Sequence record: OP856590.1 | DNA length: 64,000 bases | Strand: one strand, 5' to 3' | Origin: Escherichia phage Ec_MI-02 | Position numbers and translations under genes: made by a program | In this document: in pieces, positions 1 through 64,000 of the stretch | Layout: every line of letters starts with the position of its first letter | Numbering within the stretch: the stretch's first letter is position 1 | Notes under the pieces: generated by a model | Told to the model about the DNA's origin: nothing | The model's input: only the letters and a program-made list of their open reading frames with translations | Database searches by the model: none

Positions 1-11
1 AATTTTCCTTA

Positions 12-2189
12 TTAGGCCGCAAGGGCCTTCATAGTTTTAGCGATTTGGGAAACTTCATCATCACTTAAAGAGTTGCGATAACTGATGAAGTCGGAAACGA
101 TACGGAATTTCTTGGTAAACTCAGCAACCATTTTATCACTGTTTTTTGAAGCATTATATGATAGTGTTTCAAAAAGATTAGTTACTGTCCAGATATCATG
201 ACCGATGGTATCTTTTCCACCATTGAAATATATACCCTGCAATGAACTAACCATATTACCAAGGCGAGTATATTCTTCAGAAACTTCATCTACACTGAAG
301 TACTTCATCATAAAATCGAGTTCAGGATACTTGATAATTTTATCAATATATCGTTTAGCTGAACTTGAATAACCTACATACTTATCATAATCTACAGCAT
401 CAAAAGCATCTACATATAAATCACGCAGAGTTTCAAAAATACATTGGCACTGACCAAGTTCTTTTATCTTTTTCTGCAAAAGCGGACGAATAACATAAAA
501 TTCATTAATGCCAATAAGATTAGCCATACGAGTCAAAATACTCGTAGATGGATTACAAAGCGATGTAGTGCCATCCATAGAGAAAATATCAGAACGATGC
601 ATGTATGCTACGTAACCAGTAATTTCATCTGCTTCTGATGTGAGCGTAAACAGTTCCTCTTTTTCCCAGCGCCCGTCTTTAATTTCAAACTTAAATGCAG
701 TAGCAGCTTTAGGACGAGGAGCTTTACTTTTAACTGCCTTCGGAATATAACTTTTAACTAAAGCTTCAATTTCTGACAAATAATGAATGTTAACTTCATC
801 ACTTTCAAACATTGCCATAATATCAGGAAGTAAATCAATCTGCGATTCTACTTCCGGATTAATAAACAGAAGACGCTCATTATGATGAATATTCAAAGTG
901 TTATTAAATTCACTATCATCTAACGCATGCGCTAATCCACGGACAATATTAACACGATTTTTAATATTATCAATAACGATATTGATTTTTGTTGTATTAA
1001 TACCAAACAGACGATAACTTGATGCAACGGCTGAAGTTTCATGACTTTGCTTAATGCGTTTCAGTCGAGGGTCAAGATTTACTTCATACACAACTCCTGC
1101 ATTGCATAGTTTACTATCAGGTTCAAACATGCTTTGCATCTTCTTATATGACAGATTTTTAGTCGTAAATTTGACTGAATTACTAATCATATAATCTCGA
1201 GCAGAATATCCCATCTTCATCAATTCACGGTATGTATGACGAGGAGATGTAGATTCTTTAAATCGTTTTACATCTTCATTGAATGCCTTCTCACTAAGCT
1301 CTTTAACACGCTCAATAATATTTTTACGAGTACGATCATCTAGTGAAAGAGCTTCGCGTGATGGAGCAATATCCAGTGAACCCATTGGAAACTTAATGTA
1401 ATTCACTTCATTGCGGATGCTTAACCAGTTACGGTCTCTAATAACGCCATCGATAGGATAAACAATACCACCATAGATAGCATACAATCCACCACGATCT
1501 GGCCAATATCTTTCTGGATTTACGCCGTAATAGTCATCAAAATCCGGAAAATAATCAATTTCGCGGTCAAGACCATTAATGATAGCCAAATCTTTGAATG
1601 GTCGCATGATATAAGAAACTTCATAAGCAAAGTTTCTAAAGTCCTTTTCTTCAACTGGAACTACGATTTCAATACCAGTTTTATCATCTGGACCCATTTC
1701 TTTTACGAACGTAGGTTTAATTTGCGGACCATCTCCATCCATGTAAGCTATATAACCACGAATTTCACCTTTATGATACGAAGTAATACTAAATGTATCA
1801 GTATAACTAAACGGAGATTTAGAACCTAAACCAAATCCACCAATGAAATCATTAGATTCAGCCTTAGATGAACTAAAGTATGAATTATACAACCCAGGAG
1901 AATTATCATCACCCTGAATATCAAAATCGCTCATACCCGGACCAAAATCTCGGCAAACAAATCGCGGATCTAATCGTCCTGGAACTTGAATGATAAATTT
2001 TTCAGGATTTCCGTTGAGAGCATGGGCATCAATCATGTTGGTAATCAATTCACGGACTACTGCGCGAATCTTGTTTGTATACAAATCAGATGACAGAATT
2101 TTGAATACTTTAGGAGATGCTGTGATGCTAAATGCTTTTGATTTAGAACCATTACCAAGAATTGTTTCTTTTTCAGTGGTGATAATCAT
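12..2189 (-). CDS. rIIA: rIIA membrane-associated protein (725 aa)
   Basis: 725 aa, same length as T4 rIIA; ATG confirmed at 2187-2189; sits directly downstream of rIIA.1 and gene 39/60 as in T4. Confidence 0.9.
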
Positions 2190-2199
2190 AATTTCCTCA

Positions 2200-2403
2200 T
2201 TAATTCATATTGCGTTTAATAACTTCGGCAACTTCTAGTAGTTCATCTTTAGTTGCGGTGTCGGATTGAATTTTATCTCTAATATCCTTAAAGCGGTTTT
2301 TAAACTCTTCGGCTTCTCCCATATCGAAAAAGCGTTGAATGATTCTATATTCTCGATGAACTGCTTTATCAAAAAGTTCTAAATTTACTTTATATGATTT
2401 CAT
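2200..2403 (-). CDS. rIIA.1: small hypothetical protein at the rIIA.1 position (67 aa)
   Basis: ATG start; between topoisomerase gene and rIIA; early promoter immediately upstream. Confidence 0.6.
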
Positions 2404-2428
2404 TTCAATATCCTCATTTGCCCAATTA

Positions 2429-2458
2429 ATTATACCACATCCTTGTGGTAAAGTAAAC
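2429..2458 (-). promoter_or_regulatory. T4 early-type promoter (GTTTAC -35, TATAAT -10) for rIIA.1/rIIA
   Basis: minus strand GTTTAC-N18-TATAAT; near-identical copy at 48083..48112. Confidence 0.6.
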
Positions 2459-4275
2459 TACTGGCTCATCCATTCTTTACGAAGGTCAGCATTATCTCCC
2501 ATGAGCATTTCAAAAAGCTCTTTCCAATTCTCAGGAAGTTTAACAACATCATATACCGGGTTTTGAATCATCTCACGATATTCAGATTTTTCCAAAGAGC
2601 CAAGTCCCTTAATATAACGGATGCTATGTTTAGGTAGAGCATCTTTGGCACTCTCATATTCAGCGACTGTATAAAACCATTCTTGTTTTTTACCGACCTG
2701 AGCGATGATTACAGGAGTTTTGACGAAACGAATTCTTCCTTGTTCAAACAGTTCTGGCCAATTACTAAAAAATCCGAGCAGAGAAGGATAAATGCTTCCT
2801 AGACCATCGTGGTCAGCATCGGTCATAATAGCAATATTATGATAATTCAAGTTTTCGGCTTTTTCACCAAGAACTAATCCAGTGATTGCGCAAATATCAA
2901 ACAGTTCTTTGTTTTTAAGCATATCAGCATATGACATACCCCAACTGTTGAGAACTTTACCACGTAATGGATAACCACCGTGAAGTTCTTTATCACGAAC
3001 ATCAATAAGATATCCGATAGCAGAATCACCCTCAGTCAAGAAAAGAGTCGTGTCAGCATCTTTACCACAAAGATTCGCTTTAATATGTTTATGAACCTTA
3101 GCTTTAGAGGCCTTTTTAGCTGCTTTAGTTTCTGCTGCTTTTTCTGCTGCCAATTTACGAGCCAAGGCAGCTTCAATAATTGGCATTAAAATTGCTTCAT
3201 TGTTTAAAATAGCGCGTGAAATCTTTTTAGCATCAAGCTGAATATGACTACGAATTTCACCAAATGGAGAAGTCAAACGCTCTTTAGTCTGAGCATCAAA
3301 TCGCATGTTTTTCATATCACGAACAAACATAACGATAGTCAAACATTCTTTAACACGTGCTTTAGTTACATCAATTTTGAACTTACGTTTGATTTGTGGA
3401 ATAAGGTCTTCACAAATATCATCCATAACACAGTCAATGTGATGACCACCATTCTTAGTATGAATGTTATTGACGTATGTTAATTGACGAAAACCATCCG
3501 GTGAACGACCAACCGCAATAGAACAATTTTCTTGTTCTTGAACAATAGCATGCTCATCATATTGGCGTGCATATTTCTTAAAATTACCCTGAACCTTTTT
3601 ACCGTTAAAGGTAAATTGAATATCAGGATAAACTACTGCAAGTGTCTGGAGACGATCTAGTGTAATGTCAAGATAAACCTGAGATAGCTCATTAGTTTCA
3701 AATGACATAAAATCAGGAATGAAAGTAACACGAGTTCCTTTCCATTTTCCAGGAATATCTTCCCATGATTTATTTTCCATGCCATTTGAACAACGAACTA
3801 CAATATTATTTTGACCGTCGCCAGTTTCACCGACAAACATTACAGAAAAAATGTTAGTTAAACTAGAACCAACACCGTTCATACCGCCAGTGACGCGTTC
3901 TTTATCATCACCGAAGTTACCACCTGCTTTTGGAATAGTCCAGGCAGCAACAGGACCAGGAATTTCTTCGCCGGTAGGTGTTTTAACCATCGCTTGTGGA
4001 ATACCACGACCGTTATCTTCAACTGTTACTTGATTGTTTTTAATAGTAACATTAATTTTATTCGCGAATTTAAACTTAGTACGAATACCTTCATCTACTG
4101 AGTTATCGATAATTTCATCAATAAGCTTAACAAGACCAGGTACATACTGAACACTTTCCCATTTACCAAACAGAAAGCGCTCATGCATTTCATTAGCAGA
4201 AGAGCCAATATACATGCCGCTACGCTTTTTGATATGTTCAATATCGCTCAGAATTTTAATTTCATTCTTAATCAT
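2458..4275 (-). CDS. 39: DNA topoisomerase II large subunit, fused gp39+gp60 (605 aa)
   Basis: GyrB-like ATPase start MIKNEIKILSDIEHIKKRSGMYIGSS; continuous ORF; track start at 4278 is GTG, ATG one codon later. Confidence 0.9.
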   Translation of the reverse strand: MIKNEIKILSDIEHIKKRSGMYIGSSANEMHERFLFGKWESVQYVPGLVKLIDEIIDNSVDEGIRTKFKFANKINVTIKNNQVTVEDNGRGIPQAMVKTPTGEEIPGPVAAWTIPKAGGNFGDDKERVTGGMNGVGSSLTNIFSVMFVGETGDGQNNIVVRCSNGMENKSWEDIPGKWKGTRVTFIPDFMSFETNELSQVYLDITLDRLQTLAVVYPDIQFTFNGKKVQGNFKKYARQYDEHAIVQEQENCSIAVGRSPDGFRQLTYVNNIHTKNGGHHIDCVMDDICEDLIPQIKRKFKIDVTKARVKECLTIVMFVRDMKNMRFDAQTKERLTSPFGEIRSHIQLDAKKISRAILNNEAILMPIIEAALARKLAAEKAAETKAAKKASKAKVHKHIKANLCGKDADTTLFLTEGDSAIGYLIDVRDKELHGGYPLRGKVLNSWGMSYADMLKNKELFDICAITGLVLGEKAENLNYHNIAIMTDADHDGLGSIYPSLLGFFSNWPELFEQGRIRFVKTPVIIAQVGKKQEWFYTVAEYESAKDALPKHSIRYIKGLGSLEKSEYREMIQNPVYDVVKLPENWKELFEMLMGDNADLRKEWMSQ

Positions 4276-4302
4276 CACTTATCCTCGTTTGGTTTCGGGA
4301 AT

Positions 4303-4327
4303 ATTATACTCCGGTAATCATAAAGCT
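4303..4327 (-). promoter_or_regulatory. MotA-dependent middle promoter for gene 39
   Basis: minus strand aGCTTTA MotA box, 12 nt, TATAAT. Confidence 0.55.
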
Positions 4328-4346
4328 AAAGGCCCGAAGGCCTTTT
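4328..4346 (-). terminator. GC hairpin with UUCG loop
   Basis: AAAGGCC-UUCG-GGCCUUU on minus strand. Confidence 0.5.
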
Positions 4347-4605
4347 ATTTAAAACGGATAGTCGAATCCTTGAAGAATAGACCAGAACATACGGTTCCTT
4401 CTACTTTCTGCCCGGTAGGTCCAATAGCACGAAATCCAGTATGTTGGAAGTCATTTTCAGAGCAACCGAACCAGTTATATCCAGTGATTTCAATATTAGT
4501 AAAACCGCTTGAAGACAAAACTTTGGTTGCATTATCAGCATCAGTACATCCTACTAAAGATACTGCTAATACTAATGCCGCGATAGAACGATTAACATAT
4601 TTCAT
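4345..4605 (-). CDS. small lipoprotein-like protein (86 aa)
   Basis: track start is TTG; ATG at MKYVNRS; signal peptide with LVGC lipobox-like motif. Confidence 0.45.
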   Translation of the reverse strand: MKYVNRSIAALVLAVSLVGCTDADNATKVLSSSGFTNIEITGYNWFGCSENDFQHTGFRAIGPTGQKVEGTVCSGLFFKDSTIRFK

Positions 4606-4609
4606 AATT

Positions 4610-4981
4610 TCACTCAAATTTAATGGCTTGAAGGAGACTAATAATTCTCAAGCGGCTTCTTTCATCTTTAACTGTAAAAGAAAGAGGGTCGCCAGATTTC
4701 ATAGTGATAGTGCATTCAAAATCAAAATCTTCAGGAACTTCTTCGAAGAAGTCAAATTCTTCGTCATAAATTAGAACATTACTCTGAAAACTGTGAAGAA
4801 TTTTTCCATCATTTCCAGATGCTGTACTAATCATTGTAACATTATGGCCTTTCATATCTTCAACGATAAATTCGCTTGTAGATATTACGGCATTAATAGA
4901 ACCATTCCTATAAATAGAAGAAAGCAGATATTTCTTTTCTTCACCTTCGCGAACACGATATTTCTTACCGATTTTAAACAT
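4610..4981 (-). CDS. hypothetical protein (123 aa)
   Basis: ORF; track start is GTG, ATG two codons later. Confidence 0.5.
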   Translation of the reverse strand: MFKIGKKYRVREGEEKKYLLSSIYRNGSINAVISTSEFIVEDMKGHNVTMISTASGNDGKILHSFQSNVLIYDEEFDFFEEVPEDFDFECTITMKSGDPLSFTVKDERSRLRIISLLQAIKFE

Positions 4982-4983
4982 AA

Positions 4984-5160
4984 TCACCCTTTAAGTAAGT
5001 CGTAAAAACCACCATTCACATGCTTAGGAGCAGAAGGCCGACGAGTAGACAGACGATGACATTTAGGGCAAACATCATTTTCTCGTTCAGAAATCTTTTT
5101 AATTTTTTCATATTCATGCCCGCAATCTTCGGATTGGCATTTATAATCATACATTGGCAT
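4984..5160 (-). CDS. small zinc-ribbon protein (58 aa)
   Basis: not in track (<60 aa); ATG MPMYDYKCQSEDCGHEYE...CPKC, two CxxC pairs; fills gap between neighbours. Confidence 0.4.
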   Translation of the reverse strand: MPMYDYKCQSEDCGHEYEKIKKISERENDVCPKCHRLSTRRPSAPKHVNGGFYDLLKG

Positions 5161-5162
5161 AA

Positions 5163-5582
5163 TTATTCCTTAAAGTGTGCTTTCAACATCTGATACAAGG
5201 ACCATGCCTGTTCATTATTTTCAATAGTAACTTTCATGACAGGAAATGCTGTGAAATCTTCTATTTGTTCTTGCTCTTCCTGCTCTTGCTCTTCAGCTGC
5301 CTGATATGGATTTTCAACTTCATCAAAGAACTCAGCTTCGTTAGTAGAAAGCCAGATAAAGTTTTCGTCAAGGATATCGCCATGTTTTGCATATCCAATT
5401 GTGCCAGTAGATGACATAATTTTAGTAGGACGCCCAAGATAATCAGCATCTAAAATTTTAAAAGGTTCCATGCCTAAACGTCGTGCATAGATTCCGTTAT
5501 CAGTATGGTCTTTAATAAAATTTTCTTGAGCTTGTTTATTTTTAAATTGATACCATTTATTAACTTCAAATCTAATAGCCAT
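5163..5582 (-). CDS. hypothetical acidic protein (139 aa), goF-position
   Basis: ATG start; TAATG overlap with downstream gene; position matches T4 goF but identity not verified. Confidence 0.5.
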
Positions 5583-5797
5583 TAATAAATTTCCTTCCAG
5601 TAAGTTGTACCGTCTTCAGTGATTTCACGGAATACACCGTAAATTGGTTGTTTATCACCAACCTTTTCATACACATAAACCGAAGTCAAGTGAGTAAACT
5701 TAACGGTATGTTCCTTTTGAACTACTACCAAATCTGGATCGAATAATACATCTTCAAATTCATCATTAGTGCAATTCTGAACAATTTTACGTTTCAT
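5582..5797 (-). CDS. hypothetical protein (71 aa), cef-position
   Basis: ATG start; size and position as T4 cef; identity unverified. Confidence 0.45.
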
Positions 5798-5810
5798 TAC
5801 AATTTCCTCA

Positions 5811-6080
5811 TTAATTGAACATTGGAGCGATGCGTTTCAGAAGAGTAGCAGCACCTTTGGCGAATTTTACATCATGAAAAACAGTTTCTTCTTCCGTTAC
5901 AACACGAGCTTTAATGTTTTCACAATCCCAATTTTTACGAACAATCTTCAAAAGCTGCAGTAAATCTTTACATTCAGCAATATCGATAACACATCCACGA
6001 GAATCTTCCATTATCGCACGATAACCATAAGCCATACCATAATCGTTGAAAGATTGTTCGATGATAATTAAGTTTTCCAT
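5811..6080 (-). CDS. hypothetical protein (89 aa)
   Basis: track start TTG; ATG preceded by GGAGAA SD. Confidence 0.5.
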   Translation of the reverse strand: MENLIIIEQSFNDYGMAYGYRAIMEDSRGCVIDIAECKDLLQLLKIVRKNWDCENIKARVVTEEETVFHDVKFAKGAATLLKRIAPMFN

Positions 6081-6177
6081 TTTATTCTCCAAATTGTTTT
6101 CTGTATCAGTAGTTGATATTGATATAGTACCATAATCAACTACTGATGTATATAGTTTTATGAAAAAATTTTAAACT

Positions 6178-6675
6178 TTATGCATAGCGGGCTTTACTAT
6201 AGTGTTTAATCCAACTTTCAGGAATGACTTTGTATGTTCCTAAAAATACTGCGTTGTACAACTTAACGCCATCTTCTACCCACTGATCGGTAATGTATGC
6301 ACACATAGCGCGAGTACGATGTTTTTGAACAACCCCTTCCTCATCTTCAGTAAATTCGAATTCATAAGGAGCAACGAACTTAATAGCTTGACCGAGTTTC
6401 CACTTAAAGTCTACACCTACATGCGAAGTATCAATCGTTTCAATTCCTTTAGCAGGAACAGCTTTCAAAAACGCAGACTCAAGAAATTTAGCACGAACAT
6501 AACCAAACTGAGGTTTAGACTTTCCATCTTTAGGAATGATACGCACTTTTACTTCAGAATCTTCATCTTTAACACCATGTTTAAGCTGAATGCTTACAAT
6601 TTCAACCAATTTTCCTGCTGCTTTAGAGCGGGATTTATCAGATACACGAGCTAATTCACCAATATTAATAATCAT
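6178..6675 (-). CDS. hypothetical protein (165 aa), paralogue of 6752..7294
   Basis: ATG start; C-terminal YITDQWVEDGVKLYNAVF shared with neighbour. Confidence 0.6.
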   Translation of the reverse strand: MIINIGELARVSDKSRSKAAGKLVEIVSIQLKHGVKDEDSEVKVRIIPKDGKSKPQFGYVRAKFLESAFLKAVPAKGIETIDTSHVGVDFKWKLGQAIKFVAPYEFEFTEDEEGVVQKHRTRAMCAYITDQWVEDGVKLYNAVFLGTYKVIPESWIKHYSKARYA

Positions 6676-6751
6676 AGTTATCTCTCACTTGTTAAAAAGA
6701 TTTTATACTCCACAGGACCATTATACTCTGGTCCCAAGAGTTTGTAAACTA

Positions 6752-7294
6752 TTAATTCAAAATAGCTACCACTGCACTACGAGGTACTACGCTAAAATCA
6801 CCTGCATGAACAACGTTCAGAAGTTCAACACCATCTTCAATCCACTGGTCTGTTACCCAACCACAGACCGAAATAAATGGGGTCTTAATAGCTACAGCAC
6901 GAGTCAAAAGGTCAGTAGGATCGCATTCTTGAAAGAGGATGAACTCTGCTTCAAAGACTATAGTTTTAATTACTTCATCATTATCTAAGCGTTGTGCTCG
7001 AATCACGTAAGCTTTATTCTTATCATGCCAGTTACTTTTTGAAAAACTTTTAACCACAAACTCGCCTTCACCAAAAACACTAGTCAATGCTTTATAACCC
7101 AAACTTAGTTCAGTAGTTTTAATTTCAGTTTCAACCAGTTTGTAGATTTTACCAATTTCGATGGTCCGAGCAGTCATAAAAGTTTCCTTAATTTCTAATG
7201 GTTTAACAAGAGTACCGTACATGCTTGCTATATCCATATCAAGCAGCTTATATACAGGATTCGGTGTGCATTCAGGATTATAATTAAATTTCAT
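6752..7294 (-). CDS. hypothetical protein (180 aa), paralogue of 6178..6675
   Basis: ATG start; C-terminal WVTDQWIEDGVELLNVVH motif. Confidence 0.6.
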   Translation of the reverse strand: MKFNYNPECTPNPVYKLLDMDIASMYGTLVKPLEIKETFMTARTIEIGKIYKLVETEIKTTELSLGYKALTSVFGEGEFVVKSFSKSNWHDKNKAYVIRAQRLDNDEVIKTIVFEAEFILFQECDPTDLLTRAVAIKTPFISVCGWVTDQWIEDGVELLNVVHAGDFSVVPRSAVVAILN

Positions 7295-7296
7295 AA

Positions 7297-7797
7297 TTAT
7301 CTCATTTCAATAAAATCTACAAGTTCAGCATGGGATTTACGGAACATTACTTGGTGTCCGCCAATGATAACTTCATCTTCAGGAACTTCGTATACAGCAA
7401 GATAAAATCCTTTAGAAGATAATTCTTCACGTTCTTCTCGTGTGAACCATCTCATCATATCATATTCGCTAGCGAAAGCAAAATGATAAAGAGCTATAAA
7501 CCATCCTGGAATATGATATTCTACTCCAACATAATCTTTCTTGAACTTAGTATTAATTACCGTATTAGCGTTTTTAACTAATAGTTTATCTTCATGCGGT
7601 ACAGGAATTCTTTTATTATCATCACTATGATGCATAAAATTAGGTCTACTATAACCTACCCGTAATAGCCACTCTTCGCTCCATGAATCCATTATACTCC
7701 TGTATGGCGTAATTTGAACGCAAAGATTTCGACGTATTGTTATAGCATCTTCATAATTAAGAATACTAAAAGATGATTCAACACGATAAATTTTCAT
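7297..7797 (-). CDS. hypothetical protein (166 aa)
   Basis: track start TTG lies inside the upstream promoter; ATG at MKIYRVESS with GAGGA SD. Confidence 0.55.
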   Translation of the reverse strand: MKIYRVESSFSILNYEDAITIRRNLCVQITPYRSIMDSWSEEWLLRVGYSRPNFMHHSDDNKRIPVPHEDKLLVKNANTVINTKFKKDYVGVEYHIPGWFIALYHFAFASEYDMMRWFTREEREELSSKGFYLAVYEVPEDEVIIGGHQVMFRKSHAELVDFIEMR

Positions 7798-7822
7798 TTT
7801 ATTATCCTCAGTAGCTATGGTG

Positions 7823-7854
7823 TTATAATACCACAACTAACCGAGGAAGTAAAC
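7823..7854 (-). promoter_or_regulatory. T4 early-type promoter
   Basis: GTTTAC-N18-TATTAT upstream of 7297..7797. Confidence 0.5.
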
Positions 7855-7860
7855 AACTTT

Positions 7861-8544
7861 TTATCGTTTTGTTGGAAGAGACAGAGGATCGCACTCTTCC
7901 TCTGACGGAGCATCTTCAAGACCCATAGCATATCGCAAAGCATACTTCATCATCAGGATGTCTTTCGCACAGTCATGAATAGAATCATGTGCAACGAACC
8001 CGTCTAAAGTTCCCTTTGGAAGAGGACATGTGGTCATATCACGAACAAGCAGAAGTGCTTCAATTCTGGTACGAATATCACGCTGATTCCAGAATTTACA
8101 TGGTTCTAACTTAAATGTATCAAGCTCATTCTCGGAAACGCCGTTAAGACGTTGAATATCGCGAATGAGATCAACTAAAATAGGAAAATCAAACGACATT
8201 CCACGGCACCAGCCTTGAGATTTCCAAGGATCGATGTTATGTGCATTGATGTAATCATTAAATTTTGCAATACCATCGATAGTGCTTACATCTTCATCTG
8301 ATGGTGCAATATTTTTTCGAGCTTCAGGAGATTGGTTTTTCCACCATTCGATAGTGCTTTTAGTAAAAAGACGATGTCCTTTTTGGCTTTTTAAATCAAA
8401 TTTGATTTTAATGCCACGTGAAACTAATTCATCAAATGTTTCAACTACTTCTGGATTAGGGTCAAAGGCAATAACAGCCAAATCAATAACAGCTGCCTTT
8501 TCACCGCTTCCCATTGTTTCAAAATCTATAATAAAATCAAACAT
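7861..8544 (-). CDS. dexA: exonuclease A (DEDDh 3'-5' exonuclease, 227 aa)
   Basis: 227 aa as T4 DexA; N-terminal DFETMG exonuclease motif; position upstream of dda block. Confidence 0.85.
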   Translation of the reverse strand: MFDFIIDFETMGSGEKAAVIDLAVIAFDPNPEVVETFDELVSRGIKIKFDLKSQKGHRLFTKSTIEWWKNQSPEARKNIAPSDEDVSTIDGIAKFNDYINAHNIDPWKSQGWCRGMSFDFPILVDLIRDIQRLNGVSENELDTFKLEPCKFWNQRDIRTRIEALLLVRDMTTCPLPKGTLDGFVAHDSIHDCAKDILMMKYALRYAMGLEDAPSEEECDPLSLPTKR

Positions 8545-8786
8545 TAAATTTTCCTCGCTAAATCGCGAATTTGACCTACAGTATAATCTTGGATATAAAC
8601 TTTATTAATGGGCTCATCAATAAATTTTGCCATAGATTCAATATCTTTTTGTATCTCTTCAAGACTGTATACTATCTTTAAAGCTTTTTCGCGAATAGTA
8701 ACATTATCAGGTCCTGAATTTTCTTGGATGACAGCTTTAACATTTGTCATAAGAGATTTAAACTGCTGCAAACTTAATTCAATCAT
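8544..8786 (-). CDS. hypothetical protein (80 aa)
   Basis: track start GTG; ATG at MIELSLQQ; 8-nt ATGATTGA-type overlap with upstream gene. Confidence 0.45.
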   Translation of the reverse strand: MIELSLQQFKSLMTNVKAVIQENSGPDNVTIREKALKIVYSLEEIQKDIESMAKFIDEPINKVYIQDYTVGQIRDLARKI

Positions 8787-9039
8787 TAATAACCGCCTTA
8801 TAAAGATGGCTAATTTCACCTAAAACATAATCACTGATTGTAACAGTTTTCACTTCACCGCAAAAGAATTCTAATGCAATCAAATCTCGTTCAATTTCTT
8901 CCAATTGAAGCATTAACTTGCCTGATTCAATTTTCACGTTTTTGCGATTTTTACTATAAGCTATTTCATAAATTTCGCTTACTTTATCTTGAAGAAGATA
9001 AAACTGGTCTTTAGTTATTTCCACGAATAGCTTCCTCAA
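8779..9039 (-). CDS. hypothetical protein (about 81-86 aa)
   Basis: ORF; start uncertain (TTG at 9039 or GTG at 9024 with AGGAAG SD); LEEIERDL motif shared with 8544..8786. Confidence 0.4.
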   Translation of the reverse strand: MRKLFVEITKDQFYLLQDKVSEIYEIAYSKNRKNVKIESGKLMLQLEEIERDLIALEFFCGEVKTVTISDYVLGEISHLYKAVIND

Positions 9040-9271
9040 ATTTAATCAGCAACTTACAGACACTTTCATCTAATGTAATTACCGTATCTGTATTACTGTG
9101 ATATGATTGTTTTTCAATTCGTTTAATTGCTAGTATAGTATCACTTATAAGATTAAGCTTATAAAGGAGCTCAGCTCCTGTTACCATAACACTGAGATTA
9201 TCTTGCTTATCAGTATGCTTCTTTATACCATCTATTAGACGATTTAAATATTTTGAATTGATGTTAATCAT
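9011..9271 (-). CDS. hypothetical protein (86 aa)
   Basis: ATG start; tiles between neighbours. Confidence 0.45.
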   Translation of the reverse strand: MININSKYLNRLIDGIKKHTDKQDNLSVMVTGAELLYKLNLISDTILAIKRIEKQSYHSNTDTVITLDESVCKLLIKFEEAIRGNN

Positions 9272-9277
9272 ATATCC

Positions 9278-10597
9278 TCACACATAAAACACATCATAAC
9301 GACCACGAGTGACACCAACATAAAGAAGCTGCTGAGCCAATTCAGCATCTGCATAATGAATGCAAGGCGTATAAATGAAAGCACGGTCTACAGACATACC
9401 CTGAGCTTTATGGAATGTTGATGCAGGAAGTGCTTTCACTTTACTAAACTGTGATTTAGCATCCCAAAAATCACTCCACGGAGCTTTTCCACCTTTATTC
9501 CAATTTTTATAAGTTTCTGCCGTTTTACCTAAAAATAAGTTAAACTTATACAGCTCTTCATCAGATGAAATTATTTTAATCTTTTCACGATAATATTCAT
9601 CATCGCCGTAAGTTTCTACTGTTAAATCCCAATGACGAATTAGATATTCTCCGGGAACACCACGAGCTTTAACAAACGTTGATGTATACTCTGCTTCTAT
9701 AATACGAACTAATTGTCCGTTATTAAAAATAATTTCTGACACAGGCTTTCCATCAATTTTATATGTTTTAATTAATGGTTCCTGCATTACGATAATTTCA
9801 CCGACAATAAAATCTTTATCAGTTTCAAAAATCTTTTTGCGAATAATGCTATTTAACTTATCAACAGATTTATTCGTAAATGCCATTACGCGATTTTCAA
9901 ACAAATCATCTAGTGATTTTACGATTGAAAAATAATTTACCATAAAATCGCGTAAAGCGGTATCACCTGTAAATCCACGTACTCCATGCCCGTCAACAAC
10001 TTTATCATAAATCCACTTACCGTTACGAACATCAGTAGCTACATCAATAATAGGAGCATTACTGCGTTTAACTTCAGTGAGTTCACACTGATAAAAATCT
10101 TTATGTGTAAAGAACGGACTGATATAAGCGGTGTTTTCTCCTGGGTCAACAGGTCTAATTTGCTTATTATCGCCTATTCCAATTATAGTACACCACGGCG
10201 GGATAGTTGAAAGCAGAATTTTGAATAGCTTTCTATCATACATTGACACTTCATCGCAGATTAATACTCTACATTTAGCTAAATCCGGTACTTCTTTTTG
10301 TTCAAAAAGAACGTTTTCTTCATATGTTACCGGGTTAATTTTGAGAATACTGTGAATAGTACTCGCTTCTTTCCCTGACAGTTTTGAAAGAATCTTTTTA
10401 GCTGCATGAGTAGGAGCTGCTAAAATAATGCCAGTTTCGCCCGTAGATATTAAGGCTTCAATGATGAACTTAGTAAGAGTAGTCTTACCAGTACCAGCAG
10501 GTCCATTAATAGTTACATGATGTTTCTTTTCTTTAATAGCCTTCATAACAATGTTAAAGGCATTTTTCTGGCCTTCGGTCAAATCATCAAATGTCAT
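9278..10597 (-). CDS. dda: Dda DNA helicase (SF1, 439 aa)
   Basis: 439 aa; Walker A GPAGTGKTT; MTFDDLTEGQKNAF start; ATG confirmed. Confidence 0.9.
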   Translation of the reverse strand: MTFDDLTEGQKNAFNIVMKAIKEKKHHVTINGPAGTGKTTLTKFIIEALISTGETGIILAAPTHAAKKILSKLSGKEASTIHSILKINPVTYEENVLFEQKEVPDLAKCRVLICDEVSMYDRKLFKILLSTIPPWCTIIGIGDNKQIRPVDPGENTAYISPFFTHKDFYQCELTEVKRSNAPIIDVATDVRNGKWIYDKVVDGHGVRGFTGDTALRDFMVNYFSIVKSLDDLFENRVMAFTNKSVDKLNSIIRKKIFETDKDFIVGEIIVMQEPLIKTYKIDGKPVSEIIFNNGQLVRIIEAEYTSTFVKARGVPGEYLIRHWDLTVETYGDDEYYREKIKIISSDEELYKFNLFLGKTAETYKNWNKGGKAPWSDFWDAKSQFSKVKALPASTFHKAQGMSVDRAFIYTPCIHYADAELAQQLLYVGVTRGRYDVFYV

Positions 10598-10905
10598 CGT
10601 AAATTCCCTGCAATTGGTATACTAACAATACGCCCAGTATCTAAAATTCGCTGATATAATCTTTGTGTGTCTACGTCAGGCTTAACATGTTTAACTTCTA
10701 TTTTATTAAACCAAAATTTACGTGGAGTCTCAACTAATCTTGGAATTCCCTTACCTAAAGCTAGTTGATACTGCTCTTTAAGAGTGGTAAATACTTTATC
10801 AGCAATCTTCCATTCAAAAAATACAGCAGGACGATGTTCATCAAGCGGAACTGGCGCCGTAAATCCGTCTTTGTCTCGGTAAACTATCGCATATACATAA
10901 ACCAT
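10594..10905 (-). CDS. hypothetical protein (103 aa)
   Basis: ATG start; ATGA overlap with dda. Confidence 0.55.
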   Translation of the reverse strand: MVYVYAIVYRDKDGFTAPVPLDEHRPAVFFEWKIADKVFTTLKEQYQLALGKGIPRLVETPRKFWFNKIEVKHVKPDVDTQRLYQRILDTGRIVSIPIAGNLR

Positions 10906-10906
10906 A

Positions 10907-11653
10907 TTATCCTCGGATAAGTTTAAAAATTGAACAATTTAGCGGATATCCTCTTTTCAGTTTAAGTTTATCAATAAAAGACAAGTTTTGATACCGCTCT
11001 ACACCTTGAATAATTTTATCACACATATCATATTGCATTTCTGCTTCTGACAACTTTTTCACAGTTTTCCAATCCGAGCCTTTAAGAAGAACGTTCAATT
11101 TAACAACTTCAGCGCCTTCTGCTATGCGAGAACCATCAATACGAGCTTTGAGTGCTATAATCGTTAGCTTAATGTCAGAGGTTTGTTTTGATTTAGAAAG
11201 CTGAGAAATGTGTTCAATTCGGTTTTCACGTTTTTTCTGTATAGCTTTAATTTGATTATAAGTCTTTTTGATTTTAGCCCATTTCTTTTCATCTAAATTT
11301 AGTTTATGAACTTTTTTCGCAGATGAACGACCAATTCGCAAAGCAAATAAATCACGCTTTTCAATCAACTCTTCTAAAGTATAATCAGAACGAAATGTAT
11401 TATACTTTTTCTTTACTGCAATAACATTCCCTTTAATGTATCCAACGTTATTATCAAAACGTTCTAATGATAATTTCTCTCCTTCAATACGATTATCAAA
11501 AGATTCTCCCGAGTAAGCACAAACTTTCTGATCTAAAATGTTCTTAATGTAATTGAAGTCTAAGTTAAAATCTTTAGAACGTCTTTTAGCAGATGCCTGA
11601 GTATGCTCTAGACGACGTTTAATTTTACGAATTTGATTTTTAGACAGTTTCAT
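10907..11653 (-). CDS. lysine-rich hypothetical protein (248 aa) at the srd position
   Basis: ATG start; between dda and modA as T4 srd; contains CAYSG...GYIKGNV HNH-like motif; identity unverified. Confidence 0.45.
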   Translation of the reverse strand: MKLSKNQIRKIKRRLEHTQASAKRRSKDFNLDFNYIKNILDQKVCAYSGESFDNRIEGEKLSLERFDNNVGYIKGNVIAVKKKYNTFRSDYTLEELIEKRDLFALRIGRSSAKKVHKLNLDEKKWAKIKKTYNQIKAIQKKRENRIEHISQLSKSKQTSDIKLTIIALKARIDGSRIAEGAEVVKLNVLLKGSDWKTVKKLSEAEMQYDMCDKIIQGVERYQNLSFIDKLKLKRGYPLNCSIFKLIRG

Positions 11654-11688
11654 ATTTTTCTCACATCTTACGGACGGTTAACTACTTA

Positions 11689-11719
11689 TACTATAACATT
11701 TTTACTTTAACTTGTAAAC
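11689..11719 (-). promoter_or_regulatory. T4 early-type promoter upstream of srd-position gene
   Basis: GTTTAC-N17-TATAGT. Confidence 0.5.
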
Positions 11720-11776
11720 AACTTTGTGTAAAAATGCTTTAAAACTTTCATGGTATAATGAATCTAAGTCCTTCCA

Positions 11777-12379
11777 TTATAGATTAAATCCTTCAAAATC
11801 AAGAGTATAGATAGTGTATGTTGAACACTTTTTATACTCATATCTATCTGCAATTCTAAATACACTTCCAGCCGGTATCATTACTTCTTGTTCATCTGAA
11901 ACTAATTCCATATTACGATAACGATGACTATCCGGAAACTTAAAGTTTGGATTGTATTCTTTACAGCGTAGAGCTTTTATAGCATACTCCTGGAAATTGA
12001 ATACCATAGGAGCTTTGAATTCAAAAATAACTTGCGTGTTATATTCTAATCCAGAAGCAAAATGTAGAGCTATATTTTTATCATATGAAGCTGATACTAC
12101 TTTATCAAATGTAATAATATCAATTCCTTGATTTAACACCTGCTTAGTCTCAACTGGAACACCTCTCCAAAGAGGTTTATCGTTTGGAACCAAACGAGAT
12201 TTGATTATTTCATTTAACCAAGAATGATCGTCTGGCTTATTAGTAATACAATGAATTAAAAGTTCAATTTCGGATAAATTAAATCCTTCAGAAAGTAATT
12301 CTTCACGAATAGAAGCACGCACAGATGCATCCATTGATTTGATTTTAAAATCTTTTAATTGCATTGCTGAATATTTCAT
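11777..12379 (-). CDS. modA: ADP-ribosyltransferase ModA-like (200 aa)
   Basis: 200 aa, tandem with 207 aa paralogue as T4 modA/modB; ATGA overlap. Confidence 0.7.
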   Translation of the reverse strand: MKYSAMQLKDFKIKSMDASVRASIREELLSEGFNLSEIELLIHCITNKPDDHSWLNEIIKSRLVPNDKPLWRGVPVETKQVLNQGIDIITFDKVVSASYDKNIALHFASGLEYNTQVIFEFKAPMVFNFQEYAIKALRCKEYNPNFKFPDSHRYRNMELVSDEQEVMIPAGSVFRIADRYEYKKCSTYTIYTLDFEGFNL

Positions 12380-12999
12380 TCAACTACCTCAATATCATAC
12401 ACTTTAAATGTTCCAAACGAATCGTGTAATTTTTCTTTTGAAATAGAAGTTATTTTATACTTTCCAATTGGAATCATCCATTCTTGTTCACGTACAATCA
12501 TCATTAAGTTATCAGTACGTTCTGAATCTAATCCATCAGTATCTTCATATGTATACTTAAACTCGGTATTAGGAGAAGAAAGTATAATATCGCTGATATG
12601 GTCAGAATAATTAAAAGCTTTATCAGTTTTTAAGCGAAATATTATTTCAGTGAAATACTCAACATAAGAAAAACCGCATGCTGTGTGCAAACTAGTAGTA
12701 AATGAATCTACTCTGTTCGTTGAAAACACTTCTCCAACTTGTAAATCTTTAATGAGTTCTTTTGTCGATTTTGATATACCACGATATAGCTGATAAGGTG
12801 ATTTAGTTAAATGCTTTTTAACGATTTTATTCAACTGCCAATGAAGGGCTTCATTCTTTTTGGCTTCCATACATTGCCAAAGAATTGACTGTTCAAAGTC
12901 AGTAAATTTTTCACAGACCTTTTTATACATATCATATTGAAAATCAACGCTTTCAGCTTTTATAGATAACTGTTCAACATCTGCAAGATTAATAATCAT
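12376..12999 (-). CDS. modB: ADP-ribosyltransferase ModB-like (207 aa)
   Basis: 207 aa; paralogue of modA; early promoter upstream. Confidence 0.7.
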   Translation of the reverse strand: MIINLADVEQLSIKAESVDFQYDMYKKVCEKFTDFEQSILWQCMEAKKNEALHWQLNKIVKKHLTKSPYQLYRGISKSTKELIKDLQVGEVFSTNRVDSFTTSLHTACGFSYVEYFTEIIFRLKTDKAFNYSDHISDIILSSPNTEFKYTYEDTDGLDSERTDNLMMIVREQEWMIPIGKYKITSISKEKLHDSFGTFKVYDIEVVE

Positions 13000-13025
13000 G
13001 ATAGCCTCCGTATACTTCAGAAGCT

Positions 13026-13054
13026 ATCATATCATCGCTAGAAAGGAAAGTAAA
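13026..13054 (-). promoter_or_regulatory. T4 early-type promoter upstream of modB
   Basis: GTTTAC-N17-TATGAT. Confidence 0.5.
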
Positions 13055-13066
13055 CAACTTTTTGAA

Positions 13067-13249
13067 TTATTTTGCCCAGGGAGCCCAAGGCGGAGGGTCA
13101 AGATGGTATGAAGCTAGTTCTTCTAGAAGAGCATCTGGGGCTTCAATTCCATAATTCTGTAATACTATACGGTACTCTTTCTTATAATCACTAGAATCAT
13201 TCTGGATATTCGTAGAATGATTATCTTCTAACATCTCAAATAAATCCAT
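13067..13249 (-). CDS. hypothetical protein (60 aa)
   Basis: ATG start; small acidic ORF. Confidence 0.4.
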   Translation of the reverse strand: MDLFEMLEDNHSTNIQNDSSDYKKEYRIVLQNYGIEAPDALLEELASYHLDPPPWAPWAK

Positions 13250-13257
13250 ATTAATTC

Positions 13258-13728
13258 CTAGCGATAAAAACCAAAATGACGATTAGCTTCAATAATCTTT
13301 CTTTCTTCTTCGGACATTCTCCAGCGTAGTCCAACATCAAAATGAGCCCAGACCATCTTAACAAATGCATTTATATCTTTAATATCTTCAATAATGAATG
13401 TTTTACTTTTAGAAGGTTGACTAGCTAATTTAACTTTATCGTCTTCAAACAGGTCAAAAAGACCATATTCATGAGCTCTTTTATAGCCTTTAATAGTTAA
13501 AGCTTCAGAAGAAGAAAACGGTGAATCAGTATTCTGCAAAATATCTTCAGTATGCTTTATAATTAGAATAACATTTTCTGGATATTTTCTTTCTTTTATA
13601 TCTTTAATTAAAATATCCGGATTTTCTGCTAAAGGAATAATTAATGAGCACTCTTTATCAAGTGTATTTACTGATTTACCTTCTTTAGACATAAATTCTA
13701 TTGAATAATGTTTTGCTACTTCAATCAT
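13258..13728 (-). CDS. hypothetical protein (156 aa)
   Basis: ATG start. Confidence 0.55.
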
Positions 13729-13885
13729 GTGATTTCCTTTTGCCTACTAATGGACCGTCAGGAATTTTGTTTTCCTGAATGTATTTCTCATTTTCTTCCA
13801 TCATTTTACTACCGATTTTAAGAAGCAAATCTAAGGCTTCATTTGCTTTATCCTTAGCCTCTTCTAACGTCATATCTTTGTTCAT
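13721..13885 (-). CDS. small hypothetical protein (54 aa)
   Basis: not in track; [21 protein letters not shown]; ATGA overlap upstream and 8-nt overlap downstream. Confidence 0.3.
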
Positions 13886-14085
13886 GATTTATCCCCATAG
13901 ATGTCTCTCATCAATTTAAGCGCTGAGCGTTCTAATTTCTTTTCTTTCTCAGCACTAATCATTGATTTCATCCATTCTTCTGATTCGTTCTGTATTTCTT
14001 TATTTGCCTGTTCAACCCAACCATCATCAATATACATTGAGTTTGGTCTACTGAACCATTCAAGCATCTTCTTCAGAACTTTCAT
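13882..14085 (-). CDS. hypothetical protein (67 aa)
   Basis: ATG start. Confidence 0.45.
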
Positions 14086-14545
14086 TTGTTTTACCTAAAA
14101 CAATAGTAGGAGCATCGTCAAATTCATGAATTTTTAGCAATTTTGGATTTAAATTATTCCATACATAATAAATAAAGTATGATAAAGCATCTTCACTCGC
14201 AATTATAAATTTATTTCCTTTATCTATTTTCCAGTCATATACTGAATCGTACGAATAAAAAGATAAAGGGTTATCATTATATTGTTCTGCGCTAACATTA
14301 ATGTATTCGGATTTAGTAAATGCTTCAATTGCTCTAAACGGACTATTTGACACAGTTTCAATAATTCCGATCTTTTTAAGTTTTATTTCAGCATCTTCTG
14401 GAACTGGCATTGAAACGAAATTTTCTACGAGATACATAGGGTTACGATAACCCTTATCAATCATTACGGCTACAGTAATTGGAACGTCTTTAGCAAACGA
14501 CATACTATTACTGCTAATATACATTTCAAACAAAATCGCTTCCAT
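14060..14545 (-). CDS. hypothetical protein (161 aa), possible mrh equivalent
   Basis: track start TTG; ATG at MEAILFEMY with GAGGAAA SD; length matches T4 Mrh by memory only. Confidence 0.45.
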
Positions 14546-14553
14546 AATTTTCC

Positions 14554-14892
14554 TCAATCACAAGATGTAGATGAACAACTAGAATCACAAGAACTTCCAC
14601 ATGAATCGCCCGTCCACACATGAACAGGAACATTAGTATCATATGAATCAGAACTAGACTGTGTATTCTGCGTATTAGATGATGTAGGTGTTGACCAGCG
14701 CCAAGGATTTTTATAATATTCTTGGGCTTCTTCATAAGTCATAGTAACTGCTTCTACTGTTCCATCTCCCATATAAACATATTCAACTACAGTTAAAGGA
14801 AGGTAGTCGTTTGAAATAGGAACTACACCTTCTCCGGGAGTTGTAGAGAAAAAATCCGTAAAGAAACTTTTAAACCAATTAAAGATAAACAT
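14554..14892 (-). CDS. hypothetical protein with Cys/Ser-rich C-terminal tail (112 aa)
   Basis: ATG start; C-terminus [17 protein letters not shown]. Confidence 0.5.
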
Positions 14893-15098
14893 TACAAAAA
14901 GCCTCTCTTGAATTCGACTTGCTTTTCGCCATAATCATATCGAATCTCTGCATTAAATTCGACAGAACCATCTGCGTACATCATAAATGAATGCACAACA
15001 ACTTCTGTAGACCATGGCTGCAGTTCATATTTCTTCATTACATGCCGTGAAATGATAATATCTAAATCTTCATTTGGTTTAATCCATCGATTTAACAT
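14892..15098 (-). CDS. hypothetical protein (68 aa)
   Basis: ATG start; early promoter at 15125..15154 upstream. Confidence 0.5.
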   Translation of the reverse strand: MLNRWIKPNEDLDIIISRHVMKKYELQPWSTEVVVHSFMMYADGSVEFNAEIRYDYGEKQVEFKRGFL

Positions 15099-15124
15099 AG
15101 TGCTCTCCTCTATAAGATAATTCT

Positions 15125-15154
15125 ATTATACCATACTCGTTGTGGAAAGTAAAC
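15125..15154 (-). promoter_or_regulatory. T4 early-type promoter
   Basis: GTTTAC-N18-TATAAT; copy of the module at 56381..56411. Confidence 0.6.
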
Positions 15155-15164
15155 CGGTAAAATG

Positions 15165-15189
15165 AAAAAAGGACTCCCCGAAGGAGTCC
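15165..15189 (-). terminator. rho-independent terminator after soc
   Basis: GGACUCC-UUCGG-GGAGUCC followed by UUUUUU on minus strand. Confidence 0.7.
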
Positions 15190-15197
15190 TTGAATTA

Positions 15198-15434
15198 TTA
15201 ACCACCTATTTCTGTAGGCGTAAACATTGCAGCATTCTTAGTTTTCCAAGTTGCTGCATCGGAAACTACATCAGAATAAGCTGCTTTTTCTGACGGAAAG
15301 ATTTGATAATGAGAATCTGCAATACGGTGTTCATTTGAATATACATCAAATGCTACAGAAACTTCCATACCTTTAACTTCTTTGCCTTCACCTGCTGGAT
15401 GAGTAAAGGTCTTGATGTTAACGAAACCACCCAT
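15198..15434 (-). CDS. soc: small outer capsid protein Soc-like (78 aa)
   Basis: VNIKTF...SVAF...HYQIFPSEKAAYS resembles T4 Soc; late promoter TATAAATA and AAGGAG SD upstream; terminator downstream. Confidence 0.7.
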   Translation of the reverse strand: MGGFVNIKTFTHPAGEGKEVKGMEVSVAFDVYSNEHRIADSHYQIFPSEKAAYSDVVSDAATWKTKNAAMFTPTEIGG

Positions 15435-15465
15435 AATAAACTCCTTTATTGTTTAATTACAGATG

Positions 15466-15473
15466 TATTTATA
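15466..15473 (-). promoter_or_regulatory. T4 late promoter TATAAATA for soc
   Basis: exact TATAAATA on minus strand about 30 nt upstream of soc ATG. Confidence 0.7.
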
Positions 15474-15643
15474 TCAGTCTTCAATGAAAACTTGTGCCAG
15501 GAATTCATGTTCATCTTGAATTTGTTTATATAAAGCCATTACAGCATTTATATTAGAGCTATCTACTTTAAGCTGATAGGCATACCACTCGTGTAAATTA
15601 ATTAAAGCTTTTTGTCGTCTAATAAATTCTTCTTTGGATATTT

Positions 15644-15844
15644 TCATTTTGAATGCTCTATAATTAATTTTAAGGCTTCTTTACTGACAAAAATTTCATC
15701 AAGACCTTCTTCTACACCCCAATCAACTGCACGAAGCTGATTAGATAAGAGCTCGTATGTGAGCTCTTTGTCATAATTTTTAAATAGCTGGTCAATACGT
15801 TTCTTGTGGGCTTTCTTAAGCTGGCGTTTATTTAAACGAGCCAT
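15644..15844 (-). CDS. hypothetical protein (66 aa)
   Basis: ATG start; ATGA overlap with gene 56. Confidence 0.5.
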   Translation of the reverse strand: MARLNKRQLKKAHKKRIDQLFKNYDKELTYELLSNQLRAVDWGVEEGLDEIFVSKEALKLIIEHSK

Positions 15845-16362
15845 TAATAACCTCGGTCTTGACGAGCGAAGTTTTCAGCATTTTTCAGATAATAAAGTTT
15901 AAAGATTTCTTCAGCTGACATTCCAAGAGCAATAAATTTATTCATGAAAAAGTGAAATTGATCAATCAATTCAAATTTAATTTCAAGTTGATCTTCAGGA
16001 GATAAATCTTGAATTTTCTTGGATTGCATTTCAGAATAACGTTTCTTCCAAGGTTTCCATACAGCAGAAGCTTCTTTTTCGCCATTACTCATACCACCAA
16101 GAGAAGTATATAGCTCGCGAGTTTCGTCTGCGATATAATCGTCTTGGTTTCGCAGCCAAGCAAGAACTTCTCCTGCAGTTTCAAGTGAATCGGGATGACG
16201 ATTTGTTTCTGGTTTATCATTAGCCAAACGAATCTGTAAATGCCGCTGCATATCAAGCATAACTTGCAGTGGGTCAATATTGTGCATAATATTCTCAGCA
16301 TATGCACGATTTGCTTTATCAACACCTTCGATCAAATGAGCGCATTCATTAAAGTAAGCCAT
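15844..16362 (-). CDS. 56: dCTPase/dUTPase gp56-like (172 aa)
   Basis: position between soc and 61; track ORF (203 aa) trimmed to first ATG with AAGGA SD; identity by position and size. Confidence 0.6.
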   Translation of the reverse strand: MAYFNECAHLIEGVDKANRAYAENIMHNIDPLQVMLDMQRHLQIRLANDKPETNRHPDSLETAGEVLAWLRNQDDYIADETRELYTSLGGMSNGEKEASAVWKPWKKRYSEMQSKKIQDLSPEDQLEIKFELIDQFHFFMNKFIALGMSAEEIFKLYYLKNAENFARQDRGY

Positions 16363-16433
16363 TATTTTTCCTTTCAATTCATGGGTTAGTAGATTAATTA
16401 TACAATAAATATATAAAGCAATAAGGAGGATAT

Positions 16434-16634
16434 ATGGTACAAAAATTAATGGCACTTGTTAATGCCATAAAAGGTAATAAAAAACGTATAGCTTTTACTA
16501 TTTCTGCTATGATAGGAATTTTACTCTGGAATTTTGTTTTATCACCAATTGCTATTGCTCATGGTGTTAATATTCCAGTAATTACTCTTGATACATTCGT
16601 AGATTTAGCATTTGCTTTAGTTGGGTTAATTTAA
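16434..16634 (+). CDS. small single-pass membrane protein (66 aa), plus strand
   Basis: ATG 4 nt after AAGGAGG SD; hydrophobic helix AFTISAMIGILLWNFVLSPIAIA; convergent with gene 61 (stop codons overlap). Confidence 0.45.
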   Translation: MVQKLMALVNAIKGNKKRIAFTISAMIGILLWNFVLSPIAIAHGVNIPVITLDTFVDLAFALVGLI

Positions 16635-17659
16635 ATCTTAGCATATTTAGATAGCCGCATTTTAGCCATCAACCCTTGGGCAATATTATTTTTCATATAT
16701 TCCATAATTTGTTTAGGGGTTGCACCTTCCTTTCTAATCATATCATTAACATCTTTTGATTTCCAGGGAGATTTATCCCAAAACATAACCCTTTCTCCTG
16801 CATCAACTAATTTAGTCATTCGTTTAATAGTGTCAGGGTGACGAGGTTCATTATCTAAAACCCACACACGTCTATCTTTAAATGGAACAATTTCTAGGTC
16901 TAATTGACCGCCCGTAATAGCTATACCATTTTCAATAAAAAGTGAATCTATAGGTCCTTCTAGAACATATACATCACCATCTTTGACTCGTTCAACTCCA
17001 TAAATTTTTGTTGCCTCAGGATAAGCTTTGATGGTGATATATTTTTGAGGAGCATCTTTCTTTAATGCACGTCCTTGAAAAGACTCAGCTTTTCCATTAG
17101 CATTATAAATTGGAATAACAAGACGAGGCTCAGGTATTTCCTTTTTATATGTTCCTGGCGCTATACTATTAACTAATTTAGGCCATTCGGTTGTAAACCA
17201 AAGATATTTCCATTTATCCTTTGGAATACAACGAGCTTTTACATATTTTATAATTGGATGGTCTTCCGCCAATTTATCTAATCTAATGCATGACGGAAGA
17301 GATTTAATTATTTTCTTCTCAGGTTGTTTAGGAAGTTCTTTAGGTTTTTCTACTGGACGACTTTTACCTTTTTCTTTTCTTATTTCAAAGATATATTCAC
17401 GATATAAATCAGGTTCAAACTCCTTTAAATATATTCCGATTGGTGCATGATAGTTACAGTTATAACAATGAATATTTCCTTCATTATTATCGCCATAATA
17501 CCATCCACGGGCTTTATTTTGGTCGGTTTTTGAATCTCCACAAACAGGGCATCTAAACCGTAATTTAAAAGTTGAACTATTATTTACTTGTGCGAATTTA
17601 GGTAAATGAGCTAATGCACGGTATGCAAACTCATTATCAATCCAAGGTATTGATGACAT
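16631..17659 (-). CDS. 61: DNA primase gp61 (342 aa)
   Basis: 342 aa; N-terminal zinc ribbon CPVCGDSK...CYNC; ATG confirmed. Confidence 0.9.
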   Translation of the reverse strand: MSSIPWIDNEFAYRALAHLPKFAQVNNSSTFKLRFRCPVCGDSKTDQNKARGWYYGDNNEGNIHCYNCNYHAPIGIYLKEFEPDLYREYIFEIRKEKGKSRPVEKPKELPKQPEKKIIKSLPSCIRLDKLAEDHPIIKYVKARCIPKDKWKYLWFTTEWPKLVNSIAPGTYKKEIPEPRLVIPIYNANGKAESFQGRALKKDAPQKYITIKAYPEATKIYGVERVKDGDVYVLEGPIDSLFIENGIAITGGQLDLEIVPFKDRRVWVLDNEPRHPDTIKRMTKLVDAGERVMFWDKSPWKSKDVNDMIRKEGATPKQIMEYMKNNIAQGLMAKMRLSKYAKI

Positions 17660-17661
17660 TT

Positions 17662-17826
17662 TTACTCTTCTTTTTCTTTAGATTCCTCTTTTTTCTTTTT
17701 AGGAATCTGTTCAGGACCTTTATTTACTACAGCGCCTGACGTTGTTCCAGTGGAGATATTTTCAGGATTACCACCTGAATCTCCAGCTACCATATCTTCT
17801 TTGATAAATTCTTTATATGTTTTCAT
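17662..17826 (-). CDS. small hypothetical protein (54 aa) with capsid-targeting-like N-terminus
   Basis: not in track; ATG MKTYKEFIKEDMVAG...; directly upstream of gene 61. Confidence 0.4.
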   Translation of the reverse strand: MKTYKEFIKEDMVAGDSGGNPENISTGTTSGAVVNKGPEQIPKKKKEESKEKEE

Positions 17827-17827
17827 A

Positions 17828-18184
17828 TTAACCTCTATTCATAAAAGCATTAAAAATTTGGTCATCAATCGATGGAATAGCAACTTTTTCTGCGTCATTT
17901 AGCAAATCATTAATTTCATCAGATAGCATAACGCATGTACCTTTATTTCCTGTAATTGTTACTGCACAATTACGAACGTTTTCTTTATCAAATTTTAGGT
18001 TAATATTTTCGTAGTGAAAATCCTTTAATGCCGAATATATTTTTAAAATGAAATTGTCTTTTACTACAATAAACCCAACCTCACTATTAAAACGCGGTTC
18101 ATGGAAGCTGTAATAAATCTTTTCATCTATAAAATCGTATGAAATTTTTTCCATTTTTAAATATGAAAATTCAGAACTATACAT
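17828..18184 (-). CDS. hypothetical protein (118 aa)
   Basis: ORF track coordinates kept; printed sequence near the start is inconsistent with the track translation by 1 nt. Confidence 0.5.
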   Translation of the reverse strand: MYSSEFSYLKMEKISYDFIDEKIYYSFHEPRFNSEVGFIVVKDNFILKIYSALKDFHYENINLKFDKENVRNCAVTITGNKGTCVMLSDEINDLLNDAEKVAIPSIDDQIFNAFMNRG

Positions 18185-18196
18185 ACTAACCTCTAA

Positions 18197-18490
18197 TTAC
18201 TCACCTACCACTTCAGCGATGATATTTTTATTATTAAAGTTTTTATCGCAATACAGAACATAATTATACTGCATTACACCACCAGACTTAAGCTGTTTTT
18301 GTACTTCAGCTTTCATTTCAGGACGGTCACGCTCAACGATATTCATAATATCTGCTTCAATTTGAGTTTCAACTTCAGTCTGATCTGCAGTCATAGACCA
18401 TTCACACAAATCTTTGTCATAACCCGCCATAGCAGGCTGAGCAGCGCAAGAAGATAAGGCAAAAATTGCAGCAAAGATAAATTTTTTCAT
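18197..18490 (-). CDS. sp: Spackle periplasmic protein (97 aa)
   Basis: 97 aa with cleavable signal peptide; position between 61 and 41. Confidence 0.7.
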   Translation of the reverse strand: MKKFIFAAIFALSSCAAQPAMAGYDKDLCEWSMTADQTEVETQIEADIMNIVERDRPEMKAEVQKQLKSGGVMQYNYVLYCDKNFNNKNIIAEVVGE

Positions 18491-18515
18491 GATAATCTCC
18501 TCAGTAGTTTATGTT

Positions 18516-18546
18516 TATAGTATCTCAATTTTCAACAAAAGTAAAC
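18516..18546 (-). promoter_or_regulatory. T4 early-type promoter upstream of sp
   Basis: GTTTAC-N18-TACTAT. Confidence 0.45.
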
Positions 18547-18593
18547 ACTAGTAGAAGCAAACAGACAAATTGTAATAATTGGTGATTTCAGTT

Positions 18594-18776
18594 TCATTCT
18601 TCTCCTCCTTCATGTTGATGAACATATTCTTTTTCAAGTCTAGAGCACAAGTTTTCATATTCAACTAATAAAAATGAATCAAGTGCGTTATTTCTATGCT
18701 GACACCGTTCTTGTAAAGAATCCATCTCTGAACGTTGTTCTTGTGTTAATAATTGATAACCTGATACTTTAGACAT
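18594..18776 (-). CDS. hypothetical protein (60 aa)
   Basis: ATG start; early promoter upstream. Confidence 0.5.
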   Translation of the reverse strand: MSKVSGYQLLTQEQRSEMDSLQERCQHRNNALDSFLLVEYENLCSRLEKEYVHQHEGGEE

Positions 18777-18805
18777 TTTGTTCTCCGCAATTAGCTGATA
18801 GAATT

Positions 18806-18835
18806 ACTATAACACAACTCTATCAGCTTGTAAAC
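18806..18835 (-). promoter_or_regulatory. T4 early-type promoter
   Basis: GTTTAC-N18-TATAGT. Confidence 0.45.
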
Positions 18836-18837
18836 TA

Positions 18838-19080
18838 CTATTTTACTAGCATCAATAACTGTTTCTCTAACTTGACGATTTTACGAAAGTATCTTTTGCA
18901 TTGGCGAATCTGTCGCTTCGTAGGACGTACAGCAAACTTAATAAATTCCACTCGACCAAATGGAGGACTTTCTTCTGCTGGAATATCTAGCACCAATTCC
19001 CACGTATCTGCAATAAGTGCTTTGAATTGTGTATTTTTCCTGACGTTATACGGAGTAGGTTTAAATAAAACAATATGCAT
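18838..19080 (-). CDS. hypothetical basic protein (80 aa)
   Basis: ATG start; early promoter upstream. Confidence 0.5.
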   Translation of the reverse strand: MHIVLFKPTPYNVRKNTQFKALIADTWELVLDIPAEESPPFGRVEFIKFAVRPTKRQIRQCKRYFRKIVKLEKQLLMLVK

Positions 19081-19081
19081 A

Positions 19082-19264
19082 TTATCCTCGGCAATCTACT
19101 TCACATACTTTCTTGTCATCAATGAAAGCTTTAACTAATGCTTTATTAACTTCAGCATATTGAGTAGTAGCCCATTGAACGTCATCTTTCATCATTGTGA
19201 TTTCTTTAGTAAACATGCTTTCGTTCTTAAACCACCCCATAAAAACTACCTTTACCAATTCCAT
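19082..19264 (-). CDS. hypothetical protein (60 aa), possible dmd-like antitoxin
   Basis: ATG start; 60 aa, immediately upstream of gene 41 interval where T4 encodes dmd; identity unverified. Confidence 0.45.
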   Translation of the reverse strand: MELVKVVFMGWFKNESMFTKEITMMKDDVQWATTQYAEVNKALVKAFIDDKKVCEVDCRG

Positions 19265-19293
19265 AACAATCTCCTCATTTAACCAACAAGACT

Positions 19294-19323
19294 ACTATAC
19301 CATAGTCTTGTCAGCTTGTAAAC
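19294..19323 (-). promoter_or_regulatory. T4 early-type promoter
   Basis: GTTTAC-N18-TATAGT. Confidence 0.5.
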
Positions 19324-20750
19324 TAAAATTTTAATTCATTTGCCAAAGCATCTAACTGAGCTCGAGTGGATTCATTTCTTTGATAGCGATTCTGCTCAGC
19401 CTGAATCTGTTGTGAACCTGCTACTTCACTCACTTCAGTTGGAGTAGAATCTTGTTCAATTTCTACCCATTTCTGATTTCCTTTTTGAACACCCATCAAA
19501 AACTTATTCCATTTGTTCTTATCGCCATATCGTGATTTGATTTGCTTAATGAGTTGTTGTTCAGCAGCTGCTAACTCCTCAGTTTCAATGACCGCAAGCA
19601 TAAAATCAGCTGTTGCTGGAAGACCAGCAGATTCTGCAATATCGCTCATGTTAACATCAGAAGAATCCCAAGCTTGTTTGCCGACCTGTGCTGCAGTCCA
19701 AAGAACAGTTTCGGTTTCAACAGCCAGAGCACGCAATTCCTCTGCAATAGCTTTAACAGTTGTGTAACTATTTTCTGAATAAACTCTAATGCGGCAAGAT
19801 TTACAAATACCTAGATAGTCGACAATAATGATTGTTGGAATAAAATTCTTCTTGAGCTTCAATTCGTTTAAAAGAGATCGAAATGTATTAGCGTCTGCTC
19901 CACCAGTAGGATATTGCTTAACGATTAAACGACCGAGAGTAGATTTCTCACGCCATTTTTCCATTTTTCCTTTATATTCAGCGTAAGAAATATGCCCATC
20001 ATCAATGTCATCAAGAGAAACATCAAGCATATTAGCATCAATACGTTTAGCACAAACTTCTTCTGCCATTTCCATGGAAATGTAAAGAACATTGTGTCCG
20101 AGCTGCAAATAATCTGCTGCCAATGAACACAATCCTAATGACTTACCAACGTTAACACCAGCCATTAAAACATTCAGTGTTCCAGTTTCAGCTCCGCCTT
20201 TAGTAATTTTATTTAGAATTTTGAGTTTAAATGGAACCTTACGAGCTTTATTCATATAAGATAGCCAACGTGCTTCGTAGTCATCCATCCAATCATGACC
20301 AACGTAACTATCAAATGAAATTGATAATGCTTGGCGCATGATGTCAGGAATAGCACCAACATCCGGCATTTTCTTATTTCGTTTTTCCGGAGGAAGCTCA
20401 GCATTAGTTTGAATTTCAATTATTTTAGATGTGGCGTTAAACATCGCCCTTTGCTGAACATATTTTTCTGTTTCTTTTACTAACCAGCTGTGGTCTTCTG
20501 GAGAATCGGCTAGTTTCGAAATAAGTGTTTTTACACCAGAATATTCTGTTTCAGTAAATGAACTATTTTCTAATGCAACATTTAACGCATTAATAGATGG
20601 AACGCTATGGTACTCATTAACATGAGATTTAATTAATTTGAATGTATTTTTAGCTGGACCACTTTCAAAATATTCTGAATCCATATATGGCCAAACTTTT
20701 GAAAAATAAGCTTGATCAAATATGAGATGAGAAAGAATAATTTCTACCAC
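19323..20750 (-). CDS. 41: replicative DNA helicase gp41 (DnaB-like, 475 aa)
   Basis: 475 aa; Walker A GVNVGKS; track start codon is GTG. Confidence 0.9.
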   Translation of the reverse strand: MVEIILSHLIFDQAYFSKVWPYMDSEYFESGPAKNTFKLIKSHVNEYHSVPSINALNVALENSSFTETEYSGVKTLISKLADSPEDHSWLVKETEKYVQQRAMFNATSKIIEIQTNAELPPEKRNKKMPDVGAIPDIMRQALSISFDSYVGHDWMDDYEARWLSYMNKARKVPFKLKILNKITKGGAETGTLNVLMAGVNVGKSLGLCSLAADYLQLGHNVLYISMEMAEEVCAKRIDANMLDVSLDDIDDGHISYAEYKGKMEKWREKSTLGRLIVKQYPTGGADANTFRSLLNELKLKKNFIPTIIIVDYLGICKSCRIRVYSENSYTTVKAIAEELRALAVETETVLWTAAQVGKQAWDSSDVNMSDIAESAGLPATADFMLAVIETEELAAAEQQLIKQIKSRYGDKNKWNKFLMGVQKGNQKWVEIEQDSTPTEVSEVAGSQQIQAEQNRYQRNESTRAQLDALANELKF

Positions 20751-20759
20751 ACTTACTCC

Positions 20760-21104
20760 TTAAAAGAATTTAAATTTTTTCTTTGGCCTTTTATTAAACG
20801 CATCTTGTAGTTGCATTGTAATACATTTTTCTACATGAGGAGCTAACTCAGCTTTTCTTTCTTGGTCAAGAACAGCAAAGTCCATTACGACTTTTCCATC
20901 AACCCAATCTAATTTTGTCACATACGCGATGTGTGTAGAACCGTCTTCTAGTTTAATGACAATCTCCTGGATAACATTTTCCATGGCAGATTTAATTATC
21001 TTAAGAGATTCATTAAAAAGACGTTCTTTTCTTTCTTCTTCCCCCTCCGAAGAGGGGGATTCATCGATAATTTCTAGATCTAAATCTAAATCATCTTTAT
21101 TCAT
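20760..21104 (-). CDS. 40: gp40 head vertex assembly chaperone-like (about 114 aa)
   Basis: between uvsX and 41; track start 21122 is GTG overlapping uvsX, ATG at 21104 with weak SD chosen. Confidence 0.55.
   Translation of the reverse strand: MNKDDLDLDLEIIDESPSSEGEEERKERLFNESLKIIKSAMENVIQEIVIKLEDGSTHIAYVTKLDWVDGKVVMDFAVLDQERKAELAPHVEKCITMQLQDAFNKRPKKKFKFF
21041..21058 (-). other. stable GC hairpin with UUCG loop inside gene 40 coding sequence
   Basis: CCCCCUC-UUCG-GAGGGGG (7 bp stem). Confidence 0.6.
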
Positions 21105-22278
21105 TAAATTCTTCCATATCACTTAACTGATCTAGGTCAGTTTCTAAATCAGCTGCTGATTTACTTTTACTTTCTGGAGATTTAAATTTTTCAACCTTTG
21201 AGTTAATCAATTCATCAACTTCAGCTTCAACAATTTCATTACTATCAATAGCACCTAACTGATAAGCACGTTTAATAGCATCTCGGAATGGCTGATGCTT
21301 AAATAAAGGACCCCAGAATGTAGTGCAGTTAGTATCTTTTGCACGCCAAGATTTTTCTTCGCGAATCATCTCACCGGTTTCTTCGTCAAGAAATTCACGA
21401 GCATACCAGCCATTTTTAGGTTTTACCACAAATCCTAATTCTAGAGCCATATCTAACAATCCAGAATAAGGATCGATGCCACCGTCAAATTTAACATCAA
21501 TAAAGAATTTACTTTTTTCTTTGACGGTACGAGATTTTTCTACATTTAGAACAAATTGATACCCCTGAAGATCAGAACCATCTTTAATCTGGCGCTTACC
21601 GATAATGAATACGGTATCAGCCGAATACATTACGCCTGTACCACCTGTCATCACGGTTTTACTAAACATTTCAATTGTTTCAATTGTATGGTTAACCGCA
21701 ACGCATGGAATGTTTTTAATACTAAAATAAGGAGTAACAATACGGAATAATGACTTCAGTGATTTAGCACGAGTCATATCTGCCACAGATTTTTCATTCA
21801 AGGCATCTTCCGTTTCTTTCTTAGAAGCCATATTACCGATTGAGTCGATGAATACAATAACTTTTTCACCGCGCTCAATAGCTTCAAGCTGATTCACCAT
21901 ATCAATTTTCAGCTGTTCAACTGACTGGATTGGTGTATGAATTACTCGTTCCGGGTCAACTCCCATGGATCGCAAATAAGCTGGAGTAATACCAAATTCG
22001 CTATCATAGAATAGACATACCGCGTCAGGATATTTGTTCAAATACGCCGCAACCATAGTCAAAGACATATTTGATTTAAAGTGTTTAGAAGGACCTGCAA
22101 AAATGGTTAAACCAGACTGCATACCACCATCAATCGCACCAGAAATAGCGATATTAAGCATTGGGATTTTTGTACGGATTACATCCTTTTCATTAAAGAA
22201 TTTAGATGTAGTCAGTTCAGCAGTCATTTTAGAAGTGGAAGCTTTAATCAAACGGGATTTTAAATCTGCAATAGACAT
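21097..22278 (-). CDS. uvsX: UvsX recombinase (RecA-like, 393 aa)
   Basis: RecA fold motifs; MSIADLKSRLIKASTSK start; ATG confirmed. Confidence 0.95.
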   Translation of the reverse strand: MSIADLKSRLIKASTSKMTAELTTSKFFNEKDVIRTKIPMLNIAISGAIDGGMQSGLTIFAGPSKHFKSNMSLTMVAAYLNKYPDAVCLFYDSEFGITPAYLRSMGVDPERVIHTPIQSVEQLKIDMVNQLEAIERGEKVIVFIDSIGNMASKKETEDALNEKSVADMTRAKSLKSLFRIVTPYFSIKNIPCVAVNHTIETIEMFSKTVMTGGTGVMYSADTVFIIGKRQIKDGSDLQGYQFVLNVEKSRTVKEKSKFFIDVKFDGGIDPYSGLLDMALELGFVVKPKNGWYAREFLDEETGEMIREEKSWRAKDTNCTTFWGPLFKHQPFRDAIKRAYQLGAIDSNEIVEAEVDELINSKVEKFKSPESKSKSAADLETDLDQLSDMEEFNE

Positions 22279-22355
22279 TCATTTTTTCCATAGGCATCAT
22301 TATATTTTCCTCACTGGTTAAAGATAGAGTAATTATAACACAATAAATTTAGGCA

Positions 22356-23198
22356 TTAATCAACTGCTATTGGATGAATAGCATTAAACTTATGAAACGC
22401 TTCTGATTTTTCTTTGCGCGAAACACACATGCGAAGAACCTTTAATGGCTCGTCTTCTTCACCCAACGATTTTCTCTTTTCGATATTCGATGTTTTCCAA
22501 CGAGCTTGCTCTGGAAACTCTCTATTGATTTGCTCAAGAGCTCTATTATGTTTTGAATTACTACGAATTGAACTACACCCGCCAGGAGCTTGTGCTTTTC
22601 CAGATACAACCAGATATTTGAACAAGGCCAAATGCGGATAACCTTGATTAATTAAATTGAGAAATGCATACATATCTTCGCATAAATCAATTTTTCCATA
22701 CCCAATTTGTTCTGTTGTAAGTTTCCCGAGGTCATACCAAGTATTCGTGAATCCATATGAATTTTCACGATAATTACCCCAAGATGAAGTAATTTTAAAA
22801 ATAGGCAGACGAGCATGACCATGATAATACCCGCAATCCATGGCATCTTCAACGTATTGAATCAATTCATAGAACTGTTCACGAGTTAATTGATTAATTT
22901 TATCTACGCAGCGACGATCATCTTTCTTTCGCATTGAACTCATACGAATAGTAGTATCATCATCAATCATCCAAATTCGTTGACCTGCATACATATCAGT
23001 AATTGCTTTACGAGTACCAGCAATTCCGTTAACATCATCAGGAATAGTTATAATTTTAGCTCTAGACCCGTAAGCGTTATAATAAGCTTTTTCTTCGTGT
23101 TCACGTACTACAATATGAGGTTCATAATCAGTCGGAAACATATCAAGGGCAGAAACTGCCCCTACGCGTTGATAGCTTGGAATTACGAATTGAATCAT
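22356..23198 (-). CDS. glycosyltransferase at the beta-gt locus (280 aa), probable HMC-DNA glucosyltransferase
   Basis: between uvsX and 42; WMIDDDT DxD-like motif; not the 351 aa T4 beta-gt; track start GTG, ATG two codons later with ATGA overlap to 42. Confidence 0.6.
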   Translation of the reverse strand: MIQFVIPSYQRVGAVSALDMFPTDYEPHIVVREHEEKAYYNAYGSRAKIITIPDDVNGIAGTRKAITDMYAGQRIWMIDDDTTIRMSSMRKKDDRRCVDKINQLTREQFYELIQYVEDAMDCGYYHGHARLPIFKITSSWGNYRENSYGFTNTWYDLGKLTTEQIGYGKIDLCEDMYAFLNLINQGYPHLALFKYLVVSGKAQAPGGCSSIRSNSKHNRALEQINREFPEQARWKTSNIEKRKSLGEEDEPLKVLRMCVSRKEKSEAFHKFNAIHPIAVD

Positions 23199-23935
23199 TT
23201 CCACTCACCTTTATAATCTTTTTTCACAATATGAGTTTCGCCAGTATTCCACCAATGATCAACCAAGTAAAAATGACGAGAATATACATGAAGACTTCCA
23301 ACATTCCATATAATAGAACCTGCTTTATACTGACGAGTTGAATCGCCTGCATTCAAGTCAGATACTAATTTATCTAGTACGTATTTTTGCCATGCATAAT
23401 CATTACGGAATCCGAAGACCACGTCATTTGAACGCATGCTTACTACTGCATTGACTTTCTTATCACGAATCAGGTACTGCACTGTATTAGTACACATGAA
23501 ATCTGACATACCATCTTTATTGTAGTCAAACTGCATGGATGGACGAGTATAAATCATGATACCACGCCGAGAATCAGGATTTTGACCAAGTTCAGCTAAA
23601 CACATATCATACTGGGCATAGTTATCTTCTGACCAGATGGCCCAACCATAATTCGAGTTAATTTCGCCTTTAGAAGATGCTACCTGCTGCCAAATCTTCG
23701 GTGTTTCACCCGGAATATCTTTAACAAACAAACTTTTAGATTTATACCATTCAAGTTCACGTTGAATGTATTCATCATTAAGAGCGCCAAAAATAAACGG
23801 TTCATCTGCTACAAATGATGCACCAATAATTTCAATAGTTTTAACACCAGTTTTATCAACTACGAAATCTTTTTCTTTTAATGCAAGCCCCAAATGAAGA
23901 CGGATTTCTTCAACTGTCATAGAGTCACTAATCAT
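23195..23935 (-). CDS. 42: dCMP hydroxymethylase gp42 (246 aa)
   Basis: 246 aa; thymidylate-synthase-like fold; ATG confirmed. Confidence 0.9.
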   Translation of the reverse strand: MISDSMTVEEIRLHLGLALKEKDFVVDKTGVKTIEIIGASFVADEPFIFGALNDEYIQRELEWYKSKSLFVKDIPGETPKIWQQVASSKGEINSNYGWAIWSEDNYAQYDMCLAELGQNPDSRRGIMIYTRPSMQFDYNKDGMSDFMCTNTVQYLIRDKKVNAVVSMRSNDVVFGFRNDYAWQKYVLDKLVSDLNAGDSTRQYKAGSIIWNVGSLHVYSRHFYLVDHWWNTGETHIVKKDYKGEWK

Positions 23936-23942
23936 TTAAACC

Positions 23943-24092
23943 TCAATTGATACATTCATATTTAACTTGTAACAGTAATAAACTCCAACCTAAAATAATA
24001 GTTGGAATCATAAGAGGAACCGTTACACTATAGTATATACTTATTATAATCATCAAGATTAAAAGCAACACTGCTATAATTTTGCTTTTCAT
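23943..24092 (-). CDS. small hydrophobic peptide (49 aa)
   Basis: not in track; ATG overlaps imm stop (ATGA); MKSKIIAVLLLILMIIISIYY... Confidence 0.3.
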   Translation of the reverse strand: MKSKIIAVLLLILMIIISIYYSVTVPLMIPTIILGWSLLLLQVKYECIN

Positions 24093-24340
24093 TCCTTCTC
24101 TCTGATGATAATTACCTGATTTGGCTGCGCAGACTTTTTAGTTTCACCAGCAATTGACCAAATAAATGTAATAAACCAACCAATAATTGACCAGTTAAAC
24201 AGTAAAGACGTGAAAAAGATTCCTACTGTCGATTTTGATCCACGCATCAAGGCAATAAACCATGGAAGCATGTATATAATAATAGCCAACACACCTGAAA
24301 CTAAAACCATAAAAATTGAACCTGCTACTAAAGTTTCCAT
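24089..24340 (-). CDS. imm: Imm superinfection immunity membrane protein (83 aa)
   Basis: 83 aa two-TM protein; position downstream of gene 43 block. Confidence 0.75.
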   Translation of the reverse strand: METLVAGSIFMVLVSGVLAIIIYMLPWFIALMRGSKSTVGIFFTSLLFNWSIIGWFITFIWSIAGETKKSAQPNQVIIIREKE

Positions 24341-24347
24341 CTTTTCC

Positions 24348-24728
24348 TCACTTAGTCAAATTTTTTACGCATGAATTATAAGAATTCACTACATACTCCA
24401 TCGGAGCATTTTTACCTGTACGCCACTGGTAATTATTAGCCCAATTTGCCCAAAGCACGGCACAGTAGTTTTCAATTTTTTCTTCGCGTGTAATTACATC
24501 CGAATTACGATATGCTTGAGCATATTCATCTGGACGAATAGCTTCGTCAAAATTCGCCTGCATTTGTTCTACTGTTTGCTTTGGAGCTTCTTTATAACAC
24601 TTGACATTAGGATTATAAAATTTGCTTGAACAGTTTACAATTTTTCCTACATCAGACTGATTTACTACCGGTCCTTGAGCTACACAACCAGTAAGACCTA
24701 ATGCAATAACCAAAATAGCGATTTTCAT
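24348..24728 (-). CDS. lipoprotein (126 aa), imm.1 position
   Basis: track start TTG; ATG MKIAILVIALGLTGC lipobox with GGAGAA SD. Confidence 0.55.
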   Translation of the reverse strand: MKIAILVIALGLTGCVAQGPVVNQSDVGKIVNCSSKFYNPNVKCYKEAPKQTVEQMQANFDEAIRPDEYAQAYRNSDVITREEKIENYCAVLWANWANNYQWRTGKNAPMEYVVNSYNSCVKNLTK

Positions 24729-24800
24729 TTCATTCTCCAAATCCGTATTAGTTGATAGTTGTATAGTACCACAGAGGAACGGTCTTGTAAACAGTTTTGT
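24721..24800 (-). repeat. promoter/5'UTR cassette repeat (copies at 51031..51085 and 52451..52530)
   Basis: about 47 nt plus about 27 nt near-identical to 52451..52530, including RBS and start region. Confidence 0.7.
24762..24792 (-). promoter_or_regulatory. T4 early-type promoter upstream of imm.1-position gene
   Basis: GTTTAC-N18-TACTAT; part of repeated cassette. Confidence 0.5.
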
Positions 24801-24873
24801 GAAAAAATTTTTAGGGAATCCAAAGGGTCCAGAATCATCTCTTTTTCATAAGTATAGATTTATATTACTTGTA

Positions 24874-24896
24874 TGAAAAAGGGACCCGGAGGTCCC
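24874..24896 (-). terminator. rho-independent terminator after gene 43
   Basis: GGGACC-UCCG-GGUCCC followed by UUUUUC. Confidence 0.65.
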
Positions 24897-24909
24897 TAGA
24901 TTTATTCTA

Positions 24910-27606
24910 TCAGCCAAACAGGAAGTCTAACGAAGCTTTTTCTTCATAGTCCATACCTGCCGATTCACACATACCCGCAAGCGGTTTAACAAACGATTTT
25001 TGGAACAAGGTTGAGTAGTCAATCCAAGACAGTACGTCAGAACGAATTTCTTTTGGAAGTTCTGTGCCCGACGGCCAAGCAATACACTTGTCACCAAATG
25101 GATTTCCTTCACGTAATGGAAGAACCATTACTTTATTTCCATCCAAAATTGGAGCTACACCTAGACCACTAACAGCTCGACGATAAGTTAGCACACCACG
25201 AATATGGAACGGGCATTTAAATCCTGGCCAACCTTTATCATCATATTTCGCTATATCGTTCGCAGTTTTTACTTCAGCAATAACTTTATAGTCAAGTTGA
25301 CGATATTCTTTCTCGAAGTTCTTGTAATATTCTTGGACAGACTCTTCACCTTCCTGAAGAATACGACGAATACTTTCTTCGAGAGCTTCTTGTACTGCTT
25401 TTGGTGTTGAACTCTGCTGAGTTTCCATACCCATGATTTTTAGATGCGGTTCAGCAAATCGCTTATCTTCCATATCATAAACGTTCAGAGCATAACGTTT
25501 TTTCGCTTTCCAAAATCCACCGACACCCTTTGAACCAAGCGGAGGGCAAGAAATAGCTTCACGGTCCATATGCATCAGATGCTCGCGGTTATTCATATAA
25601 TCACATAACTCACGATATGCAACATCAATCATAGGTTCCATCTTTTTCTTACCAAACTGATTCATGAATTCAACTAAATCATTTTGTTCTTTAAAGCGAT
25701 CAAGACCTACTTTTTCAATAACTTTATCTACACAAACATATACCGAATCAGTATCACCTGCTGCGATGAAATCTTCACCATTAGTTCCACATACTTTATT
25801 CAGATATTCATTAATTTTGCGAGCAATCCACTGAATACCGACTTGACCGAAAATTGTGATAGCAGTAGCATTTCGCAAATCATAGTAACGGAAATGAATA
25901 TTACCAAGAGCACCATAAAGACTGTTAATAAGAATTTTACGGTTCAGCTGATTTGTGTTAGCAAGTGTAGCTGCTTTTTCACATTCTTCAATCAGACTAT
26001 TGAGAACAGATTCAGTATAATTCGATAGTTCATTTAAGAAATCATCACTGAACTTAACATATCGTTCAACTTCTGGTTTAGTTGAACAAGACCCTGCGCC
26101 TTTCATAATAATCTTTTTAATAGCTTCGGCATTCATTTCTTCCGCGAACATTTTCTTTTTCCAATCTTTACGCTGGAAAAATACTTTAGCGATTTCCTTT
26201 GGAATGATACCTTCTTGATGCTTATCATACATCCATCCATTCGGAGAACAAGAATATTCATCACTTGGCTTAGGAGCTGTTCCTGCGATATATTCATGAA
26301 TTGGATGAACTTTAAACTGCCCACGAATAGTCTCAGGACTAATGTTAACCTGACGAATAATGCTAGGATACAGAGACGTCAAGTCAAAACTCATAATGTA
26401 TCGACGAGCAATTGGTTTAGGTTCAAACACAAATGCACCTGGAAAACTTTGTTTAATGTGCGAACCTTGTTGAGGAATAACCTTATGTTCACATTTCAGT
26501 GAGTTAAAAATAATAGCATCCCAAGTTTTAATAGGGCTCATTACACCAGAAAAAGGCATTTTAGCGTAATAAGACATACTTAAAACTAGATCGATAAACC
26601 CACGAATTTTATCAATTGCTTGAACTGATTCTACGTCAATGATGTTATAACTAATGTATCGCTGATGATTAGTCTCACGAAGTTTATTAATAGGACCATC
26701 GTACGGTAATTTACCTTTTTTGGTTTCATGTTGAGCAACTGATTCCAAAGAGAACGATGGCAAATTAGTAAATGCGAATTTCTTGTACAAATCTAAATAA
26801 TCAAGAATAGATACGCCATCAATAGAATAAATTTCTTTGCTACCGTACATATTTTGAATTAGTTTAGATTTTACTCGACCGATTGGAGAGAAGCGTTTCA
26901 TACTACGTTCACCGAGAACCATTTTAACACGATTCATGATATACGGAACGTCAAATCCCTCAATATTCCAACCGGTAAAAATAGCAGGTCGTTTCTGTTC
27001 CCAGAGATTAATATATTCCATGAGCATATCACGCTCATTATCAAATGGCATATAAATTACTCGGTCAAGAATTTCTTGAGGAACTTCATCACCACCTTCA
27101 CAGTCAAGCTTAGCAGCTAACTTTGCATCCCATTTTGATACTGAACCGTACATTGAATTCAACAAATCAAAGACGTAAAAACGATCATCAATTGAATCAT
27201 AATGAGTGATAGCATCAATTTCATATTCTGCTTTCATTGGGTCAGGAAATTTATCACCGGTAACCTCAATGTCACAGTTAGCTACACGAACAAATTTTCG
27301 GTCATAAACAATTTCTGAACCATATGTATCACTGATATAAGCGAGTTTAAAATCGTTCATACCAAGAGCTTCGAGACCGATGTCTTCCATTCGCTTCATC
27401 CAGTCTCGTGCATCTTTCATTGATGGAAATTTTTGAGGAGCACAGTTTTTACCATAAATGTCTTTGTACTTTGACTCTTCCTTACAATGCCTAAACATAG
27501 TCGGAAGATATTCTACTTCACGAGTACGTTCCTTTCCATTTTCATCAATATAACGCTCAACAATATTATTTCCGACTGTTTCGATAGAGATATAAAATTC
27601 TTTCAT
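24910..27606 (-). CDS. 43: DNA polymerase gp43 (family B, 898 aa)
   Basis: 898 aa; exo and pol motifs (DIE, DTDS); ATG confirmed. Confidence 0.95.
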   Translation of the reverse strand: MKEFYISIETVGNNIVERYIDENGKERTREVEYLPTMFRHCKEESKYKDIYGKNCAPQKFPSMKDARDWMKRMEDIGLEALGMNDFKLAYISDTYGSEIVYDRKFVRVANCDIEVTGDKFPDPMKAEYEIDAITHYDSIDDRFYVFDLLNSMYGSVSKWDAKLAAKLDCEGGDEVPQEILDRVIYMPFDNERDMLMEYINLWEQKRPAIFTGWNIEGFDVPYIMNRVKMVLGERSMKRFSPIGRVKSKLIQNMYGSKEIYSIDGVSILDYLDLYKKFAFTNLPSFSLESVAQHETKKGKLPYDGPINKLRETNHQRYISYNIIDVESVQAIDKIRGFIDLVLSMSYYAKMPFSGVMSPIKTWDAIIFNSLKCEHKVIPQQGSHIKQSFPGAFVFEPKPIARRYIMSFDLTSLYPSIIRQVNISPETIRGQFKVHPIHEYIAGTAPKPSDEYSCSPNGWMYDKHQEGIIPKEIAKVFFQRKDWKKKMFAEEMNAEAIKKIIMKGAGSCSTKPEVERYVKFSDDFLNELSNYTESVLNSLIEECEKAATLANTNQLNRKILINSLYGALGNIHFRYYDLRNATAITIFGQVGIQWIARKINEYLNKVCGTNGEDFIAAGDTDSVYVCVDKVIEKVGLDRFKEQNDLVEFMNQFGKKKMEPMIDVAYRELCDYMNNREHLMHMDREAISCPPLGSKGVGGFWKAKKRYALNVYDMEDKRFAEPHLKIMGMETQQSSTPKAVQEALEESIRRILQEGEESVQEYYKNFEKEYRQLDYKVIAEVKTANDIAKYDDKGWPGFKCPFHIRGVLTYRRAVSGLGVAPILDGNKVMVLPLREGNPFGDKCIAWPSGTELPKEIRSDVLSWIDYSTLFQKSFVKPLAGMCESAGMDYEEKASLDFLFG

Positions 27607-27666
27607 AGATATTCCTTAGTTTATAGCCCGAGTTATTAGGCTCTTGATATATTATACTCCAAATAA

Positions 27667-27680
27667 GGGGCCGAAGCCCC
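27667..27680 (-). terminator. GC hairpin with UUCG loop after regA
   Basis: GGGGC-UUCG-GCCCC then UUAUUU. Confidence 0.5.
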
Positions 27681-27684
27681 TTGC

Positions 27685-28053
27685 TTAATTACCAATCGTA
27701 TATTTTGGAACGAGTTTCCATTCATGTTTTTGTTTAAAAGAAATAACTCGGAAGTTATTAGTTAAATCTTTCATAAAAGTTCTTTGACCAGGAACGATTT
27801 CAATCAGTCCCCAATCTTCTAACAGCCACGCAATCGAATCACGACGAACTTCATCTTCTTCTGTCATTTCAACCTGGCGACCATCCATACGAAGCATTTC
27901 TTTAAAATGAACGATATAGTATAGTCCTTTTTTCTGAAGAATGTGGCAGGACTGATACAGAACTTTATCTTTATTATTAGCAATTCCCATACGAGTCAAA
28001 GTTTCTTTTACTTTCAGAAAATCTTCAGGTTTTTTAAGAGTAATTTCAATCAT
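27685..28053 (-). CDS. regA: RegA translational repressor (122 aa)
   Basis: 122 aa; directly downstream of gene 62; ATG confirmed. Confidence 0.85.
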   Translation of the reverse strand: MIEITLKKPEDFLKVKETLTRMGIANNKDKVLYQSCHILQKKGLYYIVHFKEMLRMDGRQVEMTEEDEVRRDSIAWLLEDWGLIEIVPGQRTFMKDLTNNFRVISFKQKHEWKLVPKYTIGN

Positions 28054-28054
28054 T

Positions 28055-28618
28055 TTACCATTCCAATGCTAGTTTTTTGAGTTGTTTCTGTTCTTTTACG
28101 TTCTTAGTCACTTCTTTCAAAAAATCATCCGTGACTAAACCTTTTAGTTCTTTTAATACTAAAGGAAGTTTTCCATTTTTAGTAAGAATTGATTTATAGT
28201 TAATTGCATCATTTGTATTAACTTGATACCGCTTAGCAAGTAACTTAATAATCAATACTTCAGTAGAATCTTCGACCAGTTTTGCCCATTTACCATATCT
28301 TTTACCACGAGGAACAGCAGCCATCAGATAATTAAAATGGGCTTCATCGCTTAAACCTGATCCAATTAAATTCATAGCATATACAGCTGGCATGCATTCA
28401 GGAAATTGTGATAATGCATTCTCAACCATGTATTTTGAATAATCTTTTTGAGCAATAGAGCATTTAGTTTTATTATTAATAGCTCCAATTATTTCAAAAA
28501 ATTCATTTTCAGCTTTTTCCTTAAAAGAATCAGCAGCAGATTGGACAGCTGTCCAATCTTTTGAATACCAAGCAACTTGATGCTCGTTTAATTGAATATC
28601 ATCTTCAAATAAGCTCAT
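28055..28618 (-). CDS. 62: clamp loader small subunit gp62 (187 aa)
   Basis: 187 aa; between 44 and regA. Confidence 0.8.
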
Positions 28619-28619
28619 A

Positions 28620-29579
28620 TCACTTCCACTGCATTTCGCATGCTAATTGAATGAAAAGATATGCTAAATGCAATTCCGTATTAGCCGCAATTCCATGATA
28701 CTGGTTATTTTCACCAACAATTTCATACATACGAATAATACTTTGCGGAGTTACGCGTGTATAGATTTCTTCGGCAAGTTTACCTACAAACCACGAATAA
28801 TCAGCTGCATATTTTGGTGCTAAAGCTCTGAGCTGTTTAACATCTTTATTTTTGAGAGACTCAAGAACATCATCAATAGCACCACGATCGTTAGTAACCA
28901 GTGATAAAATACCAGCATCCAAAACACCTTTAGATGAATAACTATCGAGCTCACCAATAGTTTTACGAAAATCAGGAAAATTCTTTTTAACCAAAGCTGC
29001 TACAACTTTCATATCAGCTATAGCAATTCCTTCATGCTTGCAGATTTCAGTCAATCGACGAATCATCTGCTTCATCATTTCAATTTTATCTTCATCGGTC
29101 GGTTGACCGAATGTAATAACTCGGCAGCGTGACTGAAGCGGTTTAATAATACCATCAATATTGTTAGCAGTAATAATAATACTACAGTTTGAACTATAAG
29201 CTTCCATAAAGGAACGAAGATGTCGCTGAGACTCTGCTAACCCTGAGCGGTCAAATTCATCAATAACGATTACTTTTTGACGACCATCAAATGAAGCTGC
29301 ACTAGCAAAATTAGTCAAAGGACCACGAACGAAATCAATTTTACAGTCTGATCCATTCACAAACATCATATCAGCATTTACATCATGACACAATGCTTTT
29401 GCTACAGTTGTTTTACCTGTTCCTGGAGAAGGAGAATGAAGAATAATATGTGGAATTTTACCTTTACTTGTAATAGATTTAAAGGTTTCTTTATCAAAGG
29501 CGGGAAGAATACATTCATCGATAGTAGATGGACGATATTTTTGTTCAAGAATGTGTTCTTTTTCATTTACAGTAATCAT
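28620..29579 (-). CDS. 44: clamp loader AAA+ subunit gp44 (319 aa)
   Basis: Walker [11 protein letters not shown]; track start TTG trimmed to ATG with GAGGAAAT SD, giving the T4 length. Confidence 0.9.
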
Positions 29580-29610
29580 AATTTCCTCATTCAAGTTTTA
29601 GTGTAAATTT

Positions 29611-29626
29611 AAGGGCCGAAGCCCTT
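29611..29626 (-). other. GC hairpin with UUCG loop between genes 45 and 44
   Basis: AAGGGC-UUCG-GCCCUU; weak U tract. Confidence 0.45.
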
Positions 29627-29628
29627 TA

Positions 29629-30315
29629 TTAAAAGTCGTGGGTAGAATCAGCTTCAAGAGCTACTACATAATTCGCGTGTTCACCTTCAAATTTAGCAGC
29701 ACCTTGTTTACCTTTTGCCCAAAGCAGAAGTTTATAATTTCCTGGTTGCATTTTCATATTTGCCATATTGATAATGAAATTAAATGTATTTTCACCATCA
29801 TAATCACCAAGAGTCAAAGAATATTTAACACGGGTCAAAGCAGAATCTTCTACTTTATTAAAACCGTTAATTACGATTTTACCTTCTTTTACTGTGATAG
29901 CAATTGTATCAATCTGCAGACCGCGAGATACACGCAACAGCTGTTGAAGGTCTTCAGCTTTAATTTCGGTAACAACAGATGCTACCGGGAATGGAATTGG
30001 TTTATTAGGAGCAACTACTGTGCTCGGATCAGCTGCTGGCCAAAAAATTGTTGAACGAGCATCAGCAATTTTAATATTTCCATCTTCTGACTGGGAAATT
30101 TCTGCATCGTCATTAACTAGGGACAGAATACCGAGAAAACCGTTCAAATCGTAAATTGCTACATCAAAATCAATAGTGTCAGAAATATTTGCTTCCGCAT
30201 AAGTTGTACCATTAACTGCGCGAGTCATAATAAATTGACCAGATTTAAGCATAATGCCAGAGTTAATAGTAGCGAAATTTTTAAGCAGAGCAGTAGTATC
30301 TTTAGACAGTTTCAT
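29629..30315 (-). CDS. 45: sliding clamp gp45 (228 aa)
   Basis: 228 aa; upstream of gene 44. Confidence 0.85.
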   Translation of the reverse strand: MKLSKDTTALLKNFATINSGIMLKSGQFIMTRAVNGTTYAEANISDTIDFDVAIYDLNGFLGILSLVNDDAEISQSEDGNIKIADARSTIFWPAADPSTVVAPNKPIPFPVASVVTEIKAEDLQQLLRVSRGLQIDTIAITVKEGKIVINGFNKVEDSALTRVKYSLTLGDYDGENTFNFIINMANMKMQPGNYKLLLWAKGKQGAAKFEGEHANYVVALEADSTHDF

Positions 30316-30370
30316 GTAATTTCCTTCAATTCAAATGAGATTTAATTTTATAACTAATTTAATAAAGCAA

Positions 30371-30760
30371 TTAACGATTAAAATCGGCAGCAATTGTTTC
30401 CGCAACAAGTTGAGCAGCAACAATTAGACGTTCATCTGCATTACCGCAATAATCATCTTCAAGACGTTCACCACATGAAGTCATAATAAATTTAGCACCA
30501 GCATTTAAAGATTCTGTCGTATGTTTGCGCATTAGTTCAATCCATTTATTACTTACTTCACGATCGATAGCTTCATAATACGCATGACGAGCAGGTGCAG
30601 ATTTAATTTTATTCTGAATAACTTCCATCGCGTTATCAGAAAGAGACAAAACCCATGCTCGACGAATTTTATTTTGGTTTTGTGGATTTGAATCAGAACG
30701 CACGTGTTTTGGCTGAATATCTTTTACATCAACAGTATAATTCACAGTAATTTTAGTCAT
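30371..30760 (-). CDS. rpbA: RNA polymerase binding protein RpbA (129 aa)
   Basis: 129 aa; between 46 and 45. Confidence 0.6.
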
Positions 30761-30769
30761 AATACACCT

Positions 30770-30958
30770 TTAGTCATAATAATCAGTAACAGTCCAAGCT
30801 TCATTTCTGTTGGACATTATTTTCGTATATTCTGCTTTAAATGCATTCTTAAGCATAGATTCAGTAACTATATGCTCTTCATTAGAAAAATTATTTCTCA
30901 GAATATATCGTTTTATTTCAGGAATAGTTAATAGATGCTGTCCAGTTGAATATTCCAT
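30770..30958 (-). CDS. hypothetical protein (62 aa)
   Basis: ATG start. Confidence 0.45.
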   Translation of the reverse strand: MEYSTGQHLLTIPEIKRYILRNNFSNEEHIVTESMLKNAFKAEYTKIMSNRNEAWTVTDYYD

Positions 30959-31013
30959 GTTTTTCCTCCATAGAGATTATACTCTAATAAATTAAAGCAT
31001 AATCTCTTATAAA

Positions 31014-32696
31014 TTAAACCATTACAGTAAATCGACCAACTTTCTTCATTTGAAGATGCTGACCATATGCTTGCGGGTCGTGGTCTCTATGTGAAATAAC
31101 AAAAACATTAGTATTTTTTAAACTATCTAAAATAGTTGAAATAGCTTTTACACCTTCAACATCAGTTGCTGAATCAAAAACTTCATCGAGAATTAGTGTG
31201 TTTATTTTAACACCTGAAACTTTTTCAGCAATATCACGCCAAGTAAATAGAAGAGCAATATCAATTCGTGCTTTTTCGCCTTGACTAAATGAAGCATAAC
31301 TAAAATCTTCACGACCGCGGGATTTAATTGTCTCATTAAATTCTTCATCTAATGTAAACACATAATCCGCTTCCATTATTTTAAGATAATGGTTAATCTG
31401 CTTATTAAATAATGGAATGTACTTTTTAATAATAGCACCTTTAATACCAGAATCTTTGAGCATATCAGTCAAAATTCCTCTGTGGTATTTTTCCATTACT
31501 AAATTAGTTTTTGTCTTAACAATTTTATCAAGTTCTTCTTGAAGCAGTGCTATTTCATCAGCATGGTCAATAAACTCGGATGATGCTTTTTCTATAGCTG
31601 CTTTAACTTTTTTAGCTTTATCTACAGTCGTGATTAGAGATTGCTTTTTATTACGAATATCATTCGCCAACGTCTGCTGGGTTTTAATATTATCTCGGTA
31701 TTCATCAACGAGAACTTTTAAATTATCACGATGTGTTGAAAGCTGTTCAAACGAATGCGTGCATTCAGAAACTTTATCTTTAATTTTAGAAACAACTTTA
31801 TCACCGGAACTTAATTGTGACAAACAGGTTGGACATAATCCACCTTCGTGATACATATTAATGACTTTATTATACGAGTCAATTTTTGATTTAATTAAAA
31901 ATGCTTCTTGACCGATTTTATTAAATGCATCAGTCGGGTCTTCATCCAAAACAATATTAACTAATCTTTCATTAGCTTCTTCTATTTCCGATTTTAGCGT
32001 TCTAGCTTCTTTTGCCAAATCATCATACATATTCTGTAGACGAGTAAGGTTATCACCAGTTAATTTTTTCTGGCGTTCAACGTTATCATTATATATTTTA
32101 ATTTGTTGGATAATACTATCTTTTTTAACATCAAGCACTTGGTTTTGTGAATTTAATTCACGTATTAGTGCTTTATTAAGCTTATCCATTTCAGCTAATG
32201 TTCCTACCTCGAGCAGGTCTTCCACAAGCTTTCTTCGTGCAGGGGTCGACAAACCCATGAAAGGGGTATACCCTGCTGTACCAAGGACAACAATCTGCTT
32301 GAAACTGGCATATGACATTCCGATAAGCTGTTCAAATTCTGCTTGGAAATCTTTACTGCTGGCAGATTCATTAAGACGTGTACCGTTAACGGTGATTTCG
32401 AAAACGTTTGGTTTTTGTCCTCTTTTGATATAGTACTTTTTCTCATCATATTCCATCCACAGTTCAACTAAAAGTTCTTTCTTATTTGTGCTGTTTATTA
32501 ATTGACCTTTCTTTACATCACGAAATGGCTTGCCAAAAAGCCCAAATGTGATGGCTTCTAACATAGTAGACTTACCACCGCCATTTCGTCCAGTAATAAG
32601 AGTTTTTTGAACCTTATCTAGTTGAATGTCAATAGGATTTCCACCTACTGACATTATATTTTGATACCTAACTCGGTTTAGTTTAAAATTCTTCAC
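31014..32696 (-). CDS. 46: recombination endonuclease subunit gp46 (SbcC/Rad50-like, 560 aa)
   Basis: Walker A GRNGGGKST; coiled coil; CPTC zinc hook; GTG start codon. Confidence 0.85.
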   Translation of the reverse strand: MKNFKLNRVRYQNIMSVGGNPIDIQLDKVQKTLITGRNGGGKSTMLEAITFGLFGKPFRDVKKGQLINSTNKKELLVELWMEYDEKKYYIKRGQKPNVFEITVNGTRLNESASSKDFQAEFEQLIGMSYASFKQIVVLGTAGYTPFMGLSTPARRKLVEDLLEVGTLAEMDKLNKALIRELNSQNQVLDVKKDSIIQQIKIYNDNVERQKKLTGDNLTRLQNMYDDLAKEARTLKSEIEEANERLVNIVLDEDPTDAFNKIGQEAFLIKSKIDSYNKVINMYHEGGLCPTCLSQLSSGDKVVSKIKDKVSECTHSFEQLSTHRDNLKVLVDEYRDNIKTQQTLANDIRNKKQSLITTVDKAKKVKAAIEKASSEFIDHADEIALLQEELDKIVKTKTNLVMEKYHRGILTDMLKDSGIKGAIIKKYIPLFNKQINHYLKIMEADYVFTLDEEFNETIKSRGREDFSYASFSQGEKARIDIALLFTWRDIAEKVSGVKINTLILDEVFDSATDVEGVKAISTILDSLKNTNVFVISHRDHDPQAYGQHLQMKKVGRFTVMV

Positions 32697-32956
32697 AAAA
32701 GATTCCTTTTAATGTATCTTTTAGACCATTCTATCATATCATCATAATCTAAAAAGTATTCATCAAATTCAGCCATGCAAACAACACCTTGTGCTGCTTT
32801 TGATGTGATATAAATTATTCCAACATATCTAGAATCTTCTTCGGTGTAATCAATATTTGCTATGAATTCATCGTTAATGTCAAATGTCGAAAACTTCACA
32901 GTATGCATCCTTAATACAAGATACAGCCATATCTTGTAATGATTTAGGTGTATCAT
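32693..32956 (-). CDS. hypothetical protein (87 aa)
   Basis: ORF; overlaps upstream ORF, start uncertain. Confidence 0.4.
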   Translation of the reverse strand: MIHLNHYKIWLYLVLRMHTVKFSTFDINDEFIANIDYTEEDSRYVGIIYITSKAAQGVVCMAEFDEYFLDYDDMIEWSKRYIKRNLL

Positions 32957-33143
32957 TATCTAAAATGTTGAAGTTAAAAGATACAGCCCAGTCAGTGCAG
33001 ACCGTAACCTTTTTAATACAATTATCTTCAACCTCTAGCGGTTCAAACCAATATTCAATAATTTCTTTATGCCCAATATCATCTTTTACTTCGCATTCAA
33101 AATGCTGACTCATCATAACATTTTTAAATTCATCAAAAGTCAT
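32880..33143 (-). CDS. hypothetical protein (87 aa)
   Basis: ATG start; ATGA-type overlap with gene 47. Confidence 0.45.
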   Translation of the reverse strand: MTFDEFKNVMMSQHFECEVKDDIGHKEIIEYWFEPLEVEDNCIKKVTVCTDWAVSFNFNILDNDTPKSLQDMAVSCIKDAYCEVFDI

Positions 33144-34159
33144 TGTGTTGCCTCTACATATAACTGATTTGCATATTGAATAAGTGCTTCGCGATCAGAA
33201 TCAGTGATGTCTGGAATTGCATTAATGTATTCTTCCATCAACGTCTGAAGAGATTGAACTTCAACTTCTTCACTATCATCTGACTCGACAGAGTTATCAA
33301 TCTTTGACACAACTCGTAATGAATGCACAACTTTTTCTAGTTCAGATTCGAACTTCGTTAGATTTTTGTCTACTTCAGTTACTATAACACGTACTGATAG
33401 ATTTGTAAAATCTTTATAGTCAATTTTTCCTTTAAATGGATAATGAATTCTACGATGCCAGGTAGTGTTGTTTGGAATAAATTCCATTCGTTCTGTTTCT
33501 GTATCAAACATCCAGAACCCACGAGGGTCATTCTCGTCACCTGCAGTTAGTGTCCATGGTGTCCCAATATATCTGACGTTAGCAGCCTCAGAAATAGTAT
33601 GGAAGTGACCAGACCACACCTCTTTATAAGTCTTAAGGAAATCAGGTTCAAGACCGTGAGATTTCATTCCTTTATAAAAATAAAATCCATTCAGCTCCCA
33701 GTGACCAACACAAAAAGAAGCAGATGAAGTTTTGATGTGTTCAAGAATTTCACCAGTATTTTCTTCACACATCCAAGGAATTAAATCAATCAAACATCCG
33801 TCAAAATCTACTGTAGTAGGCTTATCATATACTTTAACATTAGGGTATTTAGCCAAAAGCTCAGTAGAAGCATTTGGATGCATTACATTTTTGTAGTGGA
33901 GATCGTGATTTCCTACAATAGTATGTAATGTGATTCCAGCGTCATCAAGCATTTGAACTATTTCACGAGCAAACTCCATAGTTTTATGTGTGATTGCTTT
34001 TCGCACATCAAAAATATCACCATATTGAATCCATACAGTAATTCCATTTTTCTTAGAATATTCTATCGCTTGCTTAATTCCATCAATTTGAATACCGCGA
34101 ATCCACTCATCATCAGCTTTAACGCCTAAATGCCAATCACCCAAGTTTAGTATTTTCAT
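33140..34159 (-). CDS. 47: recombination nuclease subunit gp47 (SbcD/Mre11-like, 339 aa)
   Basis: calcineurin-like phosphoesterase motifs GDWHLG, GNHD; 339 aa. Confidence 0.9.
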   Translation of the reverse strand: MKILNLGDWHLGVKADDEWIRGIQIDGIKQAIEYSKKNGITVWIQYGDIFDVRKAITHKTMEFAREIVQMLDDAGITLHTIVGNHDLHYKNVMHPNASTELLAKYPNVKVYDKPTTVDFDGCLIDLIPWMCEENTGEILEHIKTSSASFCVGHWELNGFYFYKGMKSHGLEPDFLKTYKEVWSGHFHTISEAANVRYIGTPWTLTAGDENDPRGFWMFDTETERMEFIPNNTTWHRRIHYPFKGKIDYKDFTNLSVRVIVTEVDKNLTKFESELEKVVHSLRVVSKIDNSVESDDSEEVEVQSLQTLMEEYINAIPDITDSDREALIQYANQLYVEATQ

Positions 34160-34760
34160 GGTGTCTTTTCCATCCCAATTTAGCTGCTTTTGAAACTAGT
34201 TCTTTAATTTTTCCTTTTGTCCATTCAGGACCAGGAGGTTCATGACATAACATTTGCTTAACTCCGTTATTATACCATTTTTTACCTTTATTATGTGATG
34301 AAGCTTTAAATTTATTTGACCTTCCTTTTACATAACCTTCTGGAATATAAGGTAAAAAGGCAGATTTTCCTGTTAATGGATCATGTGAATGTATATTTCC
34401 TTTACAATTATGAGAACCATATAATGGATGATTTTGTCCTTTATTATCTCTTCCAAATGAACCTTTTGGAGCAGCATATGACATATTAAAGAATAATGGA
34501 TTTTTAACTGCATCGTGCAATCGTTGATAATATAACTCGCATTTAATAGCTTCTTCACGCGTATCAAATTCAGCTAAAATGCATGAATCAAATAAATGAG
34601 GATTATCTGAAAGCTCTTTATTATAAATTTTCTTATACTTTTTAGATAAAACTGACCCATGATATCCAGCTAAATGCCTATCTAAAGATGTAGATCCAAT
34701 ATAAAAAGGAGGAAGTTTATCTCCACTATATATGGTTAAATAAGTTATATATTTTTTCAT
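34137..34760 (-). CDS. GIY-YIG family homing endonuclease-like protein (seg-like, 207 aa)
   Basis: N-terminal TIYSG...FYIGST...R..H...E motif; C-terminal NUMOD3-like GKKWYNNG; overlaps gene 47 start by 23 nt. Confidence 0.65.
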   Translation of the reverse strand: MKKYITYLTIYSGDKLPPFYIGSTSLDRHLAGYHGSVLSKKYKKIYNKELSDNPHLFDSCILAEFDTREEAIKCELYYQRLHDAVKNPLFFNMSYAAPKGSFGRDNKGQNHPLYGSHNCKGNIHSHDPLTGKSAFLPYIPEGYVKGRSNKFKASSHNKGKKWYNNGVKQMLCHEPPGPEWTKGKIKELVSKAAKLGWKRHHENTKLG

Positions 34761-34897
34761 ATATCAAGAACCGTCATTGAAATGCAAAATAAAATTATTG
34801 AAATAAATCCATCTGGAGTGCTAAAGAACCCAATCCAACATGCTCTAGTGAATAGATAAAATGCAAGAAAAAGTATCACATATCCAAGAAATATCAT
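34757..34897 (-). CDS. possible hydrophobic micro-ORF (46 aa)
   Basis: not in track; ATGA overlap with seg-like gene; but its ATG lies inside the -10 of the middle promoter. Confidence 0.2.
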   Translation of the reverse strand: MIFLGYVILFLAFYLFTRACWIGFFSTPDGFISIILFCISMTVLDI

Positions 34898-34920
34898 TAT
34901 ATCAAACTCCGTATAAAGCT
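34896..34920 (-). promoter_or_regulatory. MotA-dependent middle promoter
   Basis: aGCTTTA, 12 nt, TATAAT on minus strand. Confidence 0.5.
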
Positions 34921-34938
34921 AAAGGGCCGAAGCCCTTT
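34921..34938 (-). terminator. GC hairpin with UUCG loop after a-gt
   Basis: AAAGGGC-UUCG-GCCCUUU. Confidence 0.55.
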
Positions 34939-36139
34939 ATTTTGTAATAATGTCAAACTGTTCTTTAAAGCAGAAGCTTGAATCTTGATGTTGATACAAA
35001 AATTCATACGCTTTTTCTCGCTCACGGTCATAAAGAGCTCGGTCAGATGACAGTTCTTTAATACGCTCGAATGTTGATTCCATATCATTTTCATCAAACC
35101 AAACGATACCGCTATCATGCGAAATTAGCGGAGTATTATCAACACGGAATTTTAAATTTTCGCCAGTAGATTTCCAAAATACCGGAATTGTTCCACATGC
35201 ACCAAGCTCGAGATGAGTATATTCTAAAGAACGTTGTAGATATTTTTTATCCAACTTACTCAACTGATAACCAAATCCGGATTTACTCATACGTTCAAGC
35301 ATTTCGCTATTTACATAACGGTCAAGAATTTGCGTTGGCAAATTAGGAGCAATTTTAATTTGGTCTACTTGATGAAGACGATAATATTCGTATGGAATTC
35401 CTTTTTCTTTAATAGGAATGAACGCAGGAGAACGTTCCAGACCTTCCATAATAGTACTTAGCCCAGCAGGTTTAAGATGTTTTTCGTGAAAATCAAACAT
35501 CTGATAAAAACCTTTCCATGTAGTCGTACGACCAATCCAACGGTTGACATTCATATTAATTTCAGAAACATCTTTCCAGTATGTTGATCGAACCTTCGCA
35601 ATATCCATAGGAGGCTGAAAGTTGTATACAGTCGGTGCTTCTTCAATATCATCAAACAGAGAAACTGTTTCTGGATACCATTCTTTCATCAAAACTTTAT
35701 TAAAATCGCCATTATCAGAATGGCTAAAAATAACATCAGCTCGACGAACAGTTTCTTCTAATCCCAAATTTCGGCGCAAAGAAAGAGAAGAATGGTCATG
35801 TTGATAAACTACAACACGAACCGAAGGTTTAATGTTATCAATAATTTTTTTATAGTTATTAATAGTGTCTTCTTCGACTGAAGTAGCAGGAACTGAATTG
35901 ATAATTAGAATATCACAATCATTTACCAGCTTAAGTGTTTTATCGTATTCTTTTGCCAATAAAACCGGAATTGAAAATGATTTATAATCATGCGCGCAAT
36001 TACGGGTAAATGATTTATCTTTAGCATAAACCAAAGTTACTTCATGACCATTTTTAATAAACCAATCACGTTGCTCGAGAGAAAATTTAGTTACGCCGCA
36101 ACCTTCAAGACCTCGAGCCATAAAAATGCATACTTTCAT
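34937..36139 (-). CDS. a-gt: DNA alpha-glucosyltransferase (400 aa)
   Basis: 400 aa; MKVCIFMARGLEGCGVTKFS start; ATG confirmed. Confidence 0.85.
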   Translation of the reverse strand: MKVCIFMARGLEGCGVTKFSLEQRDWFIKNGHEVTLVYAKDKSFTRNCAHDYKSFSIPVLLAKEYDKTLKLVNDCDILIINSVPATSVEEDTINNYKKIIDNIKPSVRVVVYQHDHSSLSLRRNLGLEETVRRADVIFSHSDNGDFNKVLMKEWYPETVSLFDDIEEAPTVYNFQPPMDIAKVRSTYWKDVSEINMNVNRWIGRTTTWKGFYQMFDFHEKHLKPAGLSTIMEGLERSPAFIPIKEKGIPYEYYRLHQVDQIKIAPNLPTQILDRYVNSEMLERMSKSGFGYQLSKLDKKYLQRSLEYTHLELGACGTIPVFWKSTGENLKFRVDNTPLISHDSGIVWFDENDMESTFERIKELSSDRALYDREREKAYEFLYQHQDSSFCFKEQFDIITK

Positions 36140-36163
36140 TTAATATCCTCATTGTTTTGGTTT

Positions 36164-36187
36164 ATTTTACCAAAAATTTATAAAGCA
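36164..36187 (-). promoter_or_regulatory. MotA-dependent middle promoter for a-gt
   Basis: tTGCTTTA, 11 nt, TAAAAT. Confidence 0.4.
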
Positions 36188-36191
36188 ATAT

Positions 36192-36207
36192 AGGAGCCGA
36201 AGCTCCT
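36192..36207 (-). terminator. GC hairpin with UUCG loop
   Basis: AGGAGC-UUCG-GCUCCU. Confidence 0.45.
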
Positions 36208-36382
36208 ATCCGCATAATACACCATACAGAGGCTCATTAGAGCTTCTAAATTTTATACGCTTATATGTTATAGTTCCTTCTGCTTTAGCTTTATCATGAG
36301 ACTCTTTAAAGCGTCTCATCATTTCTACTTTAGAGGAACGAATTTTATTATAATCTATTTCAGAAGTCTGGGTGTTCATCTT

Positions 36383-36589
36383 TCACAGTTGCCACCATTT
36401 TTTGACTTGATAAGAATCAACCCACACTTTCATATTAGGGTCTGCTCTTACAATAGGAGGATTAACTTCTTTAATTGAACTATCGTGGTATTCTTTTTCA
36501 GAAATTTTCACACAAAGATGACCATTCAAAGATTCAGTAAATCCTGCATTAATTTTAAGACGCTTGAATTTTACGCGTGTAAGCATCAA
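36383..36589 (-). CDS. hypothetical protein (68 aa)
   Basis: ORF; overlaps upstream ORF end. Confidence 0.4.
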   Translation of the reverse strand: MMLTRVKFKRLKINAGFTESLNGHLCVKISEKEYHDSSIKEVNPPIVRADPNMKVWVDSYQVKKWWQL

Positions 36590-36872
36590 TCATATCCTCA
36601 ATCTGCGATCTAGTAGTCTTCCAAAGAATACTAATGAGTTCATCGTTATATGGCTGTTTTAAAATATCCCGACTTTTCTTGATAGCATATTCGTATTGAG
36701 CGAAATTATTGTTTTCAGCTGCAATCTGAGCGTGCTTATAAAGACGATTCAGTTCGCGTTTGTTTTTAGACAATAACTTATTTGCTTTTCTTTCTGCTTC
36801 AAGACGGTTCTTTTCTTCAATAGAAGAAATAAGCTTTTCCACTTCATCATTAATTTCGGGTTTATCAGTCAT
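36555..36872 (-). CDS. hypothetical protein (105 aa)
   Basis: ORF, helical/charged. Confidence 0.5.
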   Translation of the reverse strand: MTDKPEINDEVEKLISSIEEKNRLEAERKANKLLSKNKRELNRLYKHAQIAAENNNFAQYEYAIKKSRDILKQPYNDELISILWKTTRSQIEDMIDAYTRKIQAS

Positions 36873-36873
36873 A

Positions 36874-37092
36874 TTATTTCTCTAATATAAAATAAAAATC
36901 ATCATCTGTTAAATGATACCGATAGTTTAATTCTACACCATTAGATTTAAAAGCGGTATCATACGGATTTTCTGGATCAATATCAATGTCAAGAGCTAAA
37001 ACTTCCCTGAGATACATTTTAAGTAAATAGGGAATAGCTTCAACTTCAGGTATTTCTTCCAAGAATCCGGAGAGGTTAATCGTTAGCCTCAT
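36874..37092 (-). CDS. hypothetical protein (72 aa)
   Basis: ORF downstream of gene 55. Confidence 0.45.
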
Positions 37093-37633
37093 ATAAAAAA
37101 TCCAAACTAGGAGAATCGTCTACAACACTTTTCTTTTCAGCCCCCGGTGTTCTATAGGTTGATTCTTCGTAATGCGTCATTTTATCGTAGATGTCTTGAA
37201 TAAAAGTTTCATCCACTAACGCAACCATATCGTCGTCACGACTGTCATAGACATTGTGAACGAAGTAACTGTATTTCTTTGCAACTTCCTTACGTTCTTT
37301 TTTAATACGTTGGACGAATGCATTAAAACAAGCTTGAGTTATATATGCATGTGGGTTTTTATATTTCGTTTCATCAAAATTATGAAGCCCCTTAATAGAA
37401 GCTTCTATACCATCTGCAATCATTTCTTGTTTCCAAGATTGGGTGTATCCTGAAAAGTTGAAACGTTTAGATAAGCCTTCTGCAATAAGCATAATGGCTA
37501 ATCCGATAGTATCATTCTGACGAACTACTTTATTTGGGTCTTTATTATTTGCTAATTCTGTTTTCCAATCAATAATAGCTTGTAAAAGCTCTTTATTGTT
37601 TACGTAATTATATTTAGGCTTAGTTTCTGACAT
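37076..37633 (-). CDS. 55: late sigma factor gp55 (185 aa)
   Basis: track start GTG; ATG two codons later gives the T4 length. Confidence 0.85.
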
Positions 37634-37711
37634 TTTCACCTCTTAGCTCAATTCATAGATCTATTATATCATAATATTTGAAGATCTATCTTAAAGCATA
37701 GAGGATATCAG

Positions 37712-37981
37712 TTATCTAAGTAAGCAGTATGCTTGGAACACTTTCTCCATCATCTTTTTAAATTCATGAATATCTATATAATGACTAGTTAAATCAGCAT
37801 GATATAAAAAATCTAAAAACTTTTCATGCGTGCTAACATATTCGCTTTCATTTAATTCAGAAACATGGCTTTCCCAATATCCAACACCAGTCTTATTTGG
37901 GAAAAATGAAATTTTCATATATTGATCAACATAGAAAATGCCATAATTTTCAATAGTAATAGAAATATTAATAAATTTCAT
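37712..37981 (-). CDS. hypothetical protein (89 aa)
   Basis: ORF. Confidence 0.45.
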   Translation of the reverse strand: MKFINISITIENYGIFYVDQYMKISFFPNKTGVGYWESHVSELNESEYVSTHEKFLDFLYHADLTSHYIDIHEFKKMMEKVFQAYCLLR

Positions 37982-38199
37982 GCATTCATCAACTTAGCCG
38001 CTTCAAGAGCTGCATCTAGTGAATCAAACTGGTCAACGTATTCAATCAACTCGCCATAATTAGCGTATAACCACCATTGGCTAAATTCATACTCAAGGAT
38101 GAATCCATTTCCTTCAATTTGAGTTAAGCCAATGCCATTTGTATTTACTTCATATCCGGCAAGACGCAAATCGTTAATAAGAGCTTCGTTCATATTCAT
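37978..38199 (-). CDS. hypothetical protein (73 aa)
   Basis: ORF; ATGA overlap. Confidence 0.45.
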   Translation of the reverse strand: MNMNEALINDLRLAGYEVNTNGIGLTQIEGNGFILEYEFSQWWLYANYGELIEYVDQFDSLDAALEAAKLMNA

Positions 38200-38522
38200 A
38201 CCTTAGCAATTTTCAGGTCAGCAAATTTTTTCTTGCGTTGATTTTTCATACGACGAATAGTTTTATCGGAAATTTCATGCTTTTGATAAGCTTTAGATTC
38301 TACACCAAAAGCTTTAACATCAAATTCTGACAAGATATATTGAACCAACAATTCACGGACAGTATTGCGCCCAATTTTCTGATCATTCTGTTTCATCGTC
38401 TGATGAAGCTCTTTTTCCCATTTATCCAAAATTTGAGGAGTTACAATATCGCCTTTTTCTAGCAAAGAAACTACTTTATCATATGCATAAGAATTGATGG
38501 CGTTTTTAATTTGAATAGTCAT
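38196..38522 (-). CDS. hypothetical protein (108 aa)
   Basis: ORF; terminator upstream. Confidence 0.5.
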   Translation of the reverse strand: MTIQIKNAINSYAYDKVVSLLEKGDIVTPQILDKWEKELHQTMKQNDQKIGRNTVRELLVQYILSEFDVKAFGVESKAYQKHEISDKTIRRMKNQRKKKFADLKIAKV

Positions 38523-38560
38523 ACATTATCCTCAATTACATTAAAATTTTATTATCCAAA

Positions 38561-38577
38561 AAGGGCCGAAGCCCTTA
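38561..38577 (-). terminator. rho-independent terminator
   Basis: AAGGGC-UUCG-GCCCUU followed by UUUUUGG. Confidence 0.55.
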
Positions 38578-38775
38578 GCTAAACTTTTTGGCACCCTTCC
38601 AGCCTTCGTACATCATTGCGGCTGATATTAATATTGCTCCTGAGCAACTTGAATATTTGTGATTCCAAAACCAGTTTAGAAAAATTTCGTCATCAATACC
38701 TTGGGCTATCATATTTTCAAAGAACTGACGACGAGCTTCAGCAATTCGTTGCGATAATTTAGATTCAGGATTCAT
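38575..38775 (-). CDS. hypothetical protein (66 aa)
   Basis: ORF. Confidence 0.45.
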   Translation of the reverse strand: MNPESKLSQRIAEARRQFFENMIAQGIDDEIFLNWFWNHKYSSCSGAILISAAMMYEGWKGAKKFS

Positions 38776-38907
38776 TTAAATTTTCCAGTTACCATTTTCA
38801 TCAATAAATTTAATCCAGTCATTTACTGACCACTTGGTCGTATCGCCCTTTGGAGCAACATTTAAAGTGTATAATCCTTGTTTAAAAAGCATGCGTTTGA
38901 TATTCAT
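38776..38907 (-). CDS. small hypothetical protein (43 aa)
   Basis: track ORF trimmed to ATG with GAGGAAAA SD to remove overlap with upstream gene. Confidence 0.35.
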   Translation of the reverse strand: MNIKRMLFKQGLYTLNVAPKGDTTKWSVNDWIKFIDENGNWKI

Positions 38908-38914
38908 ATTTTCC

Positions 38915-39208
38915 TCAGCTGTAACGATAGCACTCGTTTGATTTGCGCTTAGCAACTCGTTGAGAAGTATTATAATCAAAATCATCATCAATGTAAACTG
39001 ATTTTTTCAACTTTCTTACTTCACCACGTAATTGGCGATTTAGCTCATCTTTAACTTCTGAGTCAATGCCTTTCATTCTACGCCATTTATCTGAGCGAAA
39101 AATGTTTTCAACCATATCTTTATGACTTACACCATCAGGAGCTTTACGCTTTCCGAAATAGTCATAATCACGAACTTTTAAGTCTTTACGACGATACGTT
39201 TTACCCAT
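38915..39208 (-). CDS. basic hypothetical protein (97 aa)
   Basis: track start GTG; ATG with AAGGAAAT SD. Confidence 0.5.
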   Translation of the reverse strand: MGKTYRRKDLKVRDYDYFGKRKAPDGVSHKDMVENIFRSDKWRRMKGIDSEVKDELNRQLRGEVRKLKKSVYIDDDFDYNTSQRVAKRKSNECYRYS

Positions 39209-39377
39209 GGAGTTTAATTTCCTTAGCAACTGAACTAAATACAACACGATCGCAAATCATCTGTTTATTCCATTTAAGTACAGTATAATGAACATCTAGA
39301 TCATCTACTGCTGTAACAATAACAATATGTCCGTTAACACGATAATACTGATCTCTTTTAATCTCTTTATCAACCAT
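39201..39377 (-). CDS. small hypothetical protein (57 aa)
   Basis: not in track; promoter - GAGGAT SD - ATG arrangement. Confidence 0.4.
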   Translation of the reverse strand: MVDKEIKRDQYYRVNGHIVIVTAVDDLDVHYTVLKWNKQMICDRVVFSSVAKEIKLHG

Positions 39378-39407
39378 ATCAAATCCTCAAAGGCAATTCA
39401 TATGTTA

Positions 39408-39437
39408 ATAATACCACAGTTTGAACTTCTTGTAAAC
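39408..39437 (-). promoter_or_regulatory. T4 early-type promoter
   Basis: GTTTAC-N18-TATTAT. Confidence 0.45.
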
Positions 39438-39535
39438 AACTTTGTGAAAATTATTTTAGGGAACGATAAGAAGGGAACGATAGCTTAGAATGGTAATATA
39501 CGGAATGTGAGAAAGAAAGGCCCAGAGGGCCCGTC

Positions 39536-39844
39536 TTAATCTTCTATGATATCTCTATCATATCCAAGTGAAATGAGAGTTTCTTTGAAGTGTTTAATAT
39601 TCTTTTGTCTAGAATCATTAATGAAAATGACTGGATAACGAATGTTAAGAGATGTGAATCCAGCGCGTTTAGCAAGAGATACAATCAGTGGACGATCATA
39701 CTCAATCTTACCATTATTTGTAAGAACTTTATAGAAAGTAAAAGGAGCATTGAGCTCCTTTAGAAGTTTTGTAACTGATTGACATCCAGGACAACGACCT
39801 ACTTCATCTGGAATTCCATAGACTTCAATCTTGTTCTGTTTCAC
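39536..39844 (-). CDS. nrdH: NrdH glutaredoxin-like protein (102 aa)
   Basis: CPGC redox motif; GTG start with AAGGAA SD (no internal Met); UUCG-type terminator downstream. Confidence 0.75.
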   Translation of the reverse strand: MKQNKIEVYGIPDEVGRCPGCQSVTKLLKELNAPFTFYKVLTNNGKIEYDRPLIVSLAKRAGFTSLNIRYPVIFINDSRQKNIKHFKETLISLGYDRDIIED

Positions 39845-39846
39845 AA

Positions 39847-40059
39847 CTATTCCTTACTAAGAGCAGCATTCAGCTTATTAGTAATTTTATCCAGACGCTC
39901 ATTGAACTCACTAGAAGACAGTCCTTTTTCTGGAGAAATCAAACTAATCACGAAAAATATAGCAATAAAAGGAATAAGGAAAATAGCTCCAACTGCCATA
40001 AACAAAAAGAACGTTACAGTTGTAAGAAAATCAGCTAAACCTTTACGAAATTTATACAT
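39847..40059 (-). CDS. small membrane protein (70 aa)
   Basis: ATG start; one TM helix. Confidence 0.5.
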   Translation of the reverse strand: MYKFRKGLADFLTTVTFFLFMAVGAIFLIPFIAIFFVISLISPEKGLSSSEFNERLDKITNKLNAALSKE

Positions 40060-40174
40060 ATTTTACCCTTAATTGATTAACCAAGCATTGATAAGCACTA
40101 AACTATATTGCGAATAAAATTCTGGACCAAAATGAAAAACCATATCATTTATAGTGTCCATAATATAATTCAAT

Positions 40175-40645
40175 TTAATCATGTTTCCACACCCCATCGG
40201 TATTTGACCAAAGTCGCTGATTATCTGATCCTCGCCACAACTTTTTGGTCGGAAGATTTTTCTCATACTTCCCATCAATAATAACATCAACATATTTAAG
40301 CATTTCTAGTTGTTTAATATCTTCAAATTTATATCCTGTCCACAACCAAATGCTTTTATTTGGATAAAGATTTTTTACTGTTTGAACAATGCAATGAATA
40401 ACATCTCGGTTATCAGGATAGAGAGGGTCTCCTCCAGTTATAGTTAATCCTTCTATATAATCATTATTCAAACATTTAATTAATTGTTCCAGCGTTTCAC
40501 CAGTGAATGGAACACCGTTTCTAGCATTCCATGTTGATTTATTATAACACCCTTCGCATTTATGCAAACAACCTGTAACGAAAAGAACAGTTCGGCACCC
40601 AGGACCATTAACAAAGCAACACGGATATATTCTGTCATAATTCAT
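40175..40645 (-). CDS. nrdG: anaerobic ribonucleotide reductase activating protein NrdG (156 aa)
   Basis: radical-SAM cluster CLHKCEGC; 156 aa. Confidence 0.85.
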   Translation of the reverse strand: MNYDRIYPCCFVNGPGCRTVLFVTGCLHKCEGCYNKSTWNARNGVPFTGETLEQLIKCLNNDYIEGLTITGGDPLYPDNRDVIHCIVQTVKNLYPNKSIWLWTGYKFEDIKQLEMLKYVDVIIDGKYEKNLPTKKLWRGSDNQRLWSNTDGVWKHD

Positions 40646-41474
40646 TTATATATTTCCAATTATAGCCTTCAACACTTTTACGTTCGCCATTTAAACATTT
40701 TAAAATATTTCCTTTGCTAGAAATATTAAAATATTTTGCTGCGTCTGGTATATAATTAAATGTTTTTAAAAGAACACCATCTTTGTATGCGCCAAATAAA
40801 TTAAGAGTATATTTTTCTCGAAGACGCTGATGTTTCCTTTTCATAACCTCAGGATTTGCATACGCCAGCTTTAATGAATTTCTATGTTTTTCTTTTACTT
40901 CAGGTTTTTGCATTGCTAACTTAGTTAGCCTGGAAATTTTATTTCTAACTTTATCAGTTTTCATTGCATTTGACAAATTTAATAAAGTTTTATTTCTAAC
41001 TTCAGGTTTTTGCATTGCTAACTTAGTTAGTTCGCTATGTCTTTTTCTAAAATCGTCATCTTTCCATATATTTTTCGATAATTTTGACATAGAGCGGTGA
41101 AATAATTCCCTTTCTTTGGAATACAGTTTAAAAATTTCATCCAATTCATCAGTATTAAATCTATCAGTATTCGAGTTTATCATTCTATGAAAGGCATAAC
41201 ACATTTTACTATTACTTGTTTTAGCTAAATAGTAATGAGCCAATGCATGGTCATAATATGACAAATTAACAATATTCCATTTATCTGTTTTATATTCAGG
41301 AAATATAGATTTGGGAAGCACGTGATGTGCTTCCGTTTTCCCCTTTATTTTAGGATTATTATAATTTTTTATTATCAAATCAACATATGACAATAATAAA
41401 TCATTATTTTCTTCAAATATTAAAGTTAATTTATCATTCACAAAATCACAGGGATAAAATCTATCGTAATTCAT
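40635..41474 (-). CDS. HNH homing endonuclease-like protein (mob-like, 279 aa)
   Basis: HNH motif AHHVLPKS...NIVNLSYYDHALAH; inserted between nrdD and nrdG; N-terminus MNYDRFYPC mimics nrdG start. Confidence 0.7.
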   Translation of the reverse strand: MNYDRFYPCDFVNDKLTLIFEENNDLLLSYVDLIIKNYNNPKIKGKTEAHHVLPKSIFPEYKTDKWNIVNLSYYDHALAHYYLAKTSNSKMCYAFHRMINSNTDRFNTDELDEIFKLYSKERELFHRSMSKLSKNIWKDDDFRKRHSELTKLAMQKPEVRNKTLLNLSNAMKTDKVRNKISRLTKLAMQKPEVKEKHRNSLKLAYANPEVMKRKHQRLREKYTLNLFGAYKDGVLLKTFNYIPDAAKYFNISSKGNILKCLNGERKSVEGYNWKYINEL

Positions 41475-43288
41475 TGGTGTTTAACCCTATGCATGATTTC
41501 TTTATTTTTTCCAAGATTAAATCCGCGTTCATTCGGATTTCCCAAATAACCACATGTTCTTCTTATTGTGTTCATCTTTTTAGGATCAGTTTCTCCACAA
41601 ATAGAACAAACAAACCCGTTTTCAGTAGGAGTCATTTCATGGGTACTTCCACACGTAAAACATTTATCTACTGGCATGTTAACACCAAAATAATCTAAAT
41701 GTTGTGCAGCATAATCCCATACAGCCTCAAGACCTTTTAGGTTATTTTTCATATCAGGAAGTTCAACATAAGAAATGTGACCACCTGTCGCAATGAAATG
41801 ATATGGTGCTTCGCGAGAAATCTTTTCAAACGGAGTGATATTTTCTTCTACTGAAACATGGAAACTGTTAGTGTACCATCCTTTATCAGTAACATCTTTT
41901 ACACTTCCATATTTTTCAGTATCAAGTTTACAGAAGCGATAACAAAGGTTTTCAGCAGGTGTAGAATACAAACTAAAAGCAAAACCGGTTCTTTCAGTCC
42001 ACTGCTTAAGACGAGCATTCATTTTAGTTAAAATTTCTTGTCCAATATCACGACCGACAAGAATATTCAATTCGTGAATACCAATGTATCCCAAAGACAC
42101 TGAACTTCTACCGTTTTTAAATAACTCAATTATATCATCATCGGGTTTAAGACGAACCCCGAATGCACCTTCTTGGTAAAGAATAGGAGCAACAGTCGCT
42201 TTAACTCCTTTTAAAGAATTAATTCTACACATCAAAGCTTCAAAGCATAAATCCATTCGCTCATTGAACAATTCGGCAAATTTTTGTTCATTGAACTGTG
42301 TTCCAATATAAGAATCTAACGCAATGCGAGGAAGATTCAGTGTTACAACACCAAGATTATTACGTCCATCAAGAATTTCATTACCAGTCGAATCTTTCCA
42401 TACGCTCAAGAAACTACGGCAACCCATTGGAGAAACAGGAATAGATGAACCGGTGATAGCTTTATTGTTCTTAGCTGAAATAATATCAGGATACATTCTT
42501 TTGCTTGCACATTCTAGAGCAAGCTGCTTAATATCATAGTTCGGATCGTCTTTATAAAGATTAACGCCTTCTTCAACAAACATAACAAGCTTAGGGAAAA
42601 TAGGAGTTATCCCATCGCGACCAAGACCTTTAATACGATTTTTCAGAATTGCTTTCTGAATCATTCGTTCAGTCCAGTCAGTTCCCGTACCAAATGTAAT
42701 TGTTACAAAAGGCGTTTGTCCGTTTGAACTAAAGAGAGTATTTACTTCATATTCATAAGCTTGGAATGCATCGTATACGTCTTTTTCTGTTTTAGATTGG
42801 GCATAATTCAACGCATCAGCGATTTGCCATTTTTCTGCGTCCTCAATATGTTTTGCATAGGTGCGTTTAACATAAGGAGAAAGTACTTTATCTACATTCG
42901 CAAAAGTCGTTCCACCGTATTGGTGAGAAGCAACCTGTGCAGTAATTTGTGCCATAATTGCAGTAGCGACGCCGATTGATTTAGGAGTTTCAATCTGCGC
43001 ATTACCGAGCTTAAATCCGTTCTCAAGCATTCCTTTTAAATCTACTAAACAGCAATTAGTAAATGGAAGAGCAGGGGAATAATCAATATCGTGGAAATGG
43101 ATAATTCCGCTTTCATGCGCTTTCATAATAAAAGACGGGACCATATTTTTGGCAATGTGTTTAGACACAATACCGGCCATAAGGTCCCGTTGAGTTGGAA
43201 AAACACGAGAATCTTTATTAGCATTCTCGTTCAAAAGGTCTTTATTAGTTTTATGAATCAATCCTTCAATTTCTTTTTCAATTGTCAT
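41471..43288 (-). CDS. nrdD: anaerobic ribonucleoside-triphosphate reductase NrdD (605 aa), intronless
   Basis: 605 aa contiguous ORF; C-terminal glycyl radical and zinc ribbon (CFTCGS...CSICG). Confidence 0.95.
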   Translation of the reverse strand: MTIEKEIEGLIHKTNKDLLNENANKDSRVFPTQRDLMAGIVSKHIAKNMVPSFIMKAHESGIIHFHDIDYSPALPFTNCCLVDLKGMLENGFKLGNAQIETPKSIGVATAIMAQITAQVASHQYGGTTFANVDKVLSPYVKRTYAKHIEDAEKWQIADALNYAQSKTEKDVYDAFQAYEYEVNTLFSSNGQTPFVTITFGTGTDWTERMIQKAILKNRIKGLGRDGITPIFPKLVMFVEEGVNLYKDDPNYDIKQLALECASKRMYPDIISAKNNKAITGSSIPVSPMGCRSFLSVWKDSTGNEILDGRNNLGVVTLNLPRIALDSYIGTQFNEQKFAELFNERMDLCFEALMCRINSLKGVKATVAPILYQEGAFGVRLKPDDDIIELFKNGRSSVSLGYIGIHELNILVGRDIGQEILTKMNARLKQWTERTGFAFSLYSTPAENLCYRFCKLDTEKYGSVKDVTDKGWYTNSFHVSVEENITPFEKISREAPYHFIATGGHISYVELPDMKNNLKGLEAVWDYAAQHLDYFGVNMPVDKCFTCGSTHEMTPTENGFVCSICGETDPKKMNTIRRTCGYLGNPNERGFNLGKNKEIMHRVKHQ

Positions 43289-43758
43289 TTTAAACTCTTT
43301 CTAAGCTGCTTCTTAAATGAAGCTATTAATTGTGTTTTAGTGTCAGATTCATTATATTCAAATCCTCTTTGAAGCATCTCAGCCATCATTTCCTCTTTTC
43401 CTAAACGAGAAAATTCCTTTGATTTATCTCCAACGAAGTTAGGGTGAATATTATTTTGGGTGTAATCGGATTTTAAATAAGTAAGTAAATTTTCTAACCA
43501 TTCAAGATAATCAACGCCTTGCCCCTTTAAGCCAGAACGATTAAATTTGTGTTTCATTTGACCTTCCGCTGCATTGCAGAGATTACAGAGCAATCCACGT
43601 ACCTTTCCTGCTTTTGGTCCATTTAATTCATGGTCATGGTCAAGGTGATTAGCTTGAACATCAGGATTTAGTTCTCGTTGGCAAATTAAGCATTTACCGT
43701 TTTGTGCGTTATAAAATTTCTGTTTTTCTTCTTTGTATAATTTGCCAGTCAATAACAT
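43285..43758 (-). CDS. 49: endonuclease VII (Holliday junction resolvase, 157 aa)
   Basis: 157 aa; zinc motif CLICQ...CNLCN. Confidence 0.9.
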   Translation of the reverse strand: MLLTGKLYKEEKQKFYNAQNGKCLICQRELNPDVQANHLDHDHELNGPKAGKVRGLLCNLCNAAEGQMKHKFNRSGLKGQGVDYLEWLENLLTYLKSDYTQNNIHPNFVGDKSKEFSRLGKEEMMAEMLQRGFEYNESDTKTQLIASFKKQLRKSLK

Positions 43759-43803
43759 AATAAAACCCTTACCTTGAATAGATAAGGGTATTTATTATTT
43801 TCA

Positions 43804-43977
43804 AGTATTGTAAAACATTCGATGCAATCGCTTATATTGCCGAATCATCTTTTTAGTAGGACGAGAATAAGTTCCTACACAAGTGGTCATATTAGAGTCG
43901 GTAGGACTTCCTTTAATAAAAAGTTTCCAAACCTTACCACCATTTAACTTTTCAGTATAAATTAATTCGGTTTTCAT
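43804..43977 (-). CDS. small hypothetical protein (57 aa)
   Basis: not in track; TAATG coupling with upstream gene; MKTELIYTEKLNGGKVWK. Confidence 0.35.
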
Positions 43978-44423
43978 TAAAACGCTCGGTCAGAAAAAGA
44001 ATTTTGAGTTTCAAGCCATTCAATATATTCTGCCGCAGCTTGCATCAAATTTCCTTCATAACCATCGTTATTTTCTTGTGCAGCTAATTTAGCTAATGCA
44101 TATGAAATGCGTTCACCTTGAAAAGCGGCTTTAGGTTTATGAATAACTTGATCAACTCGTTCTACGACCTCTTCAATTTCGCCATTTTCTACTGATTCAG
44201 TATTCCATAAGCACCAATAGGCAGTTGGCTTATCGTAGATGTTAATAATCTTTCCACCAGAAAGTTCAATTTCAATAATTCCAGTATCAGGTTCTATATC
44301 ATCTTCACATTCTTTTACAAGTTCACGAACTTTAAAGACAGTACCTGCACCAAGTTCCGGCCAGTAATTACACAGCTCTTTATCAGCACGATTAATTTTA
44401 AACCACTTATCTACTGCAATCAT
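43977..44423 (-). CDS. hypothetical protein (148 aa)
   Basis: track start TTG; ATG with GGAGATGG SD. Confidence 0.5.
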   Translation of the reverse strand: MIAVDKWFKINRADKELCNYWPELGAGTVFKVRELVKECEDDIEPDTGIIEIELSGGKIINIYDKPTAYWCLWNTESVENGEIEEVVERVDQVIHKPKAAFQGERISYALAKLAAQENNDGYEGNLMQAAAEYIEWLETQNSFSDRAF

Positions 44424-44546
44424 ATCCCATCTCCATATCAATTAAGTCGTTTATCGTTGGTTCATTATATACTGTTTCTTCATCAGTGTAAACCGGTTCT
44501 TCCGGCTCTGGCTCTACAGTTTCCCATCTAGCCGCCCACCAAGGTT

Positions 44547-44867
44547 TTATAGCGTAATCCATTCTCGTATTGTCTGAGTTACTACACGTTCATGGGGCTC
44601 GACTAGTTCAACAGTCGGAACTGCATAATACCAGTCAGAATGGTAAGAACCTGAGCGAGTTTCATTTACAGACACATGAACGTTATGTTTTGGACTAAAA
44701 TAAACACACTGACGATATTGGCATTTGCCATCTTGTACCCAATCTTCTATTTCGACAGGTTTAAGATAATCCGAAAAATCGAAATCATAATTTTCTGAAA
44801 ATCCATCATGGTCTTCGATGATTTCGCTCAGAACTGCATCAACATCTAATTTATTTTCAATATTCAT
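44547..44867 (-). CDS. hypothetical protein (106 aa)
   Basis: ATG start. Confidence 0.5.
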   Translation of the reverse strand: MNIENKLDVDAVLSEIIEDHDGFSENYDFDFSDYLKPVEIEDWVQDGKCQYRQCVYFSPKHNVHVSVNETRSGSYHSDWYYAVPTVELVEPHERVVTQTIREWITL

Positions 44868-44877
44868 TTTTCACCAA

Positions 44878-45087
44878 TTAATTTCGCAATTTATTAAGTT
44901 CTTCATAATCAATCCAGGATTCTAGTCCTGATGGCAAATCAGATTCAATTTCCCAAAGAAGTTCTTCAATTTTCTGAAGACGATCTAGTTCTTCAGCTGG
45001 AATAGTAACCATTGATGGAGCTCTTGATACACTAATATCGTAAATCATATTTACCCCAGTTTGACCATACAATCGCCATATTTCCAT
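44878..45087 (-). CDS. hypothetical protein (69 aa)
   Basis: ATG start. Confidence 0.45.
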   Translation of the reverse strand: MEIWRLYGQTGVNMIYDISVSRAPSMVTIPAEELDRLQKIEELLWEIESDLPSGLESWIDYEELNKLRN

Positions 45088-45266
45088 TTAGAAATAGACT
45101 TTTCACCATTAGAATAATAAACTTCGAGTTTAGCGCGGCCATTTTTAATTTGAATAACCTTTGCTGTCATCAAAGTTCCATATCCATAATAAACTGCAAC
45201 CTCATCACCTACATATACCGCGCTTCCGCGGTAGTCATGGATATAATCAGTTCTTTCGAGCATCAT
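45051..45266 (-). CDS. hypothetical protein (71 aa)
   Basis: ATG start. Confidence 0.45.
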   Translation of the reverse strand: MMLERTDYIHDYRGSAVYVGDEVAVYYGYGTLMTAKVIQIKNGRAKLEVYYSNGEKSISKWKYGDCMVKLG

Positions 45267-45526
45267 TTAAAGTATTCCCGCAATTGATCAAATCCACCAA
45301 TATGACTTCCATCAGGAGCAAATACTTGTGGCATTGTCAAACCAATTTGAGTATCACGACCTAGTTTCGTCAGAAGCTCAGCGATTTTCTCATCATCAAA
45401 AACACCTTTTTCCGGCATAATATTGATAAATTCAAACGGCTGTTTCTTCACAGTCAAAAGACGTTTTGCATTATCGCAATACACACATTTGTGGATGTTG
45501 CTATCATAACCATATACTTTAAACAT
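45263..45526 (-). CDS. nrdC: glutaredoxin/thioredoxin NrdC (87 aa)
   Basis: 87 aa; CVYC redox motif. Confidence 0.8.
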   Translation of the reverse strand: MFKVYGYDSNIHKCVYCDNAKRLLTVKKQPFEFINIMPEKGVFDDEKIAELLTKLGRDTQIGLTMPQVFAPDGSHIGGFDQLREYFK

Positions 45527-45527
45527 A

Positions 45528-45770
45528 TTATTCCTTAATTCCTAGTACTTGTTTAAAAGTCTCGTCGTAATCAAGACTTTGGCCCGTTTGTTCTTTATGT
45601 TTGTATATAATATCACTTACTTCTGATAGCATATTTTTATATGAACGAGTTAAAGCAGATTTAAGCACGCTGTATCTATCAGGAAATTTACCATGTTCAT
45701 TATAATACGCTATTGCTAATTCACGGACTGCCTTTTCAGCAGTCTCCATATATTCTTTACGCTTTGTCAT
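45528..45770 (-). CDS. hypothetical protein (80 aa)
   Basis: ATG start. Confidence 0.5.
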
Positions 45771-46074
45771 TTTCTTCTCGGTTAAATCGGTGTTTGCAAT
45801 GACGGCATTTATAACGAAGAATACTAGTCTGCCAATGAATTAATTGAACCTGTTCAGTACCGCATTCAGGGCAATTAGGAACGTTTTTAGAAGCCCTTTC
45901 GCGACGTTCAACCATAGCCATAATAGCATCCCATGCTGGAGGTTTAAAATCTAAATCGTCACAACCATGAATCTTTCCACGCATTTCCAGATCGTCTTCT
46001 TCACCAGCCATAATAATTTTAATTAGACTGGAATTACTTGAAGCTGCAATATCTTCTAATAAGCGCTTTTTCAT
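45757..46074 (-). CDS. zinc-ribbon hypothetical protein (105 aa)
   Basis: CPECG...CRHCKH. Confidence 0.5.
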
Positions 46075-47000
46075 TTCAATACCTCAATAGCATTACGTAA
46101 ACCATTTGCTTTTGCATTAAGAGCTTTTAACAATTTGGTGTGTTCGGCAATCTGGGCTTCAACTTCAATTAAACGAGCATTGAGATATTCACGTTCTTCG
46201 CTCAGGTTATCAACCTTTTCTACTTTAGGTTCTTTTACAACTGGCTTATACGTATTAGGGTTCTTCAGTTTAATTAGAATGCGTGAGCTGTATAACATTG
46301 AACCATTATCTTCGGTTTCATCATACATTTCCACTACGTCCATAATTTTTAACATCATGCGAAGTTTATAAGACAACGAACGAATAGTTTTGTTGTGCTT
46401 ATTAATTTCTTTAGCTGTCATGGTGCCGAGATTACGTGAGTAATAATAAGGAACCTGGATATTAATTAATACTGATGAACCACCTGGCTTGTGTGTTACT
46501 TCATCAGCAATAACCCAATCCTTAACATGAACTGTATTTGTACGGTCATCGCCTGCGGTAAATAGTTTGCGAGCATGCTTAAAAAGCATATTCACTTGGG
46601 TATTGAATTGACAAGCAAATTTATCAGCAAATTTAGTTTCAGGAATGGTAGATAACCAATCAGCTAAATGGGTCTTTTTAACATCGTTAACAATAGTAAA
46701 TTCAACCAAATCGGTTATAGATGTCGCAGATTTAATGAAGCTCGGCTTCATAAAGTTTTTAATGTTATCGTGAGCTACAGTAGAAGATAACATACGAGAA
46801 CGTTTAAACCATTCAAGCAAATTGCCTAACGAATGAGAATAAGCGTTTTGAGTATCTTTACAGATATGATTTTCCTGGCCAACATATTGAAGGAAATCAC
46901 GAAGAATATTATTGATTACTGCTCTGTGTCCGATCTGATAATTACGGTGTTTAGTAATAAGACTGTCAAAATAATCAATATAATGTTTACGAGTTTTCAT
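46071..47000 (-). CDS. coiled-coil paralogue family member 1 (309 aa)
   Basis: ATG; C-terminal coiled coil; member of four-gene tandem family. Confidence 0.6.
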   Translation of the reverse strand: MKTRKHYIDYFDSLITKHRNYQIGHRAVINNILRDFLQYVGQENHICKDTQNAYSHSLGNLLEWFKRSRMLSSTVAHDNIKNFMKPSFIKSATSITDLVEFTIVNDVKKTHLADWLSTIPETKFADKFACQFNTQVNMLFKHARKLFTAGDDRTNTVHVKDWVIADEVTHKPGGSSVLINIQVPYYYSRNLGTMTAKEINKHNKTIRSLSYKLRMMLKIMDVVEMYDETEDNGSMLYSSRILIKLKNPNTYKPVVKEPKVEKVDNLSEEREYLNARLIEVEAQIAEHTKLLKALNAKANGLRNAIEVLK

Positions 47001-47052
47001 GTTCTTCTCACTTGGTTAATGATTTATACTCCGAGCCATCCTTGGCTTTAAA

Positions 47053-48054
47053 TTACTTAATTAATTGTAAAGCTTGTTCAAGACGATCCAGGCGATTAAC
47101 AGATTCTTCCCAAATCTTTTTAGCCTGCTCATATTCTTTCTGCGCTTTATTAGAAATTTCTAGAACTTCCTTATAAGCTTTTTCTAATGCAATAACTTCT
47201 GAACGAATTTCTACTGGTTCAGGTGAATCATCAAGATTATCCATTAGTTCCTCAAGGGTAGTTTCTTCTTTAGGAGTATTCACAATTTCATCACATTTTT
47301 GTTGGTAAATTTCTTTATCAGTCGGTGAGTACGCACACTTTACTTCACGGAGACTAACTACAATTTTATATCCTTCCCAACCGCATATATTCTTAAAAGG
47401 ATAAGTATGAATATTTTCTACTGTTTCCATACAAAGTAATGCAGTCTCTAATTGACGAGTTATATCGCTAGCAATTGAGAAAAATTTATTGATGTTCTTT
47501 TGATTAGCTTCTGGTGTAAAAAATTCATAATTCACAAAAATAGCTGCTTTATTTTTATCAAGTTCATATTCTTTTATGATAATCATATCAGAAGCCCAAG
47601 GATGAATTTGACGATAATCGCCATAGCATAATTTAGAAGCTGATTTTAGAATTTGCTTTTTGAAAAGTCTGAAATTACTAATCCAACGACGAGTAAAAAT
47701 ATTATCAGGATCTTCTTTAATATTACGATGATATGAATTAACATCACCGAACCAATTATATCCTACTACATCTTTAGTTCGTTTAATTTCTTTCCCAAAT
47801 TTACCGAGAATATCTTGATTAACTAAATATGAAAGAAGACGAGACCTTTTAAAGGTTTCCTTAATATCATCTTTATATTCGCGACTAGAAATTTTATGAA
47901 CTTCATGAATAAATTTGCTTGAAGAAACAATACTTGCATCAGTATTATTGAGCCACTGATTGATAATAGAAAGAACACTATTCTGACTAGACATAGGTTT
48001 AACTTTATCATCAATAACGCTATTGAATGATTTGATATATTCGTTACGAGTCAT
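47053..48054 (-). CDS. coiled-coil paralogue family member 2 (333 aa)
   Basis: track start TTG lies in promoter; ATG MTRNEYIKSF with GAGGAG SD; motif FRLFKKQILKSASKL. Confidence 0.6.
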   Translation of the reverse strand: MTRNEYIKSFNSVIDDKVKPMSSQNSVLSIINQWLNNTDASIVSSSKFIHEVHKISSREYKDDIKETFKRSRLLSYLVNQDILGKFGKEIKRTKDVVGYNWFGDVNSYHRNIKEDPDNIFTRRWISNFRLFKKQILKSASKLCYGDYRQIHPWASDMIIIKEYELDKNKAAIFVNYEFFTPEANQKNINKFFSIASDITRQLETALLCMETVENIHTYPFKNICGWEGYKIVVSLREVKCAYSPTDKEIYQQKCDEIVNTPKEETTLEELMDNLDDSPEPVEIRSEVIALEKAYKEVLEISNKAQKEYEQAKKIWEESVNRLDRLEQALQLIK

Positions 48055-48082
48055 ATTAATCTCCTCAGTAGAAAGTAAGAAC

Positions 48083-48112
48083 ATTATACCACATCCTTGT
48101 GGCAAAGTAAAC
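48083..48112 (-). promoter_or_regulatory. T4 early-type promoter
   Basis: GTTTACTTTGCCACAAGGATGTGGTATAAT; 29/30 identical to 2429..2458. Confidence 0.6.
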
Positions 48113-49134
48113 TAGTTCAGTGCATTTAGTGCATTGTTCAGTTTAGAACGTTGCTTTGTCAGATTTTGAACCCTTGACTGAGCTTGTTCTAACACCTTTT
48201 CAGCTTCTAGCACTTCATTGGTCGCTTTAACGAGTTCATCATCTACTGCCTTAAGAGACTTCTTAATCGCGTCAGCGTGCCATTTTTCTACAGGTTTAAA
48301 ATTTGAATTTTCAGTAGGAAGAAAACTCACTTTATTAAGTTTACATGCATCTATATTGCTTGAGCTATACATCCAAAATTTAGGATCGTTTGATGAGTAA
48401 TTGGATAAATTTAAGTTATCTTGCACTTCCTGCTTTTTCTCTTGCGGGATTTCGTCCTTTCTCAAAAAATCGTATTTAAATGAAACGATCATATCAAGTT
48501 CATATGTTGTTGTGTCTAATTTAAATCGCTCAAAACGAGGTAAAATCTTAGACTGAACAGCGGCAACAACATCCATATACTTAAATGCTTCTGTCAACTG
48601 CGATTTAAGGCATTCGCAAATTGAAAGAGAATTTTTTGTATTAGGTTTAAAGCTAATTCGCGCAGTTCTGTTATTTTCTTTTAATGGTCTTACTTCCATC
48701 TGAAGAGTATAACCATCAAATTTCAGGTTCTTTAAGTTAATGTCAGAACCTTTTAATCGACTAGCAGTCGACAAAATTTGCTTTAATTGTCTACGGAACA
48801 GAGCAATAAATCTCCATTCAATACGATAATGATTTGGATTGAAAAATCCAGATGATAAATCGACCTTACTTTGACCAACGCCTTGAACAAATAGAGGATT
48901 TTTATAATCAATAGTTTTACAGAAATCTGTGAGCTGCTCACGAGCAGTCATTTGTGTAATATACCCCGCTTTACTAAAATTACTCACCCATTCACTGCTA
49001 TTTAGATATTTAAAGTGATGAATAGCACGATTAACTTTATCAGGGTCTAAATTATTTTCACACAAAAATGTCATAACATTACGAGTATCGCTGGCAGTAC
49101 GAACCATATCTTCAATTTGAGAACGAGTTTTCAT
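48112..49134 (-). CDS. coiled-coil paralogue family member 3 (340 aa)
   Basis: ATG; motif FRRQLKQILSTASRLKG; C-terminal coiled coil. Confidence 0.6.
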   Translation of the reverse strand: MKTRSQIEDMVRTASDTRNVMTFLCENNLDPDKVNRAIHHFKYLNSSEWVSNFSKAGYITQMTAREQLTDFCKTIDYKNPLFVQGVGQSKVDLSSGFFNPNHYRIEWRFIALFRRQLKQILSTASRLKGSDINLKNLKFDGYTLQMEVRPLKENNRTARISFKPNTKNSLSICECLKSQLTEAFKYMDVVAAVQSKILPRFERFKLDTTTYELDMIVSFKYDFLRKDEIPQEKKQEVQDNLNLSNYSSNDPKFWMYSSSNIDACKLNKVSFLPTENSNFKPVEKWHADAIKKSLKAVDDELVKATNEVLEAEKVLEQAQSRVQNLTKQRSKLNNALNALN

Positions 49135-49142
49135 GGTGTTCC

Positions 49143-50033
49143 TTAAGATTTAAGTAAATCAATAATTTTAATTAACTTTTCACGCTCAGATTTAGCTTTA
49201 CTACTCAATCCAGATAGTCTGAAAATTTCATCATCATATTGTTGAATGGAAATATTCAGCTCTTCAATCTGTTTATTAAAATAATCAATTTGTTCAGAAT
49301 GTTTTTCGTTACTACGAACTGGTACAGGTTTTGTAGGCAATTTAGTTGAACTGGATTCATCCGGGCGATAAATTAAAATACAACTTGAACCAATAGGGCA
49401 TTTTGCACCAGATGAATATTCTAATGTTCCAGCTTCTTTTAAAACTTCAAAAGCTAAACAGAGATGATGACCCATATTGACATAATCTGTAGAGTGAGCT
49501 CTGATGTAATAATCAATGCCACGAGTACTAAATTTAAAGCATTTAAGGTCTTCTGTATTATTGGTCTTAAAAATCATTTGTTTATCTAGACCTTTAGCTA
49601 ATCGAGCGCCTAATGCTAATAATCGTCGTTGATTTTCCCACAAATCCGCAATCATTTGATCGAATGATAATTTTGGCATTAGTCGACCATAAAGGTCATA
49701 TCCTTTATTATAATTACGAAGGATTTCACTCGCGTTAATACGAGACAATGCTCCAATTTTATTAAGGGCTTTCATAATGCGATTAGATAAACTCATTCCA
49801 GACCCATTTGTTCGCTGCAAATGTTTTTCTAATCCAAATCCAATATCAACTTTAAACTTATCTAAAATTTCTGCATGAACATCTCTGTCAATAACATTCA
49901 AATCCAAAGTTGGGTTAAATCTATGAAAAAATTTATCCGGCTCTCCACGGCGAAATACAGTCCATTCATTCATCATTTTTTTATTAACTAAAGATTTAAT
50001 TACTGCATTGACATTATTAATTACTACTGACAT
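49143..50033 (-). CDS. coiled-coil paralogue family member 4 (296 aa)
   Basis: track start TTG; ATG MSVVINNV with GAGGAAAA SD; motif ENQRRLLALGARLAKG. Confidence 0.6.
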   Translation of the reverse strand: MSVVINNVNAVIKSLVNKKMMNEWTVFRRGEPDKFFHRFNPTLDLNVIDRDVHAEILDKFKVDIGFGLEKHLQRTNGSGMSLSNRIMKALNKIGALSRINASEILRNYNKGYDLYGRLMPKLSFDQMIADLWENQRRLLALGARLAKGLDKQMIFKTNNTEDLKCFKFSTRGIDYYIRAHSTDYVNMGHHLCLAFEVLKEAGTLEYSSGAKCPIGSSCILIYRPDESSSTKLPTKPVPVRSNEKHSEQIDYFNKQIEELNISIQQYDDEIFRLSGLSSKAKSEREKLIKIIDLLKS

Positions 50034-50040
50034 ATTTTCC

Positions 50041-50442
50041 TCACTCAATTTTACTAATTACGCGAAATAAGATTGAACAGACTATATAAGTACCGCATAT
50101 AGACTGAACTAATGCCATTCCAAAGAACCAAATAATATTATCAAACCATGTCTGTTTTACGTCGAAAGGACGTAAACTTACAGTAATATTATCACCTTTT
50201 TCTATTGAAGAATACATCTCTGGGGAAATATATTCACTAAATCTATAACCGTCTTTGAGTTCATATACGGCAATAAACGATAAACTAGACCCTTTTCCTT
50301 GTGTTCCTGTAATGGTATTAACTACAGTAACATCATAATCTTTATAATGCATATAATCATTAATTGCGTAATAACCATATGCAATTACTACACATAAACA
50401 ACATATCAATAAATTCAATCTTTTAATTATCAACTGTTTCAT
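50041..50442 (-). CDS. membrane protein (133 aa, two TM helices)
   Basis: ATG; hydrophobic N- and C-terminal segments; middle promoter upstream. Confidence 0.55.
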   Translation of the reverse strand: MKQLIIKRLNLLICCLCVVIAYGYYAINDYMHYKDYDVTVVNTITGTQGKGSSLSFIAVYELKDGYRFSEYISPEMYSSIEKGDNITVSLRPFDVKQTWFDNIIWFFGMALVQSICGTYIVCSILFRVISKIE

Positions 50443-50471
50443 AATAATCTCAATTAAAAGGGCTTAGAACC

Positions 50472-50496
50472 ATTATACCATCCTTGGTATAAAGCG
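50472..50496 (-). promoter_or_regulatory. MotA-dependent middle promoter
   Basis: cGCTTTA, 12 nt, TATAAT. Confidence 0.45.
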
Positions 50497-50497
50497 G

Positions 50498-51025
50498 TTA
50501 TGCGAGTACCGTCTTTAACCGTTCTTCAAACTTCCGAAGAGTATTTTGGCGTTCAGCTCTTTGCTTTTTGTAAGTTTCAATACGCTCTGAAATGAGAGTG
50601 TATCGTTCATTTACTGATTCTTTCATAAAATCAGGAATTTGACGAGAAGCTTTAATCTCGTCAAATTTATCAATAACAGCTTGCTCTTCAGCAATTAAGT
50701 TATCATACATTAAAATATCTTTCTTGATGAACTCAATATCTTCTTGAGTTACACGAGATAATTTAGATGCTTTATCCTTTTTGTACTGTTCGTTAGTATC
50801 ACGAGACCAGTGTAATGTACGATTTTTATTCGTATTCTTATAAATTTCTACAATACCAATCTCATCAATAATAACGATCCAATTCCAACGGGATTTGTAA
50901 ATTTGTCCTCCATCAACAGTGATTTCACCTCCGATTGAGATGTCATTAAAGAACTTGCTTTGTGCTTCAGATTTAAATTTACCATCGTTGTAATTTACCA
51001 AGTTGAAAATATCTTTAGCGTTCAT
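50498..51025 (-). CDS. hypothetical protein (175 aa)
   Basis: ATG; early promoter upstream. Confidence 0.55.
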   Translation of the reverse strand: MNAKDIFNLVNYNDGKFKSEAQSKFFNDISIGGEITVDGGQIYKSRWNWIVIIDEIGIVEIYKNTNKNRTLHWSRDTNEQYKKDKASKLSRVTQEDIEFIKKDILMYDNLIAEEQAVIDKFDEIKASRQIPDFMKESVNERYTLISERIETYKKQRAERQNTLRKFEERLKTVLA

Positions 51026-51052
51026 TTTCTGTTCCTCCGTAGTTGATAGTTG

Positions 51053-51083
51053 TATAGTACCACAGAGGAACAGTCTTGTAAAC
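51053..51083 (-). promoter_or_regulatory. T4 early-type promoter
   Basis: GTTTAC-N18-TACTAT; repeated cassette. Confidence 0.5.
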
Positions 51084-51085
51084 CA

Positions 51086-51388
51086 CTAAAAGAAACTTCT
51101 TTCACAATTTTTTCCACTGAACCAGGCGCTCACTGCTTTCTTGGTCTCAGGAGCAGTGTTATCCATAAACCATTCAAAGGCAGCCTTTTTATGATTCTGG
51201 AGGGCTTCTCGGGCTTTAATCTGCTCACGGTCTATTAACACTAACATATGAGCCTTTCTTGTCACCATGGGCTTCTTATGATTTTTTGAATACTCCCAGT
51301 CATTTGTCCATCGCATTGTTGTTGCGAACTGAAATACTGCTTCTTTAATTTTAGTTTCGTAAATTTCACGAGCCTTTGAGTATAACAT
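51086..51388 (-). CDS. hypothetical protein (100 aa)
   Basis: second ATG chosen (GGAGGT SD). Confidence 0.5.
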   Translation of the reverse strand: MLYSKAREIYETKIKEAVFQFATTMRWTNDWEYSKNHKKPMVTRKAHMLVLIDREQIKAREALQNHKKAAFEWFMDNTAPETKKAVSAWFSGKNCERSFF

Positions 51389-51489
51389 CACTACCTCCAT
51401 TCATCAGTTTAATTCTAGTCATCTTTTTAATGGCAGTCCATATAATCTATTTCTGAACTGCCTTTTTGTCATAGAAGTCCTCTTATGAA

Positions 51490-52458
51490 TTATTTCAAAA
51501 GAGTAACCTCAGCAATTTCTTCCCAACCGTTTTTGTCGGTCATAATAAAGTCAGCAAGATAAAGAGCAGTACGCAGTGAAACATTGCGTAAACGATTAAC
51601 ATTAACTTTCATCCATGATAATGCTTTATAAGTTTCTTCATCAGAAAGACCGCGCTTTTGCATCATGTCAGTTGAAAGAATAACATCTTCAACCCTGACC
51701 ATAATTTCTTCATTAGTGTGAACACCCAAATCTAAATAAACCGAGCGGGACACTAATGCTTGTAAATGTGGAGCAAGTTTAGTACCACGGTCTAATTCGC
51801 GGTCAATGTCAACGTTTGTGATAAAAACAATCGTTCCTTTAAATTCAAACTCACGCTCAATGCCTTTTTCTTCTAAGTAAGAAGACGCAGTGCTCCAGCA
51901 GACTTTACGGGTCTCTCCAGTGTCCAGAGCGGCTTTTAGAAGATTAAGAATGTCCATATCAGAGAAAACATCTACATCATCAATCAAAAGGACAGAATTC
52001 TCTTCACGATTATTCCAAAGCTGCTCATAAAGACCAATACCAGAGATTTTACCATTAATGCTTTTATATTCAATGTATCCAATATCATTTGCTTTATTTA
52101 AAGCTTTATCTAAAGAATACGTTTTACCAATACCTGCTGCGCCAGAGATAATTAATGAACGAATATTTCCGTTAATAATACCATTCGTCATCATTCCCAT
52201 AACATTAAATCTTTTATTAATGCGGGTTTTCATATCTTCATATGATTCTTTAACTTCTTCAACTTTTACACCATCATATGAAATATCTGATTTGTAAACC
52301 CAAACACCGCGACGTTTACCGTCAATTTCAACAAAAACTTTACCATCTCCTTGTGCATCTACCGGAGCATTATCTGGGAACCATTCGCCTAAGAGCTCAA
52401 AAGTTCCAGAGATTTCTTTACCGAAGTAGATACCCTTATTGATAGTTACAGTTTTCAT
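51490..52458 (-). CDS. P-loop AAA-type ATPase (322 aa)
   Basis: Walker A GAAGIGKT, Walker B VLLIDDVD; track start TTG trimmed to ATG. Confidence 0.7.
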   Translation of the reverse strand: MKTVTINKGIYFGKEISGTFELLGEWFPDNAPVDAQGDGKVFVEIDGKRRGVWVYKSDISYDGVKVEEVKESYEDMKTRINKRFNVMGMMTNGIINGNIRSLIISGAAGIGKTYSLDKALNKANDIGYIEYKSINGKISGIGLYEQLWNNREENSVLLIDDVDVFSDMDILNLLKAALDTGETRKVCWSTASSYLEEKGIEREFEFKGTIVFITNVDIDRELDRGTKLAPHLQALVSRSVYLDLGVHTNEEIMVRVEDVILSTDMMQKRGLSDEETYKALSWMKVNVNRLRNVSLRTALYLADFIMTDKNGWEEIAEVTLLK

Positions 52459-52491
52459 TTTATTCTCCAAATCCGTATCAGTTGATAGTTG

Positions 52492-52522
52492 TATAGTACC
52501 ATAAAGCTTTATGCTTGTAAAC
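52492..52522 (-). promoter_or_regulatory. T4 early-type promoter upstream of AAA ATPase gene
   Basis: GTTTAC-N19-TACTAT; repeated cassette. Confidence 0.45.
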
Positions 52523-52552
52523 CGTTTTGTGAAAAAATTTTGAAATAAAAAA

Positions 52553-52570
52553 GGGAGCCCGAAGGCTCCC
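52553..52570 (-). terminator. rho-independent terminator after NTase-like gene
   Basis: GGGAGCC-UUCG-GGCUCCC followed by UUUUUUAUUU. Confidence 0.7.
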
Positions 52571-52572
52571 TA

Positions 52573-53586
52573 TCATTTATAATAACTTCGATGGTTTTCA
52601 AGATAAACCCTCTCAAGGAAGTCATCCCAGAAACCCATGTCTACTTTTTGCTGCATACCGTTCTTAGAAGCTTCAATGGATGCTGCTTCTACTTGATCGA
52701 CCACATCTTCCAAAAACTCTTGAACAGTTTTAAATGGATGTTTACCCAACTTCACGTCGAGAATAAATGGAGCGTCTTGAAGTGGATAGACTAAGTCACC
52801 AGTTTTGTAAATTTCCAATAGTTGGAGTCCACCACGGCAAGCATGACTCAGAGCTTTCCAGTCAATGCCCTCATTCGCTTCAGCCTTACGAGCACGTTCG
52901 CCGTATTCAGCATCAAGTTTATTCAAAGACTGCTTAAGCTCAATAAGAGAAAGCGTTGTTTGATATTTACGACCCAACACAGTGTAGAACGTTTGTGGAC
53001 CTGTTTTCTCATGATTATGGAATACCCATTCACAGAATTCGTTCTCTGGAAGACGATGCTTAATATCTTCAACTTTAGTTCGACGCTGCTTAATGGAACC
53101 GTCTTCTTGGTAATCAACCCATTGCTCAGGGATTTGATTAACTACTTTCAACACATCACGTAATGCGGCCAAACGAGAACCCTTAACACCGTATTTAGAA
53201 GCTTGCTTGCGAACATATCCTAAGTAGGATTTCATGTTGGTCGTATAAAAACGAGAACGATTGTCTTGAATAAACTTCCATACATCAGGCAAATCAGATT
53301 TAACTACTAGTTCCGGTGGAGTGTGGAGCATATCCAATGCTACAGTTTCACCATCTGCTGCTAATTTAAAGAAATACTTAAGACTGTATAGTTCATGGTC
53401 AATATCATCTTTAGTGTTTTTAGATGATGTGTTGTTAGTGTTTTTACTCATATGCTCTTTAACATTTCCGATAAGAATATCGCGAGCACGAGGAACAAAG
53501 ATTTCTTTAAAATCTACATCAGATTCTGGAGTAGAAGTTCCATAAAGATGACTACCAAAATAGCTTTTCATTACTGTTTTCATCAT
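52573..53586 (-). CDS. Pol-beta superfamily nucleotidyltransferase-like protein (337 aa)
   Basis: N-terminal FGSHLYGTSTPESDVDF (hG[GS]x9-13 DhD) plus downstream DDIDHE acidic motif. Confidence 0.55.
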   Translation of the reverse strand: MMKTVMKSYFGSHLYGTSTPESDVDFKEIFVPRARDILIGNVKEHMSKNTNNTSSKNTKDDIDHELYSLKYFFKLAADGETVALDMLHTPPELVVKSDLPDVWKFIQDNRSRFYTTNMKSYLGYVRKQASKYGVKGSRLAALRDVLKVVNQIPEQWVDYQEDGSIKQRRTKVEDIKHRLPENEFCEWVFHNHEKTGPQTFYTVLGRKYQTTLSLIELKQSLNKLDAEYGERARKAEANEGIDWKALSHACRGGLQLLEIYKTGDLVYPLQDAPFILDVKLGKHPFKTVQEFLEDVVDQVEAASIEASKNGMQQKVDMGFWDDFLERVYLENHRSYYK

Positions 53587-54044
53587 TCAGCCTTATATTC
53601 AATAACAGGACATACTTTAGCTTTACGCGCTTTTAAAAATTCGACGATAATAGATTTCTTGGGTTGAATAGGAGGTAAACCTTTATACGCCCTATCAATA
53701 TTTTCTACATGTAAAGCATAATCCTTTTTCCATTTATAATCTTTATATTTTTCATGTAGTTGTGCAGGAATAACAAATGAACCAATAATAAGTAAAACAA
53801 GCAAAATGGCAAGTATAAATGCTGATGGAATAAGAGTCCATAAACTACCAAAAATAAGCCATTTCTGTATGATTTCTGCACAGATAATAGTTAGACCTGC
53901 GAGTATAGTACATCCGAAAAAAGAAACGAAAAATGTAGGGATAACAATAGACCAAAAATATGCACAAAGTGTCTTAGGTCGTTTCCATTCGTCGTTAAAC
54001 ATTTTGAATAATTTATAATGCCAAGAGTTTTCATTAATAATCAT
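53583..54044 (-). CDS. membrane protein (153 aa)
   Basis: two long hydrophobic helices; ATGA-coupled to the NTase-like gene. Confidence 0.55.
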   Translation of the reverse strand: MIINENSWHYKLFKMFNDEWKRPKTLCAYFWSIVIPTFFVSFFGCTILAGLTIICAEIIQKWLIFGSLWTLIPSAFILAILLVLLIIGSFVIPAQLHEKYKDYKWKKDYALHVENIDRAYKGLPPIQPKKSIIVEFLKARKAKVCPVIEYKAE

Positions 54045-54046
54045 AA

Positions 54047-54568
54047 TTATCCTTTCATTGAAGGTGTAACAGTTGTTAAATACTTAATCATAGCTTCAGC
54101 TTCTGATTTTGATAATGAAATTTCTCCATTATTTTGACGAATAGAAATAAAATCCGGATGACGGTCACCACCAGCTTTTAAAACACACATATAAGTATCA
54201 GTTTCATCTTCAATATTTGAAATGATTGAAGCAGTTCCACATGAATGTGGTTTTTGATAAACTAATACAGCTTTTCTTCCACCGTTTGACTGTTCATAAA
54301 CTTTTAATACATCAAACAAATCACTTCTTTTATCAATAGCTAAGATGTTGTTTTCATCTTCAATATTAAATCCTTCGGATACTTCATAAAGTGTCACCCA
54401 TAAATCACCTATATCGATAGTAGCATTTCCTTTTCCACGACTTTCAAGAATGTGACAAATTTTCTTAATTTCATCATAACTCATTTTAATAATATCATCT
54501 CCTTGACTAAGGAAGATGTCATTTTTAAATTCAACGCGAATTAAACCACTTCCACTTGAAATAAACAT
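54047..54568 (-). CDS. hypothetical protein (173 aa), paralogue of 54575..55108
   Basis: shared GFNIE and C-terminal KYLTTVTPSM motifs. Confidence 0.55.
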   Translation of the reverse strand: MFISSGSGLIRVEFKNDIFLSQGDDIIKMSYDEIKKICHILESRGKGNATIDIGDLWVTLYEVSEGFNIEDENNILAIDKRSDLFDVLKVYEQSNGGRKAVLVYQKPHSCGTASIISNIEDETDTYMCVLKAGGDRHPDFISIRQNNGEISLSKSEAEAMIKYLTTVTPSMKG

Positions 54569-54574
54569 ATTTCC

Positions 54575-55108
54575 TCACTTTGAAATCATAGTTGGAATGA
54601 CAGAATCAAGATAAGTCTTTAGCGCAATAGCTTCGTCTTTGGTAAATGTGACAATATGCGATCGAAAATCATCAATTTGACGAATAGTTAAGACATCTCC
54701 ATCTTCATAACATTTTGATACGTTTAAAACAGTTTCATCATTCTGATTGCAAGCGTTAGTAATAATAGCATTGCAATTTTTAAACCATTTTAAACTATGT
54801 TTTCTTTCATTAGAATAATAAAAATATTTAATCTTATCTATAAAACTGTCCCAATGAATAACTGATAGGCATATTGACTCGCTTTCAATATTAAATCCTG
54901 GGCATGAAGAATAAAAATGAATTTTATGCTCATCATTAATGCTTACAATTTTATCAGTATAAGGATTTTCAATTTGGGTTAAATGAATGATTTCACTAGG
55001 CGTAAAATACATCATATCATCTTCTTGCGTCAAACGATACATATTATTTACTTTTTCTATAGCTAATTCACCAAAAAGTGAACTAACTTCTAGTACTAAT
55101 CGTTTCAT
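54575..55108 (-). CDS. hypothetical protein (177 aa), paralogue of 54047..54568
   Basis: second ATG chosen (AAAGGA SD); C-terminal KTYLDSVIPTM. Confidence 0.55.
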   Translation of the reverse strand: MKRLVLEVSSLFGELAIEKVNNMYRLTQEDDMMYFTPSEIIHLTQIENPYTDKIVSINDEHKIHFYSSCPGFNIESESICLSVIHWDSFIDKIKYFYYSNERKHSLKWFKNCNAIITNACNQNDETVLNVSKCYEDGDVLTIRQIDDFRSHIVTFTKDEAIALKTYLDSVIPTMISK

Positions 55109-55109
55109 A

Positions 55110-55388
55110 TTAATCCTTTTTATTGGCATGAATTTGTTTTAAAATTTTAGAGTATTCCTTTGTATCAGATTTACGCACAATCGATACACTATAAGGCATA
55201 CTATCGGTGTCTTTTATAAAACGTTCCAAATGACACTCTAACAAAATTTCTGGGTTATAAATCGTGTACATCAAATTACCTGTTGCTCCACGATATTGAC
55301 AGATTTCTACTGATTGAGCGTCATTCCACAATTTTGTTAAGACTAAATCACCTACTTCTAATTTCGGAAAGCTCACATTATTCACCAA
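55110..55388 (-). CDS. hypothetical protein (92 aa)
   Basis: ORF; start codon uncertain (TTG/GTG). Confidence 0.4.
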   Translation of the reverse strand: MVNNVSFPKLEVGDLVLTKLWNDAQSVEICQYRGATGNLMYTIYNPEILLECHLERFIKDTDSMPYSVSIVRKSDTKEYSKILKQIHANKKD

Positions 55389-55569
55389 TTAAAGTTTCAA
55401 TTAATTCTCTTAACTTAAAAGCTTGTTCACTTGTCATTACATACTCCTTTGAATAATATCAATAATATTGTTCACCAGATTATAAGTAAACATTGGGTAA
55501 TTATATTGAATCATCACATACACAACAAACAAAACTTTCATTCTCTTCTCCTTGGCAGTTGACAAGATT

Positions 55570-55599
55570 ACTATATCATAACCTTGCCAACTTGTAAAC
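55570..55599 (-). promoter_or_regulatory. T4 early-type promoter
   Basis: GTTTAC-N18-TGATATAGT. Confidence 0.5.
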
Positions 55600-55601
55600 C
55601 A

Positions 55602-55775
55602 TTAAATGACGTTTTCAATAAAATTCTGAAGCTTTGTGTGAGCATCAACCATAATTTTCATTTCTTCCTTTGCGAAAGCTGTACCTCTTTCTCGAGCAGA
55701 ATACTCATAGTCAGAAACTGCATTAGCATATTCTTCAATTAGCTTCATTAAAAACATCTGCTTTTCAGTTTTCAT
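55602..55775 (-). CDS. small hypothetical protein (57 aa)
   Basis: not in track; ATG with GGTGGA SD. Confidence 0.3.
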   Translation of the reverse strand: MKTEKQMFLMKLIEEYANAVSDYEYSARERGTAFAKEEMKIMVDAHTKLQNFIENVI

Positions 55776-55959
55776 TATTCCACCTAATCATTTCAAGATA
55801 TTGAACTAACTTAGCTTTGGATTTATCCAAATCCTTTTTAGCTGCTTCTATACCATCATATGAATATCCTTCACAATGCTCAACTGCCAATTGGTATGAA
55901 TCTATTTCAATATCACGTGCTAATTTAATGATTTTTTCAAACTGTTCACGTGTTAGCAT
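55765..55959 (-). CDS. small helical protein (64 aa)
   Basis: ATG; MxTREQ family start. Confidence 0.45.
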   Translation of the reverse strand: MLTREQFEKIIKLARDIEIDSYQLAVEHCEGYSYDGIEAAKKDLDKSKAKLVQYLEMIRWNNEN

Positions 55960-55961
55960 AC

Positions 55962-56165
55962 TTAAACTCTCGTATTATGATCGATAATTTCATCAAGAAA
56001 CATATCTAAAGCTTCTACAGCATTATCAACTTTAGCTTCAAATTTTTCAATACCTTTATTTGCAATGCCTGACGAAAACCAGGCAAAGTCACTAAGTTCC
56101 TCATCTGCTTTGCGAATTAAAGCTACCAATTCTTTAATTTTATCTGCTTGTTCAATGCTAATCAT
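55962..56165 (-). CDS. small helical protein (67 aa)
   Basis: trimmed to ATG with TAATG coupling. Confidence 0.45.
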   Translation of the reverse strand: MISIEQADKIKELVALIRKADEELSDFAWFSSGIANKGIEKFEAKVDNAVEALDMFLDEIIDHNTRV

Positions 56166-56353
56166 TATTCCACCACATATGAAAGAGAGAATATTGCACA
56201 CGCCATGTGAGTTGCAGCTTCATCACACATATCATAACGTTTCTTAAGAAGTTCTACAAGTTCTTCACTAGTAACTTCATCCATGTCGACGAAAAAATCA
56301 CCATTAATGATGACGTAGATATTTCCTTCTTGATTGAGTGCTTCAATTTTCAT
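56165..56353 (-). CDS. small acidic protein (62 aa)
   Basis: track ORF ran through promoter; [11 protein letters not shown] with AAGAGGAG SD. Confidence 0.45.
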
Positions 56354-56380
56354 GATGTTCTCCTCTTTATCCGATAGTTG

Positions 56381-56411
56381 TATAGTATCACAGCTCAAAT
56401 GGAAAGTAAAC
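56381..56411 (-). promoter_or_regulatory. T4 early-type promoter (copy of the 15.1 kb module)
   Basis: GTTTAC-N18-TACTAT; adjacent degenerate UUCG hairpin. Confidence 0.5.
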
Positions 56412-56450
56412 CGGTAAAATGAAAAAAGGACTCCCCGAAGGAGACTAATG
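56400..56450 (-). repeat. promoter-terminator module repeat (copy of 15141..15189)
   Basis: about 45 nt near-identical: ggaaagtaaaccggtaaaatgaaaaaaggactccccgaaggag. Confidence 0.7.
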
Positions 56451-56837
56451 TTATTCGAGGGAAAGAAGATATTTGCTCTGGTAAAACATCCCAGTAATAT
56501 CATCTATCGTGCTTTGAATGGCTGGAGGCATTTCTTTATAAATGCTGTTAGATTGGTCTAGTATGCGATCAATCATTTTAATTGTGTCGGTAGGAAGTTT
56601 ACTGGCATCTGGAATAGAAGGCGTGTATTTTCTACCAGAATACCCTAAATATTGCTCACCAAATTTATCAATCAAATCTGGCAACTCAGAGAAAATAAAA
56701 TCGTATGCTTTGTGTCTAGCATAACTTTTAGTTTCAAAATGTGCAGAATGAAAATAAGCTTGTGCAGCCATTAATAAACCTAAGTATTCATCTGCCTTTG
56801 AAGGTTTTCCACTTTGTGAAAAGTCGCTGAATTTCAT
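56451..56837 (-). CDS. hypothetical protein (128 aa), rI.-1 position
   Basis: ATG; immediately downstream of rI. Confidence 0.55.
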
Positions 56838-57127
56838 TCAGTCTCCAATTTAATGTTCATAATTCTAGCGTATGATTGTGCCATCTCCGCGCCTCGCTCT
56901 ATACATTCAAAATCGGAAGAGCACGGGTCATTTTTATAAGTCGTTCGCATAAAACTATAGAACTGTTCAGATGATTCTACGCTTTTATTTTCAAAAAGCA
57001 TATAAACATGTCTAATACCAGATTCCATAAATTTATCAAAATGAGGATCGACATTCGCTTCAATCGGTGGAGATAAAACAAACGCTAATCCTAGCATGGC
57101 AAATAGTGCCGTTGCTTTTAAGGCCAT
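56834..57127 (-). CDS. rI: antiholin RI (lysis inhibition, 97 aa)
   Basis: 97 aa; N-terminal signal-anchor MALKATALFAMLGLAFVL; position next to tk as in T4. Confidence 0.7.
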   Translation of the reverse strand: MALKATALFAMLGLAFVLSPPIEANVDPHFDKFMESGIRHVYMLFENKSVESSEQFYSFMRTTYKNDPCSSDFECIERGAEMAQSYARIMNIKLETE

Positions 57128-57139
57128 AAAGGCCTCCTA

Positions 57140-57352
57140 TCATTTTTGTCCTGTATTTACTTTATGCCGATGCACGGCCTTAACTTTATCAAGGTATTTT
57201 TCAAAATTTCGCAATCTAGTATAGTCTGCCGGAGATTGGTTGAGTGATACTTCTCGACGCAAAGCTGAAATGATATTTCCAACTTCCCTACGAATTTCAT
57301 CTAATTGAAGAACAGTAAGATTGCGAAGTTGCTTTTCAGTTAATTGTAGCAT
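57140..57352 (-). CDS. hypothetical protein (70 aa), rI.1 position
   Basis: ATG; late promoter TATAAATA upstream. Confidence 0.5.
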
Positions 57353-57377
57353 ATATACCCCTTTAGTTAGATAAACC

Positions 57378-57385
57378 TATTTATA
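57378..57385 (-). promoter_or_regulatory. T4 late promoter TATAAATA upstream of rI.1/rI
   Basis: exact TATAAATA on minus strand about 25 nt upstream of ATG at 57352. Confidence 0.6.
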
Positions 57386-57394
57386 ACTTTTGCA

Positions 57395-57976
57395 CTAACC
57401 GAGCTTTTTAGTTAATTCATTCCAGTGTTTTCTACACAAAGAAACATAAATTTCATCACCAATACAGATTTGATTACCTTCTTTAACTGGTGTTCCATCT
57501 TCCATTAATCGAGCTGTCATAATCGCTTTTTTACCACAATGACAAACTGCTTTTAGTTCAATAAGTTTATCTGCAATCGCCAAAAGTTCTTTAGAACCTT
57601 CAAATAATTTTCCAGCGAAATCAGTCCTTAGACCATAAGCCATAACAGGAACATTATATGTATCAACAATTCGGCTTAATTGATGCACCTGTTCAGTTTT
57701 TAAAAACTGGGCTTCATCTACAAATACACAATGAATATCTTTTTGTGCTTCTGCCCATTTATAGAACTCAAAAATATCCATATCATCCGTAATAATATTC
57801 GCTTCCTGTTTAATTCCAATGCGAGAAACGACTTCACAGACAGAATCGCGAGTATCAATAGCAGGCTTAAGAACTAATACACCCATTCCGCGTTCTTTAT
57901 AATTGTGTGCAGCAGTCAAAAGAGAAGCAGATTTTCCAGCATTCATTGCTGCATAAGTAAAAATTAAACTCGCCAT
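57395..57976 (-). CDS. tk: thymidine kinase (193 aa)
   Basis: P-loop NAGKSASLL; C-terminal zinc motif CHCGKK...C..H; 193 aa. Confidence 0.9.
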   Translation of the reverse strand: MASLIFTYAAMNAGKSASLLTAAHNYKERGMGVLVLKPAIDTRDSVCEVVSRIGIKQEANIITDDMDIFEFYKWAEAQKDIHCVFVDEAQFLKTEQVHQLSRIVDTYNVPVMAYGLRTDFAGKLFEGSKELLAIADKLIELKAVCHCGKKAIMTARLMEDGTPVKEGNQICIGDEIYVSLCRKHWNELTKKLG

Positions 57977-57977
57977 C

Positions 57978-58166
57978 TTAGTCCTTAGTTAAATTTTCTA
58001 AATATGTTTCTAAATCATTTTCAGCTTTATCGATAGATTTTACTAATTCGTAATATGTTTTGGCATCTCCGTATTCAGAAGATATTTCAAAAGACAAATC
58101 CTTTTCTAAACTAATAATTTCACCAACTAAAAATAATATTTCGTTCTTTTGTTCGCGAGTAATCAT
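57978..58166 (-). CDS. small helical protein (62 aa)
   Basis: ATG; paralogous to 58163..58348. Confidence 0.45.
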   Translation of the reverse strand: MITREQKNEILFLVGEIISLEKDLSFEISSEYGDAKTYYELVKSIDKAENDLETYLENLTKD

Positions 58167-58348
58167 AAGGAATTTATATAATTAATAAGTTCTTGTTCTT
58201 TATCGTCGAAATCTTTACACAGTTCTTCGTATTCGTCGGTATTAAAAGGACCGCATTCATCACAAACTTTTTCCAATTCGCTATTTTTATCCATAACTTC
58301 GTGAATAAGAGAAAATAGTCTGTCTTTTTGTTCTTTGCTTAGGCTCAC
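58163..58348 (-). CDS. small helical protein (61 aa)
   Basis: GTG start; similar to neighbour. Confidence 0.4.
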   Translation of the reverse strand: MSLSKEQKDRLFSLIHEVMDKNSELEKVCDECGPFNTDEYEELCKDFDDKEQELINYINSL

Positions 58349-58521
58349 AGTATGTCAATCCCCAAAAGTTTTAAAATGACTCGTTTCTGATTCATAACCG
58401 CTACGATTGAATGACCGTTGGGGTCTTTTTGACCTGATCCAATTATAAATCCTTTTTGCGCAGAAAGTTCAATCAAAACATCAAGTTCACGTAATAATTG
58501 ATATTTTAGATCATCGTTCAT
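58345..58521 (-). CDS. small hypothetical protein (58 aa)
   Basis: not in track; ATG MNDDLKYQLLREL; GTGA overlap downstream. Confidence 0.35.
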   Translation of the reverse strand: MNDDLKYQLLRELDVLIELSAQKGFIIGSGQKDPNGHSIVAVMNQKRVILKLLGIDIL

Positions 58522-58724
58522 TTTGGTTTACCTTCTTTAACGAAATCAGGATAAGGATAAAATCCTGAATAAAATCCTTCACCTTTATGATTGATGCATC
58601 CTTTATTAGAACAATAGCACCAATAATCGAAATCACAAGCCATTTCATCATTACATAAAGCAAAAACAACCGGCCATTCACACTTTTCGCAGTGGGCATT
58701 TTTAAGAATACTAGTTTGGCTCAT
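58518..58724 (-). CDS. Cys-rich small protein (68 aa)
   Basis: trimmed to ATG with ATGA coupling; seven Cys in CEKCEW...CNDEMACDFDYWCYC...C. Confidence 0.45.
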   Translation of the reverse strand: MSQTSILKNAHCEKCEWPVVFALCNDEMACDFDYWCYCSNKGCINHKGEGFYSGFYPYPDFVKEGKPK

Positions 58725-58933
58725 AACCATGTAACCTTTAAGCAATATTCTTCTACATGTTGTTTACGACCTTTCTTATCAATAAAGGTATATTCAACGA
58801 ATGTTCCAATATAGTCTTTATCTACATCATGTGGACTATTAATTGGGCATTTAGTACGGCAAATGCGTTCCCATTGACGAATAATTTCCACTTTGTTTTT
58901 AGGATCAAACGGATGCGGGTAATGTACTTTCAT
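58721..58933 (-). CDS. hypothetical protein (70 aa)
   Basis: ATG. Confidence 0.45.
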   Translation of the reverse strand: MKVHYPHPFDPKNKVEIIRQWERICRTKCPINSPHDVDKDYIGTFVEYTFIDKKGRKQHVEEYCLKVTWL

Positions 58934-59384
58934 AATCCACCACTATTAAATCAATATCAGGAGTAAACATGTCAATTAATTTAGAAACCTTATCCCAATC
59001 ACCACCAGCAATACCGCAACCTATGCGTGGAATGTAAATTACTGGTTTAAACAAAAGGGTTTCTGCCTGTAGATTTAATTCTATCATGCAATTTACTAAA
59101 GCACCATAATCAAGATTAGGACCCGGTTCGTATTGCGTATACAAATTATAGCACATACTAAATCCTGTAGGATTATGTTTAAAAACAATAGACATATCGC
59201 CTAATTTATCACGAGAACCGTACTCGGTAGTGGTTTTATCTATTTCTAAAATTTTGGGATAGGCTCTTGCTAATTGACCCGCTACGCCAGAGCCCATTGT
59301 GTGGAAGCAATTGCACCCGTGCGCAATAATATTACCTTGAAGAAATAGGGCGACAATATCGCCCTTGATATATTTTACAATCAT
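58905..59384 (-). CDS. macro-domain protein (159 aa), predicted ADP-ribose binding/hydrolase
   Basis: macro motif IAHGCNCFHTMGSGVAGQLA and C-terminal GCGIAGGDW. Confidence 0.65.
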   Translation of the reverse strand: MIVKYIKGDIVALFLQGNIIAHGCNCFHTMGSGVAGQLARAYPKILEIDKTTTEYGSRDKLGDMSIVFKHNPTGFSMCYNLYTQYEPGPNLDYGALVNCMIELNLQAETLLFKPVIYIPRIGCGIAGGDWDKVSKLIDMFTPDIDLIVVDYESTLPASV

Positions 59385-59728
59385 CTAGTACTCAATCCTC
59401 GATTATAAGAATCTACTAAACGGTCAACCATTGAATGACAAGCGGCTTTATCTTTCTCCTCCGCAACTGAACATTCTAAGGTATTCCACTTTTTAGCATA
59501 TCGCTTTAACAATGTATCATTTTTGTATCTGCTTGATTTATCTCTTTCTCCGTCTTTATATGCATATATTAATTTCTGTGCAAATTCAGCTTGGCATGCT
59601 TTATTTTTCCCGCAATAATCCGCGGCAGTACGATTTACATACTCTCTAATTTCAGTATATGATGTATCTGCTGATGCAGAAGCAGAAAATGAAATTAATC
59701 CTATACATAAAACCAAAATTTTAGTCAT
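59381..59728 (-). CDS. secreted hypothetical protein (115 aa), vs-position
   Basis: signal peptide; 115 aa as T4 vs by memory; identity unverified. Confidence 0.45.
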   Translation of the reverse strand: MTKILVLCIGLISFSASASADTSYTEIREYVNRTAADYCGKNKACQAEFAQKLIYAYKDGERDKSSRYKNDTLLKRYAKKWNTLECSVAEEKDKAACHSMVDRLVDSYNRGLSTR

Positions 59729-60266
59729 TTACTATTTCCAAAAGTTTATTATTTTTAAGGTAATTAGCCTTTTCTAGGACTTCAGAAGCATATTTAGAAC
59801 CTGCTTTAACATTCCATCCCGAATTATAAGAGGATATTGCTTTTCTTATATCGCCCTTATGTATATTTAACCAATAAGAAAGTTCAATGTACGCCCAGGA
59901 AGCTGAATTGGACCGTTTATTCAACATTCTTTTTATTTCAGCATCGGTCATATTATAACCAAGTTCCTTAACTCTTGCTCGCATGGTCGGCAAATAATTT
60001 TGGAACATTCCATAGGCATGATGCTTTGGTTTAGATTTTAAATTAACTCCGGCAGAGCTTTCTTGCCATAAAATAGCAGCCATTATATGACCCAATCCGC
60101 TCTTGTGGATATTTTTGTGTGTTTTATATTTTCCATCCTTAGAAAATTGTTCCCCGAATTGATATGCGTAACGCATGTTATCGAGTTGGACATTACTGAA
60201 AGTATGCTCGGAGCTATGTGCCATCATTGAAATGGCCAATAGACCAGCGAGTAGTGCTTTTCTCAT
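59721..60266 (-). CDS. secreted lytic transglycosylase/lysozyme-like protein (181 aa)
   Basis: signal peptide; Slt-like core ILWQESSAG...YGMFQ. Confidence 0.55.
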   Translation of the reverse strand: MRKALLAGLLAISMMAHSSEHTFSNVQLDNMRYAYQFGEQFSKDGKYKTHKNIHKSGLGHIMAAILWQESSAGVNLKSKPKHHAYGMFQNYLPTMRARVKELGYNMTDAEIKRMLNKRSNSASWAYIELSYWLNIHKGDIRKAISSYNSGWNVKAGSKYASEVLEKANYLKNNKLLEIVND

Positions 60267-60273
60267 GCTTACC

Positions 60274-60735
60274 TCATTGAGTTTTAATTACTGCTTTAGA
60301 AGCCTTTCCTGGTAAACGACGACTGTTGATAATTGCCATCCTGCATTGAAGCGACGGGTCTTTGAACTTTGCATTAGGTTTACAAACTGTAAATCCAAGC
60401 CAAAGATTTCCATCTGTGATTTCTAAACGCCCAGGACGATATTCAACCCCATCAATAAAATCCTCGTCAATGTCAGGACGCGGAGGCATACTCAGGAATT
60501 CATTAACTTCTAAAACATGGTCTTTTATTTTGTGGAATAATTCAAAAACATATGTCTCATCAATCTCCCGTTGAATTGCACGATCAAGAAGATGCTGAGA
60601 ATATTTTAGATGAAACGATGAGACCCCTGCTGCTTTTGATGCCTCACGAATCTCATTGTTAATTTGACGAAACTCCGACTCAAAGTGACGACGAAGCTTA
60701 TTTCGACGGATAAAAACTTCTGTGTTGATAGTCAT
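60274..60735 (-). CDS. regB: RegB endoribonuclease (153 aa)
   Basis: 153 aa; position upstream of vs block; early promoter with perfect TATAAT upstream. Confidence 0.8.
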   Translation of the reverse strand: MTINTEVFIRRNKLRRHFESEFRQINNEIREASKAAGVSSFHLKYSQHLLDRAIQREIDETYVFELFHKIKDHVLEVNEFLSMPPRPDIDEDFIDGVEYRPGRLEITDGNLWLGFTVCKPNAKFKDPSLQCRMAIINSRRLPGKASKAVIKTQ

Positions 60736-60762
60736 GTTATTCTCCTCTTAACTGATAGAAAA

Positions 60763-60792
60763 ATTATACCACAGTCAAGAGGAAAAGTAAAC
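60763..60792 (-). promoter_or_regulatory. T4 early-type promoter for regB
   Basis: GTTTAC-N18-TATAAT. Confidence 0.6.
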
Positions 60793-60794
60793 AG

Positions 60795-61073
60795 TTATTC
60801 TTTAAATCTAATCAATTTATTCATAGACTTTGAAACTTCTGCACGGACCTCATGCAGGTTTTTAAGCTGTTCAAGACGTTGCTCATAGTAAGCAATTTCA
60901 TCTTCTTCAAGACAGTCCTGTGAATCTTCTTTAAGATAACGCGCATAGTCCTGGAAAGCTTTACGGACTACTTCTTGGAAGTCATCAAGACTTTGAATTT
61001 TCTTAGGAGCAACAGATACACGACGAGGGGCAGTATAATACTCATAACCAAACCCTGCGCTTAATTGAGCCAT
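60795..61073 (-). CDS. hypothetical protein (92 aa)
   Basis: track start GTG; [11 protein letters not shown] with TAATG coupling. Confidence 0.5.
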
Positions 61074-61339
61074 TAATATTTTTCCTCTGGTTGGAACACA
61101 GCACGACAAGCCCACATACTGGCTTCTTTGAGTTTCGTTTTAGCAATAGTTAACTGATCGAGGCTTTCAGCATAATTCTTCGCGAATTCACAGTCTTCAC
61201 AATTATCTAGTGCTTCCCAAAATTCATCGTATAAAGCGTCAAAGATAAGTCCTAAACGAACTTCAGCATCTTTGATAGCATTCACTTTACCGATTTTCTC
61301 TTCAGTATGTGGCTTATAACCTTTAATATCTTCAATCAT
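61073..61339 (-). CDS. small helical protein (88 aa), vs.4-position candidate
   Basis: trimmed to ATG (GAGGAAG SD, ATGATTGA overlap); fourth ORF above vs counting regB. Confidence 0.45.
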
Positions 61340-61553
61340 ATTTGACTTCCTCACCAGTACATAAATCATATTCAACTAAACGAATAGGTTCATGAATGCC
61401 ATATCCTTGAACAGAAATTTCTGTCGTAGGATAAATTCCATCAATATCACCCATGGTCCATGCTTCATTAAATTGCTGTTCGCCTGAATTACTAAACCAC
61501 TCGGCGAAAGCATTTAACACATCTTTAGAACCTTCAATAATTATCTTTGCCAT
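61332..61553 (-). CDS. hypothetical protein (73 aa)
   Basis: ATG; TAATG coupling. Confidence 0.5.
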   Translation of the reverse strand: MAKIIIEGSKDVLNAFAEWFSNSGEQQFNEAWTMGDIDGIYPTTEISVQGYGIHEPIRLVEYDLCTGEEVKYD

Positions 61554-61915
61554 TACAAGCTCTCAGTAAAGGTACGAGCGATAACGTCGCGCTGCTGTTC
61601 CGGAGTCAGAGAGTTAAAGCGAACTGCATAACCGGATACACGGATGGTCAGCTGCGGATATTTTTCCGGATGCTTAACTGCATCTTCCAGAGTTTCACGA
61701 CGCAGAACGTTAACGTTCAGGTGTTGACCACCTTCAATTTTAACTGTAGGATGTGATTCAATTTCAATTTCACGGGTGTGCAAACCGTAGAAAATTTCTG
61801 GGTCTACAAAAGAGTCCTCTTTAAAGGTTTTAGAAACAATAATTCGTGCTTGAATACCATCTTCAAAATAAATAGTACCTTTATGTGTGCCTTCAAGAAT
61901 TTGATATGCTTTCAT
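61553..61915 (-). CDS. autonomous glycyl radical cofactor GrcA/YfiD-like (120 aa)
   Basis: C-terminal [24 protein letters not shown] glycyl-radical signature. Confidence 0.7.
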
Positions 61916-61921
61916 ATAACC

Positions 61922-62251
61922 TCAATTAGAAAATAAATTTATCCAAGACTGTTCTTTAATTAAAAATGGCTCAGAATCATATGCCATTAAACTTTGGGTG
62001 ATTAGTCCTTTAAAAGGTCCATCAATAAATTCCATGGTAAAATATGGAATTTTATTCATTAATCTTGCATTAGGAGCAGTACACAAAACTCTGCATCCTT
62101 TGAATACACCTTTTTGTAATTTGTATTGCTTAGGATAAAATTCGCTCAAGACATTATTATTTGCCAAAATTTCAAAATGATTCACCAATTTATTTTTAAT
62201 AGTTTTTGGCGAAAAATAAAGATATTCGAAAAGCTGTGTGTCTGTCATCAT
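61922..62251 (-). CDS. hypothetical protein (109 aa)
   Basis: track ORF trimmed to ATG with ATGA coupling. Confidence 0.5.
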   Translation of the reverse strand: MMTDTQLFEYLYFSPKTIKNKLVNHFEILANNNVLSEFYPKQYKLQKGVFKGCRVLCTAPNARLMNKIPYFTMEFIDGPFKGLITQSLMAYDSEPFLIKEQSWINLFSN

Positions 62252-62835
62252 TGCATTCCGATCACAAAAAATTGAGGACGAGTAATACCACCGGTGCAAC
62301 ATTTACTATTGCAACAGTATTGTACAGTTTCAATATGAATATCGTAAATTTTATCCATATCGGGAGATTTAACAGGCTCATCGATTATATACAAAATCCG
62401 CGAAAGCGATAAACCTCTGAACTTGCTGCCTCTATTACCGATAAAACTACGGACAGAATCAGTAAATAAACGAAAACGTATATCATCACTAGAATAACGA
62501 GAAAATTCTTTTTTAATGTGGCCTGCAGAAATTTTAGCGTAAGCTGAAGTATTAGAAAGAACAATAACTGTTCCACCGTCATACAGCCAATTAGCAGCAA
62601 AGTTAGTCACAGCAGTTGATTTACCAGATTGGCGTCCACCATCTAGTCGAAGTGTACAATATTGTTTAAGCAAGTCTTCAAATGGTGGAATATAATCGTT
62701 TTTACAAATTTCTTCTACTCTAGCATCAGAATGGTGTGTAAAAGCATTCATCAGGGATAGATAAGGACCAGTTAAAAATGTTCTCATTTTATTCTCTCTA
62801 AATTTGGGCCATTCCATGGCGCATGAATTGTCCAT
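62248..62835 (-). CDS. P-loop NTPase-like protein (195 aa or 179 aa from second ATG)
   Basis: Walker A GGRQSGKST; start ambiguous (62835 or 62787). Confidence 0.55.
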   Translation of the reverse strand: MDNSCAMEWPKFRENKMRTFLTGPYLSLMNAFTHHSDARVEEICKNDYIPPFEDLLKQYCTLRLDGGRQSGKSTAVTNFAANWLYDGGTVIVLSNTSAYAKISAGHIKKEFSRYSSDDIRFRLFTDSVRSFIGNRGSKFRGLSLSRILYIIDEPVKSPDMDKIYDIHIETVQYCCNSKCCTGGITRPQFFVIGMQ

Positions 62836-62940
62836 TTCTGTATTTACCCATTACCGCACTTGGGCTCGACCTTATTACAGGTTGGCGGGAATCCCTCATA
62901 GAATCATGAGGTCCAGCTTGTTCCCATATTTCTTATTTGC

Positions 62941-63414
62941 TTATTTGAATGATTTGACGTACTGAATAGAGCCTTTGCTATTCACGAAAGCGATTTTACC
63001 ATTTTTGTTATACATGGTAGCAGTACGCTGATAACCATAAGTTTGTTTACCAGATTGATAACCAACTAATGCGAAATTATCTTCACCCATTTTATTCTGC
63101 TTAGCGCGGATACGTTCATGACCGTGTGCCATAAGAACCTTAGCGTCGCCAGTTGCAATGGATCTACGAGTTTTTTCATCTTCAACTGTATTAACAAAAT
63201 CGTCAAATGAATCAAATTTAGCATGAGATTTATTATACAGTTTTCCATCTACTGCATAATTATATCCCTGTACATCCATCTCAACTTCTGTACCATCATC
63301 CAATACAGCAGTGATTTTTTGACCTTTTTTAAATTTCAAAAGATCAGTAAAAGATTCAGCGATAATTTGAGAATTAATAGCTGCTTCAGTGATAAATTCT
63401 TGATATGTTTTCAT
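62941..63414 (-). CDS. internal-protein-like protein with capsid targeting sequence (157 aa)
   Basis: N-terminus MKTYQEFITEA matches the T4 internal protein CTS; basic protein. Confidence 0.6.
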   Translation of the reverse strand: MKTYQEFITEAAINSQIIAESFTDLLKFKKGQKITAVLDDGTEVEMDVQGYNYAVDGKLYNKSHAKFDSFDDFVNTVEDEKTRRSIATGDAKVLMAHGHERIRAKQNKMGEDNFALVGYQSGKQTYGYQRTATMYNKNGKIAFVNSKGSIQYVKSFK

Positions 63415-63423
63415 GTGTTTCCT

Positions 63424-63840
63424 TTAAATGTAAATAGTTTTACCGTAGTATTTATACCAGTATGGCTTCATTAAAATTTTTTCATCGAGTCGTTGTTGAC
63501 TCAACTTAATAGCTGATTTGCATGGATTATAATCATTTTTCCATTCTGCTGGAATATCGCTGATGTCAGGAACTTCAGTATCTTTTATACTAAACCCACG
63601 TTTTAAGCATTCCGTTATAATGTCTGATTGACGCTTTCGCAAAAATTCTAACTTATCGTAAAAGAACGTGACATGACCAGAACCTAAAATAAACTCGGAA
63701 GATATTTTAAAATCTTTAACCCGCTTACCATTTGCAACATGTTTACGAACTATACCAAAAACACGCGGCAGTTCACGGTATTCTGCGATTAAATGTTGAT
63801 CAGCAAGTTCAGATACTAAAGTCAAATTAATACGAGTCAT
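63424..63840 (-). CDS. denV: endonuclease V (pyrimidine dimer DNA glycosylase, 138 aa)
   Basis: 138 aa; [17 protein letters not shown] start; ATG confirmed. Confidence 0.9.
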
Positions 63841-63864
63841 TTTATCCCTCCAAGTAACTGTTAA

Positions 63865-63895
63865 TATACTATCACAATTCTAGGAGAAAGTAAAC
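63865..63895 (-). promoter_or_regulatory. T4 early-type promoter upstream of denV
   Basis: GTTTAC-N18-TAGTAT between e stop and denV start. Confidence 0.45.
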
Positions 63896-63899
63896 AACT

Positions 63900-64000
<101 letters not shown>

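Follow-up and report, generated by a model that had tools for sequence, protein, structure and literature searches.

Sequence exchange among repeated early promoter modules of the T4-type phage Ec_MI-02, and their share of gene-order breakpoints

Introduction

The closest described counterparts of the repeats considered here are the promoter-early stem-loops (PeSLs) of T4-type phages (Arbiol et al. 2010, PMC2839356; Comeau et al. 2014, PMC4122927, for the PST/T4 pair). A PeSL joins a terminator stem-loop, an AT-rich stretch, -35 and -10 boxes (TTTACW N17 TAYWAT in PST/T4), a Shine-Dalgarno (SD) sequence and an ATG. Its copies were proposed to act as patches of homology for the gain, loss and exchange of open reading frames (ORFs) (PMC2839356, PMC4122927). 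Mini-circles between PeSLs have been demonstrated experimentally in RB49/phi1, and an analogy between promoter-plus-ORF cassettes and integron cassettes has been drawn (PMC2839356). Two further points of reference are the T4 early promoters (Pe), an "uber" class with UP, -35, TGn and -10 elements whose consensus is given in a T4 review that also names promoter P8.1 (PMC2988021), and the inhibitory RNA hairpins at the translation initiation regions of T4 genes e, soc, 49 and I-TevI (PMC3014915).

Here we analyzed 64,000 nt (the window) forming the first 64 kb of the Tequatrovirus genome of Escherichia phage Ec_MI-02 (OP856590.1). The window follows T4 map coordinates, with its position 1 at position 1 of T4, collinearity with T4 at 92 to 98%, and genes on the minus strand. 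The closest record is pSs-1 (98%). The repeated modules of this region are early promoters, ribosome-binding sites (RBS) and upstream terminators of a T4-type phage, all on the minus strand; the element class is already known from the literature as the PeSL, T4/PST included, as is the idea that it recombines.

Results

Early promoters and terminators of the window

The pattern TTTAC-N15-TGnTAnnnT occurred 18 times in the window, 17 of them on the minus (coding) strand, versus 0.36 expected, and the initial annotation was right to read the repeats as promoter, RBS and terminator modules. The modules and associated features are as follows (hairpins as predicted).

2404..2460, minus strand: rIIA.1 early promoter and 5'UTR (-35 to -10 at 2429-2457; gene assigned by T4 coordinates)
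6062..6177, minus strand: promoter/RBS module of a small ORF between motB and cef, with a degenerate -35 (ATATAC)
6676..6748, minus strand: motB early promoter, -10 enclosed by hairpin 6707-6741
7797..7853, minus strand: motB.2 early promoter (T4 P8.1), spacer:SD hairpin 7805-7847 (-23.7 kcal/mol, z = -5.9)
11654..11718, minus strand: srd early promoter
12999..13054, minus strand: modB early promoter
15099..15191, minus strand: full PeSL, soc terminator hairpin 15169-15191 (UUCG loop, U-run), mrh.2 promoter 15125-15153 and RBS
18491..18545, minus strand: sp early promoter, whose -35 GTTTAC coincides exactly with the right junction of the 309-nt cassette
18548..18857, minus strand: 309-nt cassette with its own early promoter 18806-18834, hairpin 18793-18828 and 60-aa ORF 18594-18776
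19265..19322, minus strand: dmd early promoter (family D2), -10 enclosed by hairpin 19281-19316
24728..24811, minus strand: imm.1 early promoter/RBS module, mosaic
24880..24897, minus strand: terminator hairpin that follows gene 43 and precedes the imm.1 -35 by 88 nt
27665..27682, minus strand: GGGGC-UUCG-GCCCC hairpin after regA (family D4)
39377..39436, minus strand: 55.6 early promoter, terminator-like hairpin 81 nt upstream
48054..48114, minus strand: nrdC.4 early promoter, 31/32 repeat of 2429-2460
51025..51085, minus strand: nrdC.8 early promoter, spacer:SD hairpin 51029-51073 (-23.2 kcal/mol, z = -6.4)
52458..52571, minus strand: full PeSL, nrdC.11 terminator 52552-52571, nrdC.10 promoter 52493-52521 and RBS
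55541..55609, minus strand: mobD.2 early promoter (family D2), hairpin 55557-55592
56353..56445, minus strand: rI.-1 terminator (56429-56445) and mobD.5 early promoter (56382-56410)
60736..60794, minus strand: regB early promoter, spacer:SD hairpin 60740-60786 (AAGAGGAG; -21.4 kcal/mol, z = -5.2)
63840..63894, minus strand: denV early promoter, weaker spacer:SD hairpin 63845-63889

The aligned promoters have an A/T-rich UP element upstream of a GTTTAC -35, a 17-nt spacer, a TGn extended -10 (TAnnnT) and GGAG; they are of the sigma-70 TTTACW N17 TAYWAT type of the T4/PST group. In all 19 an SD-ATG follows the -10 by about 25 to 45 nt, across a short 5'UTR. A stem-loop lay within 130 nt upstream of five (15125, 24763, 39408, 52493 and 56382, the last degraded) and was absent from the other 14; thus, the full PeSL is a minority form, and the majority are ordinary early promoters. 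Position-for-position orthologues exist in T4 for the promoters of rIIA.1, motB, motB.2 (P8.1), srd, modB, mrh.2, sp, dmd, imm.1, 55.6, nrdC.4, nrdC.8, nrdC.10, mobD.2, mobD.5, regB and denV, and T4 record U76612 annotates the -35 and -10 at the nrdC.8 site. By this orthology, the promoters and terminators are probably active in Ec_MI-02, and unmodified host RNA polymerase would transcribe from the promoters immediately after infection.

The intrinsic terminators each have a U-run downstream of a GC-rich hairpin on the transcribed strand, and a scan found 22 terminator-like sites versus 9.5 expected. Hairpin 52552-52571 folds at -17.4 kcal/mol (z = -4.1) and 24880-24897 at -13.9 kcal/mol (z = -3.3). 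The description of 15141-15189 as a promoter plus UUCG terminator was correct for the minus strand, with hairpin 15169-15191 at -15 kcal/mol (z = -4.2). Other members of hairpin family D4 lie at 4328, 29610, 34921 and 38560. The ORF of the 6062..6177 module has a 200-nt internal deletion in T4 and pSs-1, and the denV promoter sits at the right edge of a variable internal-protein locus (62929-63841).

Similarity among copies

All the repeats originally listed were found in place, far above chance. Segments 15143-15186 and 56400-56443 were identical (44/44; 0 matches in 100 shuffles), and 2429-2460 matched 48083-48114 at 31/32 (0 expected), with a weaker third copy at 60763-60794. Segments 24722-24811 and 52452-52541 agreed at 78/90 ungapped (shuffles expect 0), in two near-identical blocks, 24722-24776 (93%) and 24784-24811 (96%), separated by a divergent -35/-10 spacer. 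Exactly this spacer and the -10, without counterpart in the 52.4-kb copy, were covered by a 43/44 match of 24749-24792 to 51041-51084.

The first reading had overlooked two relatives of the 24722/52452 family, namely 6062-6172, with its degenerate -35, and 56341-56395, which shares the -10 and the start of the 5'UTR. It had also overlooked a second repeat family (D2; 18782-18845, 19270-19333 and 55546-55609). Median identity in the promoter family was 39% over 119 aligned nt, and the flagged pairs are outliers above it: 36/45 in the upstream segment (15125 versus 56382), 28/29 in the core (both 24763 versus 51054 and 2429 versus 48083) and 40/45 in the downstream segment (24763 versus 52493).

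Exchange between distant copies

The proposal that the modules are substrates for recombination was borne out at two places. At 56.4 kb, all six relatives carry a perfect stem, agtctcc-TTCG-ggagact, whereas the window alone carries the 3' arm of the 15-kb copy, ggggagtcc, and a mismatched stem weakened to -5.6 kcal/mol (z = -1.0; -15 kcal/mol at 15.1 kb). The 3' arm, U-run and -35 of the 56.4-kb copy (56400-56443) equal the 15.1-kb sequence over a tract of about 44 nt, with 15143-15186 as donor. None of 499 phage records matched the converted stretch at 100%; other phage records annotate a terminator and a promoter at this site. The data support a conversion of the 56.4-kb copy from the 15.1-kb copy that damaged its own terminator.

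At imm.1, the promoter combines segments of the nrdC.8, nrdC.10 and cef-upstream promoters, in an arrangement that varies among close relatives. Its UP element and 5'UTR are of the nrdC.10 type, and its spacer and -10 of the nrdC.8 type. The window and pSs-1 share the nrdC.8-type spacer, T4 has a half-converted form, and RB14, CT01, G8 and ime09 have a separate allele, ATC[C/T]CTGTTCTTC...; RB14 has an imm.1 5'UTR of the cef-upstream type. If early promoters are built into hairpins as outlined below, the copied spacer, which finds nothing to pair with at imm.1, would point to conversion from nrdC.8 to imm.1. Chimeras of the kind described for PeSLs thus occur as a terminator/promoter at 56.4 kb and as the mosaic promoter of imm.1. 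Recombination between copies would be the mechanism, and the distant pairs, as direct repeats 27 to 45 kb apart that span essential genes, can yield only gene conversion and no viable deletion.

Breakpoints in gene order

Synteny breakpoints were taken from BLAST block ends against six relatives (T4, pSs-1, RB14, ime09, G8 and CT01), with an approximate gene call. Promoter modules, 3.9% of the window, held 7 to 8 of the 61 unique breakpoints (about 1 in 8), an excess over the uniform expectation (p = 0.009) but no more than the proportion of gene junctions with a module. Among gene junctions, those bearing a promoter were not enriched: 5/18 were hit versus 35/106 of the others (Fisher OR, 0.78; p = 0.79). 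Breakpoints and repeats therefore do not coincide in general. Nor were PeSLs preferentially associated with indels or replacements across the six close relatives, single positive cases aside.

Forty-two of the 61 breakpoints fell within 20 nt of a gene boundary. Many of the remaining ones were insertions of homing endonucleases or introns, or else gene-precise indels whose homology, 2 to 23 nt long, lay at a start or stop codon; we counted at least 9 insertions of the former kind and at least 11 promoter-less gene-precise indels. The ORFs specific to the window resemble homing endonucleases and occupy junctions that lack a promoter. In RB14 and ime09, gene 43.1 lies between the regA stop codon and the 27665..27682 hairpin, inserted at a TAATT(T)AA repeat.

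The suggestion that the repeats probably explain cassette shuffling fails in its general form. About five to seven events, spread over the four loci sp-61.4, imm.1, nrdC.10 and denV/IP, do have their junctions inside modules. At sp-61.4, the 309-nt cassette is absent from T4, pSs-1, RB14, G8 and CT01, ime09 carries it with a second cassette of 315 nt, and RB69 has imm and imm.1 at this hot spot. The imm.1 module is the junction of a 233-nt ORF insertion in G8 and of a rearrangement in CT01, the nrdC.10 PeSL is that of a 639-nt three-ORF cassette in CT01, and an RB14 junction lies inside the denV/IP module. Homology at these junctions was short (8 to 23 nt), and no module-associated indel in the genomes compared corresponded exactly to the outcome of one crossover between a pair of flanking repeats.

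Promoters embedded in RNA hairpins

Nine to ten of the 19 promoters are predicted to form a hairpin in which the promoter spacer pairs with the gene's own 5'UTR, and duplexes of matched spacer and 5'UTR differed from mismatched ones (p = 5e-5). Structure prediction places the SD within the spacer-paired region, with the promoter internal to an RBS-sequestering hairpin, at regB, nrdC.8, motB.2 and denV. The regB hairpin is conserved with double-sided compensatory changes in Tequatro-, Mosig-, Gelderland-, Karam- and Jiaodavirus, and in another register in Muldoonvirus.

These patterns tentatively suggest that a large subset of T4-type early promoters may be built into an RNA hairpin, with the spacer as 5' arm and the gene's own 5'UTR as 3' arm. 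A transcript from the gene's own promoter would lack the 5' arm, leaving the SD free and the message translatable, and read-through from upstream would be silent. Such a design would explain why the spacers, with their anti-SD TTTCTCC, resemble one another. The reviews searched describe such embedding only for late promoters (e, soc, 49 and I-TevI), with no mention of an early promoter whose spacer forms the 5' arm.

Discussion

We consider it highly probable that the repeats are regulatory units of prereplicative genes, alike through constraint and ectopic exchange, and that cassettes shuffle through them only by a minority route. A unit comprises a strong sigma-70 early promoter, a short 5'UTR, an SD and a start codon, with the upstream gene's intrinsic terminator just ahead in 5/19. 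Constraint would stem from the promoter consensus and, in about half of the units, from a spacer obliged to pair with its own 5'UTR/SD. Exchange would be gene conversion, in which the efficient recombination machinery of the phage acts on dispersed copies and crossovers in conserved boxes yield mosaic promoters. Between neighboring cassettes, the short homologies at the -35 box, right behind the -10 and at the SD-ATG probably provide the junctions at which small promoter-plus-ORF cassettes are gained or lost; most differences in gene content within the window would originate at ordinary boundaries between genes or from homing endonucleases.

Were recombination between repeated cassettes the main driver of shuffling, as the strong form of the PeSL proposal holds, it would account for the junctions inside modules at sp-61.4 (window, ime09), imm.1 (G8, CT01), nrdC.10 (CT01) and denV/IP (RB14), for the RB69 genes at the hot spot, for the excess over the uniform null and for the RB49/phi1 mini-circles. 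The small share of breakpoints in modules, the odds ratio below 1 and the numbers of homing-endonuclease, intron and promoter-less gene-precise events make this improbable. Selection of all copies toward one promoter/RBS optimum, with no exchange, is disfavored more strongly and is very unlikely. It fits the clear family consensus (UP, GTTTAC, TGn, -10, GGAG), anti-SD spacers that recur because of SD pairing, and the 2429/48083 pair, which is equally alike in T4 and all relatives compared. Yet identity runs through positions that the family does not conserve (16/17 in spacers, 40/45 in 5'UTRs), the imm.1 sub-segments each match a different paralogue in a pattern that shifts between phages about 98% identical, and a tract that copies a paralogue's arm to the harm of its own terminator is not expected from functional selection.

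We give hardly any credence to the view that the repeats bound an autonomous mobile element or are targets of a dedicated site-specific recombinase, like integron attC/attI. Small single-ORF cassettes inserted in tandem at few hot spots do recall integrons, and GC-rich hairpins recur (family D4). However, each cassette has its own promoter, neither an integrase nor a transposase is found next to the cassettes, and the junctions vary (-35, just after the -10, SD, ATG, stop codon) with no fixed recombination core. The window-specific ORFs lie at promoter-less junctions, and no Rfam or repeat-family signature was found.

The modules share with the published PeSLs the composite structure, the phage genus and the proposed role as patches of homology, and the published crossover zones (stem-loop, AT-rich region, -10 to SD/ATG) agree with the window junctions. 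The modules differ in that few have an upstream stem-loop, that promoter-bearing junctions were not over-hit in the seven-genome comparison, and that the clearest exchange is a gene conversion between copies 41 kb apart rather than excision between neighbors. Relative to T4 Pe, every consensus element is present at orthologous sites and nothing material differs, except that T4 lacks the cassette driven by promoter 18806. The regB, nrdC.8, motB.2 and denV hairpins resemble those of e, soc, 49 and I-TevI in having a promoter inside the structure and a promoter-proximal transcript without the 5' arm; the published cases involve late promoters or homing-endonuclease genes, whereas here an early promoter contributes its spacer as the 5' arm.

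As originally framed, the finding adds little, since it recovers T4 early promoters, PeSLs and a published recombination hypothesis. It does yield a quantitative caution: in the window, breakpoints strike junctions with a promoter no more often than ordinary gene junctions, so PeSL shuffling looks minor beside gene-precise short-homology indels and homing endonucleases. Two clean cases of ectopic conversion link regulatory modules that lie tens of kilobases from each other, in one case with degradation of a terminator, and suggest that promoter evolution in T4-type phages is partly concerted. If the promoter-in-hairpin arrangement at regB and other early genes is functional and previously undescribed, it would be a simple way to restrict translation to immediate-early transcripts and, working as expected, would confine the proteins to the first minutes of infection.

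Early promoter units in the window

The genome is that of a Tequatrovirus, and the window covers its first 64 kb in the T4 map convention, with position 1 aligning with T4 position 1. It is collinear with T4 over 22 blocks of 74-98% identity, and its nearest record is Shigella phage pSs-1 (~98%). All window genes, from rIIA to denV, are carried on the minus strand. So are the repeats, which the initial annotation correctly recognized as promoter, RBS, and terminator cassettes: they are T4 early promoter units, a class that has been reviewed (PMC2988021). Each unit consists of an A/T-rich UP stretch, GTTTAC, a 17-nt spacer, TGn, the -10 hexamer, a 25- to 45-nt leader, the SD, and ATG.

A generic sigma-70 scan of the window did not discriminate these sites (90 found versus 84 expected); the extended T4 pattern was used in its place. 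TTTAC-N15-TGnTAnnnT occurred 18 times versus 0.36 expected, 17 of them on the minus strand. Coordinate transfer from T4 assigned promoters to rIIA.1, motB, motB.2 (T4 P8.1), srd, modB, mrh.2, sp, dmd, imm.1, 55.6, nrdC.4, nrdC.8, nrdC.10, mobD.2, mobD.5, regB, and denV; two additional promoters precede small ORFs missing or truncated in T4. Since promoters are not annotated in the T4 GenBank record, their annotation comes only from record U76612 and a few others. U76612 annotates the -35/-10 of nrdC.8, and this T4 site is identical (45/45) to the promoter core of imm.1 in the window.

A GC-rich hairpin followed by a U-run lies upstream of five promoters, 15125 (mrh.2), 24763 (imm.1), 39408 (55.6), 52493 (nrdC.10), and 56382 (mobD.5); no terminator hairpin was found within 130 nt upstream of the other 14. 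Only these five modules are therefore promoter-early stem-loops (PeSLs) by the full definition. An Rfam search returned no family anywhere in the window.

Two other promoter-like sites were seen. The full extended pattern also matches inside the gene 47 coding sequence (33381-33409, minus strand), which may serve downstream genes as an internal promoter or may have arisen by chance. A weaker site, TTTACT N17 TATTAT without TGn, lies at 55462-55490 within the very short mobD.2 ORF. Just downstream, the SD-ATG (55435) forms the junction of a 315- to 327-nt two-ORF insertion that is missing from T4, ime09, and CT01.

Mosaic modules and exchange between copies

The three repeat sets initially reported were all found at their coordinates. 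Positions 15143-15186 and 56400-56443 are identical (44/44, with no match in any shuffle of the window), and 2429-2460 matches 48083-48114 at 31/32. Positions 24722-24811 and 52452-52541 agree at 78/90 without gaps, two near-identical blocks flanking a divergent core; the core (24749-24792) resembles 51041-51084 (43/44) instead of the 52.4-kb copy. Further copies had been overlooked:

6062-6172, repeat member
56341-56395, repeat member
60763-60794, repeat member
18782 / 19270 / 55546, repeat family

The median in-register identity within the promoter family was 39% over 119 nt, and the flagged pairs were far more similar. Each of them shares a different subsegment, so the modules are mosaics.

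Subsegments shared by promoter pairs
15125 (mrh.2) / 56382 (mobD.5), terminator + UP + -35, 36/45
24763 (imm.1) / 51054 (nrdC.8), spacer + -10, 28/29
2429 (rIIA.1) / 48083 (nrdC.4), spacer + -10, 28/29
24763 (imm.1) / 52493 (nrdC.10), leader + RBS, 40/45

Palindromic spacers, perfect or nearly so, occur in the nrdC.10 promoter (CATAAAGCTTTATG, 52499-52512) and in those of rIIA.1 and nrdC.4 (CCACAAGGATGTGG, 2436-2449 and 48090-48103). Such spacers might fold into a small hairpin or act as a protein-binding site.

At the rI.-1 terminator/mobD.5 promoter (56.4 kb), all six relatives compared (T4, pSs-1, RB14, ime09, G8, and CT01) have the perfect stem agtctcc-TTCG-ggagact, whereas agtctccttcggggagtcc is found there in the window only. 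The 3' arm, the U-run, and the -35 at this site are those of the soc terminator/mrh.2 promoter at 15.1 kb, and the chimeric hairpin is weaker, at -5.6 instead of about -15 kcal/mol. Among 499 phage records, no match to the stretch reached 100% (best, 97.5%). The stretch is a lineage-specific conversion tract, ~44 nt long, one edge of which falls in the hairpin loop.

The imm.1 promoter varies between phages that are otherwise ~98% identical. Its spacer equals that of nrdC.8 in the window and pSs-1, is half-converted in T4, and is another allele, ATC[C/T]CTGTTCTTC..., in RB14, CT01, G8, and ime09. The leader is of the nrdC.10 type in the window, G8, and pSs-1 and of the cef-upstream type in RB14. 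Across the phages compared, conservation of the nrdC.8 and nrdC.10 promoters themselves is 96-100%. The imm.1 spacer pairs with the SD of nrdC.8 and has no partner at imm.1, which suggests nrdC.8 as its source. The similarity between 2429 and 48083 is equal in T4 and every relative; this likeness is old or maintained rather than recent.

Synteny breakpoints relative to promoter modules

Homologous regions of the six relatives were compared by chaining BLAST blocks collinearly with an overlap tolerance of 80 nt, and the merged block ends gave 61 unique breakpoints. One gap, CT01 24780..27685, was a chaining artefact, and this region was examined by eye. Modules were bounded from ATG-10 to -35+60. 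Seven breakpoints fell inside the 19 promoter modules, and an eighth was 1 nt outside; given that modules comprise 3.9% of the window, this is an enrichment over a uniform null (p = 0.009). Forty-two of 61 breakpoints were within 20 nt of a gene boundary, versus 12% expected, and promoter-bearing junctions were hit no more than others (5/18 versus 35/106; Fisher OR 0.78, p = 0.79; approximate gene call, hand-corrected for gene 61 and small ORFs over promoters). Thus, the repeats mark no preferred breakpoints beyond being intergenic, and their proposed role as the general cause of cassette shuffling is unsupported by the breakpoint statistics of these six relatives. Recombination between copies is supported as conversion, at 56.4 kb and imm.1, together with a few local cassette events.

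At least nine events in the six-relative comparison were homing-endonuclease or intron differences (T4 gene 60/mobA, segF, segA, mobB, mobC, I-TevII, and mobD; a seg-like gene in RB14; and the two window-specific ORFs listed below). Other indels were gene precise, with short homology at start/stop codons: a 2,169-nt deletion in G8 between GGTGGAATAATGAAAACTG and GGCTGAATGATGAAAACAG, and the gene 43.1 insertion at a TAATT(T)AA repeat.

Two insertions in the window are missing from all six relatives:

34137-34760, minus strand, 207-aa GIY-YIG-like ORF between genes 47 and 47.1
40635-41474, minus strand, 279-aa NUMOD/HNH-like ORF between nrdG and nrdD, where mobC stands in T4

The first 13 codons of the latter duplicate the nrdG start, and it contains an internal 34-aa repeat (DNA 40887-40971 and 40989-41073). 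Both ORFs, with Pfam scores below the curated cutoffs, are likely homing endonucleases.

Cassettes with junctions in modules

Between sp and 61.4, the window holds a 309-nt promoter-plus-ORF cassette (18548-18857, promoter 18806) that ends on the right precisely at the GTTTAC of the sp promoter. A second cassette occupies this site in ime09, joined at GGAGAAnAAAATG. RB69 has imm and imm.1 at this cassette hot spot (19011-19689, versus window 18547-18857), unlike T4-type genomes, where these genes adjoin gene 43; a promoter-led cassette has moved between two loci that each bear a promoter. In G8, imm.1 is separated from its promoter by an additional ORF of 233 nt, joined at ATGAAAAT, and CT01 has a rearranged duplicate of the imm.1 module. 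Within the nrdC.10 module, CT01 contains a 639-nt three-ORF cassette with two flanking promoters and a 13-nt direct repeat, CTATCAAAACAAA. A ~150-nt tandem duplication in this cassette (CT01, about 36850-37460; repeat starts TATTTGGAGAAGAATCAATGACAGTTTACG) suggests recent slippage or unequal exchange within it. The variable internal-protein locus has the denV promoter at its boundary. Junctions lie at -35, just after -10, and at SD-ATG, the positions of the PeSL mini-circle crossover zones (PMC2839356).

A ~67-aa ORF between motB and cef (5872-6081) has its own promoter-like module ahead. In T4 and pSs-1 this ORF has lost 200 nt internally (junction ATGGAAAA/GTAAAA), and its remnant is unannotated in T4. 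Pfam searches of cassette ORFs 18594-18776 and 5880-6080 gave no hits.

Simple excision between flanking direct repeats does not account for every module-associated indel. The 309-nt cassette stands in place of 35 nt in T4; the nrdC.10 leader of the window does not correspond exactly to what the CT01 13-nt repeat would yield; and the 200-nt difference at 5872-6073 is the intra-ORF deletion in T4 and pSs-1, with ATG-AAAA microhomology.

Promoters inside predicted hairpins

For 9 to 10 of the 19 promoters, the leader of the same gene can base-pair with the -35/-10 spacer. Duplexes of a spacer with its own leader had energies of -15 to -21 kcal/mol, versus -6.7 ± 3 for mismatched ones (permutation p = 5e-5). 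Folding from -35 to ATG yields hairpins that enclose the -10.

Predicted promoter hairpins (energies in kcal/mol)
regB, 60740-60786, -21.4, z -5.2
nrdC.8, 51029-51073, -23.2, z -6.4
motB.2, 7805-7847, -23.7, z -5.9
dmd, 19281-19316, -18.9, z -5.4
mobD.2, 55557-55592, -19.0, z -5.9
18806 cassette, 18793-18828, -18.0, z -4.2
motB, 6707-6741, -17.4, z -3.1
denV, 63845-63889

The predicted folds place the SD within the 3' arm in regB, nrdC.8, motB.2, and denV. A transcript from the gene's own promoter would begin in the hairpin loop, without the 5' arm, whereas in a transcript reading through from upstream the SD would be base-paired. Only own-promoter transcripts are thus predicted to be translatable. 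The hairpin design accounts in part for the likeness among spacers (anti-SD TTTCTCC).

The regB hairpin is retained with differing sequences and compensatory changes in six genera. Its arms are UUCUCCUCUAGUUG/CAACUAGAGGAGAA in Mosigvirus and UUUCUCCUCUUUAUG/CAUAAAGAGGAGAAA in Gelderlandvirus. Karamvirus and Jiaodavirus combine outer CUCC/GGAG-type pairing with an inner stem, GGGCUAU/AUAGCCC or GGGCCAU/AUGGCCC; in Muldoonvirus, the hairpin is in another register and covers the AUG. By hand count across Tequatro-, Mosig-, and Gelderlandvirus, five of six inner stem positions changed on both sides. In Gaprivervirus, Tulanevirus, and Krischvirus, this hairpin is weak or missing. Conservation was judged from per-sequence folds instead of a MAFFT alignment of the leaders, in which the arms were misregistered and automated covariation gave only three double-change pairs and -3 kcal/mol. 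The design recurs, in a different sequence, at the motB.2 promoter of RB69. A test of spacer/5'UTR pairing in RB69, where only 8 to 9 promoters were detected, gave one strong case, which by itself is weak support.

No Rfam family covers the promoter hairpins, and in the reviews consulted, RBS-sequestering structures of this sort are listed only for e, soc, 49, and I-TevI (late promoters) and homing-endonuclease genes (PMC3014915). The composite element and shuffling model were published for RB49/phi1 (PMC2839356); work on the T4/PST pair extended both, with TTTACW N17 TAYWAT as the consensus (PMC4122927). With element and model published and the sites orthologous to those of T4 itself, the repeats are T4 early promoters and PeSLs of a kind already known.

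Follow-up and report, generated by a model that had tools for sequence, protein, structure and literature searches.

To our knowledge, T4-like phages are the model for free-standing homing endonucleases, of which only SegA-G, the Mob genes and a few others have been tested. For SegF and SegG, cleavage sites and conversion tracts have been mapped experimentally, and both bring about marker exclusion with co-conversion (PMC2988022). A second point of reference is I-TevI, which is intron-encoded and carries a Zn-finger linker, a NUMOD3-type helix and a helix-turn-helix; the gene considered here, hereafter seg, lies in no intron and none of these elements is detectable in its product with Pfam. 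It is found in the window, i.e. the whole stretch of 64,000 nt from Escherichia phage Ec_MI-02 (OP856590.1) that was analysed, and is probably a functional homing endonuclease gene, free-standing and of the T4 Seg type, with a GIY-YIG N-terminal domain and a C-terminal region other than NUMOD3, present as a precise 601-bp insertion between genes 47.1 and 47. By analogy with SegA-G, its product would be an active nuclease with a cleavage site of its own, and the gene would home. A literature search gave no mention of a homing endonuclease gene at the 47.1/47 junction, and no published cleavage or homing data for this element were found.

The 207-aa ORF reported between a-gt and gene 47 in the first-pass annotation is indeed there, with an ATG start, and is real far beyond chance, as evidenced by its homologues (170 at E <= 1e-3, the best at 3e-140), its match to PHROG 10820 (E = 1e-94; phrog_314 'homing endonuclease' follows at 5e-18) and the dN/dS values discussed below. 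It ends, for want of its own stop codon, at an out-of-frame TGA within gene 47, the H-E-N-T-K-L-G at its C-terminus being read from the first codons of gene 47 in another frame. At its other end, the TGA of the preceding 46-aa ORF overlaps the seg ATG (ATGA). Both this coupling and the 23-nt overlap with gene 47, the latter given the limits of gene 47 in Table 1, had been pointed out at the first pass and are seen in the coordinates.

Table 1. Features of the seg locus, in positions of the window.
Feature	Position	Strand	Basis or remark
gene 47, SbcD/Mre11-like recombination nuclease subunit	33140..34159	(-)	ORF list, T4 annotation
seg (207-aa ORF, ATG start)	34137..34760	(-)	ORF list; probable free-standing Seg-type GIY-YIG homing endonuclease gene
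seg 3' end/gene 47 start overlap, 23 nt	34137..34159	(-)	ORF list, alignment with T4
presumed DNA-binding C-terminal region, ~residues 105-207	34140..34448	(-)	
four synonymous differences, gene 47 codons 3-6	34142..34151	(-)	2-11 nt from insertion junction
right ATGAAAA copy, 7-nt direct repeat, gene 47 start	34153..34159	(-)	alignment with T4
GIY-YIG catalytic domain, ~residues 1-100	34461..34760	(-)	TIY 9-11, YIG 20-22, GYHGS 32-36, Glu75, Asn92
left ATGAAAA copy, 7-nt direct repeat, seg start	34754..34760	(-)	alignment with T4
gene 47.1, 46 aa, hydrophobic	34757..34897	(-)	NP_813808; predicted membrane protein in T4 annotation
middle promoter P47	34889..34923	(-)	identical to T4; pattern search
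hairpin AAAGGGCTTCGGCCCTTT after a-gt stop, 8-bp stem, UUCG loop	34921..34938	(-)	terminator scan, folding

The N-terminus had been described as GIY-YIG-like on the basis of TIYSG and FYIGST, which are both in the translation (as is GKKWYNNG, see below), and this description is borne out by intact motifs, intact Glu75 and Asn92 and fold neighbours that are GIY-YIG nucleases. T9-I10-Y11 and Y20-I21-G22 provide the GIY and YIG motifs on the first two β-strands (residues 4-11 and 19-25 in an AF2 model with a pLDDT of 85.7), and among 42 relatives Y11, Y20, I21 and G22 are conserved in at least 90% and E75 and N92 are invariant. The catalytic Glu of I-TevI (E75) pairs with E75 of seg in hhalign, in an alignment against I-TevI alone that is weak (E = 0.24) and usable only for this register, and the metal-site Asn of I-TevI (N90) pairs with N92 in MAFFT. 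The modelled α/β fold is that of GIY-YIG domains, its best Foldseek matches being I-TevI structures (1LN0/1MK0, prob 0.99), with a sequence identity to this catalytic domain of ~17-21%. The canonical Arg (R27 in I-TevI) does not correspond to a conserved column in seg relatives: position 28 is R in seg, R or K in orthologues at the gene 47 locus and N or K in distant relatives, and MAFFT aligns the segment containing R28 with TDDL, TENL and TSNL in SegA, SegB and SegC, all devoid of a basic residue. K40 or R68, both nearly invariant among seg relatives, could substitute for it. The GYHGS of seg aligns with the GYMGSG motif of these same T4 proteins. The sole Pfam match of seg, to GIY-YIG (PF01541), scores 21.4 bits against a gathering cut-off of 22.6 (E = 3e-4), a shortfall that is a borderline profile score and not a failed structural feature; PF01541 is matched by 15 of the 42 relatives at E <= 0.01, and one relative matches SegE_GIY-YIG. 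Neither the protein nor the 42-sequence profile picked up a nuclease among PDB sequences, and a search of NCBIfam gave no meaningful match.

The C-terminal region is of a different nature from what had been proposed. It consists of two repeats, each a β-hairpin followed by P-[EP]-[GE]-[YW]-x-K-G (residues 122-148 and 160-184), and a terminal helix (residues 186-203), and it contains a degenerate 'NHPLYGSH' motif. GKKWYNNG had been read as NUMOD3-like DNA-binding repeats, but there is no match to NUMOD3 (PF07460) at E <= 1 in the whole protein or at E <= 10 in residues 101-207 and 151-207. According to the Pfam profiles, NUMOD3 sits in distant relatives that share the N-terminal domain, in place of the seg C-terminus (18 of the 42 relatives match it, and their C-termini differ from that of seg). 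The C-terminal half of seg has no Pfam match at all, with no Pfam-detectable NUMOD, Zn-finger or HTH, and a structure search with its model returned no significant neighbour.

The borders of the element are given by the alignment with T4, which lacks exactly 601 nt between the ATGAAAA repeats at the 47.1/47 junction. The whole region is kept in 68 of 521 flank-matching records (~13% of Tequatrovirus records), a split match was obtained in 7 of ~54 Tequatrovirus records sampled and empty sites were read in 16 + 3 phages; carriers include phages of the BASEL collection, e.g. FriedrichMiescher, that infect E. coli K-12. A pattern scan of IMG/VR for junction diversity returned only seven loci, all seg-less. 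seg is an optional intergenic element with exact borders, outside any intron or intein. According to the first-pass annotation, a lack of the catalytic Arg/Glu and a locus identical in all relatives would have pointed to a fixed, non-mobile gene; as seen above, neither Glu75 nor Asn92 varies, and the small share of Tequatrovirus records with the ORF shows the locus to be polymorphic. Gelderlandvirus SEA1, Klebsiella phage SmallBear, Winklervirus LC53 and Dhakavirus QL01 have orthologues, 60-80% identical at the amino acid level, that either adjoin gene 47 at its 5' end or overlap its start (by 23, 17 and 14 nt in SEA1, SmallBear and QL01, respectively). Their upstream neighbour differs, and attachment to gene 47 was found in every genus examined, so that five genera or lineages share this linkage of the element to gene 47.

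Upstream of seg, what had been presented as a possible micro-ORF turns out to be gene 47.1, annotated in T4. Its DNA is identical to that of T4 across the ORF and occupies the same position downstream of a-gt; through the ATGA it is coupled to seg in this phage and, in T4, to gene 47. The protein matches phrog_6693 (E = 1.5e-31), has one and the same sequence in 16 of the 18 Tequatroviruses sampled and shows a dN/dS of 0.11, with a dS of 1.3, versus a divergent homologue. Its ATG (34897-34895) does overlap the last two bases of a -10 hexamer, as had been noticed. The promoter concerned, which consists of the MotA box TTTAGCTTTA (34923-34914), a 12-nt spacer and the -10 TATAAT (34901-34896) on the minus strand and is the only match of this kind between 33900 and 35300 in a pattern search, corresponds by its sequence to T4 P47. 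P47 is among the identified T4 middle promoters, at T4 position 36576 (PMC2988021). This position equals 34889 in the window, 7 nt past the -10 hexamer and 8 nt downstream of the A of the gene 47.1 ATG, and is where the start would lie here too; the P47 transcript would thus be devoid of this ATG. The doubts expressed about the expression of gene 47.1 hold for that transcript, but the gene can be read on transcripts passing the hairpin from a-gt, and a GGAG Shine-Dalgarno (-13 to -10) precedes its ATG by 9 nt. The hairpin, also spotted at the first pass together with the promoter and recovered by a terminator scan, has a folding energy of -15.7 kcal/mol (z = -2.2); it shares 3 nt with the MotA box and is annotated 'terminator' in related phage records, e.g. 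fPS-90. Neither a late-promoter core nor a second MotA-like site that could serve seg was found in the region by pattern search.

In the most likely scenario, the insertion took over the original ATGAAAA start context of gene 47 together with the ATGA coupling to gene 47.1, the 3' end of the element supplying a new ATGAAAA copy to gene 47, so that the seg ORF runs 23 nt into this gene. seg would be transcribed together with genes 47 and 46, both from P47 and by read-through from a-gt, and, more speculatively, Seg expression may be kept low by its dependence on the coupling to gene 47.1 and hence on an ATG that transcripts from P47 do not include. When T4 or another seg-less relative infects the same cell, the enzyme would cut that phage's allele in the 47.1/47 junction or close to it, and recombinational repair from the seg+ genome would copy in seg along with the adjacent gene 47 codons. 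Four silent changes in these codons would either protect the carrier's own site or simply be co-converted markers.

Other explanations of the gene have to be weighed against this one. Many RefSeq/PGAP records and the description of PHROG 10820 label the protein an HNH endonuclease, but there is no match to any HNH family among the Pfam results, structural neighbours are GIY-YIG nucleases, with no significant one for the C-terminal model, and other depositors have preferred 'putative homing endonuclease' (related proteins are named 'GIY-YIG homing endonuclease'). The label, contradicted by fold and motifs, is wrong, and the probability that seg encodes an HNH enzyme is practically nil. It is also very improbable that seg is a decaying pseudogene, the remnant of a once-active element. 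Damaged copies do exist, with a nonsense codon at position 183 in GEP001, frameshifts in ESh16 and ERS-1 and incomplete genes in KNP1 and KNP5, but the frameshifted and incomplete ones may be sequencing artefacts because they come from records with an UNVERIFIED flag or with stretches of N; KNP1 and KNP5, to which both apply, were set aside as evidence of internal deletion. The copy in the window, by contrast, is intact, keeps all family-conserved residues and encodes exactly the protein of the majority allele (100% identity), with >= 99% identity in at least 50 records. Moreover, seg is under purifying selection (dN/dS 0.0-0.23), with values of 0.0-0.06 within Tequatrovirus, where dS is up to 0.15, and of 0.10-0.23 versus orthologues in other genera, where dS is saturated. 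This strong selection and saturation would equally suit a domesticated nuclease, retained for its benefit to the phage rather than currently mobile, whether the benefit consists in excluding the 47/46 alleles of co-infecting relatives, in a stimulation of recombination near the Mre11/Rad50-like genes or in a translation of gene 47 that has come to depend on seg. Such a role would fit the constant place beside gene 47 in five genera or lineages, a dS within Tequatrovirus that argues against a very recent sweep, and the lack of a good Shine-Dalgarno for the gene 47 start, now inside the seg ORF. We nevertheless find it unlikely that seg is retained rather than mobile. It is missing from most Tequatrovirus records, the SEA1 locus is covered to >= 80% by a single one of the Gelderlandvirus records matched, and seg-less phages, T4 included, are fully viable. 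In addition, eight seg-less phages have the seg-associated gene 47 allele coupled directly to gene 47.1, suggesting that seg is dispensable in that background at no obvious cost. Homing and a competitive benefit are in any case not mutually exclusive.

The allele in question is defined by codons 3-6 of gene 47, which read ATA CTA AAC TTG here versus ATT TTA AAT TTA in T4. The former was present in all 8 seg+ loci first read and the latter in all 16 seg- loci first read; in the larger set, the block was found in 67 of 68 seg+ records versus 8 phages among ~440 seg- records, and the junctions of SHFML-26 and BCPEco_001 are seg-less with all four changes, while RB14 has an intermediate allele. 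ERS-1, which bears a frameshifted seg, has T4-type codons and would represent a seg+ genome with a T4-type site, but this is a weak case (the record is flagged 'UNVERIFIED_ORG', contains several frameshifts and is possibly a mixed assembly). The block is a candidate for target-site immunity, a role that we infer, or for a co-converted marker. We see an even chance that it has nothing to do with immunity and consists of hitch-hiking markers from the insertion's genome of origin or of an mRNA-structure adjustment at the gene 47 start. Being so close to the junction, it would co-convert with the insert whatever its function and is linked to it in any case. On the side of mRNA structure, in a seg+ context the 3' end of seg offers a CTAAATT with which the T4-type codons (AAATTTAG) could pair, enclosing the gene 47 ATG, and opening -15..+15 is predicted to cost 6.3 kcal/mol with them versus 5.5 kcal/mol with the codons found here; the difference, however, is only 0.8 kcal/mol. 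The first gene 47 codons, including 3-6, are identical in the Gelderlandvirus phages SEA1 (seg+) and Melville (seg-), as would be expected if the changes were unrelated to immunity, but this comparison is uninformative because Melville has a different upstream gene and leader. Four synonymous changes in 10 nt are nonetheless conspicuous beside ~100 nt otherwise identical to T4, and the exact block occurs in none of the four orthologous loci of other genera or lineages, so that no donor is identified. The upstream half of any junction-spanning site is, besides, also replaced by the insertion. To return to seg as a functional homing endonuclease gene, a joint reading that is possible, if rather doubtful as a whole, would have the enzyme recognize the first codons of gene 47 via an unprofiled, unsolved module (two repeats plus helix), the silent block would be a selected immunity allele and the eight seg-less phages would be resistant survivors or products of precise loss. 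If true, this would amount to the complete cycle of a homing endonuclease gene (invade, immunise, lose) in sequenced natural isolates.

The element is of an ordinary kind for T4-like phages, but this particular one is uncharacterized and mislabelled in databases. It adds an uncharacterized specificity, presumably aimed at the 47.1/47 junction, that is common in sequenced coliphages (~68 records). Since 'empty', 'empty but altered' and 'occupied' natural alleles all exist, specificity and immunity are testable with existing isolates. The locus also illustrates neatly how an insertion can appropriate an existing translational coupling while providing an essential gene with a new one. In RefSeq and PHROG, the label should read GIY-YIG (Seg-like) homing endonuclease, while 47.1 is the proper annotation for the small upstream ORF.

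Like T4 SegA-SegG, seg is a free-standing GIY-YIG ORF, and in its sequence features it is nearest to SegB, SegA and SegC. It has in common with T4 Seg proteins the Seg-specific G-Y-[MH]-G-S motif and, to judge from the MAFFT alignment, perhaps also the lack of the segment that bears R27 in I-TevI, and genes of both sorts are present or absent among close relatives. The element 'IHS..(n)..IPEG[WY].KGR' is common to its C-terminus and the tail of SegB, which the β-hairpin/P-x-G-[WY] repeats resemble. However, there is no whole-protein similarity to SegA, SegB, SegC or SegF (phmmer <= 8 bits, in a comparison from which SegD, SegE and SegG were absent), no T4 record is among the matches listed for seg in tblastn at E <= 1e-3, and seg, which T4 lacks, occupies a locus different from those of the T4 Seg genes. 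seg is tightly packed and overlaps a neighbour as segF does with gene 56 and, like SegF beside gene 56 and SegG beside gene 32, it adjoins an essential replication/recombination gene whose allele differences travel with the element. For SegF and SegG this association has an experimental basis, whereas for seg it consists of the population-level linkage of a four-substitution block, with exceptions. Its N-terminal domain is shared with NUMOD3-bearing relatives (e.g. P0030-P0044, P0048, P0064; 'GIY-YIG homing endonuclease' of Yersinia phage TG1), which are 45-71% identical over seg residues 1-115 and whose C-termini, unlike that of seg, match PF07460. This suggests that the DNA-binding domain was exchanged while a common catalytic domain was kept.

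The window represents the left end of a genome of the T4-like genus Tequatrovirus and, from rIIA on, aligns collinearly with T4 at ~90–97% identity. Its 47.1/47 junction carries exactly 601 nt that T4 lacks, with a 7-nt repeat, ATGAAAA, at both borders. Upstream of the left copy stands what precedes gene 47 in T4, the ATGA overlap with 47.1 included. The inserted gene, seg, brings no stop codon with it and terminates at an out-of-frame TGA within gene 47. Each sequence feature listed in the first-pass annotation was found in its place, among them the 23-nt overlap of seg with gene 47 (34137–34159) and the ATGA coupling in which the seg ATG overlaps the stop codon of 47.1. The Tequatrovirus protein starts with MKKY and its orthologues with MKY, which would be compatible with a joint formed at a shared ATGAAA. 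A pattern search revealed no Shine-Dalgarno sequence ahead of the start codon of seg and, for gene 47, just a weak GGA 11–13 nt before the ATG, so translation of seg probably depends on 47.1 and translation of gene 47 on seg. The insertion would have captured the coupling by which an essential gene is translated.

Features around the insertion in the window
Feature	Position	Strand
gene 46	31014–32696	(−)
46.1 and 46.2	between gene 46 and gene 47	(−)
gene 47	33140–34159	(−)
ATGAAAA, right copy (gene 47 start)	34159–34153	(−)
seg, 207-aa ORF	34137–34760	(−)
ATGAAAA, left copy (seg start)	34760–34754	(−)
47.1, 46-aa ORF	34757–34897	(−)
a-gt	34937–36139	(−)

From the a-gt stop through the end of 47.1, window and T4 DNA are identical. 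The predicted hairpin (34921–34938; 8-bp GC-rich stem, UUCG loop) does lie directly after the a-gt stop, followed on the (−) strand by the MotA-type promoter also noted earlier (TTTAGCTTTA, 12-nt spacer, TATAAT), the sole match to a MotA box plus −10 in a pattern search of 33900–35300. Judged by its sequence and position, this is the T4 middle promoter P47, whose start is placed at T4 position 36576 in a table of identified middle promoters (PMC2988021). That position corresponds to 34889 in the window, 7 nt past the −10 hexamer. Counted from the A of the 47.1 ATG, a codon that indeed covers the last two bases of the hexamer, it is 8 nt downstream. A P47 transcript would thus lack this ATG, and to that extent the first-pass annotation, which called 47.1 a micro-ORF of doubtful expression, was right. 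The doubt itself does not hold, because a GGAG Shine-Dalgarno 9 nt upstream of the ATG, within the promoter spacer (pattern search), and the ATG are usable on a-gt transcripts running through the hairpin, from which 47.1 can be read. An in-frame GTG at codon 7 might serve as a start on the P47 transcript. By all sequence indications 47.1 is a real gene: T4 annotates it at the same place (46 aa, predicted membrane protein, ATGA-coupled to gene 47), it matches phrog_6693 (E = 1.5e-31), its amino acid sequence is identical in 16 of the 18 Tequatroviruses read, and comparison with a divergent homologue in an IMG/VR contig (IMGVR_UViG_2706795408_000001) gives a dN/dS of 0.11 at a dS of 1.3. This 47-aa homologue is likewise ATGA-coupled to gene 47, and a MotA-type promoter, a GAGGAG Shine-Dalgarno and the ATG follow one another there in that order, suggesting that the promoter/ATG overlap of Tequatrovirus is a derived compaction.

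A Pfam search with seg returned GIY-YIG alone (E = 3e-4, 21.4 bits, just below the 22.6-bit gathering score). In an alignment of 42 of the 170 homologues retrieved by database search, Y33, G35, S39, L56, F57, A71, E75 and N92 are invariant and Y7, T9, Y11, G13, Y20, I21, G22, S23, K40 and R68 nearly so. The AlphaFold2 model built from this alignment (mean pLDDT 85.7) has as its best PDB matches the I-TevI catalytic domain (1LN0/1MK0; Foldseek probability 0.99). E75 falls on I-TevI E75 in a profile alignment, and in a MAFFT alignment with I-TevI and T4 SegA, SegB, SegC and SegF, N92 falls on I-TevI N90 and the invariant G-Y-H-G-S is the counterpart of the 'GYMGSG' motif of T4 Seg proteins. The Pfam and Foldseek matches and these two residues bear out the GIY-YIG assignment proposed from the sequence alone. 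The column of I-TevI R27 is not conserved (R28 in seg, R or K in orthologues adjoining gene 47, N in distant relatives), and the aligned T4 Seg proteins have no basic residue in this segment either. These T4 Seg enzymes are active endonucleases, so lack of a strict arginine need not tell against seg activity, and the arginine column speaks neither clearly for nor clearly against the assignment. With dN/dS values of 0.10–0.23 against orthologues from other genera, and of 0.0–0.06 among Tequatrovirus copies (dS up to 0.15), seg is, on this measure, under purifying selection.

The NUMOD3-like repeats proposed from the sequence alone did not hold up, and the C-terminal half is not NUMOD3: residues 101–207 and 151–207 matched no Pfam family even at E <= 10. 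NUMOD3 was matched in 18 of the 42 relatives; these are more distant, are alike only over residues 1–115 and have other C-termini, pointing to an exchange of DNA-binding domains attached to one catalytic domain. A degenerate 'G-x-N-H-P-L-Y-G-S-H' in seg resembles the opening of a NUMOD3 repeat; it is followed by two similar units (NIHSHDPLTGKSAFLPYIPEGYVKG and KKWYNNGVKQMLCHEPPGPEWTKGK), each a beta-hairpin and then P-[EP]-[GE]-[YW]-x-K-G, the first of them similar to the C-terminal tail of T4 SegB, and the chain closes with a terminal helix. A weak AP2/ERF similarity seen with the whole chain failed to reproduce. In phage GEP001, a nonsense mutation at codon 183 cuts Seg off before the terminal helix and the record annotates a shorter CDS, possibly an early decay step in an otherwise verified genome. 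A few other copies look damaged, with frameshifts in records flagged unverified.

The whole seg region is held by 68 of the 521 phage records matching the flanks, and in a spread sample of ~54 Tequatrovirus records 7 showed a split match. The ORF itself occurs at 95% identity or more in 68 records and at 60–80% in 61 from other Straboviridae. Orthologues with 60–80% amino acid identity sit directly before or across the start of gene 47 in SEA1 (Gelderlandvirus; 23-nt overlap with the gene 47 start), Klebsiella phage SmallBear (17-nt overlap), QL01 (Dhakavirus; 14-nt overlap) and LC53 (Winklervirus; 121-nt gap), and the gene upstream varies among these phages, so that the constant partner of seg is the gene 47 start. 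In SEA1 (locus L031, ~1240–1300), LC53 (L033) and QL01 (L034), seg is preceded by a hairpin plus MotA box and its ATG lies exactly 6 nt past the −10 hexamer; with T4 spacing, the first nucleotide transcribed would be the A of the ATG and the seg mRNA would be leaderless. In Salmonella phage Melville (locus L035, 713–1042), a seg-less Gelderlandvirus, the slot that holds seg in its relative SEA1 has an unrelated 109-aa ORF with its own promoter and leader, showing that it is variable in this genus too.

On the target side, the window has ATA CTA AAC TTG as codons 3–6 of gene 47, as does each of the first 8 seg+ loci read, versus ATT TTA AAT TTA in each of the first 16 seg-less loci read, one divergent locus included. 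The four substitutions (34142–34151) are all synonymous, fall within 10 nt and lie 2–11 nt from the junction, in ~100 nt that otherwise match T4 exactly. Searches with chimeric probes turned up exceptions: the seg-associated codons occur in eight seg-less phages in which 47.1 is coupled directly to gene 47 (SHFML-26, BCPEco_001, BCPSen_003, Ec_YwIITB1, PBM-1, UGKSEcP1, UGKSEcP2 and EPIMAM01), RB14 has an intermediate allele, and one unverified record, ERS-1, combines T4-type codons with a frameshifted seg. The T4-type site is found in ~424 records. In UGKSEcP2, the block is joined to a T6-type haplotype from +35 onward, indicating recombination within ~20 nt of it. A second compact cluster of changes relative to T4, at 34033–34036 (gene 47 nt 123–126 from the ATG; TGTA vs ACCC in T4, ITVW vs ITTW in gp47), is present in all seg+ loci and also in seg-less SG1, and hence is not strictly tied to seg.

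These site states, read as occupied, susceptible empty and altered empty, would fit a homing-endonuclease cycle, in which altered empty sites may go back to a precise loss of the element between its ATGAAAA repeats or, alternatively, to conversion without transfer. Whether the block confers target-site immunity is close to an even call, since markers 2–11 nt from the junction would be linked to the insert by closeness anyway, and since a small RNA-structure effect at the gene 47 start is conceivable (predicted opening 6.3 vs 5.5 kcal/mol).

The window differs from T4 at other sites. Adjacent to a-gt, mobB, an HNH homing endonuclease gene in T4, is missing (36140–36155 vs T4 37818–38678) and a-gt.2 follows almost directly, so that a-gt has seg beside it in one phage and mobB in another. 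Also missing are the gene 60/mobA insertion region (T4 2794–3910; window 2794–2857) and, apparently, the dam region (T4 16826–17724; window 16402–16423), nrdD has no I-TevII intron (42750–42753), and segA and b-gt are replaced (22267–23212) by a 282-aa ORF (22356–23204), possibly another glucosyltransferase. In the place of T4 mobC, between nrdG and nrdD, a 279-aa ORF (40635–41474, (−) strand) carries an HNH-like motif (EAHHVLPKS...YYDHALAHYY) and helical repeats. Its N-terminus, MNYDRFYPC, copies the MNYDRIYPC of adjacent nrdG, in sequence terms a gene start doubled where a homing endonuclease gene has inserted, closely comparable to the ATGAAAA repeat at seg/47.

No description of seg was found in the literature searched. 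Some depositors already label it 'putative homing endonuclease', and the 'HNH endonuclease' of RefSeq and PHROG is backed by no profile or fold result. What sets it apart further is an unprofiled, presumed DNA-binding region and the range of site alleles that occur in natural isolates. On the testable criteria, seg is a free-standing GIY-YIG homing endonuclease gene that would work like the T4 seg genes, with putative cleavage and homing; it is absent from T4 itself, and differs from SegA, SegB, SegC and SegF, the four T4 Seg proteins compared.

Follow-up and report, generated by a model that had tools for sequence, protein, structure and literature searches.

How an endonuclease gene can settle in the anaerobic ribonucleotide reductase operon of a T-even phage, be expressed there and leave its target gene complete is the question raised by the nrdD-nrdG junction of Escherichia phage Ec_MI-02. 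The free-standing homing endonucleases of T-even phages are a textbook example of selfish genes. Half of their genes are nevertheless without recognizable translation initiation regions (Edgell et al., PMC2988022), the nrdD/nrdG junction is a known mobC/segH hotspot in these phages (PMC2988022, Table 1), and nrdG has been stated to be never interrupted in phages (PMC3653736). A preliminary description of the stretch analyzed here (64,000 nt of sequence record OP856590.1, hereafter the window) had placed a 279-aa HNH protein exactly between nrdD and nrdG, had noted that its first codons are an imperfect copy of the nrdG start, and had read it as a free-standing homing-type element. Our analysis indicates that the locus is a real and tidy variant of a well-known type of T4-phage mobile element, with the following features.

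41471..43288, minus strand: nrdD, large subunit of the anaerobic ribonucleotide reductase, 605 aa, intronless (PF13597, E=1.3e-171)
40635..41474, minus strand: endonuclease ORF, 279 aa, Mob-type HNH by homology (PHROG 655 and homology to T4 MobD and the T6 protein)
41435..41474, minus strand: resident nrdG nt 1-40 (start and codons 1-13), which today form the 5′ end of the endonuclease ORF, as judged from insert-free alleles
41235..41333, minus strand: predicted HNH catalytic motif, residues 48-80 (invariant columns, profile matches, AlphaFold model)
40856..41030, minus strand: internal direct repeat, two copies of ~70 nt each (blastn self-match, E=2.8e-11)
40641..40793, minus strand: putative C-terminal DNA-binding domain (NUMOD1 / I-HmuI NUMOD-like), residues 228-278
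40606..41434, minus strand: 829-nt block missing from insert-free genomes, made up of endonuclease codons 14-279 and recoded nrdG nt 1-40
40606..40645, minus strand: recoded nrdG nt 1-40 (the "CC allele", MNYDRIYPCCFVN), the working nrdG 5′ end today
40616-40634, minus strand: diverged core of the recoded nrdG start, nt 12-30
40635..40645, minus strand: 11-nt overlap of the endonuclease ORF and nrdG, in which the endonuclease TGA is nrdG nt 8-10
40175..40645, minus strand: nrdG, activating enzyme, 156 aa (PF13353, E=3.6e-48)

In Ec_MI-02 the three genes form a continuous chain with zero intergenic DNA. The uninterrupted nrdD, intronless as had been reported, ends in a stop codon that overlaps the endonuclease ATG as ATGA, and the nrdG AUG falls within the last 11 nt of the endonuclease ORF, 8 nt before its stop, with no convincing Shine-Dalgarno sequence at normal spacing. 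A promoter search found no excess of sigma-70-like sites and neither an exact match to the T4 late motif (TATAAATA) nor a MotA-type motif; no terminator was found on the coding strand, and no RNA structure was found at either junction of the endonuclease gene (z = +1.15 and +0.58). This organization fits a promoter-less cassette that rides the nrd operon.

The resemblance between the two gene starts extends further than the first codons. It spans 40-41 nt (13 codons), and the copy that opens the endonuclease ORF and the copy 829 nt downstream that opens nrdG are identical at 31 of 41 nt and 11 of 13 residues (MNYDRFYPCDFVN versus MNYDRIYPCCFVN). Of the non-self matches of the insert in the 64-kb window, this pair ranks first (E=0.004 by both blastn and tblastn) once the internal repeat is set aside. 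The decisive support for a duplication comes from the comparison of genomes and not from these match statistics. In ~590 phage records nrdD directly abuts a single nrdG start, and every insert-free genome inspected has one nrdG 5′ end, with no exception; all the insert-bearing genomes inspected (six Tequatrovirus including Ec_MI-02, and three Jiaodavirus) have two copies and the same breakpoint. The earlier proposal of a mobile HNH gene that brought a duplicate of its target's 5′ end is thus borne out by insert-free relatives, none of which shows the duplicate.

The same comparison bears on which of the two copies is the original. The 5′ end of the endonuclease ORF is identical at 37 of 40 nt to an insert-free Tequatrovirus allele (L006 type), and the 3 remaining differences are synonymous and also present in other insert-free alleles, such as those of L012 and pSs-1. 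In pSs-1 and in nine Tequatrovirus-like IMG/VR loci, the single nrdG start resembles the 5′ end of the ORF and not the nrdG start of Ec_MI-02. The latter carries about 10 changes within nt 12-30, including F6I and D10C; over the 540 nt of flank compared, all fixed differences between the CC allele and the insert-free "D alleles" lie in this interval, and past nt ~45 the Ec_MI-02 nrdG is ordinary Tequatrovirus sequence. These observations show that the 5′ end of the endonuclease ORF is the resident nrdG start, and the present start of nrdG an imported, recoded copy. The repeat noticed in the preliminary description is therefore real and longer than described, and its direction is the reverse: the ORF holds the original.

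The boundaries of the block were delimited by alignment to pSs-1 and PST and by the ATG-to-ATG distance, and place the insertion 40 nt inside nrdG, in frame, immediately after TTTGTGAATG. The locus and the ATGA overlap given previously stand, whereas a position exactly between the two genes does not; this internal insertion also corrects the never-interrupted statement (PMC3653736). The only ATG 5′ of the HNH motif in the ORF is that of the resident nrdG, and the block itself begins at codon 14. Having no start codon of its own, the endonuclease ORF is not strictly free-standing, contrary to what had been suggested. Klebsiella phages of the genus Jiaodavirus, for which SmallBear and Roth04 served as comparison genomes, carry the same gene (87% amino acid identity) at the same breakpoint, with an ATG-to-ATG distance of 827 nt in SmallBear. 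Their endonuclease is fused to MNFDRIYPSDFVN, which matches the insert-free Jiaodavirus allele (L023, L032) at 40 of 40 nt, and their downstream nrdG begins with the CC allele, as in Ec_MI-02. In each genus, then, the endonuclease ORF is joined to the nrdG allele of its own lineage.

Our literature search found no published data on the 279-aa protein, and its assignment is based on homology. It matches PHROG 655 "homing endonuclease" (E=1.1e-36) and PHROG 12434 "HNH endonuclease" (E=9e-15). By tblastn it aligns with a T6-type protein (36% over 70% of length, E=4e-14), T4 MobD (31% over 60% of length, E=8e-8) and MobE-annotated proteins (34-43% identity), which together place it among the T-even Mob proteins. 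No HNH Pfam model (PF01844 or relatives) matched it at E<=0.01; T4 MobC scores 27.6 bits (cutoff 21.4) and the homolog P0007 16.4 bits. The predicted catalytic motif was traced instead on an alignment that includes T4 MobC (A2), in which E48, H50, H51, P54, S56, N67, L71, H76, A79 and H80 are invariant, so that the His and Asn of the motif, whose absence would have counted against the earlier description, are present. In a family-profile search, the stretch aligned with the HNH motifs of McrA (6ghc, E=0.0065), pyocin AP41 DNase and Cas8f-HNH; such matches among solved structures required the profile, and a single-sequence search of PDB sequences yielded chance matches only. The AlphaFold model of the motif, with pLDDT above 80, has strands at 47-51 and 68-72 and a helix at 73-84, a predicted beta-beta-alpha unit. 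Two fold searches with the full-length model, in which pLDDT is below 57 beyond residue 210, had no nuclease among their matches. The C-terminal domain is a low-confidence assignment: residues 235-272 score 21.1 bits against PF22083 (cutoff 27) and 17.4 bits against PF07453 (cutoff 22.8), P0007 exceeds both cutoffs, and the region also matches PHROG 7140 and 20162. Between motif and C-terminus, the two copies of the internal repeat are 79% identical and encode LTKLAMQKPEV..., a NUMOD3-like basic linker.

Since mobC of T4 occupies the same junction, the ORF could be taken for a diverged mobC orthologue that descends from one ancient insertion, with nothing distinct about it. The two genes share the locus, the 4-nt overlap with nrdD, the 11-nt overlap with nrdG, an HNH motif and a putative C-terminal NUMOD-like domain; their C-terminal ends are alike (GYNWKYINEL versus GYTWKYKDEL), and the GenBank name is MobC in PST and SA20RB. 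Yet BLASTP aligns only 60 residues around the HNH motif at 38% identity, the tblastn match in T4 is MobD rather than MobC, and the order of similarity (T6-type, then MobD, then MobC) speaks against orthology. The proteins differ in length (279 versus 210 aa) and the breakpoints in position (+40 versus +21), the last three codons in common are nrdG sequence in another frame, and the MNY..IY start of MobC is intrinsic to the MobC clade, as shown by an RB33 paralog that begins MNYKLIY. We consider a common ancient insertion very improbable, and the ORF is not an orthologue of T4 mobC. SegH is an unrelated GIY-YIG protein with a breakpoint at +0; an 88-nt spacer precedes its start, which is its own, and a diverged nrdD 3′ end accompanies it, none of which applies to the Ec_MI-02 ORF. 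All three share the hotspot, the orientation and the habit of a promoter-less cassette within the nrd operon, and the 279-aa ORF is a third, distinct occupant of the junction beside mobC and segH.

The distribution of the insert is that of a homing endonuclease gene, sporadic and tied to a single exact site: it is carried by about 21 records of Tequatrovirus and about 10 of Jiaodavirus, against the ~590 uninterrupted junctions, and it was found in none of 28 NrdG loci in IMG/VR. Between the two genera the cassette is 85% identical in nucleotide sequence (dS 0.93), whereas the flanking nrdG is 68% identical (dS 1.7-2.4), a gap which implies a lateral transfer later than the divergence of the flanks. 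Up to the breakpoints, both flanks are typical of their lineage (nrdD upstream, nrdG beyond about +45); no long co-conversion tracts were found around the insert, and the foreign sequence stops a few nt from the repeat at most. The cassette therefore moves laterally and independently of its flanks, as a 0.83-kb block exchanged between phages of E. coli/Shigella and phages of Klebsiella. Together with a dN/dS of 0.07 between Tequatrovirus and Jiaodavirus, which reflects purifying selection, the identity gap points to a selected, laterally moving gene.

These values are also relevant to the idea that the ORF is a remnant, inactive or domesticated, which no longer homes and is kept solely to deliver ribosomes to the nrdG start (polarity). 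The absence of a convincing ribosome-binding site before nrdG, whose AUG lies inside the end of the ORF, agrees with such a role; the carrier BF15 has a frameshifted copy of the endonuclease gene; and for T4 MobC, which occupies this junction too, no activity has been demonstrated, the entry being "ND" (PMC2988022, Table 1). However, at dS 0.6-1.6 the HNH domain has a dN/dS of 0.05 and the C-terminal domain one of 0.01, and a gene that did no more than convey ribosomes would conserve neither amino acids nor catalytic residues; the greater similarity of the cassette than of its flanks between genera also requires recent movement. This makes a remnant improbable.

We favor instead a mobile cassette built on a Mob-type HNH homing endonuclease gene, with immunity and stability based on recoding, as the explanation of the locus, and give it a probability of roughly 0.7. 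The cassette has two parts, the endonuclease body (codons 14-279), which lacks a start codon, and after it the recoded nrdG nt 1-40. Upon insertion, the start and first 13 codons of the resident nrdG become the start of the endonuclease, with the predicted N-terminal peptide MNYDRFYPCDFVNDK, and the endonuclease also inherits the translational coupling to nrdD (in Jiaodavirus, to orfX), while the recoded copy, with which the cassette ends on its 3′ side, makes nrdG complete again. In a mixed infection, the putative enzyme would cut or nick the uninterrupted D-allele nrdG of the other phage near nt 12-45, and the carrier genome would then serve as the template for a repair that copies the block into the cut genome. 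In the carrier, the recoding of nt 12-30 (including both amino acid changes) and the split at nt 40 would destroy the target, and the recoding may also lower recombination between the 40-nt repeats, which would otherwise delete the endonuclease gene. This model provides a testable predicted recognition site, nt 12-45 of the common nrdG allele, and natural alleles with which to study an uncharacterized enzyme, one predicted to be sensitive (D) and one putatively resistant (CC).

The recoding also allows another reading. We had considered that the CC allele might be exclusive to the cassette, which is not the case: RB6 has it behind segH, and in ESh24, U5 and ERS-1 it follows nrdD directly, no endonuclease gene being present. 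It could thus be a hitch-hiking polymorphism rather than an immunity adaptation, namely the natural nrdG allele of the lineage from which the cassette came, carried along inside the repair homology with no role in immunity or stability. Its two protein changes are evidently tolerated. Furthermore, Sandegren and colleagues reportedly found in 2005 that SegH cuts carrier and non-carrier DNA alike, so that immunity would not be obligatory for phage endonucleases. On the other hand, Asp10 is found in 28 of 28 insert-free IMG/VR loci from several genera and in pSs-1, a sequence encoding YPCCFVNGPG was not found in IMG/VR, and the CC allele directly follows nrdD in only 3 of ~744 full-coverage records. 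The changes lie close together, in 19 nt, and the sequence to either side is ordinary. Recombination between the repeats, within the 11 identical nt with which both begin, would produce just such junctions as the three exceptions. On balance we regard passive hitch-hiking as unlikely.

Another view is that the nuclease serves mainly as a weapon in mixed infections, through marker exclusion or degradation of competitor DNA, and that copying of its own gene is incidental. Such a role has been argued for T-even free-standing endonucleases generally (PMC2988022), and a conserved gene of nucleotide metabolism would be a target that hits many competitors. Nothing in our data separates a weapon from homing. 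That two genera have repeatedly gained this block, at precisely one nucleotide position, is, however, what homing predicts, and we hold a primarily competitive role to be quite improbable.

A homing cassette of this design may not be confined to nrdG. The closest paralog of the Ec_MI-02 endonuclease is the T6-type Mob endonuclease (P0005, "hypothetical protein" in T6, MH550421.1), located between 46.1 and gene 46. As judged against the Ec_MI-02 window, which is insert-free at gene 46, its ORF opens with the gene 46 GTG start and the next 14 nt, and the gene 46 start that comes after it is recoded. It differs from the Ec_MI-02 element in its target, in the shorter capture (17-18 nt), and in the 15 nt of spacer, with a new ribosome-binding region, that precede the restored gene, where Ec_MI-02 has the 11-nt overlap. 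The capture of a start is thus seen at two unrelated genes, nrdG in Tequatrovirus and Jiaodavirus and gene 46 in the T6 type, and paralogs at other loci do not have the MNYDR N-terminus. T4 mobC was withdrawn as a third clean case; its likeness to the nrdG start is ambiguous because of the clade-intrinsic MNY..IY noted above. We tentatively propose, at somewhat less than even odds, that a Mob-type clade without its own start moves as an ORF body plus a recoded target 5′ end and takes over the start and expression signals of the target, the recoded copy serving to preserve the target, disarm the site and suppress repeat-mediated loss. This would be one clade's answer to the twin problems of expression and harmless invasion: the target's own start is used and a recoded replacement is supplied. 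No description of this strategy for phage endonucleases was found in the searchable literature.

Several known systems come close. HNH Mob genes also lie inside a conserved gene in the mobA and gene 60 bypass cassette and in the nrdA mobE insertion of Aeromonas phage Aeh1 (PMC2988022, PMC3653736, bioRxiv 10.1101/2022.08.31.505936), where, as in Ec_MI-02, extra sequence preserves the function of the host gene and changes the target site. In those cassettes, however, the host protein is split into two polypeptides or ribosomal bypassing is required, whereas in Ec_MI-02 the host gene is kept whole by a 40-nt 5′ replacement and the endonuclease takes the displaced 5′ end for its start. Mitochondrial elements offer a further parallel: an ORF that adjoins a conserved gene, or continues its frame, comes with a replacement gene end, and the resident end is displaced. 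Paquin et al. are said to have described in 1994 such an element at Allomyces atp6, an endonuclease gene accompanied by a partial duplication of the neighboring gene. Partial duplication of the neighboring gene is also found for LAGLIDADG ORFs beside truncated atp9 copies (PMC6506933). These elements differ in being organellar, in belonging to the LAGLIDADG or GIY-YIG families and in usually affecting the 3′ end of the gene; the Ec_MI-02 insert affects the 5′ end, and the element thereby gains the translation start of its target.

The captured start has also left its trace in the databases. GenBank labels the ORF "homing endonuclease" or "MobC" in about 30 genomes, and start capture explains why it has been mislabeled "MobC" and even "RNR activating protein".

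The 279-aa HNH endonuclease ORF sits at the nrdD/nrdG junction, as the preliminary description had it; the coordinates, together with the overlap of its ATG with the nrdD stop codon (ATGA), confirm both this placement and the coupling to nrdD, which is indeed intronless. The window derives from a T4-like phage (genus Tequatrovirus), and its locus is organized as follows:

37076-37639, minus strand, gp55
39536-39844, minus strand, nrdH
40175-40645, minus strand, nrdG
40635-41474, minus strand, endonuclease ORF
41471-43288, minus strand, nrdD, intronless
43285-43758, minus strand, gp49, endonuclease VII

The last 11 nt of the ORF overlap the nrdG start, and the encoded protein is 100% identical to one of Shigella phage TB004. 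The likeness described earlier between the starts of the two genes extends further than had been noticed: the 5′ ends of the ORF (ATGAATTACGATAGATTTTATCCCTGTGATTTTGTGAATGA) and of nrdG (ATGAATTATGACAGAATATATCCGTGTTGCTTTGTTAATGG) have 31 of 41 nt and 11 of 13 residues in common. Within the window, this repeat is the sole notable non-self match of the insert (E=0.004) besides an internal direct repeat of about 70 nt (40856-40928 and 40964-41030, 79% identical), which encodes LTKLAMQKPEV... twice and corresponds to a duplicated NUMOD3-like linker module.

Alignment of the junction with insert-free loci reveals the origin of each copy. Phage pSs-1 has a single nrdG start, ATGAATTATGATAGATTTTATCCTTGTGATTTTGTGAATGG followed across the insertion point by CCCTGG, and it is the beginning of the ORF, rather than that of nrdG in the window, that this sequence matches. 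The insert-free IMG/VR loci, nine of them Tequatrovirus-like and 19 more distant, agree with pSs-1, and all of them encode Asp at NrdG position 10 (hereafter the D allele, the recoded 5′ end of the window being the CC allele). Therefore, the block missing from insert-free genomes is 829 nt long:

40606-41434, minus strand, ORF codons 14-279 plus recoded nrdG nt 1-40

By this comparison, the resident nrdG 5′ end is the start codon and first 13 codons of the ORF. The interpretation originally proposed, a mobile endonuclease gene carrying a duplicate of its target 5′ end, was essentially right, and pSs-1 lacks the duplication; the direction of copying has to be reversed, since insert-free nrdG starts match the ORF end rather than the nrdG end of the repeat.

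We found the same gene in Klebsiella phages of the genus Jiaodavirus (87% amino acid identity), with an identical 11-nt overlap onto nrdG. There the ORF starts with MNFDRIYPSDFVND, and its first 40 nt are identical in SmallBear and Roth04 to the nrdG start of two insert-free Jiaodavirus-type loci (L023 and L032), with one base different in UTI-K1. The breakpoint, immediately after TTTGTGAATG, is common to both genera, and nrdG downstream of the Jiaodavirus ORF carries the same CC variant as the window, MNYDRIYPCCFVNG. In either genus, nrdG is lineage-typical again past approximately nt 45, and nothing unusual marks the nrdD flank; over 540 nt of flank compared, fixed differences between CC and D are confined to nrdG nt 12-30. 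In Jiaodavirus loci L003-L005, L023 and L032, nrdD and nrdG are separated by a 77-aa ORF, which overlaps the next start by 29 nt; in carriers this is the start of the endonuclease instead of that of nrdG. The nrdG of L032 has an apparent frameshift after about nt 255. The UTI-K1 record (OL870318.1, 3877-4713) calls the endonuclease “ribonucleotide reductase of class III activating protein”, possibly on account of the NrdG-derived N-terminus; the PST and SA20RB records label it MobC.

A similar organization is seen with a T6-type paralog located between 46.1 and gene 46:

1714-2640 of T6 (MH550421.1), Mob endonuclease of 284 aa, starting with the resident GTG and first 17 nt of gene 46

This ORF begins with GTGAAGAATTTTAAACTT, the breakpoint being followed by GAC. 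The 46.1/46 junction of the window is insert-free (about 32640-32760, minus strand), and gene 46 starts there as GTGAAGAATTTTAAACTAAAC directly after 46.1 (~32696, minus strand). The T6 gene 46 begins anew further downstream with a recoded ATGAAATCATTTAAACTTAAT, encoding MKSFKL instead of VKNFKL. Because the ORF begins with the gene 46 start and a recoded gene 46 follows, this is a second clean case, at a target unrelated to nrdG, of the clade capturing a start codon and supplying a recoded replacement.

The window-type cassette is not the only setting of the CC allele. In RB6 it lies downstream of segH, with an nrdD 3′ end that has diverged too, and it stands directly after nrdD, without an endonuclease gene, in ESh24, U5 and ERS-1, the only three such records among ~744 with full coverage. 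Recombination in the first 11 nt, where the two repeats are identical, would remove the gene and leave just such junctions; alternatively, the three genomes may carry resistant alleles or belong to an ancestral donor lineage.

The comparisons show the anatomy, the repeat origins, the breakpoint shared by the two genera, purifying selection and lateral transfer. Beyond these, we propose that the enzyme would cut or nick, near nt 12-45, an uninterrupted nrdG of the D-allele type, and that repair would then copy the 829-nt block into the cut gene. The split at +40 and the recoded nt 12-30 would protect the carrier and reduce deletion between the repeats. Sigma-70-like promoters are not in excess at the cassette, which also lacks exact T4 late and MotA-type motifs as well as coding-strand terminators, and neither junction has a significant RNA structure. 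The endonuclease gene appears to be a promoter-less cassette that uses the resident nrdG start for its translation, via coupling to nrdD or, in Jiaodavirus, to orfX. With its AUG 8 nt ahead of the ORF stop, nrdG probably relies on reinitiation for its translation. Both genera have exactly the same final 33 nt in the ORF, consistent with a dual constraint.

The flagged protein has no Pfam HNH match, only sub-threshold C-terminal NUMOD-type ones, and fold searches with the whole AlphaFold model were uninformative, returning no nuclease. It matches the PHROGs families “homing endonuclease” (E=1.1e-36) and “HNH endonuclease” (E=9e-15), and its family profile matches the HNH motifs of McrA (6ghc, E=0.0065), pyocin AP41 DNase and Cas8f-HNH. 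When it is aligned with relatives and with T4 MobC, a protein that passes Pfam HNH, E48, H50, H51, P54, S56, N67, L71, H76, A79 and H80 are invariant, the HNH His/Asn residues among them. The AlphaFold model places strands at 47-51 and 68-72 and a helix at 73-84 over the motif (pLDDT >80). One HNH-domain relative from short Logan contigs (259 aa, 50% identical) has a C-terminal CPGC motif with a faint glutaredoxin match, which might reflect read-through into a glutaredoxin-type neighbour or a fusion to it.

Between genera, the ORF has a dN/dS of 0.07 at a dS of 0.93 (0.05 for the HNH and 0.01 for the C-terminal domain) and 85% nucleotide identity, versus 68% for the adjacent nrdG (dS 1.7-2.4). 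These values indicate that the gene is under purifying selection and moved between genera more recently than its flanks diverged. Carriers are sporadic: ~21 Tequatrovirus and ~10 Jiaodavirus records, versus ~590 with an uninterrupted junction. In BF15 (MW822007.1), an extra A in a poly-A run near 3720-3875 frameshifts the ORF (annotated at 228 aa), so that either the copy is decaying or the sequence is in error. In PST and SA20RB, the cassette accompanies a group I intron in nrdD that has an endonuclease gene of its own (annotated I-TevII and “homing endonuclease”, respectively), and the window and F25 carry the cassette without the intron; the two nrd-operon mobile elements therefore assort independently.

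The element is of a well-known kind, already annotated as a homing endonuclease, and lies in a known hotspot, occupied by mobC in T4 and by segH in other phages (PMC2988022, Table 1 and text). Our literature search found no description of such an architecture for phage endonucleases, and one survey found no interrupted nrdG in phages (PMC3653736). Related ideas are the mobA/gene 60 cassette, mobE splitting nrdA in Aeromonas phage Aeh1, and mitochondrial endonuclease ORFs with adjacent partial gene duplications (PMC6506933). What is modestly novel and directly testable is that the start codon is captured in frame and a recoded 5′ end supplied as a replacement, a pattern seen in both genera and also at gene 46. 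Junction occupants in our collection comprise segH (~73 records), mobC (~32) and the window type (21, plus 10 in Jiaodavirus), and their breakpoints differ, at the nrdG ATG, +21 and +40, respectively. T4 mobC, an HNH gene whose activity is listed as “ND” (PMC2988022, Table 1), is confirmed at this junction with the same overlaps as the flagged ORF. The flagged protein is not a MobC orthologue, as only 60 residues align (38% identity); its best T-even matches are the T6-type endonuclease (36%) and MobD (31%). The MNYDRIY start of MobC resembles nrdG at 19 of 21 nt. A MobC-clade paralog at another locus in RB33 starts with MNYKLIY (16 of 21 nt), so that the likeness may be intrinsic to the MobC family or derive from microhomology, and we did not count T4 mobC as a clean case of start capture.

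T4 nrdG (NC_000866.4, 3447-3917) is a mosaic: over nt 46-315 it shares 87-98% identity with Jiaodavirus nrdG and only 44-76% with that of the window, and nt 316-471 are 98-100% identical to the latter, which looks like a co-conversion tract beside mobC. The GIY-YIG gene of RB6 proved to be SegH, matching the segH deposit of RB3 at 100% identity. Its cassette (KM606996.1, 2743-3656) is accompanied by a diverged nrdD 3′ end, terminating in GTPSVVPWNLGKMKEMVKRVKHA before the stop, and an 88-nt spacer, with segH ATGA-coupled to an nrdG bearing the CC allele as in the window; in the RB6 annotation, segH is called “segD” and nrdG is truncated.
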